From: an uncultured Anaerolineae bacterium
GTDB lineage: Bacteria; Chloroflexota; Anaerolineae; Aggregatilineales; Aggregatilineaceae
Length of the DNA stretch: 34,751 nt
NCBI GenBank assembly: GCA_966250245.1
Contig: CBINGT010000001.1
Coordinates: 1 to 34,751, forward strand
Reading direction: 5' to 3'
Shown here: positions 1 through 34,751 of the stretch, in pieces
Layout: each line of letters starts with the position of its first letter
How positions within the stretch are numbered: position 1 is the stretch's first letter
Program-made: the position numbers and the translations under genes
The notes under the pieces: model-generated
What the model saw: only the letters and a program-made list of their open reading frames with translations
What the model was told of the DNA's origin: nothing
Database searches by the model: none

Positions 1-72
1 GAAACCTCACCCCTTAACCCCCAGCCCCTTTTCCCCTCTCCATTCAATGGAGAGGGGCCAGGGGTGAGGTTC
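1..72. repeat. Nested-hairpin palindromic element, copy 1 (may be truncated by the window edge)
   Basis: Outer arms aacctcacccc (3-13) and ggggtgaggtt (61-71). Inner arms cccctctcc (33-41) and ggagagggg (49-57) around loop attcaat. A near-identical copy lies at 31274-31344. Confidence 0.85.
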
Positions 73-110
73 TGTGCGCTGACCGCATGCGCCCATTATC
101 TATAGATCAC

Positions 111-210
111 TTAGCAATTAGCCGTTCGCAGCGAGCCAACGGCGGAGCGCCGAGCGTGGCTTTGCTCTGTTGATCATCGCTAACCGCTAACTGCTAACCG
201 CTACCCGCTT
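111..210. repeat. Inverted heptamer-array bracket repeat B1 (left arm degenerate)
   Basis: Left arm has period-7 units ttagcaa ttagccg ttcgcag cgagcca (111-138). Right arm is gctaacc gctaact gctaacc gctaccc (179-206, continuing gctt). The arms are reverse complements at the GTTAGC/GCTAAC core. Confidence 0.7.
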
Positions 211-259
211 AAGAGTACCCCCATCCGCGAGCGGCGGGGTAACGCCCGCGTCGCCTGCG

Positions 260-286
260 GTAGCACTCACCTCTTGACAGTGCTAA
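260..286 (+). promoter_or_regulatory. CIRCE-like HrcA operator 1
   Basis: gTAGCACTC-acctcttga-cAGTGCTAA compared with the CIRCE consensus TTAGCACTC-N9-GAGTGCTAA. It has a 7-bp perfect inverted core with a 9-nt spacer, lies upstream of groEL and overlaps the -35 box. Confidence 0.8.
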
Positions 287-301
287 TTTGCCGCGTAGAA
301 T
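274..301 (+). promoter_or_regulatory. Sigma-70-type promoter of groEL
   Basis: TTGACA (274-279), a 16-nt spacer, then TAGAAT (296-301). It sits between and overlaps the two CIRCE elements. Confidence 0.65.
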
Positions 302-327
302 TAGCAGTCGCCGATGGAGACTGCTAA
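301..327 (+). promoter_or_regulatory. CIRCE-like HrcA operator 2
   Basis: TTAGCAGTC-gccgatgga-GACTGCTAA is a perfect 9-bp inverted repeat with an N9 spacer. It differs from consensus by one compensated C-to-G change per arm and lies at the expected transcription start. Confidence 0.8.
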
Positions 328-514
328 TCTTGCGGACTTCTGATGCGTTTTATATGTGTTTCTTACGCAAGTAGGGTAATGATCAAGGTCGTGAAATCGC
401 ATGCCCTACCCAGGGGGTTCCTCACCTGTCCGCATTGGGACAGTTGCCAGACGGTAGACCATCGCTTTCCGGGTGACCATCACATTCAAACAACAACAGA
501 GGAGTAACTGATCC

Positions 515-2152
515 ATGGCCAAGCAACTCGTTTTCGATCAAGAAGCGCGCACCAGCCTTAAGGCCGGTATCGACATTCTGGCGAAGGCTGTGATGACGAC
601 GCTCGGTCCCAAGGGGCGCAACGTCGCGATCGATAAGAAGTTTGGCGCGCCGACCATTACCCACGACGGCGTGTCGGTTGCAAAAGAAATTGAGCTCGAA
701 AACCCCTATGAGAACATGGGCGCGCAGCTTCTGAAGGAAGCCGCGACCAAGACCAACGACATCGCCGGTGACGGCACCACCACCGCGACTGTGCTCGCCT
801 ACTCGATGGTGAACGACGGTCTGCGCAACCTCGCCGCGGGCGCGAACCCCATGCTGCTGAAGCGCGGGATGGACATTGCGGCCGAGAAGGTCTCGCAGGC
901 GATCAAGGACATGGCGATCGAGATCAGCACCAAGGAAGAGATCGCGTCGGTCGCAGCCATCAGCGCGCAGGACCGCGAGATCGGCGAGCTGATTGCGGAC
1001 GTCATGGACAAGGTTGGTAAGGACGGCGTCATCACGGTCGAAGAGAGCAAGGGCCTGCAGTTCGAGACGAAGTACGTCGAGGGTATGCAGTTCGACCGCG
1101 GTTACATTTCCCCGTACTTCATCACCAGCCCCGACACGATGGAAGCCGTCATTAACGACGCGTACATTCTCATTCACGACAAGAAGATCTCGGCCGCGTC
1201 GGACCTCGTTCCGATCCTCGAGAAGCTGCTGCAGATCGGCAAGCGCGAACTCGTGATCATCGCCGAGGACGTGGACGGCGAAGCGCTGGCGACCCTGGTG
1301 CTCAACAAGCTGCGCGGTATGCTGAACGTCCTGGCCGTCAAGGCGCCGGGCTTTGGCGATCGCCGTAAGGCCATGCTGGGCGACATCGCCGCGCTGACCG
1401 GCGGTACCGTCATCACCGAGGAACTCGGCCGCAAGCTCGACTCGGTCACGATTGATGACCTGGGCCGCGCGGGTAAGGTCGTTGCGACCAAGAACGAGAC
1501 CACGATTGTCGACGGCGCGGGTGATGAAGCTCAGATCCGTGGCCGCATCGAGCAGATCCGCATTGAAATCGAGAACTCGACCAGCGACTACGACCGCGAG
1601 AAGCTCCAGGAGCGTCTGGCGAAGCTGAGCGGCGGCGTGGCGGTGATCGGCGTGGGCGCCGCGACCGAGGTCGAGCTGAAGGAAAAGAAGCACCGTGTTG
1701 AGGACGCGCTGAGCGCGACCCGCGCGGCGGTTGAGGAAGGCATCGTGCCCGGTGGTGGTGTTGCGCTGGTGAACGCAATGCACGTGCTGGACGACCTGAA
1801 GCTCGACAGCGACGACGCGAACACCGGTGTGGCGATCGTGCGTCGCGCCCTGCAGATGCCCATGCGCGGGATCGTTCAGAACGCGGGGCTCGACGGCGGC
1901 GTGATCCAGCAGCAGGTGATCAACGAGCAGAAGGCCCAGAACAACAAGAACATCGGTTTCGATGTGATGTCTGGCCAGTTCGTGGACATGATCAAGGCGG
2001 GCATCATCGACCCGGCCAAGGTGACGCGCGGCGCGCTGGAGAACGCCGTGAGCATCGCGGGCATGATGCTGACGACCGAAGCGCTGGTGACCGACCTGCC
2101 CGAGAAGGAACCCGCTATGCCGGGCGGCGGCGGTATGGACGGGATGATGTAA
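515..2152 (+). CDS. groEL: Chaperonin GroEL (Cpn60), 545 aa, no adjacent groES
   Basis: Translation shows the [12 protein letters not shown] and [10 protein letters not shown] motifs and a GGM-type C-terminal tail ([10 protein letters not shown]). RBS gaggag lies about 9 nt upstream of the ATG. Confidence 0.98.
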
Positions 2153-2177
2153 TCCCGCAAGGCCAGGTGTTTGAATA

Positions 2178-2216
2178 CCGGGGACAGCCCAACGAAGCTG
2201 TTCCCGGTTCTTTTTT
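2178..2216 (+). terminator. Rho-independent terminator of groEL
   Basis: An 11-bp stem ccggggacagc / gctgttcccgg (one G-U pair) with an 8-nt loop, followed by ttcttttttat. Confidence 0.85.
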
Positions 2217-2307
2217 ATCTTCTTGCCACGCGCAGACGCAATTTTGGCATTTCTGCTGCGTGGAGACGTATGATTTATGAGAGCCGAATCAGGAAAGGAA
2301 ATCATCC

Positions 2308-3813
2308 TTGATGGAAGCCGTTGAGAAGCTCAATGCACACTTGGCCGACGTGGTGAACCTGGCCCGCGCGGCGGCGGTCCTGGGATGGGACCAGCAGACG
2401 TATATGCCGCCGGGCGGTGCAGAAGCGCGCGGCGAGCAGCTTGCTACCCTCAGTAAGCTCGCGCATGAGATTTTCGCGTCGGACAAAACCGGCCAACTGC
2501 TCGAAGAGGCCGAGCGCGCGCTGGACGGCGCCGACCCTGACAGCACCGAGGCTGCGCTGGTGCGCGTCGTGCGCCACGATTACGATCTCGAAACCAAGCT
2601 GCCGACCTCCCTGGTCGAGGCGCTCGCCCGCGAGACGACGCGCGCGCACGAGATCTGGGTGAAGGCGCGCGAGCAGAACGATTTCGCGTCCTTCGCGCCG
2701 ATGCTTGAGCGTATTTACGACCTGATGCGCGAGAAGGCCGAAGCGCTCGGTTACGAGGATCGCATGTACGACGCGCTGCTCGACCAGTACGAGCCGGGCG
2801 CGAAGACGGCCCACGTCGCCGAAGTGTTCGACGGGCTGCGGCAAGAGCTGGTCCCGTTCGTGCATCAGATATTCGAGCGGCTGAACGCGGTCGATCACTC
2901 GTTTTTGCACAAGGAGTACGACGTCAAGAAGCAGGAAGAGTTCGGGCTGGAAGTCATTCGCCAGTTGGGCTACGACTTCAGTCGCGGGCGGCAAGACAGG
3001 GCCGTTCACCCCTTCACGACCAACTTCTCGATCAACGACGTTCGTATCACCACCCGCTACCTACCGAATTATCTGCCGTCGGCGCTGTTTAGCTCGGTTC
3101 ACGAGGCGGGCCACGCCCTCTACGAGTTGGGCTGCGACCAGTCACTTGAGAACACGATGCTGGCGGGCGGCACATCGCTGGGCGTGCACGAGAGCCAGTC
3201 GCGCCTGTGGGAAAACATCGTCGGGCGCGGCCGTCCGTTCTGGCAGCACTTCTACCCGCTGCTTCAGCAGACCTTCCCCGAGCAGCTTGGCAAGGTGGAC
3301 CTCGACGCGTTCTACCGCGCGATCAACTTTGTGTCGCGCTCGCTGATCCGCGTCGAAGCCGACGAAGTGACCTACAACCTGCACATCATGCTGCGTTTCG
3401 AGATGGAAAACGACCTGCTCGAAGGCAAGCTCGCGGTCAAGGACGCGCCCGAGGCGTGGAACGCGAAAATGCAGGAATATCTCGGCATCACCCCGCCGAA
3501 CGACGCGCAGGGCATCTTGCAGGATGTGCACTGGTCGTCCGGCCTGGTCGGCTATTTCCCGACCTACGCGCTCGGTACGCTGCTTTCGGTGCAGTTCTGG
3601 GATAAGGCGCTGGAAGATGTGCCGTCGATCCCCGACGACATCGCGCAGGGGAACTTCAGCACGCTGCACGACTGGCTGCGCAACCACATCTACGTGCATG
3701 GGCGGAAGTACTTCCCGGCGGATCTGGTGCAGCGCGTCACCGGCGAGCCGCTGCAATATCACTCGTTCATGCGCTATCTGCGGGACAAGTACAGCGAGAT
3801 CTACGAACTGTAG
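2308..3813 (+). CDS. M32 family metallocarboxypeptidase (carboxypeptidase Taq-like), 501 aa
   Basis: HEAGHALYE (HEXXH), HPFT, HESQSRLWEN and IRVEADEVTYNLHIMLRFE motifs typical of peptidase M32. The track start is TTG at 2308. An ATG at 2311 with RBS aggaaagga (2292-2300) is the likelier start. Confidence 0.93.
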   Translation: MMEAVEKLNAHLADVVNLARAAAVLGWDQQTYMPPGGAEARGEQLATLSKLAHEIFASDKTGQLLEEAERALDGADPDSTEAALVRVVRHDYDLETKLPTSLVEALARETTRAHEIWVKAREQNDFASFAPMLERIYDLMREKAEALGYEDRMYDALLDQYEPGAKTAHVAEVFDGLRQELVPFVHQIFERLNAVDHSFLHKEYDVKKQEEFGLEVIRQLGYDFSRGRQDRAVHPFTTNFSINDVRITTRYLPNYLPSALFSSVHEAGHALYELGCDQSLENTMLAGGTSLGVHESQSRLWENIVGRGRPFWQHFYPLLQQTFPEQLGKVDLDAFYRAINFVSRSLIRVEADEVTYNLHIMLRFEMENDLLEGKLAVKDAPEAWNAKMQEYLGITPPNDAQGILQDVHWSSGLVGYFPTYALGTLLSVQFWDKALEDVPSIPDDIAQGNFSTLHDWLRNHIYVHGRKYFPADLVQRVTGEPLQYHSFMRYLRDKYSEIYEL

Positions 3814-3843
3814 AGCGCCACAGCACACGGAAATGAAAACAAG

Positions 3844-3869
3844 ACGCCCCGGCACACTGACCGGGGCGT
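3844..3869. terminator. Hairpin between convergent genes (possible bidirectional terminator)
   Basis: 9-bp stem acgccccgg / ccggggcgt with loop cacactga, flanked by A-rich sequence on the left (aaaacaag) and T-containing sequence on the right (tgtaatt). Confidence 0.6.
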
Positions 3870-3896
3870 TGTAATTCGTCTGATGTGGTGCGCCGT

Positions 3897-4688
3897 TTAG
3901 CGCCCGTAAAGCCAGTTCAGGATGCGGCGGAGCAGACCGGGCTTCTTCGGCTCGCGGACGACCGTGTTCCCGAAGTTGTCGATCGCGATCTGGAGCAGTT
4001 GGCCGCTGTTTCGTGCCGCTTCCCAGTCCATTTTTGAATGACGCGGGATCAGATAGGCACGCATCCAACGGTCGCCTTTCGCGCCGCGAATGTGCAGGAG
4101 CTTCCACTTGTCGTCGTAAAGCTGGATGTTGTACAGCAGAAGCTGGTACTGGTCTGCCGGAGAAAGCTCACCCCGGTCCTGAGTGAAGTCATATGTTTCC
4201 GGCGGCGGCTCTAGCGCCTCGCGTGGCGGGCTCGGATGGTGCACTGGCGGCGGCGCGTAATCCGGCTCGATCGCGGGTTCCGGCACGGGCGCTGGCGCGG
4301 CAATACGGCGGCTTCCCGCGCGTCCATTGTCGCGCCCATTCTCCGCGGGGGCGCGGACCGCCGGGATCGGGCGATAGGGCTGTTCGTCCTCGATCTCGTA
4401 AATCGGGCGGCTGTCGAGCGCCGGTTCTTCGTAAAGAACGTTCGCATCGGGCGCGGCGGAGTAGCGAGCGGCCTCGTATTCGCCGTCAAAGCTGTCATGG
4501 ACGCGAGACACCCCTGGAACGCCTTCGGTGAAGTCTTGTTCCAGCCCGTAGTCGGCGGGATCTTGCAGCGGAATGCGACGCGCGTTGGTGGCCGGCTGCT
4601 CCGATGGCCGTGTGGAATGTGTCTTCCAACTTAACTCGGGGCGGTACGATGCCAGCCGGCTGGGTGCTCGATGAATGTCGCGCGTCAT
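3897..4688 (-). CDS. Hypothetical protein, 263 aa: Pro/acidic-rich N-terminal two-thirds plus a conserved-looking C-terminal domain
   Basis: Codon usage and GC3 resemble neighbouring genes. RBS gaggag lies 9 nt upstream of the ATG. I recognise no family for the C-terminal segment YQLLLYNIQLYDDKWKLLHIRGAKGDRW. Confidence 0.6.
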   Translation of the reverse strand: MTRDIHRAPSRLASYRPELSWKTHSTRPSEQPATNARRIPLQDPADYGLEQDFTEGVPGVSRVHDSFDGEYEAARYSAAPDANVLYEEPALDSRPIYEIEDEQPYRPIPAVRAPAENGRDNGRAGSRRIAAPAPVPEPAIEPDYAPPPVHHPSPPREALEPPPETYDFTQDRGELSPADQYQLLLYNIQLYDDKWKLLHIRGAKGDRWMRAYLIPRHSKMDWEAARNSGQLLQIAIDNFGNTVVREPKKPGLLRRILNWLYGR

Positions 4689-5069
4689 GATCAGGCACTC
4701 CTCGAATAAACCTTCGCGCCGGAATTTTGCTACACAGTACTAGCCCCCTGCCCTGAGGTGGGACGGAAAATCGTGCCAGATCAGATGGCGGTCTGCGATG
4801 AAGCGACGTGTGCGGTGATGAAGCCGCGGTGAGGGCTACCTATTCGCATTATACCCGGCTTCCCGTTAAGTGCAGTGAAACTCCCGTGCGACTTCGGTTT
4901 CCGCAGCGTACTCTGGACACGGATTTCACAAATTTTTCACAAACTATAACCAAACACAGCCCAAACGTAATCGTATTCTAAGCGAGTTTTTTAGCGGGCG
5001 CAACCCTGCAAGGCGGTCACAAGTCAGCTATTTCGACGAATTGTGACACTATTCGCGCTCAGAGGCTGT

Positions 5070-5945
5070 TCAACGCGGACGGTAAGGGACCAGGAGTTCT
5101 TGCCAGCGCGCGGAGTCGGCAGGCAGGCGCGAGGCGCCTTCTGCCAGCAGGCGGAGGTTTCCGGCGGCGGGGCTATCGGCGGCAAACAACGCGCGCCCGT
5201 AGGTCTGCGCGAAGCGAGCAGCGTACAGGCTGCCGCTATCCAGGCCGGCCTCGATTACGATCACCACGTCACTCAACCCGCTGATTAGCCGGTTCCGCGC
5301 CACCAGCGCCGATCGGTCGGGCGTGGCGTCGGGATGCACCTCAGACAGCAGCGCCCCACGTGCGGCGATATGCTCGGCCAGCGTGGCGTTCGACGGGGGA
5401 TAGATCGTGGTCAACCCGCTGCCCAGCACGGCGACCGTCATTCCTCCGCCGCTCAGCGCGCCACTGTGCGCGGCGGTGTCAATGCCAAGCGCCAGCCCGC
5501 TGACAACCGCCCACCCATCCGACGCGAGCGTTTCCGCCAGCGCGATCGCCATCTCCCGTGCCGCGCGAGTGGGGCGGCGCGTCCCGACGATCGCCACGGT
5601 GGGCGTGCTTTCGTCCGGTAGCGCGCTCCCGCGCCAGAACAGCACGGCCGGGCTGTCGTCCAGCGCAGCGAGCCGGGCAGGGAAGGCGTCATCTCCGGGC
5701 AGCAGCGCGCTGATCTCAGCCGCCTGCCAGTCGTCCAATGCGGCGGCGGTGGCGTGCGGATCGGCGGCGCGGATGGCGGCAGCGGTCTTCGCGCCGATAC
5801 GGGGCACGGCTTTTAGCGCGGCGTCGTCTGCGCTCAGCACTGCATCCAGCGAGCCGAAATGCGCCAGCAGCCGTTCCAGCGTGCGGCGTCCCAGGCGCGG
5901 GATCAACGCCAGCGTGATCCACTGCACGCGCTCCCAGCCGGTCAT
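5070..5945 (-). CDS. dprA: DNA processing protein DprA (Smf), 292 aa
   Basis: Rossmann-like core motifs VAIVGTRRPT, VVSGLALGIDTAAH and LVARNRLISGL. Start taken at MTGWERV. Its ATG (5943-5945) overlaps the TGA of the upstream MFS gene as ATGA. Confidence 0.9.
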   Translation of the reverse strand: MTGWERVQWITLALIPRLGRRTLERLLAHFGSLDAVLSADDAALKAVPRIGAKTAAAIRAADPHATAAALDDWQAAEISALLPGDDAFPARLAALDDSPAVLFWRGSALPDESTPTVAIVGTRRPTRAAREMAIALAETLASDGWAVVSGLALGIDTAAHSGALSGGGMTVAVLGSGLTTIYPPSNATLAEHIAARGALLSEVHPDATPDRSALVARNRLISGLSDVVIVIEAGLDSGSLYAARFAQTYGRALFAADSPAAGNLRLLAEGASRLPADSARWQELLVPYRPR

Positions 5946-7225
5946 GCGGCGGCTGGCTCGTCGTCGAGCCGTTCTTTGAGAGACATGAACTGCCACGCGC
6001 TGAGCACCGACAGCATGAATGACAGAGCGAACAGCGCCTCGAACCCGATCAGCCCGGCGATGACGCCATTCAGGCTGCCGAAGATGCTCACCACGCCGAT
6101 CCACGTGTTCAACCCGCCCATGTAGACCGGCCGCTCGCTGGGGTTGGATGGCGTCACGTTGAGGGACAGTGCCATCAGGTTTGAGAAGATCAGCCCCTTC
6201 TGGATCGCGGTCAGGGCGTAGACCGGGATCAAATAGTATTCGGCGGCGCGGTCCCGCACGCCGAGCGGCAGCGCGAGCAGGAGCAACCCCCACCCCATCG
6301 CCTGAGTCAGCATGCCGAACGCGACCGGCAGGCGGTTGCCGATCCGCACGCTCACCCGTCCCGCCGCGACGCTGAATATCGGGCGCAGCAGCGAGCTGAC
6401 GAGCAGGTACATCCCGGCCAGCTCCAGACGGACGCCGAGGCGCTGGCTGGCGTAGACGATGATCAGTCCGTTCGCCATGCTCGAAAGCTCGAACAGCGTC
6501 CGTCCCTGCACGAACTTGCGGAAATCCGGGCTGCGGCGCCAGATGCTGCGGAACAGCCCCACCGACAGCGACAGTTGGTCGGATGCTGGCTCGGAAGGCG
6601 GCTCCTTCACAGCAGAGAACGAGAAGAAGCCGAGCATCTGCGTCACGCCGCCGATGATGAACAGCAGGGCAAAGTTAATCGGAAACTCAAAGCGCACGTC
6701 CGGCCCGGTGAAGAACAGGACGACCGGCGAGCCGACGATCGCCAGCGCCCCGCCGAGCGCCCCGCGCCATCCGAACACCAGCCCGCGCTGCCGTGCGGGG
6801 ATGACCTTGGCGACGACCTCGGTGAATGGCAGGCCGGTGACGCCCGCGGCGAGGCCGCCCATCACCACGAACAGCATCAGCGTGGTGAGCAGCACGGCCG
6901 GGTTCCGCGAGAGAAATACGACGACGACCAGCGCGATCCAACTGATCGTCCGCAGCACGGCGGACCAGTGGTAGAGCGGCAGGGCGTAGCGGTTGCGGCG
7001 TAACCAGCCGATCGTCCAGATCTGCGGCAAGGACCATGTTGCGTTTTGCAGCGGCGTGATGAGGCCCAAAATGAGCGGGCTTGAGGTCAGGTGGGCGGCG
7101 AAGGCGGTTAGCACGAGGTCCGGTGCGGCGACCGAATTGGTCGTGCCGATCATCAAGGCGCCATTCAGAATGGTCAGACGGGTGTTGCGACGGATCTCTT
7201 TAGGTGATTGAACTTGGGTAGGCAC
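5942..7225 (-). CDS. MFS-type transporter, 427 aa (GTG start)
   Basis: About 12 hydrophobic segments in a two-halves architecture with a central charged loop (WRRSPDFRKF). Substrate unknown. Confidence 0.78.
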   Translation of the reverse strand: MPTQVQSPKEIRRNTRLTILNGALMIGTTNSVAAPDLVLTAFAAHLTSSPLILGLITPLQNATWSLPQIWTIGWLRRNRYALPLYHWSAVLRTISWIALVVVVFLSRNPAVLLTTLMLFVVMGGLAAGVTGLPFTEVVAKVIPARQRGLVFGWRGALGGALAIVGSPVVLFFTGPDVRFEFPINFALLFIIGGVTQMLGFFSFSAVKEPPSEPASDQLSLSVGLFRSIWRRSPDFRKFVQGRTLFELSSMANGLIIVYASQRLGVRLELAGMYLLVSSLLRPIFSVAAGRVSVRIGNRLPVAFGMLTQAMGWGLLLLALPLGVRDRAAEYYLIPVYALTAIQKGLIFSNLMALSLNVTPSNPSERPVYMGGLNTWIGVVSIFGSLNGVIAGLIGFEALFALSFMLSVLSAWQFMSLKERLDDEPAAA

Positions 7226-7401
7226 AGAACGACCTGTATGCTTTTTCCGGGGATCTCTTCCGGTTCTCGCGCACAGTTACAGGCGCAGTACGAAAGGTAA
7301 GCTTACTCCCCGGCGTCAGGTGTGGCAAGGGCGGTTGTGTTTTTGAGAGGGGCGCGTAACAATCTGAGTGATCGAATCGCGCTGGAATTGGGGAGAGCCG
7401 A

Positions 7402-8019
7402 ATGACCGACCGGATTCGCGTGAGCTGCGCCAGCCTGTGCCGGATCGAGCATGAGGGCTGGTTCTTACTGCTGCTCAACGCGGACCGTCGCCGTCGCGGG
7501 CTGTACGTGCTGTCGCCAATCGGCGGCGCACTGACCATCACCGCCTACGACCGCCTCGCCTCGTTCGCCGCGATCCTCGAAACGCCGCAGAACGACGACC
7601 TGCGCCTGACGGTCCCACGCGCCAAGTTGCCACAGTTCCGCGAGTGGTTCTATTCCGGTCACGGGCGCGAGCGCTCGCCCTTCCGCGAGCTACGCGAGGA
7701 ACTGGTCGACGAAACGAACCTGCTCCCCTCGCTGGAGCCTGAGGACGTCCAGTGGGAGCATTTGTGGACCGTCGAAGAAGAGGCGTTCTCGGCGCGGGGC
7801 GGACAGGCGGGCACCTTCACCCACTATTTCCTCGAAATTTTCGGCGTGGCGTTCACCAGCGACGAAGTGCTGGGCACGCTGCTCGCCGCCCCGCCCGAAA
7901 GTGGCGCGCGCTGGGTCACACGAGAACAGATTGAGAACGGCGTGCCCCTCACGCTGACGATTGACGGAGCCGAGCGCAGCGTTCGCGTGAATGGCCGCGC
8001 GATCCTGCGGCCGCCGTAA
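7402..8019 (+). CDS. Nudix-fold-like protein (function uncertain), 205 aa
   Basis: Partial Nudix box RELREELVDE (REUxEE) preceded by LSPIGGAL. RBS ggggagag lies 5 nt before the ATG. The family assignment comes from motif memory only. Confidence 0.5.
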   Translation: MTDRIRVSCASLCRIEHEGWFLLLLNADRRRRGLYVLSPIGGALTITAYDRLASFAAILETPQNDDLRLTVPRAKLPQFREWFYSGHGRERSPFRELREELVDETNLLPSLEPEDVQWEHLWTVEEEAFSARGGQAGTFTHYFLEIFGVAFTSDEVLGTLLAAPPESGARWVTREQIENGVPLTLTIDGAERSVRVNGRAILRPP

Positions 8020-8025
8020 GACAGC

Positions 8026-8208
8026 AGTTAGCGATCAGCGGTTAGCAGTTAGCCAGACCAACGACGGGCTGAACCCTCTAGGCGGCTGTAACGAGGCACG
8101 GAAAAGCGCCAGCCAAGTCCATAACAATTGCTGAAGACGGGAGTGTGCCGATCCGTGATTGCTCTTTGCCCTAGCTAATCGCTCATTGCTAACCGCTAAC
8201 CGCTGCTC
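8026..8208. repeat. Inverted heptamer-array bracket repeat B2
   Basis: Left arm agttagc gatcagc ggttagc agttagc (8026-8053). Right arm gctaatc gctcatt gctaacc gctaacc gctgctc (8174-8208). It fills the gap between convergent genes. Confidence 0.8.
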
Positions 8209-8744
8209 TACCCCCATGTCGTCCAGGGATTGTTCGGATCGTACGCGCCGTAGATAACCGTGATCCGCACCGTATCCGCCCAGGTGCGAAACGCCGCCTG
8301 ATCGCCATTGAGCCGCCAGCGCAGGCGGCGCGGCAGGCGCAGCCACGCAAAGCCGATGAAGCGTCGCTCCTGCCGGGTCGCGGTACGGAGCAGCTCGAAA
8401 TACCAGCGCGGCAGCGATTCGCGCAGGTCCGGGTGGCGGCGCACGATGATATCTGTCACGAGCGCCATGAACATCAGCACGAAGAAGGTCAGCGGGGCGA
8501 AGGTCGCGCCGGTGTAGGTGTACGGGCTGAGCGCGTCGCCGGAGAACAGCCCGCCCATAAACGCCGCCAGCGCGGCCCACTCCAGAAAGCGGCACAGCGG
8601 GTAGACTCGGCGCTCGTCGCCATAGTCCCGGAAGCGCGCCATGAGCTGATCTTTCCAGTGGCCGCTGATCAGGGCGCCGTAGTACACGGTGAAGCTCACC
8701 GGCACGACGACGAATATGAAGACGAGCAGCGGTGGGATCGACAT
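8208..8744 (-). CDS. Hypothetical integral membrane protein, 178 aa
   Basis: Three to four hydrophobic helices and a W/Y/F-rich composition. The competing ORF 8035-8595 is Arg/Ala/Pro-rich and looks spurious. Confidence 0.65.
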   Translation of the reverse strand: MSIPPLLVFIFVVVPVSFTVYYGALISGHWKDQLMARFRDYGDERRVYPLCRFLEWAALAAFMGGLFSGDALSPYTYTGATFAPLTFFVLMFMALVTDIIVRRHPDLRESLPRWYFELLRTATRQERRFIGFAWLRLPRRLRWRLNGDQAAFRTWADTVRITVIYGAYDPNNPWTTWG

Positions 8745-8824
8745 CTCCGGTCGAGCCTCGGCGGCGGCCGGGCCGCCGTCGCAGCCGTTCGCAGCGAGCG
8801 GCGCTTCGGATGGTTGCTCTGATT

Positions 8825-10018
8825 TTACTCTCGGATGCTCAGGTCGGTGAAATCGAGCGGGACGATCTCAAACCACGTGTTGCCCGGCTTGAGGTAGAGC
8901 GGCGTCGTCTGCTGCTCATCCGCCCAGAAGGTCAGCATATCCTCTTCCACCCAGCGGTGCCAGAAGCCAGGCGTCTGCACCCCATCGCGGATGATCACAG
9001 CCGGTCCGAGCGTCCATATCTTGAGATCAATCTAAAAGCTCAAGTTGCCCTGCCACTCGCTCTCCACGATGGCAAGATCGGGCTGGTGATGCGCGTAGAT
9101 CAGCACGACGTTCGCGGCGGTGACTTGCTCGCCGGTGTTCGCGTCGGTGTGCGGAACGCCATCCACGCGGCGTGCGTAGCGGCCGGTGGCCGGGTCGTAC
9201 GTCCATTCAACTTCGTCCGCGCCATAGTCGATCGTGATCGTGCGGGCAGCGTCCCCCTGCGGCGGGGTGGGCGAAAAGCGCAGCCCGGCGAGATCGTCAG
9301 GCGGATCGTTGACGCCTTCGGCTTCCGCGCGCGCCCAGACCGCGCTCGGCACGGCGAACAGGTTGTGCGGCACCTCAATCGACGTGTCGCGGTAGTAGAG
9401 CGGCGCGCCGACCGTCACACCCTCGTAGGCGCGATCGGCGAAAGGAAGCTCCGCGATCTTGCGGCGGATCGGCTCGCTAGCGCCCGAATAGACCAGCAGC
9501 GTGCCGTACATCGCCGGAATCTCAAGGTCGATCAGGCGCGCGCTGCGGATCGATCCGAGGCGCGGCGGCGTGTGCGTCCAGAAAATGGCAGTGAAGCGGG
9601 TCAGCGGGCCTTCGGTCAGGTGCTCGAAGACCAGATCGGCCTGCGCGATCCCGGCCTGCGGGCGCACGATGTCCGGCGCGTTGGAGATTTTCGCGGCGAG
9701 CGGCCGCCGGTCGAGCACCGCCGGGTCGTCGACTGGCAGCCCGGTCAGCGGGTTGAGCGCGGGCAGCAGCGGGCCGGGGCCGGTGGCATCCGGCAGCGGA
9801 GTGGCTTGCGGGGGTGTTGCGGTGATCGTCACGCGGTTCGCGGCGGGCATGTCACACCCGGCGATCAGCGCCGCACTCAACACCGCACCTAACACCACAA
9901 TCGCCCCGATCCGCCGCGTAATCAGCGCCCGCCGGGTGATTTGCCTCGCTATCAATTTTGCCTCACAATACAGCGCAACAATCGAGCTAGTTCCTCTCTG
10001 TGACCATCGACCAAGCAT
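8825..10018 (-). pseudogene. DUF3048-family lipoprotein gene interrupted by an in-frame TAG (9032-9034)
   Basis: Lipobox LIAGC. DUF3048-like core LAAKISNAPDIVRPQAGIAQADLVFEHLTEG. After the TAG the same frame continues for 68 codons (IDLKIWTLGPAVIIRDGVQTPGFWHRW...KPGNTWFEIVP) to a TAA at 8825-8827, which matches the expected C-terminal domain. Confidence 0.75.
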
Positions 10019-10115
10019 ACCCGATTTCGTGCGGATGGGGGCAGAGAGGGCAAGGAGCGCAAGCTTCGTTAACTAAGCATTGAGAAGCGGGGGCGCGTGT
10101 TGGGCGGCGTCACTG

Positions 10116-10144
10116 TTGACTACGATCTTGGCGCGGTGTATCAT
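10116..10144 (+). promoter_or_regulatory. Sigma-70-type promoter upstream of the DUF4388 gene
   Basis: TTGACT (10116-10121), a 17-nt spacer, then TATCAT (10139-10144), about 87 nt upstream of the ATG at 10231. Confidence 0.55.
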
Positions 10145-10230
10145 CGTTCGCGCCGATGATGTTGTCTGCGGCCAGCACACCGGCCATCACCCGCCCACCA
10201 TGACTAAACCCCAGAGTAGGAATTTCTTAC

Positions 10231-11133
10231 ATGGCGCTCAAAGGGAATCTGGCGGATTTCAGCACCACCCAAATCCTGAATCTGATCCATCTCGCGCGCA
10301 AGACCGGCACGCTGCGGCTGTTCGAGCCGGTGTTGACTGGCGAGATGATCACCGACGGCGCGGGAAACAAGCGCCCGCGCATCGTCGCGGGGAAAGAACG
10401 CGCCAGCATTGCGTTCCGCGACGGCAAGCTGATCCTGGCCGCGATGGGCGACCAGGACGGCCACCTGGCGAACGTGTTGCACAAGGCGGGCAAGCTCAAC
10501 ACGGAACAGGCGCGGATCATCCGCGAGCGCGGCGCGAAATATAGCGACAAGGCGCTGGCGCTGATGCTGATCAACGCCAACTACGTCACCCAGGCGGACG
10601 TCGTGCGCAGCATTAAGCAGCACACGGTCGATATCGTCTATGACGTAATGACGTGGGATCGCGAGCCGTTCATTTTCGAGGAGAATCTGACGCCGCCGCC
10701 AGACCGGATCACCGTCCCGATTGATCTTAAGAATGTGATCATCGAGGGGACGCGCCGCGCTCAGGAGATCAAGCCGCTCGAAGAGGAACTGCCGAACCTC
10801 GACATGGCGCTGAAGTTCCCTGAGGCGCCGGGCGAGAAGTTCCGTGGGATCCACCTCGGCGTGGATGAATGGCGCGTCGTCTCGTACATCAATCCGAAAA
10901 ATTCCATCCGCCAGATCGCCAAAGCCTGCAACATGACGGACACTGAGATCCGGCGCATCGTCTACGGGCTGCTGCAAGCCGGGCTGGTGCAACTGGTCCG
11001 CCCGCCGGGGATGCAGGCGCCCGCGCCGCAGGGCCCGACGGTGGTGGCTCGTCGCCCAACGCCGATCGCGCCGCCGACTACGGTCAAGCGTAGCGTGGTG
11101 GAGCGGCTGATCGCCCGGATCAAGGAGAGTTGA
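10231..11133 (+). CDS. DUF4388 (PATAN) domain protein with a C-terminal winged-helix-like segment, 300 aa
   Basis: N-terminus LKGNLADFSTTQILNLIHLARKTGTL and WDREPFIFEE are typical of DUF4388. The C-terminal part VDEWRVVSYINPKNSIRQIAKACNMTDTEIRRIVYGLLQAGLVQLV resembles the wHTH of DUF742/CvnC proteins. Confidence 0.82.
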   Translation: MALKGNLADFSTTQILNLIHLARKTGTLRLFEPVLTGEMITDGAGNKRPRIVAGKERASIAFRDGKLILAAMGDQDGHLANVLHKAGKLNTEQARIIRERGAKYSDKALALMLINANYVTQADVVRSIKQHTVDIVYDVMTWDREPFIFEENLTPPPDRITVPIDLKNVIIEGTRRAQEIKPLEEELPNLDMALKFPEAPGEKFRGIHLGVDEWRVVSYINPKNSIRQIAKACNMTDTEIRRIVYGLLQAGLVQLVRPPGMQAPAPQGPTVVARRPTPIAPPTTVKRSVVERLIARIKES

Positions 11134-11229
11134 TCGGGGTGCCCGGCATTATCATGTGGGGAGCGCCGGGCCCAAACTTTATCGCGCTGTAGGTTCAAGG
11201 CTTTATAGCATCGAAGAGTGAGATCGCTC

Positions 11230-11781
11230 ATGCCTATCCAAACCGTGAAGATGGTTGTCACCGGCCCATTCAGCGCCGGGAAGACGGAGTTCATCCGGTC
11301 GATCAGCGAAATCGACGTCGTCTCGACCGACGAGACGATTTCGCCGGGGTCTGAGGAATATGGCGTCAAAGAGCAGACAACCGTCGCGATGGACTTCGGT
11401 CGCATCACGGTCGACGACGACCTGGTGCTCTACCTGTTCGGGACGCCGGGGCAGCGCCGCTTCGACTTCATGTGGGAGATTCTGGCCGAGGGCATGCTGG
11501 GCTTCGTTGTCATGGTCGACAGCTCCCGCCCGGAGACCTTCCGCGAGGCGATGACCATCCTCGAAACTTTCCGCGCCTACGCGCCGACGCCCTACGTCGT
11601 CGCGGCCAACAAGCAGGATCATCCCGAAGCGTGGTCGCCGGACGACCTGCGGATCGCGTTGCGGATCGAGGACCATATCAAGCTGCTGCCGTGCGTGGCG
11701 ACCGACAAGGAAAGCGTCAAGAACGTGCTTCTCGAGCTTTTGTACTCCATCCTCGAGGAGATGGATGCCGCGCAGCAATAA
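11230..11781 (+). CDS. Small Ras-like GTPase of the CvnD / COG2229 (conservon) type, 183 aa
   Basis: G1 GPFSAGKT, G3 FGTPGQ and G4 NKQD motifs, plus TTVAMDFGR. An alternative GTG start lies at 11218. ATG 11230 follows the gagtgag RBS by 8 nt. Confidence 0.88.
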   Translation: MPIQTVKMVVTGPFSAGKTEFIRSISEIDVVSTDETISPGSEEYGVKEQTTVAMDFGRITVDDDLVLYLFGTPGQRRFDFMWEILAEGMLGFVVMVDSSRPETFREAMTILETFRAYAPTPYVVAANKQDHPEAWSPDDLRIALRIEDHIKLLPCVATDKESVKNVLLELLYSILEEMDAAQQ

Positions 11782-11844
11782 GAAGGCGGCGCGTATCCCG
11801 CCGGTATCCCCCGGCGGGCTGCTTAGAGGGGGGAGTGCGCGAAG

Positions 11845-12663
11845 GTGCCGCTACTGGTCACCGAACCCGGCATTATCCATTACGAGGCGTATGGTCGCGG
11901 GCGTCCGGTCTTGCTGCTTCACGGCTGGCTAGGATCATGGGCGCTCTGGCGCGATACGATCGAGGTGCTTGGGCGCGACTTCCGCACCTATGCGCTGGAC
12001 TTCTTCGGCTTCGGAGAGTCCGGGCTGGTTCCCGGGCAAGAGCAGGAACATCGCTCGTACGCCTACACCGTCCCGATCTATGTCGAGATGGTGTACCAGT
12101 TTATGGAGCGGATGGGCATCAAGCGGGCGCCGCTGATCGGGCACTCGATGGGCGGCACGGTGTCGCTTAGCACCGCGATCAAATATCCGGAGAAGGTGGT
12201 CAAGGTCGGCGTGATCGGCTCGCCGATCAACGGTGCGTCGCTCAATTTGCTGCTCAAGCTGTCGGGCAATCCGGCGATGGCGCGCTTTTTCTGGCTGTTT
12301 GGGGGGAAGGGTCTGCTGCTGTTTCTGCGCGTCTACAGTCACTTCATGGCACGGGACGGCCGGGCGATGGCGCGCATGATCACCAAAGACGTGTCGATGA
12401 TCAGCATGGAGTCGTTTTTCCAGAGCATCGGCACGCTGCGCCAGACCGACCTGCGCCCCGACCTCGGCAAAGTCAAGGTGCCGACGCTGGGGATGTATGG
12501 CAAGCGGGATATTATCGTCCGTCCCAGCGAGCACAGCGTTTTGAAAGCGGGCGTTCCGCACGCGCAGATCGAGTGGTTCCCGGACGCCGGGCACTTCATT
12601 ATGCTCGATTCGCCGCGCCGCTTCATCACCACGCTGAGCGACTTCCTGCACAACTCGGCCTGA
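11845..12663 (+). CDS. Alpha/beta hydrolase with intact catalytic triad, 272 aa, GTG start
   Basis: HGWLGSW oxyanion region, nucleophile elbow GHSMGG, Asp in GKRDIIV and His in DAGHFIM. Confidence 0.88.
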   Translation: MPLLVTEPGIIHYEAYGRGRPVLLLHGWLGSWALWRDTIEVLGRDFRTYALDFFGFGESGLVPGQEQEHRSYAYTVPIYVEMVYQFMERMGIKRAPLIGHSMGGTVSLSTAIKYPEKVVKVGVIGSPINGASLNLLLKLSGNPAMARFFWLFGGKGLLLFLRVYSHFMARDGRAMARMITKDVSMISMESFFQSIGTLRQTDLRPDLGKVKVPTLGMYGKRDIIVRPSEHSVLKAGVPHAQIEWFPDAGHFIMLDSPRRFITTLSDFLHNSA

Positions 12664-12695
12664 GCGCGCGGCCGGTGAGTGAAAGCTAAGCAGCC

Positions 12696-14063
12696 ATGCG
12701 CAAGTTCATCATCGAAGACAACCACATGATCGCGCCGTTCAACGAACCGGCCCGCGATCTGAGCATCCTCAACAAGCCGCTTAAGATTCACCACGCCGAT
12801 ATTCTGGAAGAAGTCCTCGGCCCGACCGAAGCCGAGATGCCGCTGCGCACGGTCCACGATCTGCCGCACGTCGCGCCGGGCCGCGACGAGTGCGTCGTCT
12901 ACCGCGATAACCTGTATTTTGACATCGAGTTTTTCACCGCATTCTTCGATCAGGCGCGGGCCAGCCAGCTTCCGAGCCGCGCCGTGCTGCCCGCCAGCGA
13001 CGCGGCGTGGATGAAGTACGCCGTCCCGCTCTCGCGGCTGGAGCCGGTGCGCGATCACAGCGGGGCGCCGCTCTATTACCCGCTCGACCTGTGGTACTTC
13101 CCGAAGGGGTACGTCGAGCAGCGGCACTGGCGCGAGGTCCCGATCTTCAGCGACTACCGCGAGAAGGGGTATTACAACGTCCCGGACTCGATGTCCAATC
13201 TCAAACCCGGCGCGCAGCCAGGTGTCGCGGAGCGCGACCTCGACCTGACGCACCTGTTGACCGAGCGCTCGTGCCTGTCGATCGATAGCTGGGTGCATGT
13301 TTATTTCGCAAACATCATCCTCGGCGTGTTCTCGCGCGGCAGCCGGTTTGAGGAATACCTCTCACGGCACAATTTCTTCGCGCTGAAGGTGCTGTTCCGC
13401 GCCATCTTAGAGCAGAAGCAGCTTCTGTCGTGCTCGAAGCTGGTGCAGGTTGGCGAGGGCACGATCATCGATCCGTCGGCGGTGATCCTGGGGCCGACGA
13501 CCATCGGGCGCGGCTGCTACATCGGCCCCGGCGTGGTGATCGACAACTGCGCGATCGGGGACTCGGTCAACATCGCGCAGGGTTGCCAGTTGATGCTGAG
13601 CGTGGTGGGGAACAACTGCTTTTTGCCGTTCCGCGCGGCGCTGTTCATGACGACGCTGATGGAATACACCATCATCGCGCAGAACACCTGCCTGCAAATG
13701 TGCGTCGTCGGGCGAAACAGCTTTGTCGGCGCGGGGACGACTTTCACCGACTTCAACCTGCTACCCGCACCGCTGCGAGCCATCAACGCGCGGGGCGAGC
13801 TGGACGACTCCGGCCAGCCGGTGCTCGGCGGGTGCGTGGGGCACAATGCGCGCATCGGCTCGGGGATGGTCATCATGCCTGCGCGCGTGGTCGAGTCCGA
13901 CTCGATCCTGGTCGCCTCGCCAGAGCGCCGCGTCATCGCCAAGAACATCTCGTATGAAGAGAGCGATCATCACAAGCTGCGCCCGTCGATCGCTCGCCTG
14001 CACAAGCGCCGCTATCCGCGCCAGGCGGAGTCTGAAGCGGCGTATCTGGAAGAATGGGAATAA
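12696..14063 (+). CDS. Hexapeptide-repeat (left-handed beta-helix) protein with a nucleotidyl/acyl-transferase-like N-terminal region, 455 aa
   Basis: Repeated [LIV]G-x4 turns: IGRGCY IGPGVV IDNCA IGDSVN IAQGCQ. The N-terminus KFIIEDNHMIAPFNEPARDL resembles putative sugar nucleotidyltransferase-like LbH proteins (from memory, low certainty). Confidence 0.72.
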   Translation: MRKFIIEDNHMIAPFNEPARDLSILNKPLKIHHADILEEVLGPTEAEMPLRTVHDLPHVAPGRDECVVYRDNLYFDIEFFTAFFDQARASQLPSRAVLPASDAAWMKYAVPLSRLEPVRDHSGAPLYYPLDLWYFPKGYVEQRHWREVPIFSDYREKGYYNVPDSMSNLKPGAQPGVAERDLDLTHLLTERSCLSIDSWVHVYFANIILGVFSRGSRFEEYLSRHNFFALKVLFRAILEQKQLLSCSKLVQVGEGTIIDPSAVILGPTTIGRGCYIGPGVVIDNCAIGDSVNIAQGCQLMLSVVGNNCFLPFRAALFMTTLMEYTIIAQNTCLQMCVVGRNSFVGAGTTFTDFNLLPAPLRAINARGELDDSGQPVLGGCVGHNARIGSGMVIMPARVVESDSILVASPERRVIAKNISYEESDHHKLRPSIARLHKRRYPRQAESEAAYLEEWE

Positions 14064-14107
14064 GCCGCCTGCTGGCATCCCCTGAGTTTGAGTAGACAAC
14101 AACCAAC

Positions 14108-15214
14108 GTGACTCAGCCAGACACTTTCGCTTTCATCATCCATCCCATCGACCCGAAGAAAGACGTCTCGCGCAAGTGGCCGCTGCTCGGCAAGGTGCTG
14201 ACGGAAGGGCAGATCAACTTCTTCTCGCGCTTCTTCCCGCCGGTCTACATTTCCGAGATCACCGGCGTGCGCTCGATTGCGACCGGCAAGACGGTGACCG
14301 GATGGTTTATCGCGTGCCCGTTTACGCCGTACACGATGCTCCACCTGCCGGTTGAGACGGTCTACCGCAAGATCGTCGCGTGCGGGCGCAAAGCCGAATC
14401 GCTCGGCGCGCGGCTGCTCGGCCTGGGCGCGTATACGTCTGTGGTCGGCGACGGCGGCGTGACGATTGCGGAGCGGCTCGATCTGCCCGTCACCAACGGA
14501 GACGCCTACACGATCTATATGGCTGTCGAGGCTGTGCGCGAGGCTGCTCGCCGGATGGACCTGCCCATGAGTAATGCATCGGCGGCGGTGGTCGGCGCAA
14601 CCGGCACCATCGCCAGCGTGTGCGCCGAGATCCTGTCGCGCGAGGTGCCAGAGCTTGTGCTGGTCGGGCGGCGGCCAGACGCATTGAACGAGGTCCGCGA
14701 GCGGTGCGAGGGCGGCATGGCGCGCGTGACGGTCAGCACCGACATCGCCAGCGTGTACCCGTGCGACCTGATCCTGACCGTGACAAGCTCGGTGTCCAGC
14801 GTGATCGAGCCGGAGCACCTCAAGCCGGGCGCAGTGGTGTGCGACGTCGCCCGCCCGCGCGACGTGTCGGTGCGAGTGGCGCAGGCCCGCCCGGACGTGC
14901 TGGTGATCGAGGGTGGGATGGTCGAGGTGCCGGGGCCGGTCGATTTCGGCTTCGATTTCGGGTTCCCGCCGGGCAAGTCGTACGCCTGCATGGCCGAGAC
15001 GATGGCGCTGGCGCTCGAAGGGCGCTACGAAGATTACAGCGTCGGCAAGCACATCAGCCTGGACCGCGTGCGCGAGATCGGGGCCATCGCCGCGAAGCAC
15101 GGCTTCCGGCTGAGCGGGTTCCGCAGCTTCGAGCGCGCGGTGACGGATGAGGAGATCGCGCGCGTCCGCGAGCGGGCGGCTGCGACACGCCGCCGGGGAT
15201 GGTCTCCGGGCTGA
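14108..15214 (+). CDS. Acyl-ACP reductase (AAR)-like NAD(P)-dependent oxidoreductase, 368 aa, GTG start
   Basis: FAFIIHP N-terminus. Dinucleotide motif VVGATGTIASV matches cyanobacterial AAR VVGATGDIGSA. ACMAETMALALEG matches AAR ACFAEAMLLEFEG, including the candidate acyl-accepting Cys. Confidence 0.72.
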   Translation: MTQPDTFAFIIHPIDPKKDVSRKWPLLGKVLTEGQINFFSRFFPPVYISEITGVRSIATGKTVTGWFIACPFTPYTMLHLPVETVYRKIVACGRKAESLGARLLGLGAYTSVVGDGGVTIAERLDLPVTNGDAYTIYMAVEAVREAARRMDLPMSNASAAVVGATGTIASVCAEILSREVPELVLVGRRPDALNEVRERCEGGMARVTVSTDIASVYPCDLILTVTSSVSSVIEPEHLKPGAVVCDVARPRDVSVRVAQARPDVLVIEGGMVEVPGPVDFGFDFGFPPGKSYACMAETMALALEGRYEDYSVGKHISLDRVREIGAIAAKHGFRLSGFRSFERAVTDEEIARVRERAAATRRRGWSPG

Positions 15215-15306
15215 TGGGCGACATCAGGACGGCAATATTAGCGTGTCGTCTTTACGCTGCCTCACTGGTGTTTCAATTGATTCGCTTGTATAGTTGGGGG
15301 CCAGGC

Positions 15307-15436
15307 GTTTAGCGAGCAGCGGTTAGCAATTATCAACACATCAGAACAGAAATGTTGGGCGCTGCCCACGCACGCGCCCGGGAACTGTGTCCGGGGATGC
15401 CGTCCGCAGCGAACTGCTAACCGCTAACGGCTAGCG
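15307..15436. repeat. Inverted heptamer-array bracket repeat B3
   Basis: Left arm gtttagc gagcagc ggttagc aattatc (15307-15334). Right arm gcgaact gctaacc gctaacg gctagcg (15409-15436). It ends 30 nt before the regulator start codon. Confidence 0.8.
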
Positions 15437-15466
15437 GATTACATGGCGGCATGGGAAGGTGAAGGT

Positions 15467-16375
15467 ATGGGTAAAGGAAGAATCCTCGTCGTCGAAGATG
15501 ATTTCGACATCTCGAACATGCTGCGCATCTACTTCGGCGGGCAGGGCTACGATGTGCAGGTTGCACCGCGCGGCGCCGACGCGTTGATGCTAACTCGCAA
15601 GCAGCTTCCGCAGTTGATCGTGCTGGATATCATGCTGCCCGATATGAACGGCTATGACGTCTGCCGGGAGCTACGTTCCACCACGCGCACCAGCCACATC
15701 CCGATCATCTTCCTGACGCAGAAGGACGAGCGCAGCGACAAGATCGCCGGGCTGGAACTGGGCGCGGACGATTACATCACCAAGCCGTTCGACATCGAAG
15801 AACTCAAGCTGCGGGTCAAGAACCAGATCGAGCGGGCTGCGCGCGACAATTACACCGATCCGAACAGCGGCCTGCCGAGTAGCTCGCTGATCGAGGAGAA
15901 GCTGCGCGACCTGATCCGCGAGGACGCCATCTGGACGTACATCGACATTCGCATTCTGCACTACGACGCGTTCAAAGATGTCTACGGGTTCGTCGCGGCC
16001 AACGAGCTTCTGCGCTTCATGGCGCTGCTGCTCGGCGAGGTGCTGGACGAGCTAGGCACGCCGGACGACTTTCTCGGACACGCGGGCAGCGACAACTTCG
16101 CGGTGATCACCTATTCCGACCGCGCTACGGCGCTGATCGACCGGCTGGTGAAGCGCTTCTCTGAGGGCGTGCAGCAACATTATTCGTTCATCGACCGCGA
16201 GCGCGGCTATTTGCTGCGGGACGACGAGCGCGTCCCGTTGATGACGCTGGCAGTCGGCGCGATCTCGAACGCCAACCGGCAGTATGCGGACATTCGCGAG
16301 ATCACCGAGCTTGCGGCGGAAAACCGTCGCCGGGGCCGCACCGAGGACGACGCGCCGATCGCGGCGGAATGGTAA
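15467..16375 (+). CDS. Response regulator: REC domain plus degenerate GGDEF domain, 302 aa
   Basis: REC motifs VVEDD, LIVLDIMLPDMNG, FLTQ and ITKPF. The GGDEF position reads GSDNF (HAGSDNFAVI). The I-site RxxD position reads TPDD. Strong RBS ggaaggtgaagg precedes ATG 15467. The track ORF begins at 15443. Confidence 0.88.
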   Translation: MGKGRILVVEDDFDISNMLRIYFGGQGYDVQVAPRGADALMLTRKQLPQLIVLDIMLPDMNGYDVCRELRSTTRTSHIPIIFLTQKDERSDKIAGLELGADDYITKPFDIEELKLRVKNQIERAARDNYTDPNSGLPSSSLIEEKLRDLIREDAIWTYIDIRILHYDAFKDVYGFVAANELLRFMALLLGEVLDELGTPDDFLGHAGSDNFAVITYSDRATALIDRLVKRFSEGVQQHYSFIDRERGYLLRDDERVPLMTLAVGAISNANRQYADIREITELAAENRRRGRTEDDAPIAAEW

Positions 16376-16449
16376 GCGCCCAGGGCGATCGGTCCACCGA
16401 CGGGCGACGGGCCGGGGAATGACCCGGTCCGGCAGGCGAGCGGAATTCT

Positions 16450-19400
16450 ATGATTGAAGTTTATCTGATCCTCACCGGTGTCATTTTTGCGGCGTGGATC
16501 GCGCTGTTAGTATGGCAGGCGCGGCGTGGCGCGTCGGGCGAGCTGACCCCCAACCGGCCGTTTGTCCCGCTGACGCTGGTCGAAGGTGACGAGGCGGTTG
16601 TGGTCGCCGAGGCGCACGGGCGCGTGGTATACGCGAACGAGCAGGCGTGCGCCTGGTTTGGCACGGATGGCGGCACGCCCGATCTGGCGCTGATGGCGCA
16701 GTTGATCCAGCCCGCCGACGCCTTCCTCGACCTGTTCGCCCAGCCAGGGCATGCTGCGCTTCGCCTGGGGCAGCGGCAGCTCGAAGCGATGTCGCACGCC
16801 ATCCCGGCAGCCGAAGGGCAGCGCATGGTCGTCGTCCTGCGCGAAATGACGGGAACCGGCACGCTCGCCGCGCCCACCGATTTCGACCCGCTCGAAGCTC
16901 TCACCCTGCAAACCGATATCGCCCAGGCCGCCGGTGCGGAACAGGGGCTCGCCCCGACGATCGACGCTGTGCTGCGGATTGTCGAGCGCGCGATCCCGTT
17001 CGACGCGGCGGAAGTGTTGCTCTGGCAGGCGGATTCGCAGACGCTGCGCACAGTCGGCCGTTTCACCCAGCTTACCGCAACCGGCTCGCTGATCCCGCCC
17101 GAAGCGCAGGAGCAGGCAACCGTTGCCGTCGGCGAGGGATATAGCGGGTGGATCGCGCTCTATCGCCAGCCGCTGCTGGTCAACAACGCGACCGCTCGCG
17201 ACGATTACGCGCTGCGCCCCGGCCAGCAACCGTTCGAGAGCTTCCTGGGGATCCCCCTGCTGCTCGAAGATCGCCTCGTCGGCACGCTAGAACTGACGCG
17301 CCGCACGCCGGACAGCTACACGCAGCAAGACGTGGCGTTGCTCCAGGCGATCGCCGGGCAGATCGTCGCGGCGGTGGAAGGCGCGCGCGTCCGGAGCGAG
17401 CAAACGGCGCGGATGCACGAGCTCGCCGGGTTGCAACAGATCTCCGCTGTAATCAGCCGGTTAGGCGATTCTCGCGAACTTTACGCGCAGCTTACACAGC
17501 GGATCGCGCAGCTTGCGGGCGTGGAGCTATGCGGCATCATGCTCTACGACCCGGACGAAGAAGTGTATCGCAGCCAGCCGCCTTTCTACGGCGTGCCGGA
17601 GTCGCTGACGCGCGGGCACCGTATCGAGATGGCGCCCGGCAGCGAGCTTTACGATGCGCTGATGCATCGCCCCTTCTGGTACACCAACGACCCCGATTCG
17701 CCCATCACCGCCGCGCTTGGCCTGACCGACGTGCAGGCGGCGATTACGCTGCGGCGCGTGGCGATCGTCCCGATGGTGATCGGCACGCGCCGCGTGGGGT
17801 TGCTCCTGGTTGCCAACAAGCACGGCGGGCAGCGGTTCACCGACGCCGATATGCGTGCGCTGATCGCGTTCGGCAACCAGGCCGCGATGGTGGTCGAGAA
17901 CGCACGCCTCTACGACGACGCGCAGCAGCGATCGCGCGAGCTTGGCGGCCTGCAACAGATCGCCGAGGCGATCGGCGCGCTGCGCAACCCCGAAGAACTC
18001 TATGCTCAGATTACGCGGCGCGTGGCGGAGTTGATGGACGTCGAGCGCTGCGGCGTGCTGCTCTACGACCCGCAGACGCAAGTGCTGGTCAGCCAGCGCC
18101 CGTTCTTTGGGCTGGACGACGAAAGCATCAGCTTCTATCAGCTTCCATCGCCGCCGGGCAGCGTGATCGCGGAGCTATGGCAGGAGCGCCCGACGTGGTA
18201 TTGCAACGACCTGCGCCGCGATCCGCTGGCGAGCGAGAGCGACCTGGCGCGTATGGCGACTGCGCTCGGCATCGAGCAGATCGCGCTTGCGCCGCTGATT
18301 GTGCGCGGCACGCGGCGCGGCATGATCCAGATCGCTAACAAGCGCAGCGGCGAGTTCACCGAGGATGACGCGCGGATTCTCTCACTGTTCGCCGGGCAGG
18401 CCGCGATCCTGATCGACAACGCGCAGCTTTATGGCGAAATGCAGCGCCGGACGCACCAGGCCGAGGGGCTGCGCGTCATTACGGAGTTCGCGTCCGAAGC
18501 GCGCCCGCTGCATGAAACCACCGAGCAGATCCTGATCGCGCTGGCGAACCTGTACGAAGCGGAGTGCGTCGCGATCGCGCTGGTGGATGAATCGCGCGGG
18601 CAACTGGTCTTCGATCCCTCTAACGTCTGGGGCGTGACGCTCGACGAGCCGCTGGCGATTGACCTCACCGGGCCGGACGGCGCGCTGAGCGTTCTGAGCG
18701 ACCGGCGGACCGCCCATTACACCGCAGCGGACGTTCCGGCGCCATATCGTGACGTGGCGAAGCGGCTCGGCTGGCGCGAGGTGGCGCGTGTCCCGCTGGT
18801 GATCCGCGAGCAGGTGATCGGTGATCTCACGGTCGCCAACCGCTTGAACGGGCAGCGGATGGACGACAGCGATTTCCAGCTTCTGACGCCGATCGCCACC
18901 CAGATCGCGGCCATGATCGACCGCATGCGCCTCTACGCGACCAGTGACGAAGCGCTACGGGCGCGCGTCGACTCGCTGGAGCGGCTCGGTCACATTGCGC
19001 GCAGCCTGCACCGCACGGTTGAGCTCGACCGGATTCTCGAAGAGGTGCGCGGCGCGGCGTTGCGCTCGACCGGCGCGAGTGGCGTAAGCATTGTGCTGTT
19101 CGCGCCCGCCGAAGACTGGCCCGCGCCCGACGCGCCGTTGGTCGAGCGGCGGTTTGGCGAAGACGATGCGCTGACGGATCTCGTCCCGATTGAGTGGGGC
19201 GCGTTCGGCGGCGAGCCGGTGGTAGTGGACGATTACGCCGAGACGGGGTGGGCTGCTCAGCCCGCCCGCGCTCGCTCAGCGCTGAGCGTGCCGCTGCTGG
19301 TGGACGGTGCGGCGCTCGGCGTGCTGCACTTGTTCTCGTCTGAGCCGCGGGCGTTCGACGCCCGCGCGCAGGCGTTCGTTGATGCATTGGCGGACGAGGC

Positions 19401-22400
19401 GGCGATCGCAATTGCCAGCGCGCGGCGCTACCAGGCGCAGCTTGAGCAAAACCAGCAGCTTCGCACGCGCGCGGACCACATGGACCGCATCTTCGAGGTG
19501 GGCGAGCTATTCCGGCGCGGCGCGGCGCTCGAAGAACTGCTGGCCGAGGTTGCGCAGAGCGTGCGCGAGTCGGTCGGCTTCAACTCCGTGCTGATCAGCG
19601 TAGTTGACGACGACGCGAAAGTTCTGCGCCGCATCGCCTACGCGGGTCTGCTGCGCGCCACGTTCGAGCAGATGCAGAGCGTCACCCCGCCGTTGGAGCA
19701 AGCGCTCAGCCTGATGCAGCCGGAATACCAGATCAGCCACAGTTATTTCCTGCCTGCCGAGGGCACCGAAGGGCTGATCGAAACGCTGCCCACCGTTCAG
19801 GTCGTTGGCGAAAAGATGGGCCCTGGCGCGCGGGCGTGGCACCCGGACGATATCCTGCTTATCCCGTTCTACGGCGTGGGCGGGCGGCTGCTCGGCCTGA
19901 TGACGGTCGATGATCCGCGCTCTGGCCGGCGGCCCGATCTGGCGACGGTTGAGGCGCTGGAAGTGTTCGCCGGGCAGGCAGCATTCAGCATCGAAAACTT
20001 CCGGCTGATCGCGCGCATCCAGCAGGAAGCGGAAGCCACCCGCCGCGAACGTGACCGTCTGGCGCAGCTTCACATGGTCGCCAGCGAGATCCAGCGCGCC
20101 ACGGACGTGCCTGCCCGCCTGCAGGTTGTGGCCGACGGCATCCACCAGGCGGGCTGGGGCAAGGTGTTCATCACTTTGCGCGACGAGCATCTGGAGCCGA
20201 CTGCGCTGATCCAGGCCGGTTACAGCCCCGAAGAGGCGCTTGAGCTGGATGTCAAGTCTGGCAAGACGTGGCGTGCGTGGATTAACGACCTCGCCTTCCA
20301 CGAGTTGAAGCTCGGCGCGGGCTACTATTTGCGCTACGACCGGCCGTGGGTGCGCCATCACGTCTACCACGACGCGCCGCCCGACCCGCCTGAGGTCGGT
20401 CCGACCGAATGGCACCCCGAAGACACGCTCTACCTGACGCTCGTCGGGCAAGACCAGAAGCGGATCATCGGCATCATCGGCATGCGCGATCCGGCGGATG
20501 GACGCGTGCCGACCGCGTCGTCGCTCCAGCCGTTTGAGTTGTTCGCCTCGCAGGCAGCCGCCGCCATCGAGACGACGCGCCTGTATCTTGAGACGGTTAA
20601 CGCCGCCGAACAGGAAGCGCGCCTCAACGAACTGATGGAAGCGGTGTCTGGCTCGTTGCAGCCGGAAGCCGTGATCGAGGCGATCGCCACCGGGTTGCAG
20701 CAGACGATCCCGTTCACGCGGCTGCACGTCGCGCTGGGTGACCCCGACGCGACAGCGCTGGACGTGTGGCGGGCGGAGATCGCGCTCGACGGCTCGGTGA
20801 CGGTACGCGAGGTCGACCCGATCCCCGCCGCCGGGACCGCGCTGCGCCGCGCTTACGACGACAAGACGCCGCACATTTATTCGCTCGACAGCGACGAGGC
20901 GGCGCGCACCGAGTTTAACGATCTGCGTGCGTGGTATGAGGCAGGCGAGCGGAGCAGCCTGATCGTCCCGATGATCGCGGGCGGCCAGCCGATCGGCGCG
21001 CTGCACCTCGGCACGCAACTGAGCGGCGCGCCTGGGTTCGCCGAACATCTGACGCTGATCCAGCGCCTCGCGAACCTGTCAAGCGTCGCGCTGGACAACG
21101 CGCGCCTGTTTGCGAACGCGCAGCAACGCGCGGCGGAATTGGACGCGCAGGCGCGGCGGCTCGCGCTGATCAACCGCGTCTCCACGCGCGTCAGCGAGTC
21201 GCTGGACCCGCAGGAGATCTACCAGACTGCGCTCAGCGAGCTTCAGACGGTGCTCGGTGCCCAGTACGGCGGTGTGATCATCTACGAGAACGACGCGACC
21301 GGCCTGCTTGTGCTGGATACGCACCCGCTGGCGGGCGCGGAGCAGCAGGACGTCCGCATCACTCTACGCGACAACCCGTCGGTCGAGCAGGTCCGCCGCA
21401 CGCAGCGCCCGCTGGTGGCCGAGGACGTGATGACCGACCCGCGCTTCGTGCCAGACCGTCCTATTCTGGCGGAGCGCGGCACGCGGGCGATGATGGTCGT
21501 TCCGCTGGTGGCGGGCGACGAGGTGATCGGCTCGATCGGGCTGGACTTCACGTCGCCGCGCACCTTTACCGACGCGGAGATCGAGCTGGCCGGGACGATC
21601 GCAAGCCAGGTGTCGCTGGCGTTGGACAAGGCTCGCCTGCTGCGTGAAACCGAGCAGCGCGCCGGGGAGCTCAACCAGCAGGCGCAGCGGCTGGCGTTCC
21701 TGAACCGTCTGTCGGCCAAGCTGGCGGAGACGCTCGACCCCGATGAGCTTTACTACATCGTGCTCACCGAGCTACAGAAGGCGATCGGCGCGCAGTACGG
21801 CGGCCTGATGCTGATCCAGGAAGGCGGCACCGTCTCGCGGCTGGTGCTCAGCACGCACCCCTTCGACGTGGACGCGCCCGCCGATATTACCGTCCCGGTG
21901 CAGGGCAACCCGATCGCGGAGTACATACTCAGCACGCAGCAGCCGTTCGTGGCGGAAGACCTGCTCAACGACCCGCGCTTCGAGCCGATGTGGGAAGTGC
22001 AGGAAGCGCGCGACGTACGCGCGATGCTGATCGTCCCGGTGGTGATCGGCGGGCGCGTGATCGGCACGATCGGGCTGGACTCGAACGTGCCGCGCCGCTT
22101 CACCGACGACGAGATCGAGCTGGCGATGACGGCCGCCAACCAGGCCGCGGTCGCCATCGAGAAGGCGCGTCTGTTCGTCGAGGTGCAGCAGCGCGCGCAA
22201 ACGCTCGACGAGCAGGCGCAGCGTCTGGCGCTGGTGAACCGTGTCGCCACGCGGCTGGCGGAAACGCTCGACCCGCAGGAAATTTACCGGATCGTGCTCT
22301 CCGAACTGGCCGAGGCGTTGCGCGTGCCGCTGGCCGGGCTGGTCCTGTTCGAGAGCGAAACGGTCGGCCGCCTGGTGCTCAGCTACCCGTTCGAGGAAGG

Positions 22401-25400
22401 CACGCCCGAGCTCCTTCTGCCGCTGGAAGGCAACCTGTCGATCGAGCAGGTCCGCAAGTCGCACCGCCCGCTGGTGTCGCCGGACGTGCTGAACGACCCG
22501 CTGTTCGAGTCGGCGTGGCCGGTGCTGCGCCAGCGCAATACGCGCTCCCTGATGATCGTGCCGCTGGTGGTGGGCAACACGGTGATCGGCACGATCGGGC
22601 TGGACTCGACCGAGCCGCGCCAGTTCACCGAGGCCGAAGTCGAGCTGGTGCAGACCATCGCCGGGCAGGCGTCGCTGGCGATCGAGAAGGCGCGCCTCTA
22701 CAGCGAAACGCTCGGCCTGACGATCTTCAACCAGGCGGTGGTCGAGTCGATCCGCCAGGGGATCGTCGTGCTGGACCGTGACCTGCGCGTGCGTCGCGTC
22801 AACCGCTTCATGCGCGAGCATTACGGCTGGTCTGAAGACGCGCTCGATCAGCCGCTGTTCGAGTACCGGCCCGATTATGGCGAGTTCCTGCGCCAGCCGA
22901 TCGCGGTGGCGCTGGAGCGCGGCGAGCCGCAGGCGCAGTTTGAAGTGGAGCGCGGCGCGAACGAGAGCCACCGCTCGATCCGCAACTATTACGTCTACCC
23001 GATGCAGGAAGGCCGGACGGTTACCGGCATCGTGCTGCTGGTCGAAGACGTGACCGAGCGCGCGCTGCTTGAGGCGGACCTCAGCACCCGCGCGATGCAG
23101 ATGGCCGCGCTGTCCGAGGTGTCCAGCCAGATCACCTCGACGCTCGAAGCCGATCAGGTCGTCCAGCTCATCCTTGACGCGCTGGACCGCGTGATCCCGT
23201 ACGATGGCGTGTCGTTGTGGTTGCGCTCGCCAGAGCGCGAAGAACTGGCGATTGTGGCGGCGCGTGGCTATCGCGACCCCGACTCGCCCGATGCCGACGA
23301 GCTGGTCGGCCTGCGCGTGGAAATCGCCTACAGCCCGCTGTTCCGCGAGATGGCCGAGCGCGCCGAAGTGATCAACGCCGGAGACGTCAGCGCCGGGGAC
23401 GAGCGCTTCCCGTATGGTGCGGCGGCGGTGTACAAGAACTGGCTTGGCGCGCCGCTGATCAGCAAGGGGCGCGTCGTCGGCGTGCTGACGCTCGAAAAGC
23501 GCGAGCCGCATTATTACACCCCGCTCCACGAGCAGCTTGCCCTGACGTTCGCCAGCCAGGCGGCGGTTGCGCTGGACAACGCGCAACTCTTCGAGGAAAC
23601 CCGCGCCCGTGCCAGCGCGCTCGACGAGCAGGCGCAGCGGCTGGCGCTTCTCAACCGCGTGTCGCTGGCGCTGGCGCAGTCGCTCGATATGGAGAACATC
23701 CTCGAGATCGCGCTGCGCGAGACGGCGATCGCGCTGGACATCTCCGAAGGCTCCGCCATGCAGATCGACTATCCGGGGCAGATCGGGCGCGTGGTGGTCG
23801 ACTTCCCGCGCGGTGATACCCCGCCCGACAAGGTGTTCGAGCTGTCGAACAGCCCGATCTTCGAACGCGTGCGCGACAGCCTGATCCCGGTCGTGATCGA
23901 GAACGTCGCGGCGGACCCGCACCGTGACGAGCTACGCGCGATGATGCGCCGCGACGACATTTCGAGCACTATGCTCGTCCCGCTGGTGATTGGCGGGATC
24001 GTGATTGGCATTTTGCGGTTGGACTCGGTTGAGGCGCGCCAGTTCTCGCTGACGCAGATTGAGTTGGCGCAGACCATCGCCAGCCAGGCCGCGATCGCCG
24101 TGCAGAACGCCTCGCTGTTCGAGCAATCTGCCGTGCGCACGCGCGAGCTTGAGACGCTATTCGAGTCTGCCCAGGCCACCGCCATGACGCTCGATCTGGA
24201 CGAGGTCGCGCAGCGGGTGGCGGAGCAGGTCGTGTCCGCGCTGCGGGCGGACGCGGCGGCCGTCTATCTGTGGGACGACGTCAGCAACCGTCTGACGCTG
24301 CACGGTGCGGGCTGTGGCGAGGGAGTCGACGCGCCGCTTGTCACGCCCGGCGAGCGGGTCAGCGTGGGCGACTATCCGCTGCGCGAGCGGGCGCTCCACG
24401 AGCGGCGGCTCATCCTGGCGCGCGCCGGAGATGACGATCTGCCGCCGGGCGAAGCAGCGATTTTCGCGGAGCACGGCGCGGCGAGCCGCCTTCTGCTGCC
24501 GCTGGTGCTCAACGAGGTGTCGATCGGGCTGGTCGAGGTCGAGACGATCGACCCGAAGCGGTTGTTTAAGTCCGAAGAACTGCGTCTGGCGCGGACGCTC
24601 GCCAGCCAGGCCGCGATCGCGATTGAGAACGCGCGCCTGCAAACCGAGACGCGCCGCACGGTCGAGGAACTGTACATCATCAACGACCTGTCGGCGGCGC
24701 TGTCGTCTGCGACGAGCCTGGATGCGCTGCTGGACGTGCTGGACGCGCAGCTTCCGAGTCTGACGCAGGCCGAGGCGATCTACGTCGCGCTGATCGATCC
24801 CGAAACCGGATGGCTGACCTTCCCGCTGGCAACCGCGAACGGCGAGGCGCTGGAGCTTGCGCCGCGCCCGCTGGGCAACGACGAGTTTTCGACCATCATC
24901 CGCCGCCAGGCGCCGCTGTTGCTGGCCGGGGAGAGCGTTGAGGCGGCGCGCAAGAACCTGGGCATCGAGACGATCCTGCCACCGGAAGCAAAAAGCTTTG
25001 TAGGCGTGCCGCTGTTCGCAGGCGAGCAGATCATCGGCGTGCTGGCCGTGCGCGACGACGACGATCCGCTGGCGTTCAGCAGCGCGGATCAGCGCCTGCT
25101 GACGACGGTCGGCTCGCAGTTGGGCGTCGCAATCCAGAGCACGCGCCTGCTGCAACAAACGCGCAATCTGGCCGAAGACCTCGAGAAGCGTGTCGAGGAG
25201 CGCACCGCCGAGTTGGAGCGGGAGCGCCAGCAGCTTTCGACGCTGTACCAGATTACGACCGAGCTGGCGACCAGCCTCGACATCGACCGGCTGCTCAACC
25301 GCGCGCTGGAGATGGTTGCAGAAGCGACGGGCGCCAGCCGCGCGGCGATCTTCACGCTCGACGAGCTGGGCGATCGCCTGACGCGGCGCGCGACGTTCGG

Positions 25401-26907
25401 CGAGACGCCCGCCCAGGGCGAAGACCAGCCGCTCTCGCTGGCGCTGGACGAGGGGCTGGCGGGCTGGGCCGTCCGCAACCGGCAGAGCGTGATTGTGGAC
25501 GATGTGCAGCAAGATCCGCGCTGGCTGCGCCTCACCCCGGCCGACGACTCGCCGCGCTCTGCCCTGGTGGCGCTGATCACTGCCGCCGAGGAAGTGCTCG
25601 GCGTGATGATGCTGGTCAGCGAGCAGCCGGGCGCGTTCACCGCCGATGACCTGCGGCTGGTGGACGCCTCGACCAACCAGATCGCCAACGCGATGAACAA
25701 CGCGGAACTCTACAGTCTGATCCGCGACCAGGCAGAACGCCTCGGCGCAATGCTGCGCGCCGAGCAGGTCGAGGCGACCAAGAGCAACGCGATCCTCGAC
25801 TCGGTGGCGGACGGCGTGATGGTCGCCGACGAGAGCGGCCGTGTGATCGGCTTCAACTCGACGGCCGAGCGCATTCTCAACCTGCCCGCCAGCCAGGTGA
25901 TTGGGCGCCCGTCCTCGGTGGTGGCGGGGCTGTACGGCAGCGGCGGGCGCTGGCTGCAGACGGTCGACCGCTGGCGGCAGGAGCCGCAGTCGTACCGGCC
26001 GGGCGAGTTCCTTGAAGACCGTCTGGAACTGGAAGACGAGCGCGTGATCAGCGTGCGTCTGTCGCCGGTGTACCTGGGCGATCAGTTTCTGGGGACCGTG
26101 TCGGTCTTCCGCGACATCACGCGCGAGGTCGAGGTGGACCGCCTCAAGAGCGAGTTCGTCGCCACGGTATCGCACGAGCTTCGCACGCCGATGACCTCGA
26201 TCAAGGGCTACGCGGACCTGCTGCTCGGCGGGATGGCCGGGCCGGTGTCCGAGCAACAGCATTATTTCCTCGAGGTCATCAAGCAGAACACCGACCGGCT
26301 GAGCATCCTGGTCAACGACTTGCTTGACATCTCGCGCATCGACCAGCAGCGTGTCGTGCTGGAACTGGGCGATGTGCCTGTGCGCGAGGTGCTTGAGAGC
26401 GCGATGGCGCACTTGCAGGAGCGTATCGAAACCGAGCAGCGCGACATGACGCTGGTCCTCAATCTGCCAGACGACGCCGCGTGGAGCGTCTGGGGCGACC
26501 GCGAGCGCGTCGGGCAGATTATCACCAACCTGGTCGACAACGCGTTCAACTACACGCCGCCGGGCGGGATGATTACGCTCGCCGCGCATCCGGGCGCGGG
26601 CGGCGACTCGGTCATCCTCAGCGTCGCAGACACGGGTATCGGCATCCCGCCGGAGATCGGCGAGCGCGTGTACGAGCGCTTCTTCCGTGGCGACGAGGCG
26701 CAGGAACTGGTGATGGACACGCCGGGCACCGGCCTGGGGCTGTCGATCGTGCGGGAGTACGTGGCGATCCAGCACGGGCGCATCTGGTTCGAGAGCGAGC
26801 CAGGCCAGGGCACGACCTTCTACGTTGAACTGCCTACGTCGGCTAATGTGTCGCTGGCCGAGGTAACCGAGAGCGAGATTAAGACCGGCCCGCTGAGCAG
26901 GGAGTAA
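16450..26907 (+). CDS. Giant multi-GAF/PAS sensor histidine kinase, 3485 aa
   Basis: N-terminal TM helix (IEVYLILTGVIFAAWIALLVW), then a PAS-like region. About sixteen modules of roughly 165-195 aa each carry a GAF-type strand (for example IVPLVVGNTVIGTIGLD) and end in QAAxAIENARLY-type helices. PAS domains lie near 22700-23050 and 25780-26130. H-box SHELRTPMTSI has its His codon at 26173-26175. HATPase N/G boxes are DNAFNYTP, DTGIGIP and GTGLGLSIV. Confidence 0.97.
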   Translation: MIEVYLILTGVIFAAWIALLVWQARRGASGELTPNRPFVPLTLVEGDEAVVVAEAHGRVVYANEQACAWFGTDGGTPDLALMAQLIQPADAFLDLFAQPGHAALRLGQRQLEAMSHAIPAAEGQRMVVVLREMTGTGTLAAPTDFDPLEALTLQTDIAQAAGAEQGLAPTIDAVLRIVERAIPFDAAEVLLWQADSQTLRTVGRFTQLTATGSLIPPEAQEQATVAVGEGYSGWIALYRQPLLVNNATARDDYALRPGQQPFESFLGIPLLLEDRLVGTLELTRRTPDSYTQQDVALLQAIAGQIVAAVEGARVRSEQTARMHELAGLQQISAVISRLGDSRELYAQLTQRIAQLAGVELCGIMLYDPDEEVYRSQPPFYGVPESLTRGHRIEMAPGSELYDALMHRPFWYTNDPDSPITAALGLTDVQAAITLRRVAIVPMVIGTRRVGLLLVANKHGGQRFTDADMRALIAFGNQAAMVVENARLYDDAQQRSRELGGLQQIAEAIGALRNPEELYAQITRRVAELMDVERCGVLLYDPQTQVLVSQRPFFGLDDESISFYQLPSPPGSVIAELWQERPTWYCNDLRRDPLASESDLARMATALGIEQIALAPLIVRGTRRGMIQIANKRSGEFTEDDARILSLFAGQAAILIDNAQLYGEMQRRTHQAEGLRVITEFASEARPLHETTEQILIALANLYEAECVAIALVDESRGQLVFDPSNVWGVTLDEPLAIDLTGPDGALSVLSDRRTAHYTAADVPAPYRDVAKRLGWREVARVPLVIREQVIGDLTVANRLNGQRMDDSDFQLLTPIATQIAAMIDRMRLYATSDEALRARVDSLERLGHIARSLHRTVELDRILEEVRGAALRSTGASGVSIVLFAPAEDWPAPDAPLVERRFGEDDALTDLVPIEWGAFGGEPVVVDDYAETGWAAQPARARSALSVPLLVDGAALGVLHLFSSEPRAFDARAQAFVDALADEAAIAIASARRYQAQLEQNQQLRTRADHMDRIFEVGELFRRGAALEELLAEVAQSVRESVGFNSVLISVVDDDAKVLRRIAYAGLLRATFEQMQSVTPPLEQALSLMQPEYQISHSYFLPAEGTEGLIETLPTVQVVGEKMGPGARAWHPDDILLIPFYGVGGRLLGLMTVDDPRSGRRPDLATVEALEVFAGQAAFSIENFRLIARIQQEAEATRRERDRLAQLHMVASEIQRATDVPARLQVVADGIHQAGWGKVFITLRDEHLEPTALIQAGYSPEEALELDVKSGKTWRAWINDLAFHELKLGAGYYLRYDRPWVRHHVYHDAPPDPPEVGPTEWHPEDTLYLTLVGQDQKRIIGIIGMRDPADGRVPTASSLQPFELFASQAAAAIETTRLYLETVNAAEQEARLNELMEAVSGSLQPEAVIEAIATGLQQTIPFTRLHVALGDPDATALDVWRAEIALDGSVTVREVDPIPAAGTALRRAYDDKTPHIYSLDSDEAARTEFNDLRAWYEAGERSSLIVPMIAGGQPIGALHLGTQLSGAPGFAEHLTLIQRLANLSSVALDNARLFANAQQRAAELDAQARRLALINRVSTRVSESLDPQEIYQTALSELQTVLGAQYGGVIIYENDATGLLVLDTHPLAGAEQQDVRITLRDNPSVEQVRRTQRPLVAEDVMTDPRFVPDRPILAERGTRAMMVVPLVAGDEVIGSIGLDFTSPRTFTDAEIELAGTIASQVSLALDKARLLRETEQRAGELNQQAQRLAFLNRLSAKLAETLDPDELYYIVLTELQKAIGAQYGGLMLIQEGGTVSRLVLSTHPFDVDAPADITVPVQGNPIAEYILSTQQPFVAEDLLNDPRFEPMWEVQEARDVRAMLIVPVVIGGRVIGTIGLDSNVPRRFTDDEIELAMTAANQAAVAIEKARLFVEVQQRAQTLDEQAQRLALVNRVATRLAETLDPQEIYRIVLSELAEALRVPLAGLVLFESETVGRLVLSYPFEEGTPELLLPLEGNLSIEQVRKSHRPLVSPDVLNDPLFESAWPVLRQRNTRSLMIVPLVVGNTVIGTIGLDSTEPRQFTEAEVELVQTIAGQASLAIEKARLYSETLGLTIFNQAVVESIRQGIVVLDRDLRVRRVNRFMREHYGWSEDALDQPLFEYRPDYGEFLRQPIAVALERGEPQAQFEVERGANESHRSIRNYYVYPMQEGRTVTGIVLLVEDVTERALLEADLSTRAMQMAALSEVSSQITSTLEADQVVQLILDALDRVIPYDGVSLWLRSPEREELAIVAARGYRDPDSPDADELVGLRVEIAYSPLFREMAERAEVINAGDVSAGDERFPYGAAAVYKNWLGAPLISKGRVVGVLTLEKREPHYYTPLHEQLALTFASQAAVALDNAQLFEETRARASALDEQAQRLALLNRVSLALAQSLDMENILEIALRETAIALDISEGSAMQIDYPGQIGRVVVDFPRGDTPPDKVFELSNSPIFERVRDSLIPVVIENVAADPHRDELRAMMRRDDISSTMLVPLVIGGIVIGILRLDSVEARQFSLTQIELAQTIASQAAIAVQNASLFEQSAVRTRELETLFESAQATAMTLDLDEVAQRVAEQVVSALRADAAAVYLWDDVSNRLTLHGAGCGEGVDAPLVTPGERVSVGDYPLRERALHERRLILARAGDDDLPPGEAAIFAEHGAASRLLLPLVLNEVSIGLVEVETIDPKRLFKSEELRLARTLASQAAIAIENARLQTETRRTVEELYIINDLSAALSSATSLDALLDVLDAQLPSLTQAEAIYVALIDPETGWLTFPLATANGEALELAPRPLGNDEFSTIIRRQAPLLLAGESVEAARKNLGIETILPPEAKSFVGVPLFAGEQIIGVLAVRDDDDPLAFSSADQRLLTTVGSQLGVAIQSTRLLQQTRNLAEDLEKRVEERTAELERERQQLSTLYQITTELATSLDIDRLLNRALEMVAEATGASRAAIFTLDELGDRLTRRATFGETPAQGEDQPLSLALDEGLAGWAVRNRQSVIVDDVQQDPRWLRLTPADDSPRSALVALITAAEEVLGVMMLVSEQPGAFTADDLRLVDASTNQIANAMNNAELYSLIRDQAERLGAMLRAEQVEATKSNAILDSVADGVMVADESGRVIGFNSTAERILNLPASQVIGRPSSVVAGLYGSGGRWLQTVDRWRQEPQSYRPGEFLEDRLELEDERVISVRLSPVYLGDQFLGTVSVFRDITREVEVDRLKSEFVATVSHELRTPMTSIKGYADLLLGGMAGPVSEQQHYFLEVIKQNTDRLSILVNDLLDISRIDQQRVVLELGDVPVREVLESAMAHLQERIETEQRDMTLVLNLPDDAAWSVWGDRERVGQIITNLVDNAFNYTPPGGMITLAAHPGAGGDSVILSVADTGIGIPPEIGERVYERFFRGDEAQELVMDTPGTGLGLSIVREYVAIQHGRIWFESEPGQGTTFYVELPTSANVSLAEVTESEIKTGPLSRE
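21121..22710 (+). repeat. Intragenic tandem array of diverged GAF-module units (about 531-534 bp period)
   Basis: The linker Q(Q/E)RAxELDxQAxRLAxxNR recurs in frame at 21121, 21652 and 22186, and again at about 23602. The units share LDPxE(I/L)Y..L.EL and DPRF...R(A/S)(L/M)(M/L)(I/V)VP(L/V)V.G..VIG(S/T)IGLD. I estimate DNA identity at about two-thirds by eye. Confidence 0.8.
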
Positions 26908-26919
26908 TCGGAAGCACGC

Positions 26920-27303
26920 ATGGCGAAAATCCTGATTGCAGAAGACGAGCGAGACATCCGCGACCTGATCGAGTTCACGTTGAAGTATGCGGGGCACGAG
27001 GTGTTTAAAGCGCGTAACGGAGCCGAAGCGGTAGAGATGGCGCCGCAGGTGAAGCCAGACCTGATCGTGCTTGACGTGCGGATGCCGCGCATGACCGGCT
27101 ACGAAGCCTGCCGCCAGCTTAAAGCCCACGACGAGCTAAAGGACACGCCGATTGTGTTCCTCTCGGCCAAGGGGCAGCAGAGCGAGATGGAAACCGGAAT
27201 CGATGCCGGAGCGTATGACTACATCCTCAAACCGTTCGCGCCAGACACGCTCATCCGGCGTGTGGGCGAGATTCTCGCCAAGTTTGGCGTCGGCGGGGCG
27301 TAA
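26920..27303 (+). CDS. Single-domain CheY-like response regulator, 127 aa
   Basis: IAEDE, LIVLDVRMPRMTG, FLSAK and ILKPF motifs. It starts 12 nt after the kinase stop, with RBS ggaag. Confidence 0.93.
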   Translation: MAKILIAEDERDIRDLIEFTLKYAGHEVFKARNGAEAVEMAPQVKPDLIVLDVRMPRMTGYEACRQLKAHDELKDTPIVFLSAKGQQSEMETGIDAGAYDYILKPFAPDTLIRRVGEILAKFGVGGA

Positions 27304-27345
27304 GATGAGTGGGCGTCCGATCCGCGCGGCGCGGCAGGGTGTTGT

Positions 27346-28353
27346 ATGAGCGCGCTGACGATTGAGCAGGACCTCGTCCACTACGAGGCGCTTGGGCGCG
27401 GCCGCCCGGTGATCCTCGTCCACGGCTGGCTCGGCTCGTGGCGCTACTGGATCCCCGCCATGCAGCAGCTCAGCGGCAAATATCGCAGCTATGCACTCGA
27501 CCTGTGGGGGTTCGGCGAAAGCGCGAAAGAGCCGCTCCGTTACGGGTTTGAGGAGCAGGTCCGCCTGCTGAACGAGTTCATGGAGCGGTTGGGGATCGCG
27601 AAGGCGGCGCTGGTCGGGCACGGCCTGGGCGCGGCGATCGTGACCCGCTTCGCGTTGCAGGCGCCGGATCGCGTTTCGCGCGTGATGGCGGTCAGCCCGC
27701 CGCTGTTCCACATGCCGCCTGCGCCGGAGCCTGTCGAGCCACCCAACACGCCGCGCCCGGAGATGTTCGGTCCCATTCCCTTCCGCGTGGACACTGAAGC
27801 CGAGACGATCGGGCTGCGGACCGAGGAAATGAACGCTCGCTTGCGCGCGGCCTTCGAGCGCGAGGCACAGCGGCTTGCCGCGGGCATCCCCGCGCCCGAG
27901 CCGCCCGCCGAGACGCGCCCGCCGCTCCCCAACCCGCTACGCGAGCGGTTGGAAACGGTCGATCCGGTGGCGCTGCTGACCCGCCACGCCGATCCCGGTC
28001 CGAACCTCGACAAGCTGCTGGTTGAGGTCCGCAAGGCCGACCCCGCCGCCGTCGCGCAGACGATAGAAACGATGGCCGGGGTGGACACCTTGCGCGAGCT
28101 TCAGCGCGTGCAGCCGCCGGTGCTGGCGGTGTACGGCAGCGAGGATACGATGCTCCCCGCGCCGGATAGCGACATGCTCAATGCTCTGCGCGCCGATGGC
28201 CGTCCGTTCCACGCGATCGAGATGCGCGGGCTGCGTCACTTCCCGATGTTAGACGACATCGCCGCGTTCAACCGCCTGCTGATGGACTTCCTCGAAGCCG
28301 CCGATCCGACGCGCGTCACCATCAAGGAGCGCTGGGAGCGGCGGGTGCGCTAG
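27346..28353 (+). CDS. Alpha/beta-hydrolase-fold paralog with the nucleophile Ser replaced by Gly (probable pseudoenzyme) and an expanded Pro-rich lid, 335 aa
   Basis: The N-terminal 100 aa is clearly paralogous to the 11845-12663 product (HYEA.GRGRPV.L.HGWLGSW..W...YALD..GFGES...FMER.GI). The nucleophile elbow reads GHGLGA (codon ggc at 27620-27622). Asp (GSEDTML) and His (LRHFPML) are retained. Confidence 0.8.
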   Translation: MSALTIEQDLVHYEALGRGRPVILVHGWLGSWRYWIPAMQQLSGKYRSYALDLWGFGESAKEPLRYGFEEQVRLLNEFMERLGIAKAALVGHGLGAAIVTRFALQAPDRVSRVMAVSPPLFHMPPAPEPVEPPNTPRPEMFGPIPFRVDTEAETIGLRTEEMNARLRAAFEREAQRLAAGIPAPEPPAETRPPLPNPLRERLETVDPVALLTRHADPGPNLDKLLVEVRKADPAAVAQTIETMAGVDTLRELQRVQPPVLAVYGSEDTMLPAPDSDMLNALRADGRPFHAIEMRGLRHFPMLDDIAAFNRLLMDFLEAADPTRVTIKERWERRVR

Positions 28354-29374
28354 ACGCCTCGCACAGCGGGCACGTGCGCCGCGCGGGCGTGCGTGCCGTT
28401 TCCGCTTCGCTCATCAGGTGATCCAGCCAATGCGCCTCAAGTTGATTGAGTTCGAGGCCGTAGACGCCCTGATAGTCGGCGAGCGTAACGTAGAGCACCC
28501 GCTCCTCGTCCGTTTCGACCCATTCCCACTTCGGCGAGCGGAACAGCACCTCTAGCCGCTCGTAACCGTATTCGTACAGCAGAAACTCGATGAACGACGC
28601 CCATTCCGTGTAGAGGATGTCGCGGCTCACCAGGCAGTCTCCCCCGGAATAGGCTGGCTCAAGATCGTAGTGCTCACGCAGCGACAGGTACTTCGACTGC
28701 TCAAAATGGGCGCGCACACTGTCGCTGAAGGATGTCGTTCCCTGCCAGGCGTGCCAATACCGTCCCGCTGCCCACGTCGCCATCCCTTCACTATGACCCG
28801 CCTCGGCAGGCATCCACCGCTGCTCGTTATTCCGCTGGGTCAGCACATGGCCGAGTTCGTGCGCCAAGACGCCCATGATCTGCGTATGGCTGGTATTCTC
28901 GTCCGTGTAGATAACGATTTCAGGCGGGTAATCACCGGCGTAGGGGTCGGACGGTGGTGATACTATGGCAAGACCCCTAACAGGGCAGACGTTCGAATCC
29001 GGGCGCTCAAAGAGGATGATCGTTTTCTCGTCGCTGGTGACTTCGAGCCGTGTGCTGACGTAGTCATACACTTCTTCCGCGTCGCGGGCGAACTGCTCCG
29101 GATCATCGACCGGGAAATAGCCCCTGCTCGCATGAATGAGAAAGTGGTCCGTCTCGGCTATAAGCTCTAGGTTGCCCATGAAATCTGGCGGGATGTGTAG
29201 GGCGTTTTCGTCAAACTCAGCGAACAACGGTTCATCCAATTGGAACGACTGTGTTGGCATAGGGTCTGGCGTGGGCGTGGCGTCGGTTTGGGCCGAGGCA
29301 GGGATGGAATACGCCAAAAAGGCGCCCCCAAGCAGCAAACACAGGCCGCTAAGAGCCGGGATCACTCGACGCAT
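28322..29374 (-). CDS. Secreted zinc metalloprotease-like protein (HEXXH), 350 aa
   Basis: Signal peptide MRRVIPALSGLCLLLGGAFLAYSIPASA. HELGH motif followed by a downstream HSEG. Visibly more A/T-ending codons than its neighbours. Its 3' end overlaps the convergent gene by 32 nt. Confidence 0.7.
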   Translation of the reverse strand: MRRVIPALSGLCLLLGGAFLAYSIPASAQTDATPTPDPMPTQSFQLDEPLFAEFDENALHIPPDFMGNLELIAETDHFLIHASRGYFPVDDPEQFARDAEEVYDYVSTRLEVTSDEKTIILFERPDSNVCPVRGLAIVSPPSDPYAGDYPPEIVIYTDENTSHTQIMGVLAHELGHVLTQRNNEQRWMPAEAGHSEGMATWAAGRYWHAWQGTTSFSDSVRAHFEQSKYLSLREHYDLEPAYSGGDCLVSRDILYTEWASFIEFLLYEYGYERLEVLFRSPKWEWVETDEERVLYVTLADYQGVYGLELNQLEAHWLDHLMSEAETARTPARRTCPLCEASSAPAAPSAP

Positions 29375-29479
29375 ACGCTGTTTCTCCTTTCAAAATGTAG
29401 TTTGTAAGGAGTGACGCTCACATTCACCATACATGGACTTCTCCCCGCCGGCAATGACCGATTCTCCGACGTTGATCGC

Positions 29480-29508
29480 TTGGCAGAACCCCGGCGCCCT
29501 GCTATAGT
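29480..29508 (+). promoter_or_regulatory. Sigma-70-type promoter of the thiamine operon
   Basis: TTGGCA (29480-29485), a 17-nt spacer, then TATAGT (29503-29508), immediately upstream of the riboswitch. Confidence 0.6.
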
Positions 29509-29524
29509 CAAAGTGAGAACATTC

Positions 29525-29630
29525 AGTTCGCCCGGGGGAGCTTGGGTTAGCCAGGCTGAGAGGCGCATCCATCACACGATGCCGACCCCAGGACCTGATC
29601 CGGGTAATTCCGGCGTAGGCAGGCGCGGCT
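29525..29630 (+). promoter_or_regulatory. TPP (thiamine pyrophosphate, THI-box) riboswitch aptamer
   Basis: Conserved blocks gggggagc, ctgaga, accc and gacctgatccgggtaattccggcgtagg match the THI element consensus (GGGGUGC, CUGAGA, ACCC, AACCUGAUCUGGAUAAUGCCAGCGUAGG). P1 candidate cgcc/ggcg. Confidence 0.92.
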
Positions 29631-29646
29631 TGGCATAAGACCGAGG

Positions 29647-29678
29647 ACCACTCGCTGCGCCGCGAGTGGTTTTTGTTT
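29647..29678 (+). terminator. Intrinsic terminator acting as the riboswitch expression platform
   Basis: 9-bp stem accactcgc / gcgagtggt with a 6-nt loop, followed by tttttgttt. It lies between the aptamer and the thiN start. Confidence 0.8.
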
Positions 29679-29701
29679 GGCGCGAACGCGCGGAGAGCAG
29701 G

Positions 29702-30352
29702 ATGCGAGCGCTGGTTTTCGCAAACGGTGAGTTGAACGACGGTCCGGCGGTGCGGGCTGCGTTGGACGGTGCGGGCGATGCGTTGATCGTCGCGGCAGAC
29801 GGTGGCGCGCGTCTGGCGCTGGAATGTGGCGTGACGCCCGCGCTGGTGATCGGTGATCTCGACTCCGTCTCGCCGGACGTGCTGGCGCGGCTCGAAGCGC
29901 AGGGCGCGCAGGTGCAGCGCGTTCCCGCTGAGAAGGACGAAACCGATCTGGAGCTGGCGTTGCTCGAAGCGGCCCGGCGCGGCGCGCAGTCGATCACGCT
30001 GATCGGCGCGGCGGGCGGGCGGCTGGATCATATGCTGGCGAACTTCTACCTGCTCGCCATGCCGGAGCTACGCGGGCTGGACGTGCGCGCCGTTGCGGGA
30101 GCGCAGGCGCTGTGGCTGGCGTGGCCGGGCGAGCACACGCTGACCGGCGCGCCGGCCGATCTCATCTCGCTGATCCCGCTCACGCCCGAAGCGTCCGGCA
30201 TCGTCACCGAGGGGCTGGAATATCCGCTGCGGCGCGAGTCGCTGTACGCGGGCGCGGCGCGCGGCGTCAGCAATGTGATGCTCGGCGCGACGGCGCGCGT
30301 CACGTTTGACGACGGGCTGCTGTTCATCGTGCACACCATGGAGCGCGCGTAA
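29702..30352 (+). CDS. thiN: Thiamine pyrophosphokinase, 216 aa
   Basis: GDLDS, EKDETDLELAL and GAAGGRLDH motifs, plus the C-terminal thiamine-binding part. RBS ggagag precedes ATG 29702. The track ORF starts at 29666. Confidence 0.88.
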   Translation: MRALVFANGELNDGPAVRAALDGAGDALIVAADGGARLALECGVTPALVIGDLDSVSPDVLARLEAQGAQVQRVPAEKDETDLELALLEAARRGAQSITLIGAAGGRLDHMLANFYLLAMPELRGLDVRAVAGAQALWLAWPGEHTLTGAPADLISLIPLTPEASGIVTEGLEYPLRRESLYAGAARGVSNVMLGATARVTFDDGLLFIVHTMERA

Positions 30353-30353
30353 G

Positions 30354-31217
30354 ATGGCGAATGGACCGTCTATTCCGGTGTCCGAAGGCTGGCCGAGGGT
30401 GTTTCAGGACGTCACGCGCGCGATCGTGCTGGTGATCGTCGGCGGGCTGGTGTTTCTGATGGCGGCATCCGGCACGGTGCAGTTGGTCCGCGAGGCGATC
30501 CTGGCGCAGAACCTCAGCTTTGAGGACATCTTCCCGACGCCGCGCGCGATAGCGGACGTCTGGCAGATGCACCGCGATCTGCTGCTGAACGATCACATCC
30601 CGCAAACGCTGTGGGAGACGCTCACTGGCCTGTCGATCGCGCTGGTGCTGGGCGTGCTGATCGCGGCGCTGATGGACTTCTCGAACGTGCTGCGCTGGAT
30701 CCTGTACCCGATCCTGGTCATCTCGCAGACGATCCCGATCTTCGCGATCGCGATCCTGCTGATCCTGATCTTCGGGTTTGGCAGCGGGCCGAAGGTGATG
30801 GTGGTGGTGCTGTTCTGCTTTTTCCCGATCGCGCTTAACACCTTCGCCGGGCTGCAAGCAGCCGATCCGGAGCTGCTGTCGCTGCTGCGGGCGATGGGCG
30901 CCACCTCGCTCCAGACGTGGACGAAAGCCCGCCTGCCCGCTGCGATGCCGTCGCTGTTCAGCGGCTTGCGGATCGCGGCGACGTATAGCGTGGTGGGCGC
31001 GATCTTCGGGGAGTACATCACCGCGCAGCAAGGGCTGGGCGTCTACCTCAAGCGGTCGTATGCCAGCTTCCAGCTTGATCAGGCATATCTGGCGATCCTG
31101 CTGACGGCGCTGCTCAGCCTGCTGCTCGTGTTGCTGGTCAATCTGGTCGAGCGCCTGACGCTGCGCTGGTACTACACCTCGCGGCGCTCTAGCTGGCGCG
31201 GACCAGGGATTTACTGA
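30354..31217 (+). CDS. thiX: ABC transporter permease, NitT/TauT family (ThiX-like HMP/thiamine-precursor uptake), 287 aa
   Basis: Multiple TM helices and an EAA-like loop (LLRAMGATSLQTWTKARLPAAMP). ATG 30354 lies 1 nt after the thiN stop. Operon context is downstream of the TPP riboswitch. Confidence 0.82.
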   Translation: MANGPSIPVSEGWPRVFQDVTRAIVLVIVGGLVFLMAASGTVQLVREAILAQNLSFEDIFPTPRAIADVWQMHRDLLLNDHIPQTLWETLTGLSIALVLGVLIAALMDFSNVLRWILYPILVISQTIPIFAIAILLILIFGFGSGPKVMVVVLFCFFPIALNTFAGLQAADPELLSLLRAMGATSLQTWTKARLPAAMPSLFSGLRIAATYSVVGAIFGEYITAQQGLGVYLKRSYASFQLDQAYLAILLTALLSLLLVLLVNLVERLTLRWYYTSRRSSWRGPGIY

Positions 31218-31222
31218 GAAGC

Positions 31223-31373
31223 AGTTAGCGGTTAGCCGTTAGCAGTTAGCCAAGAACAGAAGGCTTGTGCGGTGAAACCTCACCCCTTAACCCCCGGCCC
31301 CTTTTCCCCTCTCCGTAAACGGAGAGGGGCCAGGGGTGAGGTTCTAGCTCTTGCTAATCGCTAACCGCTAACA
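31223..31373. repeat. Inverted heptamer-array bracket repeat B4 with the hairpin element nested inside
   Basis: Left arm agttagc ggttagc cgttagc agttagc (31223-31250). Right arm gctaatc gctaacc gctaaca (31353-31373). The spacer carries hairpin element copy 2. Confidence 0.85.
31274..31344. repeat. Nested-hairpin palindromic element, copy 2
   Basis: Identical to copy 1 (1-72) except for one change, A (pos 23) to G (pos 31296), and the loop (gtaaac versus attcaat). All stem nucleotides are conserved. Confidence 0.9.
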
Positions 31374-31403
31374 ACTCATCGCTGAGAAGTAAGGAGTTGA
31401 ACG

Positions 31404-32480
31404 ATGCGTAAGTTTGCCCTGTGGACTGTAACGCTGTTGCTTGCGCTGGCGGTGGGTTTGCCCGCTGGCGCCCAGGATGGCGACGATGCGATCACCGAGC
31501 ACCTCGGCGGCGCGACCGAGTTCGCCCGCATGGATGAGCGGACCGAGGTCACCTTGCTGCTGGACTGGGTGCCGAACACCAACCACCTCGGTTTTTATGT
31601 CGCGCAGGCGCTCGGCTACTTTGACGAGGCCAATCTTGACGTCACCATTCAGGAGCCGACCGATCTCCAGGTCGAAACGGTGGTCGTCAGTGGAGCGGCG
31701 GAGTTTGGCGTGAGCTATCAGGAGCTGGCGACGTATGCGCTGGCCGACGACGTACCGATCGTTTCGCTGGCCGCGATCATCCAGCACAACACATCTGGAT
31801 TTGTAACGCTCCACGAGCAGGACCCGATCGAGCGCCCTGCGGACATGGCGGGTATGGTGTACGGCGGGTTTGGACAGCCCGACCTGGAGCTGGCGGTGCT
31901 GGATCGCCTGCTGGAGTGCGACGGCGCGGAGCCGGGCACGATCGAGTATGTGGACGTGGGCTACGCTGACCCCTTCCCGCTGATGGAGCGCGATCGGTTT
32001 GACCTGGCGTGGATGTACTTCGGCTGGACCGGGATTGACGCCCAGCTACGCGGGGTAGAACTTGATGCGGTGATGCTGATGGATCACTTCGACTGCCTGC
32101 CGGACTACTACACGCCAATCCTGATCACCAGCCGCGAGATGATCGAGACGCAGCCGGACCTCGTGCGCGCGTTCGTGCATGCGACGGCGCGCGGGTTCGC
32201 CTATGCAATCGAGTATCCGGTTGAGGCTGCCGAGATCCTGAGCGAAGCCGTGCCGGAGCTTGATCCGGAGCTGGTGCGGGCCAGCGCCGAATGGCTTGCG
32301 CCGCAGTACCGCGCCGACGCGCCGCGCTGGGGCGAGCAGTCGGTTGAGGTGTGGCAGGGGTTCAGTGACTTCCTGGTGGAGCATGGCATCCTCGCCGAAG
32401 GGATCGACGCCGAGGCTGCGTTCACCAACGAGTTCCTGCCGGGTGTGGTCGAGGAATCTGCTGAGGAATCCGGAGAATAG
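31404..32480 (+). CDS. thiY: ABC substrate-binding protein, NMT1/THI5-like (ThiY-like), 358 aa
   Basis: Signal peptide MRKFALWTVTLLLALAVGLPAGA. LLLDWVPNTNHLGFYVA motif of NMT1/THI5-like binding proteins. RBS aaggag lies 7 nt upstream. Confidence 0.85.
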   Translation: MRKFALWTVTLLLALAVGLPAGAQDGDDAITEHLGGATEFARMDERTEVTLLLDWVPNTNHLGFYVAQALGYFDEANLDVTIQEPTDLQVETVVVSGAAEFGVSYQELATYALADDVPIVSLAAIIQHNTSGFVTLHEQDPIERPADMAGMVYGGFGQPDLELAVLDRLLECDGAEPGTIEYVDVGYADPFPLMERDRFDLAWMYFGWTGIDAQLRGVELDAVMLMDHFDCLPDYYTPILITSREMIETQPDLVRAFVHATARGFAYAIEYPVEAAEILSEAVPELDPELVRASAEWLAPQYRADAPRWGEQSVEVWQGFSDFLVEHGILAEGIDAEAAFTNEFLPGVVEESAEESGE

Positions 32481-32510
32481 CGGCGCCCGAGGAGTCGCCC
32501 GATCACGCCC

Positions 32511-33275
32511 ATGAGCGAGCAGCCTTGTATCGAGGTGCGGTCTGTCAGCAAGACGTTTCGAGATGATGGGCGCGCGGTTCAGGCGCTGGCGGATGTCAGC
32601 TTTGCCGCGCGCCCTGGCGAGTTTGTGACCATCATCGGGCCGAGCGGTAGCGGCAAGAGCACGCTGTTCAACCTGATCACGGGCCTGACCGAGCCGGACA
32701 GTGGCGAAGTGCTGATCGATGGCGAGCCGGTTGCCGGGCGGACGGGGCTAGTCGGCCTGATGCCGCAGCGCGATCTGCTGCTCCCCTGGCGCACAGTGCT
32801 CGGCAACGTGATTCTCGGGCCGGAGCTGGACGGCGTGCCGAAGCGCGAGGCGCGGCGCCGGGCGCGGGAGTTCTTGCCGCTGTTTGGGCTGGAAGGCTTC
32901 GAGAACGCGTATCCTGACACGCTGTCCGGCGGGATGCGCCAGCGGGCCGCGCTGCTGCGCACATTCCTGACCGGGCGGAGCGTCCTGCTGCTCGACGAGC
33001 CATTTGGTGCACTCGACGCGCTGACGCGGCGCGAGCTTCAGCGCTGGCTGCTGGAGATATGGCACCGCTTCGATAAGACGATCCTGTTCATCACGCACGA
33101 CGTCGAAGAGGCCGTCTACCTGGCGGACCGGGTGCTGGTCTTCAGCGCGCGGCCCGGCCGGATTACCAAGATCCTCACCGTCGACCTGCCACGCCCGCGC
33201 AGCGCAGTTTCCCTGATGTCCGACGAGCTGCGGCGGCTGGAAGTCGAGCTAATCGAGACGCTGGAAGCTGGCTAG
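32511..33275 (+). CDS. thiZ: ABC transporter ATP-binding protein (ThiZ-like), 254 aa
   Basis: Walker A GPSGSGKST, signature LSGGMRQR, Walker B LLLDEPFGALD and H-loop ITHD. Confidence 0.9.
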   Translation: MSEQPCIEVRSVSKTFRDDGRAVQALADVSFAARPGEFVTIIGPSGSGKSTLFNLITGLTEPDSGEVLIDGEPVAGRTGLVGLMPQRDLLLPWRTVLGNVILGPELDGVPKREARRRAREFLPLFGLEGFENAYPDTLSGGMRQRAALLRTFLTGRSVLLLDEPFGALDALTRRELQRWLLEIWHRFDKTILFITHDVEEAVYLADRVLVFSARPGRITKILTVDLPRPRSAVSLMSDELRRLEVELIETLEAG

Positions 33276-33309
33276 CCGCTGCTTCCCGCGACCCATAGGA
33301 GCATCTCCG

Positions 33310-33858
33310 ATGTCTTTTGACGAGTACGATGACTTCGATCCCTACTACGATGACGAGGCTGACTACGACGATTGGGAAGACGACGATCCCGATTATGATC
33401 CCGAAGTCGACGCCTTCTGGGAGCGGTATCTCGCGTCGCTGCCGCCCGGCTCCCCCGTGCCGGACGAGCATTCGGCGTGGAGCTTCGGCGACAGCTCTGA
33501 GATGGCCGACGAGCTTGGCGGGCTGGTGGAGCAAGGCGTGAAGACGGCAACGTGCGGCCTGCTGGCGGAGTACGAGGCGGAAGGCGAACCGGTACCCGAA
33601 GTGGGCGACCTCAGCGTGATCACCGCCGGGGATGGCACGCCGCTGTGCATCATCGAGACGACCGAAGTGACCGTCCGCCCGTTCAACACCGTAGACGAAC
33701 AGTTCGCGTACGACGAAGGCGAGGGTGACTGCTCGTACCAGTACTGGTACGAGGGACACCGGCGCTTTTTCACGCGCGCTTGCGAGCGGCTGGGCTGCAC
33801 GTTTGACGAGTCAATGCCGGTGGTGTGTGAGCGGTTCCGCGTGGTGTATCGCGAGTGA
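33310..33858 (+). CDS. ASCH domain protein with a highly acidic Asp/Tyr-rich N-terminal extension, 182 aa
   Basis: The core FWERYL...GVKTATCGLL...VGDLSVI...FAYDEGEGD...WYEGHRRFF...VVCERFRVV fits the ASCH (YqfB-like) fold. The first roughly 36 aa are mostly D/E/Y. Confidence 0.8.
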   Translation: MSFDEYDDFDPYYDDEADYDDWEDDDPDYDPEVDAFWERYLASLPPGSPVPDEHSAWSFGDSSEMADELGGLVEQGVKTATCGLLAEYEAEGEPVPEVGDLSVITAGDGTPLCIIETTEVTVRPFNTVDEQFAYDEGEGDCSYQYWYEGHRRFFTRACERLGCTFDESMPVVCERFRVVYRE

Positions 33859-34013
33859 GCCACACGGGGAAAACTGATACGCTTCTAACGCGCGCGATAA
33901 TCTGATTCTAACCTTGATCGACTATGATAAGAGCGTCCATCAGTCCGCCTGGAGCGGCTTTGCTCCGGCGCTGACGGGACAATCCTGCAGGAGAGTTGAT
34001 CGAGGTAAACATC

Positions 34014-34364
34014 ATGGTTGCGCCTTTTGCGCCTGACGCGACGGAACTGTCGCCCGAGGTGCTTGAACTGCTCGATCAGCGCATTGCTGAGCTGGTCGAT
34101 ACCATTCGCGGGAACAACCGCCGGATCGAGGCGTTGAACGCCCGCATCGAAGAGGCCAAGGAAGAACTGCGCGCTCTGCTGGAGCAGCGCGGCGCGAACT
34201 GGTCTGACGAGGAAGGCTACGCGCGCCTGGTGACCGACACCGTGCGTCGCTGGTACGATACGCAGGCGCTCGACCGCCTGGTGATGAGCGATCCGCTGCG
34301 TCACGGCTGGCTGGTCGACTACCGGCGCGAGACCCCTGTCCGTGGCGGCGTGAAGGTTCGCTAA
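34014..34364 (+). CDS. Hypothetical coiled-coil protein, 116 aa
   Basis: Normal GC3-rich codon usage. The opposite-strand ORF is Arg-rich and looks spurious. Predicted helix LLDQRIAELVDTIRGNNRRIEALNARIEEAKEELRALLEQ. RBS gaggt lies 6 nt before ATG 34014. The track start is TTG 33996. Confidence 0.5.
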   Translation: MVAPFAPDATELSPEVLELLDQRIAELVDTIRGNNRRIEALNARIEEAKEELRALLEQRGANWSDEEGYARLVTDTVRRWYDTQALDRLVMSDPLRHGWLVDYRRETPVRGGVKVR

Positions 34365-34388
34365 GCGCGACTCCGCCGTCTGGTGATG

Positions 34389-34451
34389 CCAGCGGGCCGC
34401 CGGGGAGAGGCACACGCCTCGAATGCCCGGCGCGCCCGCTGGTACTTTTTT
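34389..34451 (+). terminator. Rho-independent terminator (long interrupted stem)
   Basis: ccagcgggccgccgggg ... cccggcgcgcccgctgg followed by tactttttt. Confidence 0.75.
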
Positions 34452-34520
34452 GACATTGTGCGCTCTTGCCCACACGCGCTATAGTGGATTGTTGCGAAGT
34501 AAGACCCGGAACGGTGCCCC

Positions 34521-34751
34521 GTGATAGACGAATTCCAAAAACTGCCCCCGCAAGCCATACCCGTGATCCGCTTTCTCTCTGAGCGCGAGAACGCCGCCGC
34601 CGGAGAGATCGCGCAGGAAACCGGCCTCAGCGAGCGCGCGTTTGGCAAAGCGATCCGCGCGCTAGTCACACGCCGCTTCGCCGAGATGACGTCTCCTGGC
34701 GTCTACCGGCTGTCGGCGCGCGGGCGCGAGGCGCTGGCCGCGCTGGAACCG
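34521..34751 (+). CDS. Partial winged-helix (MarR/ArsR-like) protein, open at the window end
   Basis: GTG at 34521 is the first start after an in-frame TAA (34500-34502). The frame then stays open for 77 codons: VIRFLSERENAAAGEIAQETGLSERAFGKAIRALVTRRFAEM...YRLSARG, which looks like a wHTH. It is not in the supplied ORF track because no stop lies in the window. Confidence 0.4.
   Translation, partial: MIDEFQKLPPQAIPVIRFLSERENAAAGEIAQETGLSERAFGKAIRALVTRRFAEMTSPGVYRLSARGREALAALEP

Follow-up and report, generated by a model that had tools for sequence, protein, structure and literature searches.

In actinobacterial G-protein systems, a kinase and a GTPase are combined with GAF accessory proteins (PMC13343842). 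Among these, the conservons (CvnA-D, with CvnE/CvnF as accessories) encode a sensor histidine kinase, which is modulated by accessory proteins and by sensory parts with GAF domains, together with a small Ras-like GTPase of the MglA family/COG2229 (PMC13343842, PMC4316618). PATAN genes are known to occur near MglA-family GTPases (PMC4316618); this has been observed in MglA groups 1 and 5, with Chloroflexi among their members (Wuichet & Søgaard-Andersen 2014; Makarova et al. 2006). In regulators of the PatA type (PATAN-REC; PixG, PixE, PatA), PATAN is the output domain under receiver control. Finally, the N-domain of PigE is a thioester reductase (PMC8341465). An 18-kb cluster of nine plus-strand genes from an uncultured Anaerolineae bacterium, in which a Ras-like GTPase module occurs together with two acyl-type enzymes and a giant sensor kinase containing 16 GAF domains, was analysed here within its window, the whole stretch of 34,751 nt. 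According to a preliminary description, no described system combines these parts, and full-text literature searches indeed yielded neither such a system nor a published description of the cluster.

The open reading frames and domain matches bore out the annotation in that description for each of the nine genes (Table 1). The genes are separated, in order from p1 to p9, by 84, 63, 32, 44, 228, 74, 12 and 42 nt. Thus, short gaps and a single long one with a repeat are present as described, but the sizes of 97 and about 250 nt given for two of them are 84 and 228 nt, because internal ATGs at 11230 and 15467 had been taken as starts. Position 10116, regarded as the start of the cluster, is no gene start but belongs to the -35 hexamer of a promoter-like site, the single one 5' of p1; within positions 9800-29700 only one other sigma-70-like match was obtained. 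A scan of the window revealed no terminator-like sites between the nine genes. The 228-nt gap contains a dispersed repeat that consists of AGCGGTTAGC / GCTAACCGCT units and recurs in three further gaps between genes of the window; its fold does not significantly exceed that of shuffled sequences in stability (z -1.68), and no Rfam family was matched. Since this gap with its mobile-looking repeat divides modules M2 and M3, the two may be separate transcripts.

Table 1. Features of the cluster; positions refer to the window
Feature	Position	Strand	Module	Description	Matches
Promoter-like site	10116..10144	+		TTGACT-17-TATCAT, 87 nt 5' of first gene; consensus match only	
p1	10231..11133	+	M1	PATAN (DUF4388/PatA_N) protein with C-terminal wHTH-like region	Pfam PF14332, E 3.5e-19
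p2	11218..11781	+	M1	Small Ras-superfamily GTPase, MglA-family-like	Pfam ATP_bind_1, 8.4e-20; Arf, Ras
p3 (ABH1)	11845..12663	+	M1	Alpha/beta hydrolase, catalytic motif intact	Abhydrolase_1, 2.2e-28
p4 (LbH)	12696..14063	+	M2	Nucleotidyltransferase-like N-domain and left-handed beta-helix	Hexapep; LbH_EIF2B, 1.2e-12
p5 (AARL)	14108..15214	+	M2	AAR/PigE-N-type NAD(P)H thioester reductase-like protein	
Dispersed intergenic repeat	15304..15432	.		Inverted arms AGCGGTTAGC ... GCTAACCGCTAAC; families D11, D12; pairs I16, I20, I22	
p6	15443..16375	+	M3	Receiver domain and degenerate GGDEF-like domain	Response_reg, 6.8e-29; GGDEF, 2.1e-05
p7	16450..26907	+	M3	Histidine kinase, 3485 aa	
p8	26920..27303	+	M3	CheY-like single-domain receiver	Response_reg, 1.7e-31
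p9 (ABH2)	27346..28353	+	M3	Alpha/beta-fold paralogue of ABH1 with Pro/Ala-rich lid insert; 3' end of conserved block	

Among the species genomes of GTDB, searches with LbH revealed at least 556 related stretches. For 47 LbH-anchored loci with flanks of at least 4 kb upstream and 6 kb downstream, the gene arrangement was counted. The whole series of PATAN/DUF4388, GTPase, ABH1, NT-like/LbH, AAR-like reductase, REC-degenerate GGDEF and multi-GAF kinase is present in 18 loci; the remaining ones show LbH-AARL-M3 (13), M1-LbH-AARL, M1-LbH and LbH-AARL (five each), or M1-LbH-M3 (one). At all five ABH2-anchored loci, including that of cultured Aggregatilinea lenta, CheY and ABH2 come after the kinase, in this order, and in a GTPase-anchored sample the order PATAN-GTPase-ABH was found in 3/3 cases, continued by LbH-AARL in two and by the GAF kinase in one. 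The cluster consists of three separable modules: M2 occurs by itself at five loci and M1 alone at L092. The conserved synteny on which the preliminary description had staked its case is found: many Anaerolineae share the order, which has withstood independent rearrangements and extends as far as ABH2. That dozens of genomes of these filamentous Chloroflexota hold the cluster together points to an undescribed signalling system.

All of these loci are from Anaerolineae, and with all relatives in one class the synteny signal is inflated by shared descent. Descent could even account for it altogether, if two or three independent operons without functional coupling, namely a housekeeping LbH-AARL lipid/envelope pair, a PATAN-GTPase polarity module and an unrelated multi-GAF two-component system, have not yet been shuffled apart. 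This explanation agrees with the occurrence of each module without the others (e.g. L002, L092), with the repeat-containing gap between M2 and M3, and with the fact that unrelated neighbours, a divergent DUF3048 gene (32 loci) and the thiamine TPK/ABC operon after ABH2, are likewise conserved in closer relatives. We nevertheless regard it as rather unlikely. Gene order persists down to about 50% LbH identity (GTPase there still 79-86% identical), while each locus has outer flanks of its own and the genes 3' of ABH2 differ between distant loci. At least three independent inversions, of M3 to an upstream position in L013 and in L049/L055 and of M1 in L042/L043, leave no more than a few kb between the modules. 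Accessory genes, a V4R (small-molecule-binding) gene between ABH1 and LbH in seven relatives and an unknown ORF of about 400 aa, were inserted into the block without dispersing it, and M1 and M2 are separated by only 32 nt in the window.

Within M1, PATAN, GTPase and ABH1 were found together in every case. A homologue of p1 was detected by tblastn in 45 of 82 relatives, each time immediately 5' of the GTPase gene, and was called PatA_N at the GTPase-anchored loci; the match of p1 to a MarR-type wHTH (MarR_2) is weak (E 0.0024, below cut-off). The GTPase p2 matches Arf GTPase (9e-09) and MglA (1e-05) among PDB entries, and its designation as 'CvnD-type' is justified at the level of the MglA family/COG2229, but nothing closer is supported. 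Its orthologues contain G1 as GPF(S/N)xGKT and, in 48/48 sequences each, G3 as GTPGQ and G4 as NKQD. They are 79-90% identical in relatives whose LbH proteins are 51-83% identical. The GHSMGG motif of ABH1 is kept in all orthologues covering the site. ABH1 segregates with the GTPase rather than with the 'lipid enzymes', even where M1 is inverted (L042/L043) or alone (L092).

Module M2 is the core, or hub, of the cluster. In p4, an N-terminal nucleotidyltransferase-like alpha/beta domain is followed by a left-handed beta-helix, as in GlmU, ST0452 and eIF2B epsilon/gamma. The N-domain was modelled confidently by AF2 and matched RmlA, ST0452 and tlr0611 in Foldseek at E values of about 1e-4, whereas the C-terminal half of the model is poor (pLDDT below 50 for residues 351-455). 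Sequence similarity to these proteins is confined to hexapeptide turns: where the G-x-G-x-R nucleotide loop is expected, the N-terminus of p4 reads FIIEDNHMIAPFNEP, a family-specific PFNEP motif takes the place of the loop, and the NTase signature is absent. For p5, E values of 1.5e-65 with the PigE model and 1.6e-38 with PDB PigE 4ppm were obtained. It shares fold and family with cyanobacterial AAR (PDB 6jzq, 4.9e-27), but with 114.7 bits it is far below the AAR equivalog cut-off (TIGR04058, 449.7). Its Cys294 aligns with Cys294 of AAR and is kept in all orthologues covering the site; conservation of this catalytic residue along with the Rossmann motif GATGxI argues for real thioester chemistry.

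The loss of the NTase loop in an eIF2B epsilon/gamma-like architecture, with LbH_EIF2B as top Pfam match, could also indicate that the 'enzymes' are GTPase regulators of a non-actinobacterial G-protein system with the GAF kinase as CvnA-like input. LbH and the alpha/beta-fold proteins would then replace the Roadblock GAP and DUF742 GEF, or cycle acylation and deacylation of the GTPase. No GAP or GEF of the Roadblock or DUF742 kind is encoded nearby, conservation of the GTPase, which is inseparable from ABH1, far exceeds that of its neighbours, and LbH is directly next where M1 is present, M1 alone at L092 notwithstanding; a precedent for kinase, GTPase and accessory proteins exists as well (PMC13343842). 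The idea appears improbable to us, since LbH-AARL lacks a nearby M1 at 18/47 loci, the catalytic features of AARL are conserved, and no structural or sequence similarity to a known GAP or GEF was found. Moreover, the catalytic GEF part of eIF2B epsilon is a different domain.

A regulated small biosynthetic gene cluster, in which ABH1, LbH and AARL follow a PigE-like logic to produce an acyl-derived specialised metabolite and the two-component genes merely regulate transcription, would explain why a hydrolase, an acyltransferase-like protein and a reductase closest to the PigE N-domain adjoin. Yet no partner of the PKS/NRPS, aminotransferase, ADO or transporter kind was found at the locus, none of the receivers has a DNA-binding output, ABH1 travels with the GTPase and not with LbH-AARL, and that pair is present in nearly the whole class and passed on vertically, in contrast to the patchy distribution of specialised-metabolite clusters. 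This possibility is very doubtful.

In M3, the phospho-acceptor context LDIMLPD of p6 is conserved among orthologues. Its GGDEF motif reads GSDNF, and the listed orthologues have G(S/R/N)(D/N)NF in nearly all cases and PNDF in one; none of them retains GG(D/E)EF, and no RxxD motif precedes the site. The order of domains in p7 is an N-terminal hydrophobic helix, a PAS-like region, 11 GAF, PAS, five GAF, PAS, HisKA and HATPase_c. Fifteen full-length GAF domains and a partial one were detected with a custom profile (14 by Pfam); they are 14-51% identical to one another. A conserved Cys is absent. The H-box SHELRTP and the G-boxes are present and conserved, and orthologues at four loci comprise 2669-3133 aa. 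The signature residues D, S and K are found in p8. The N-terminal halves of ABH1 and ABH2 are 41% identical (E 2e-32). Describing the cluster as bracketed by these paralogues was loose wording, because ABH2 is the last gene but ABH1 the third. The proposed Ser-to-Gly change is real (GHSMGG in ABH1, GHGLGA in ABH2). In 120 family representatives the nucleophile position is occupied by D (65), G (37), S (13) or A (5), the commonest residue being Asp, not Ser, while 118 of them retain the His motif HFPML. With its nucleophile position not conserved, the 'pseudo-hydrolase' idea for ABH2 is strengthened.

Taken as a whole, the cluster may represent a conserved signalling neighbourhood throughout Anaerolineae, with three modules around an enzyme core and receivers acting on a PATAN/GTPase switch, a reading to which we give about even chances. 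AARL would most likely convert an acyl-thioester to an aldehyde or acyl-derived product. The presumably membrane-anchored p7, with 16 GAF and two to three PAS domains, would integrate cytoplasmic ligands and phosphorylate the output-less receivers p8 and p6; ABH2 would be an accessory or ligand-binding subunit, for the most part non-catalytic. M1 would contribute the extremely conserved GTPase, its PATAN-wHTH partner and ABH1 as a predicted active hydrolase. Because the receivers lack DNA-binding or enzymatic output and PATAN is normally receiver-fused in PatA-type regulators, we infer that the PATAN/GTPase switch is the target on which the phosphorylated receivers act in trans, as a 'split PatA'. 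Switch and kinase together may control the LbH-AARL chemistry or receive feedback from it. The comparative evidence shows the gene content, the state of the catalytic motifs and the modular synteny, whereas the protein-protein and ligand links, and the direction of flow, are inferences: signalling modules controlling the enzyme pair, and an enzyme product sensed by GAF/ABH2 and relayed to receivers and GTPase, fit equally well.

Compared with known systems, the cluster recalls RsbQ of Bacillus, an alpha/beta hydrolase required by the PAS-domain protein RsbP, in that an alpha/beta-fold protein is encoded beside a PAS/GAF sensor, which it presumably assists. The precedent is conceptual only: RsbQ is absent from the best 60 solved-structure matches listed for ABH1 and for the ABH2 profile, the cluster has no PP2C phosphatase corresponding to RsbP, and RsbQ is catalytically active while the ABH2 nucleophile varies. 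In contrast to AAR and PigE, p5 has neither an ADO partner nor an aminotransferase domain, its partner being the LbH protein. Like PatA-type systems, the cluster brings PATAN together with receivers, here within one conserved block, but the receivers stand alone, PATAN is fused to a wHTH-like region instead of REC, and type IV pilus or chemotaxis genes are absent from the neighbourhood. Like MglA, p2 lacks the G3 aspartate (GTPGQ versus TVPGQ in MglA) and lies directly 3' of a PATAN gene. No MglB partner is located near it, a link to LbH-AARL and a GAF kinase is not described for MglA-PATAN systems, and the published association is 'occasional' whereas the PATAN-GTPase-hydrolase triad is fixed here. 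'Conservon-like' does not describe the composition: the cluster lacks Roadblock (CvnB), DUF742 (CvnC) and any kinase of the CvnA type, and its own kinase, a giant with 16 GAF domains, has neither HAMP/NIT nor an LPxR motif at the C-terminus. While conservons belong to Actinomycetota and contain no receivers, the cluster from Chloroflexota has two, and adds PATAN, two alpha/beta-fold proteins and the LbH-reductase pair.

The nine plus-strand open reading frames of the cluster, p1 to p9, span 10231-28353 of the window, and domains were assigned to them with Pfam and NCBIfam. All genes named in the preliminary description were present with the content reported there. The genes can be arranged in three modules, M1 (PATAN, GTPase and ABH1 genes), M2 (LbH and AARL genes) and M3 (REC-GGDEF*, GAF kinase, CheY and ABH2 genes, the asterisk denoting a degenerate GGDEF-like domain). 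The intergenic spacings are, in order, 84, 63, 32, 44, 228, 74, 12 and 42 nt, and no terminator-like sites were found between the cluster genes on the plus strand. Position 10116, formerly given as the cluster start, is not a gene start; it marks the -35 hexamer of a promoter-like site (TTGACT-17-TATCAT). Only one further site of this kind was found within 20 kb, ahead of a TPP riboswitch outside the cluster. The α/β-fold proteins do not bracket the cluster as had been proposed, since ABH1 is the product of the third gene.

Features of the window and of related loci (positions refer to the window unless a locus is named)
Feature	Position	Strand	Content
p1	10231-11133	+	DUF4388/PatA_N (PATAN), weak MarR-like wHTH
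p2	11218-11781	+	small GTPase
p3 (ABH1)	11845-12663	+	α/β hydrolase
p4 (LbH)	12696-14063	+	hexapeptide/LbH protein
p5 (AARL)	14108-15214	+	AAR/PigE-N-like reductase
p6	15443-16375	+	REC + GGDEF-like domain
p7	16450-26907	+	kinase, 3485 aa
GAF9-11 of p7	21100-22700		kinase residues ~1578-2086
p8	26920-27303	+	CheY-like receiver
p9 (ABH2)	27346-28353	+	second α/β-fold protein
Dispersed intergenic repeat	106-217, 8023-8211, 15304-15432, 31206-31383		GCTAACCGCTAAC / AGCGGTTAGC units forming inverted arms
Separate 63-nt hairpin repeat	11-73, 31283-31345 (both window ends)		CCCCTCTCC...GGAGAGGGG
DprA and M32 carboxypeptidase	2308-6293; L087 14776-18292
Sa_NUDIX gene	7402-8019	+	SMODS-associated NUDIX
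DUF3048 gene	9032-10018	-	divergent from the PATAN gene
350-aa ORF	28322-29374	-	convergent with ABH2
ORF overlapping riboswitch	29390-30031	-	probably spurious
Second promoter-like site	29480-29508
TPP riboswitch	29524-29639	+	56.1 bits
Riboswitch-led genes	29480-33275		thiamine pyrophosphokinase, ABC permease, NMT1/THI5-type binding protein, ABC ATPase
V4R gene, L091	10437-11099
LbH-AARL insert ORF	L009 11331-12515, L013 11383-12552, L020 11391-12638, L028 9624-10775	+	383-415 aa

The 228-nt gap between M2 and M3 contains a dispersed repeat with the arms AGCGGTTAGC and GCTAACCGCT, which recurs in three further gaps between genes of the window. These repeats look like a REP- or MITE-like genome-wide element. 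The fold of the repeat in the gap was not significantly more stable than that of shuffled sequence (z -1.68), and the TPP riboswitch was the only Rfam match in the window, the gap and its repeat being without a family. The genes 3' of the riboswitch seem to form an operon for the uptake and salvage of thiamine. The 350-aa ORF overlaps the 3' end of ABH2 by 32 nt; it had no match in Pfam, NCBIfam or PADLOC, and public assemblies of the same organism annotate it as a gene.

A profile of the LbH family, applied to one genome per GTDB species, yielded at least 556 related stretches, of which the best 80 were taken with flanks of up to 10 kb. Nearly all of these 80 are from Anaerolineae or other Chloroflexota (NCBI: Anaerolineae, Aggregatilineales, Thermoflexus, Ardenticatenia), and one is labelled Pleurocapsa. 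In DNA of such high GC content, ORF clustering gave numerous antisense 'shadow' families, which were disregarded; the window proteins were located in the loci by tblastn instead. Patterns were counted in the 47 loci whose flanks comprised 4 kb or more upstream and 6 kb or more downstream, M3 being scored by the REC-GGDEF* and GAF kinase genes. The full order M1-LbH-AARL-M3 was detected in 18/47 loci and LbH-AARL-M3 in 13/47, while M1-LbH-AARL, M1-LbH and LbH-AARL were found in 5/47 each and M1-LbH-M3 in 1/47. As the 10-kb flanks end before the 3' side of the kinase gene, a second anchoring on ABH2 was performed, which revealed the order giant GAF kinase, CheY, ABH2 in all five orthologues (45-57% identity), among them that of the cultured Aggregatilinea lenta. 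The kinase orthologues in these loci comprise 2669-3133 aa, one being split by probable frameshifts. On contig_68413 of a long-read assembly (L001/L084), the kinase is distributed over five consecutive ORFs of 392, 166, 1079, 1074 and 277 aa, most likely due to frameshift errors and not to real gene fission. The genes 3' of ABH2 are a thiamine operon in close relatives and unrelated in L085-L087. When loci were anchored on the GTPase gene, PATAN-GTPase-ABH was seen in 3/3, followed by LbH-AARL in 2/3 and by the GAF kinase in 1/3, with different upstream genes each time. Synteny, on which the preliminary description had made its interpretation depend, is thus conserved.

Three units are resolved by these comparisons, M1, the LbH-AARL hub and M3. 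M1 is never split; its three genes stay together where it lies inverted 4 kb upstream (L042/L043) and where it occurs alone (L092). Two independent cases, L013 and L049/L055, have M3 in inverted orientation on the opposite side of the hub. Insertions were also observed. In seven loci (L091, L056, L060, L045, L039, L038, L050) a gene for a V4R-domain protein, absent from the window, lies between ABH1 and LbH. This protein of 220 aa with a Cys-rich C-terminus is 58-98% identical among the seven relatives, V4R being a predicted small-molecule-binding domain. Between LbH and AARL, four relatives harbor an additional plus-strand ORF, without a Pfam match in the three copies scanned, and in L054, L056 and L069 a minus-strand ORF of 451-550 aa occupies the position, specifying an MFS transporter in L054 and lacking a Pfam match in L056. 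An IS element is located inside the block of L091. Since such rearrangements and insertions leave the block undispersed, they argue for selection on proximity. Part of the synteny signal is plain shared ancestry, because the divergent DUF3048 gene upstream is likewise retained in 32 loci, the thiamine operon 3' of the cluster in near relatives, and the genomes compared all belong to one class. The same observations would favor the view that the block is merely inherited synteny, which we consider rather unlikely, as proximity is kept through inversions and lineage-specific insertions.

Upstream of the DUF3048 gene, 10-18 loci share genes for a YbjN-like protein (TY-Chap1), a Ser/Thr kinase and a trypsin-like protein (c15, in 18 loci); together with DUF3048 they could be extra members of the neighbourhood or inherited synteny. 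The DprA and M32 carboxypeptidase genes, which precede the cluster in the window, are found downstream of ABH2 in L087, so that the block has been moved or inverted relative to them. The Sa_NUDIX gene, which keeps its place upstream of the block in 14 related loci, matched the CBASS 2TM-effector and DRT-associated NUDIX models of PADLOC; neither a cyclase nor another defence gene was found alongside it. For the cluster, an anti-phage defence system was rejected: of the eight proteins scanned with PADLOC (all except the kinase), six had no match, and p6 and p8 showed weak receiver-domain matches only.

AARL is most similar to the N-terminal domain of PigE (PDB 4ppm, 1.6e-38) and next to cyanobacterial AAR (6jzq, 4.9e-27). 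In the alignment, Cys294 of p5 falls on Cys294 of AAR (ACMAET versus ACFAEA), which we take to be the catalytic residue of the SeAAR enzyme. The equivalent cysteine is found in every AARL orthologue covering the site, and p5 combines it with the NAD(P)H-binding motif of AAR. The score of p5 with TIGR04058, the equivalog model for long-chain acyl-ACP reductases, is 114.7 bits at a cut-off of 449.7, and the PigE model gave 222 bits at a cut-off of 850, with only positions 2-358 of 837 matched. The C-terminal PLP aminotransferase domain typical of PigE is absent from p5, no ferritin-like/ADO partner was found among the window ORFs, and neither was an aminotransferase partner. With neither of these partners and a score well short of the AAR equivalog threshold, p5 is a relative within the family, neither AAR nor PigE. 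Reduction of a thioester to an aldehyde has been demonstrated for the PigE N-terminal domain (PMC8341465).

The N-terminal α/β domain of LbH was modelled confidently by AF2 and was placed weakly with RmlA-type nucleotidyltransferases by Foldseek, the matches to RmlA, ST0452 and tlr0611 being weak (E ~1e-4, TM 0.2-0.4). Those to ST0452 and tlr0611 extend over the whole protein and support a predicted architecture as in GlmU/ST0452, with a nucleotidyltransferase-like domain followed by a left-handed β-helix. At the N-terminus of p4 (KFIIEDNHMIAPFNEP), the G-x-G-x-R nucleotide-binding loop is missing and a family-specific PFNEP motif is present instead, of which P14-F15-N16 are invariant across the LbH family. 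All GlmU models scored far below their cut-offs, and the top Pfam model was the eIF2B LbH domain. An active-site assignment for the β-helix was dropped because the C-terminal half of the model is of low confidence. With these enzyme relatives at its center, the block could also be a regulated small biosynthetic cluster, a view to which we attach little probability.

In M1, p2 is a Ras-superfamily GTPase matching ATP_bind_1, Arf and Ras in Pfam and MglA in PDB at 1e-05. Its G3 motif reads GTPGQ in 48/48 orthologues, the canonical Asp being missing, and G1, GPF(S/N)xGKT, and G4, NKQD, are conserved. A G3 of the type T/other-xPGQ in place of DxxGQ, together with intact G1 and G4, is the signature of the MglA family; a study on MglA describes this feature for its Thr78 (PMC3000849). 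The conservon GTPase CvnD belongs to group 2 of the family, for which p2, called CvnD-type in the preliminary description, is a candidate. The GTPase is 79-86% identical in genomes whose LbH reaches only 51-55%, and 79-90% across orders. In a wider search, the best 120 clusters were all at least 83% identical, with no distant relative among the matches listed. No MglB (Roadblock) GAP adjoins p2 in the window; in the terms of PMC4316618, p2 would count as an 'orphan'. In the same work, Wuichet and Søgaard-Andersen, citing Makarova et al., report PATAN genes beside MglA-family GTPase genes of groups 1 and 5, including Chloroflexi. In PatA-type PATAN-REC regulators, PATAN serves as the output domain, and in Synechocystis its binding partners are PilB and PilC (bioRxiv 10.1101/2021.06.11.447907). 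For p1, described before as a DUF4388-wHTH protein, DUF4388 was confirmed and the wHTH remained a sub-threshold match. ABH1 carries GHSMGG in every orthologue covering the site, and the Asp and His positions complete a conserved triad. The solved structures nearest to ABH1 and ABH2 are MCP hydrolases, epoxide hydrolases and arylesterases.

The kinase of M3 consists of one hydrophobic helix, a PAS-like stretch, 11 GAF domains, PAS, five GAF domains, PAS, HisKA and HATPase, with canonical H and G boxes; the reported number of 16 GAF domains is therefore correct. They are 14-51% identical to each other, and only GAF9-11 and GAF13 resemble younger duplicates. GAF9, GAF10 and GAF11 show 47-51% mutual identity and a DNA repeat period of 525-534 nt; the region is a younger tandem triplication within an old, diverged array. 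A bilin or cNMP reading of the array was rejected: a bilin array is unlikely because the GAF domains contain no conserved cysteine (six Cys in 3485 aa), and the domains have diverged too far for one ligand. The receivers p6 and p8 retain the signature residues, and no DNA-binding or enzymatic output was found on either. The GGDEF site of p6 is indeed degenerate, reading GSDNF; nearly all orthologues have G(S/R/N)(D/N)NF and one PNDF, and the diguanylate cyclase motif GG(D/E)EF is kept in none. The Ser-to-Gly exchange noted for ABH2 holds for the window, where the nucleophile elbow has Gly, and it is one state of a variable position, with Asp in 65, Gly in 37, Ser in 13 and Ala in five of 120 family representatives. 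The catalytic His motif is kept in 118/120. Strong conservation was seen in the N-terminal ~120 residues and the C-terminal W-x-RRVR tail, with a variable Pro/Ala-rich insert in between. Judged from the sequences, this pattern fits a conserved binding role rather than turnover.

From these analyses we propose that the LbH-AARL pair is a conserved core that would work on an acyl-thioester, beside which M1 and M3 have repeatedly been retained as putative regulatory modules. The kinase would integrate cytoplasmic signals and phosphorylate p8 and p6. Since both receivers are output-less and PATAN is normally fused to a receiver, p6 and p8 may plausibly act in trans on p1 and p2. ABH2 would be a mostly non-catalytic kinase accessory, with a role comparable to CvnF or CvnE. 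Functional coupling of the three modules in this general form is to us the likeliest reading, at about even odds. The preliminary description had suggested that an acyl-derived product of the enzymes is sensed by the GAF array and/or the pseudo-hydrolase ABH2. With LbH-AARL as the hub and M1 and M3 as optional neighbours, the arrangement fits regulators placed beside their target at least as well. The observation itself was confirmed and its interpretation partly supported.

The 'enzymes' could, conversely, be regulators of the GTPase, which we regard as improbable. Equally doubtful is a new type of bacterial G-protein system in which the almost invariant GTPase would be set by acyl-thioester chemistry, not by Roadblock/DUF742. 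In such a system, LbH would be an eIF2Bε/γ-like pseudo-nucleotidyltransferase, and the GTPase/PATAN switch would be set by an acyl mark or acyl-derived ligand that LbH, AARL, ABH1 (active) and ABH2 (its nucleophile being dispensable) make, remove or sense. Input from the 16-GAF kinase would arrive via a 'split PatA', in which the receivers address PATAN in trans.

The Anaerolineae, filamentous bacteria that for the most part are uncultured, abound in sludge, sediments and the subsurface; to our knowledge, almost nothing is known about their sensing and signalling. With hub relatives in at least 556 species-representative stretches, the block is among their most conserved non-housekeeping neighbourhoods. 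Signalling by a kinase and a Ras-like GTPase is so far known to us from actinobacterial conservons and Myxococcus polarity. If the modules cooperate as a core with two regulatory units, it would extend to another phylum, with different regulators and an acyl-thioester enzyme pair, and ABH2 would be a natural case of an α/β hydrolase family drifting toward a non-catalytic role. The idea is testable in cultured carriers of parts of the block, A. lenta (M3) and Anaerolinea thermolimosa (M1 and LbH), the latter with an incidental gene list of DUF4388, a Srp102-type GTPase, an MhpC hydrolase and a glmU-like LbH protein (PMC8756737).

In the literature, searches with DUF4388, PATAN, GAF kinase and Anaerolineae, and conservon yielded nothing on the block beyond that gene list. 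No description was found of a fixed PATAN-GTPase-hydrolase triad, nor of such a triad being linked to an LbH-reductase pair and to a multi-GAF kinase accompanied by an α/β-fold protein of variable nucleophile, in agreement with the earlier statement that no described system combines all parts. The block appears to be undescribed, widely conserved and so far restricted to Anaerolineae.

Two known systems had been named as precedents. RsbQ/RsbP offers a conceptual parallel only: the block has no PP2C domain, and RsbQ was missing from the 60 best PDB sequence matches listed for ABH1 and for the ABH2 profile. Conservons comprise the kinase CvnA, a Roadblock protein, a DUF742 protein and a GTPase, sometimes with a GAF or P450 accessory modulating the kinase (PMC13343842). 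In contrast, no Roadblock/LC7 (Robl_LC7) domain was detected in any cluster or flanking ORF, and there is no room for such a gene because the cluster gaps measure at most 228 nt; in a single relative, L001, a Robl gene lies 6-7 kb upstream. DUF742 (CvnC) likewise had no Pfam match in cluster or flanking ORFs. CvnA has TM and HAMP segments and a C-terminal LPxR motif and comes without a response regulator, whereas p7 has 16 GAF domains plus PAS and LPxR nowhere in its sequence, and two receivers are encoded beside it. The term conservon-like was therefore abandoned, as Roadblock, DUF742 and a CvnA-like kinase, three defining features, are all absent. Compared with these systems, the block may represent a variant of bacterial G-protein-linked two-component signalling, its mechanism being proposed here and its parts being familiar ones.

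Follow-up and report, generated by a model that had tools for sequence, protein, structure and literature searches.

A membrane-anchored histidine kinase with sixteen GAF modules, probably strung on one long helical spine, from an uncultured Anaerolineae bacterium

We report that a 34,751-nt stretch of DNA from an uncultured Anaerolineae bacterium (contig CBINGT010000001.1 of assembly GCA_966250245.1; hereafter the window) encodes an intact 3485-aa histidine kinase with sixteen GAF modules, which is an extreme member of a numerous group of many-GAF kinases and not a new kind of system. The sixteen GAFs are probably strung on one long helical spine. In the reading that we favour with moderate confidence, the kinase is membrane-anchored and otherwise cytoplasmic, and the heptad-phased spine relays signals from the modules to the HisKA/HATPase core and from there to receivers. 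Within two-component signalling, kinases with multiple sensors are understood least, as regards whether and how the signals of tandem sensors are combined in one output. Since its members naturally range from 9 to 21 modules, keep the order of these modules and obey a strict rule of linker length, the group makes this question experimentally tractable. All features given with coordinates below lie on the + strand of the window.

Results

The kinase gene is real and intact. Its ORF (16450..26907, including the stop codon) begins with ATG and runs through 3485 codons with 0 internal stops, so that the single uninterrupted frame of 10,458 nt described in the initial annotation was borne out. GC contents at codon positions 1, 2 and 3 are 72, 44 and 86%, which is a typical high-GC coding signature, and the second-longest ORF in the window is an antisense shadow ORF of 990 aa. 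Within the kinase ORF, no long or near-identical DNA tandem repeats were found, and the modules are mostly 15–25% identical to each other in pairwise comparison; repeat-driven misassembly is therefore not an issue. In an independent assembly, the ortholog from a Thermoflexus MAG (L001) is 83% identical and its frame is open for 1654 codons up to the contig end, and dN/dS between the two genes is 0.15 overall and 0.05–0.33 across the nine modules available for comparison. No identical protein was returned when the exact 3485-aa sequence was looked up, and a query with the N-terminal 320 aa gave just two close homologs, both fragmentary.

In the public assemblies of two relatives, the locus is called as several shorter genes, and the long ORF could accordingly be regarded as an artefact or a pseudogene. 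For example, at least six genes on the + strand (164–1142 aa) have been called in the syntenic 10.4-kb region of an 850-kb ENA contig (L002), the corresponding region of a 3.3-kb contig (L003; GCA_030153525.1) is called as six short genes, and tblastn similarity hops between reading frames in a relative's assembly. However, an open frame of 10,458 nt cannot arise from errors, and the ORF in the window is stop-free, has 86% GC at third positions and has a conserved start. More than 100 full-length relatives with a kinase core (2000–3950 aa) are also available from independent data sets. In L003, six frame switches occur within 3.2 kb, yet the amino acid identity is 69–92% (87–92% in four of seven segments), and frame switches at such sustained identity indicate indel sequencing errors and not gene decay. 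On the basis of this error pattern, the open frame of L001, the dN/dS values and the repeat-free ORF, we reject misassembly and pseudogene formation as explanations and consider them close to negligible. For annotation, this means in practice that 10-kb genes of this kind exist and that error-prone assemblies split them into many 'GAF domain-containing proteins'.

The N-terminal end of the protein carries a membrane anchor (aa 2–22; 16453..16515), which gives the top Kyte-Doolittle window of the protein, is its sole strongly hydrophobic stretch, is followed by RR and is conserved in 22 subfamily members. Since this anchor is single and N-terminal and is followed by RR, the remainder is expected to be cytoplasmic from the positive-inside rule, in agreement with the earlier description of one TM anchor and a cytoplasmic sensor array. 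Three PAS-like segments had also been described, and two of them pass Pfam, namely a PAS domain inserted between G11 and G12 (aa 2095–2205; 22732..23064; PAS_4, 50.6 bits) and another immediately ahead of the kinase core (aa 3114–3223; 25789..26118; Pfam PAS, 41.1 bits). The third, a conserved N-terminal segment (aa ~45–135; 16582..16854), is sub-threshold and weakly PAS-like. Its matches to Pfam PAS_8, PAS_4 and PAS_9 (E 0.005–0.016, 16–17 bits) span the first 27–40 profile positions only, and when a profile of 22 orthologs was compared with the PDB, the best matches were PAS domains, although weak ones (E 0.001–0.06, best 0.0011).

The motif of the GAF terminal helix recurs 16 times at the positions first listed, and its anchor residue (L of 'NARL') is found at aa 314, 487, 660, 828, 993, 1186, 1378 and 1553 in G1–G8 and at aa 1730, 1908, 2083, 2380, 2556, 2730, 2900 and 3087 in G9–G16. 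In HMM scans of each segment, 15 of the 16 modules passed the gathering cut-offs of Pfam GAF families and the remaining one (G7) matched a profile built from the other 15, which upholds the count of sixteen GAF-like modules. With bounds taken from the core profile, GAF_2 was matched by G1 (aa 149–314; 16894..17391; 64.6 bits), G2 (aa 321–488; 17410..17913; 48.3 bits), G3 (aa 494–661; 17929..18432; 59.7 bits), G4 (aa 667–829; 18448..18936; 38.8 bits), G5 (aa 839–994; 18964..19431; 57.8 bits) and G8 (aa 1386–1554; 20605..21111; 32.4 bits). G6 contains insertions (aa 1007–1187; 19468..20010) and scored 28.8 bits against Pfam GAF (cut-off 22.4) and 48.7 bits against its leave-one-out profile. G9, G10 and G11 (aa 1567–1731, 1744–1909 and 1922–2084; 21148..22701) matched Pfam GAF with 90.0, 82.1 and 73.5 bits, respectively. 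The four modules G12–G15 (aa 2214–2381, 2394–2557, 2563–2730 and 2738–2901; 23089..25152) each gave 48.6–59.9 bits with GAF-family profiles, and G16 (aa 2926–3088; 25225..25713) gave 84.0 bits with GAF_2.

G7 (aa 1201–1379; 20050..20586) is divergent and His-rich (8 His) and also contains insertions. Its Pfam match is sub-threshold (GAF_2, 19.1 bits against a cut-off of 28.6) and covers the C-terminal half only, whereas the leave-one-out profile of the other 15 modules matched it over its full length with 46.8 bits (profile 2–168 of 168). G7 is thus the least Pfam-like module and yet the most conserved one between orthologs (dN/dS 0.05); an AlphaFold2 model of it, built from a shallow alignment of 8 sequences, was of low confidence (pLDDT 53).

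The classical HisKA/HATPase core that had been reported after the modules is clearly present, with both Pfam domains and intact H, N, G1 and G2 boxes. HisKA (DHp; aa 3233–3299; 26146..26346; PF00512 with 78.7 bits, cut-off 26.9) contains the phospho-acceptor His3242 in HELRTP, and HATPase_c (aa 3349–3463; 26494..26838; PF02518, 100.9 bits) contains NLVDNA (N), DTGIG (G1) and GTGLG (G2), with YERFFRG at the position of the F box as read from the sequence. Two receiver genes flank the kinase. The downstream one starts 12 nt past the kinase stop and encodes a stand-alone CheY-like receiver of 127 aa with the conserved LDV aspartate (26920..27303; Response_reg, 109.1 bits). It occupies the same position in L002, and no terminator-like site was found between it and the kinase. 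From gene adjacency, this receiver is most likely the cognate response regulator. The upstream gene (15443..16375) ends 74 nt ahead of the kinase start and encodes a receiver joined to a degenerate GGDEF domain with the motif GSDNF (Response_reg, 100.7 bits; GGDEF, 24.8 bits). A REC-GGDEF gene is likewise found upstream among the called genes of L002, and L001 has an ORF of similar size (302 aa) there. Being adjacent to the kinase as well, its product is possibly a further phosphorylation partner. Scans for consensus promoters and terminators around the operon gave nothing useful.

The two adjacent modules G9 and G10 were modelled as a pair with AlphaFold2 as a monomer (mean pLDDT 87.7), which was the structural check proposed for a continuous spine. 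In the model, both modules adopt the GAF fold, which is defined by a six-stranded antiparallel sheet between N- and C-terminal helices, and one 52-residue helix (159–210) joins the two GAF cores, so that the inter-GAF helix is predicted to be continuous. In Foldseek, the best matches of the pair were tandem GAF or GAF-PHY structures, i.e., 8w26, CyaB2 (1ykd), PDE2A (3ibj and 1mc0), PDE5 and phytochromes, all with a probability of 1.0.

The lengths of the linkers are consistent with this model. From anchor to anchor, they are 13, 13, 13, 17, 20, 20, 13, 20, 20, 20, 20, 13, 13 and 31 residues in order (13 and 20 six times each, 17 and 31 once each), and they differ by multiples of seven or by 4 or 11, offsets that a coiled coil can accommodate, so that the heptad register is maintained from the first GAF to the DHp helices. 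The same rule was found in the 1283 short GAF-GAF junctions of 150 related proteins, where 89.6% of the lengths equal 5 modulo 7, 9.9% equal 2 and 0.5% fall elsewhere, and the hydrophobic periodicity of the family junctions is 3.4–3.5 residues. Having 99.5% of the junctions in two modulo-7 classes is the signature of a spine formed by an unbroken coiled coil, such as those of PDE2A, phytochrome kinases and YF1. Coiled-coil signal integration has already been tied to heptad phasing of the linkers that join successive sensor modules (PMC6798134). The initial annotation had called signal transmission through sixteen domains unexplained; the G9-G10 helix and the modulo-7 linkers fit the established model of sensors threaded on a coiled coil. 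The longest linker, of 31 residues, forms an extended helix between G15 and G16 (LEKRVEERTAELERERQQL; 25153..25224) with ERT at aa 2917–2919, which is the only ERT in the protein. An S-helix is defined as a helix that connects two signalling domains, is ~40 residues long and has the ERT signature at its centre (PMC1592074), and judged on signature and position, the G15-G16 linker is one.

Relatives of the kinase are numerous. The best 150 matches among 1.84 billion representatives each have 8–21 such modules and reach up to 3952 aa; a kinase core is present in 118 of these 150, and 44 have receiver domains as well. The uniqueness implied at first is thus not borne out by the comparison of homologs. 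Among the matches listed, the closest relatives are Chloroflexota MAGs, one Thermoflexus MAG and one Variovorax isolate. NLX08376.1, from a Chloroflexota MAG (3310 aa), is a collinear ortholog that shares the N-terminus and has 15 of the 16 modules, which are 46–79% identical; orthology was assigned here by module-by-module best matches, as whole-protein BLASTP against this protein slips by one module in the repeats. NLX08376.1, MBP8250742.1 (Herpetosiphon MAG) and WP_340333471.1 (Variovorax robiniae, 3673 aa) share with the window protein the module type, the heptad-phased linkers and the C-terminal HisKA/HATPase core, and all three are annotated only as 'GAF domain-containing protein'. Other poly-GAF subfamilies have up to 20–21 modules and 3952 aa, or are hybrid kinases with added receiver domains. 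We found no experimentally studied member of the many-GAF kinase group, and the literature searched contained nothing on long non-photoreceptor GAF arrays, which is not proof of absence.

In 22 representatives of the subfamily, the order of G1–G8 and G12–G16 is kept position by position at an overall identity of ~50% or less. The module count among orthologs is 9–16, and the 16 modules of the window protein are the largest number in its own subfamily (9–15 in the others). The extra modules are G9–G11, which are 48–53% identical to each other and 37–41% identical to G13 in the identity matrix. Judged from these sequences, they are a lineage-specific expansion; other orthologs carry none to two modules there. 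The suggestion that many modules may be structural spacers is weakened by the position-specific identity over 22 orthologs and by the dN/dS of 0.05–0.33 in nine modules. Conserved module order and identity, together with selection, argue against interchangeable spacers, although they do not prove ligand binding.

Finally, the modules were examined for signatures of known GAF ligands. With the best structural matches of the G9-G10 pair including GAF-PHY, CyaB2, PDE2A, PDE5 and phytochrome structures, and with cyanobacteriochromes being the best-known multi-GAF arrays, the protein could be a light sensor of the bilin-binding cyanobacteriochrome or phytochrome type, or a sensor that binds cAMP or cGMP as PDEs and CyaB2 do. 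However, there are 6 Cys in the whole protein and 11 of the 16 modules are Cys-free, which excludes covalent bilin attachment for most modules, and no PHY family appeared in the Pfam scans. A regular expression for an NKFDE-like pattern (NK...F...DE) matched none of the 16 modules. In addition, solved GAFs of many functional classes (including MCP, HD-GYP, PtsP, DevS and PDE) are matched about equally by the module profile, with 15–20% identity in the fold search, and the closest relatives listed are the Chloroflexota and Thermoflexus MAGs and the Variovorax isolate mentioned above. Both sensor types were rejected on the grounds of these Cys and NKFDE motifs, and we consider them very improbable. 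As no module carries a known ligand signature, ligand sensing by most of them is hypothetical.

Discussion

Based on the architecture described here, we propose the following mechanism. The last helix of a GAF would continue unbroken into the first helix of the next GAF, as in the G9-G10 model, and in the kinase homodimer the junction helices would pair to form one long parallel coiled-coil spine to which the GAFs are attached like beads. When one or several of the GAF or PAS modules bind a ligand or partner, the spine would change in twist, tilt or supercoiling, and this change would move the HisKA/HATPase core to a different balance between kinase and phosphatase activity. Inputs from several modules would be integrated in this way. 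Phosphate would then pass from the core to the stand-alone receiver, whose gene starts 12 nt downstream, and possibly also to the upstream REC-degenerate-GGDEF protein. We infer that the homodimer is parallel and that the junction helices form its interface from the obligate dimer of DHp domains and the shared N-terminal anchor, and the monomer model and the sequence periodicity point to a parallel coiled coil. In contrast, prokaryotic tandem GAFs are also able to dimerise antiparallel, as CyaB2 does (PMC1592074).

In PDE2A, PDE5, PDE6, CyaB2 and the GAF-PHY unit of phytochromes and Cph2, the C-terminal helix of a GAF also runs into the next N-terminal helix. In these tandem-GAF and GAF-PHY proteins, this helix forms the dimer interface, and a C-terminal effector receives the signal through the helical spine. 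They differ from the window protein in having two GAFs or PAS-GAF-PHY instead of sixteen GAFs and in binding known cyclic nucleotide or bilin ligands, the signatures of which are absent here. Moreover, TM-scores of the whole G9-G10 pair against these structures are just ~0.35–0.44, which means that the inter-domain geometry differs or is uncertain.

It is also possible, although we give it clearly less weight than a relay from many modules, that the kinase is regulated by the membrane-distal end alone (G16-PAS and perhaps the S-helix). In that case, the remaining GAFs would bind nothing and, as a rigid coiled-coil rod, a spacer or a docking platform, would keep the kinase at a great distance from the membrane; from ~5 nm per domain, we estimate that such a rod would be ~80–100 nm long when fully extended. 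The absence of canonical ligand motifs from every module agrees with this, and so do the recent lineage-specific expansion of G9–G11 and the variation of orthologs between 9 and 16 modules, which indicates that the array tolerates module gain and loss. A stiff, purely structural rod would equally require strict heptad phasing, and for poly-HAMP arrays, which are analogous, a role as modulators without dedicated input is suspected (PMC13446029). However, the array positions retain their own sequence identity in distant orthologs and have not been homogenised, unlike poly-HAMP arrays, the modules of which frequently have almost the same sequence. Purifying selection acts on all nine modules compared and is strongest in the atypical His-rich G7, and the low identity of just 15–25% between paralogous modules implies position-specific constraint. 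We therefore prefer the relay of module signals along the spine.

Poly-HAMP arrays, for instance the one in Myxococcus AskA (PMC13446029) likewise concatenate one module type on a coiled-coil backbone upstream of a kinase. They occur in soluble chemoreceptors and histidine kinases, and their length varies in evolution as in poly-GAF proteins. However, HAMP has a different fold, no HAMP domain was found in Pfam scans of the whole protein or its segments, and poly-HAMP modules are often nearly identical, consistent with recent amplification, in contrast to the 15–25% identity here. The poly-HAMP array may thus be taken as an analogue only of the GAF array.

More speculatively, and in our opinion rather unlikely, poly-GAF arrays could be a distinct and undescribed class of signalling device, in which ordered, non-redundant sensors on a heptad-phased rod serve a multi-input kinase or a mechanical or spatial read-out, with G7 being specialised. 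If so, poly-GAF would be the ancient GAF counterpart of poly-HAMP, with a rod tens of nanometres long, and one kinase would integrate many cytoplasmic inputs (here up to 16) or read out how the filamentous cell is strained or arranged, i.e., one of its mechanical or spatial properties. As the most conserved and a His-rich module, G7 would then be a specialised site, e.g., for a metal or haem.

The heptad quantisation of linker lengths is the coiled-coil criterion used by Anantharaman et al. in 2006 (PMC1592074) and in the review by Möglich in 2019 (PMC6798134), and the linkers described here follow it. Those studies mainly concern sensor-to-effector linkers or short tandems, whereas here the rule holds within a single protein for 14 GAF-GAF junctions in succession, and for ~1300 junctions family-wide.

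Integrity of the giant kinase gene

The kinase gene at window 16450..26907 (+) is one ORF running from ATG to stop over 3485 codons with no stop inside, as the initial annotation had described, and the runner-up by length in the window (990 aa) is an antisense shadow within it. Its GC content at codon positions 1/2/3 is 72/44/86%. When species-representative genomes were scanned for orthologs, one was found (L001), in an 'uncultured Thermoflexus sp.' MAG (class Thermoflexia, Chloroflexota). The two kinases are collinear with 83% identity, and the L001 frame is open for 1654/1654 codons as far as the contig end. Overall dN/dS between them is 0.15 (Nei-Gojobori), and the N-terminal segment and GAF modules G1-G9 (numbered from the N-terminus) each gave 0.05-0.33. 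In addition, NLX08376.1 (P0003; 3310 aa, Chloroflexota MAG) shares the N-terminus and matches 15 of the 16 modules at 46-79% identity, all in unchanged order. Repeat-driven misassembly is not a concern, because no long DNA repeats were found within the ORF and paralogous modules share only 15-25% identity. The kinase gene is real: no frameshift splits it in the window, and the open frame and dN/dS of the L001 comparison, together with the collinear full ortholog P0003, make an artefact or a pseudogene extremely improbable.

In two public assemblies of relatives with a syntenic locus, the giant ortholog is called as several short genes (L002 6606-17082 on an 850-kb ENA contig; L003 1-3275, GCA_030153525.1). 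In tblastn, similarity at both loci jumps from frame to frame; L003 has six frame switches within 3.2 kb, with identity of 69-92% (87-92% in 4 of 7 segments). Since amino-acid identity is kept up across the switches, they most likely represent indel errors of those assemblies and not gene decay. Such frame-shifted assemblies contribute to the large number of 'GAF domain-containing protein' database entries that are fragments.

Domain content and the divergent module G7

The tested features place the protein among the HisKA-type sensor kinases, with input domains of the GAF and PAS types plus an S-helix. Scanning the whole protein with Pfam gave GAF_2 at 685 bits over 14 stretches, as well as GAF, GAF_3, PAS families, HisKA and HATPase_c. 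When the protein was cut at the recurring '...QAAxAIxNARLY' helix and each segment was scanned on its own, 15/16 modules passed a GAF-family gathering score and G7 was recovered by a leave-one-out profile of the other 15, which upholds the sixteen GAF modules counted initially. The order from N- to C-terminus is anchor, PAS-like segment, G1-G11, PAS, G12-G15, S-helix, G16, PAS, HisKA and HATPase_c. Two of the three PAS-like segments proposed earlier are solid in Pfam (aa 2095-2205, between G11 and G12; aa 3114-3223, between G16 and HisKA), and the third (about aa 45-135) is kept in orthologs but only weakly PAS-like. The H, N, G1 and G2 boxes of the catalytic core are all in place. Strong hydrophobicity over a length that can span the membrane occurs only at aa 2-22, just ahead of RR, in line with the single N-terminal TM helix already noted, and the sensor array is accordingly expected in the cytoplasm. 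Mutual identity is 27-38% in the paralog group G2-G3-G4 and 37-53% in G9-G10-G11-G13.

Module G7 (window 20050-20586, +; aa 1201-1379) is divergent and contains insertions. Pfam GAF_2 matched only its C-terminal half at 19.1 bits, below the gathering score, whereas the leave-one-out profile gave 46.8 bits over positions 2-168 of 168. Its AlphaFold2 model (pLDDT 53) was of too low quality to use. G7 is also the module best conserved between orthologs, with the lowest dN/dS of the compared segments (0.05 against L001) and 39-77% identity in distant orthologs. That the module least like Pfam GAF is the most conserved one is a modestly new finding. It is rich in His (8 residues, among them those in RHHVYHD and EWHPED) and may form a specialised metal or cofactor site.

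Family and module evolution

The module profile was searched against 1.84 billion representative proteins, and the best 150 matches were analysed. Each has 8-21 matched stretches and a length of 1560-3952 aa, so that proteins with such arrays are already numerous in public data, contrary to the uniqueness implied at first. Local searches found a similar kinase core in 118 of the 150 and receiver domains too in 44, and 22 share the N-terminus of the window kinase. The named members, all auto-annotated 'GAF domain-containing protein', come from Chloroflexota MAGs, Herpetosiphon MAGs and one Variovorax robiniae isolate. No papers on long non-photoreceptor GAF arrays were found in the literature searched, and such papers may exist elsewhere. 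The kinase is an extreme case, striking yet explicable, within a family that is abundant but uncharacterised.

In the 22-member orthologous subfamily, arrays have 9-15 modules, and the window's 16 exceed all of them. Best-hit mapping in these orthologs showed that identity is kept position by position through G1-G8 and then G12-G16; this positional orthology is modestly new. In place of the G9-G11 block, the other orthologs have no, one or two modules, which marks the block as an expansion specific to this lineage from a module like G13.

Linkers and the proposed helical spine

Linkers were counted between two anchors: the L of 'NARL' at a module end and the conserved L of helix 1 in the module that follows. 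From G1 to G16 they are 13, 13, 13, 17, 20, 20, 13, 20, 20, 20, [PAS], 20, 13, 13 and 31 residues, that is, two main classes one heptad apart with variants of +4 and +11/+18. These variants are the classic stutter and hendecad offsets of coiled coils. Longest is the linker between G15 and G16. It includes LEKRVEERTAELERERQQL, whose 'ERT' is the defining mark of signaling helices (PMC1592074), and by this motif it appears to be an S-helix.

The rule also holds across the family, which is modestly new. The 150 proteins gave 1313 GAF-GAF junctions whose profile ends are complete. The short ones (n=1283) are 5 mod 7 in 89.6%, 2 mod 7 in 9.9% and other in only 0.5%, with 5, 12, 9, 23 and 30 the commonest lengths in profile-end coordinates. 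Hydrophobic periodicity of the junction helices is 3.4-3.5 residues. The long junctions (n=30), which hold an inserted domain, group closely around 129 residues, a length that matches a single PAS domain.

For G9-G10, an AlphaFold2 model whose alignment came from the remaining di-modules of this protein predicted two GAF folds bridged by a single unbroken 52-residue helix (mean pLDDT 87.7). Among solved structures, the closest are proteins with tandem GAF or GAF-PHY units (8w26, CyaB2 1ykd, PDE2A 3ibj and 1mc0, PDE5, PDE6 and phytochromes), each with probability 1.0 and pair TM-scores of about 0.35-0.44.

Proposed mechanism and alternatives

Because the linkers are heptad-locked, the a/d register is preserved all the way from the end near the membrane to the DHp, the HisKA dimerisation and phospho-acceptor domain, and the kinase is most likely built on a continuous coiled-coil backbone. 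Such a spine is a known design principle in PDE2A, phytochrome kinases and engineered LOV kinases, and regularly spaced tandem PAS/GAF domains have been taken as evidence of multi-signal integration by coiled coils (Möglich 2019; PMC6798134). Signal transmission, initially called unexplained, fits this principle through the locked linkers and the continuous G9-G10 helix. We infer a parallel dimer in which binding at single GAF or PAS modules would skew how the spine twists or tilts, and these effects would add up at the DHp to set the kinase/phosphatase balance. In its working, the kinase would resemble the tandem-GAF regulators, but extended to sixteen units.

Alternatively, most modules could be structural, forming a rod or scaffold, with the kinase regulated by the last ones only. 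Modules without ligand signatures and the varying module number agree with this, a rod would need heptad phasing too, and poly-HAMP arrays, an analogue to which the kinase does not belong, may be such modulators (PMC13446029). However, poly-HAMP modules are often nearly identical (PMC13446029), whereas the GAF modules here have position-specific identities kept over large evolutionary distances, and each module compared is under purifying selection. We thus regard a mere rod as rather unlikely, and the suggestion that many modules are spacers is not well supported. A photoreceptor or cNMP sensor is scarcely credible: the NKFDE cNMP motif was absent from every module, and the module profile matched many functional classes of solved GAFs about equally. 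A cyanobacteriochrome-type photoreceptor was ruled out for most of the array, as 11/16 modules have no Cys.

In the integrating coiled-coil reading, the primary phosphorylation substrate would be the stand-alone receiver encoded 12 nt downstream of the kinase. The response regulator upstream (window 15443-16375, +), with REC and a degenerate GGDEF, is a possible second substrate. With GSDNF as its motif and a Pfam GGDEF score of only 24.8 bits, the regulator probably lacks diguanylate cyclase activity. The three-gene arrangement is kept in L002.

Other features of the window

The ORF at 7402-8019 (+) scored 69.2 bits for the SMODS-associated NUDIX domain (PF18167), whose family is connected with defence systems based on nucleotide signalling, and such a gene is also near the kinase locus in L002. 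The window further encodes a DUF4388/PatA_N protein (10231-11133, +) and a DprA (DNA_processg_A) homolog (5070-6293, -); in L002, the PatA_N gene adjoins a Ras/Arf-like small GTPase gene. Four minus-strand ORFs at 422-4688 (627, 235, 321 and 263 aa) had no Pfam match at E <= 1e-4. Finally, a TPP riboswitch (RF00059; 29524-29639, +) scored 56.1 bits, above the gathering score (54.3). Directly downstream, a + strand cluster (29666-30352, 30306-31217, 31404-32480 and 32511-33275) codes for an ABC permease, an NMT1/THI5-like binding protein and an ABC ATPase. This is probably a transporter under riboswitch control that carries thiamine or the thiamine precursor HMP.
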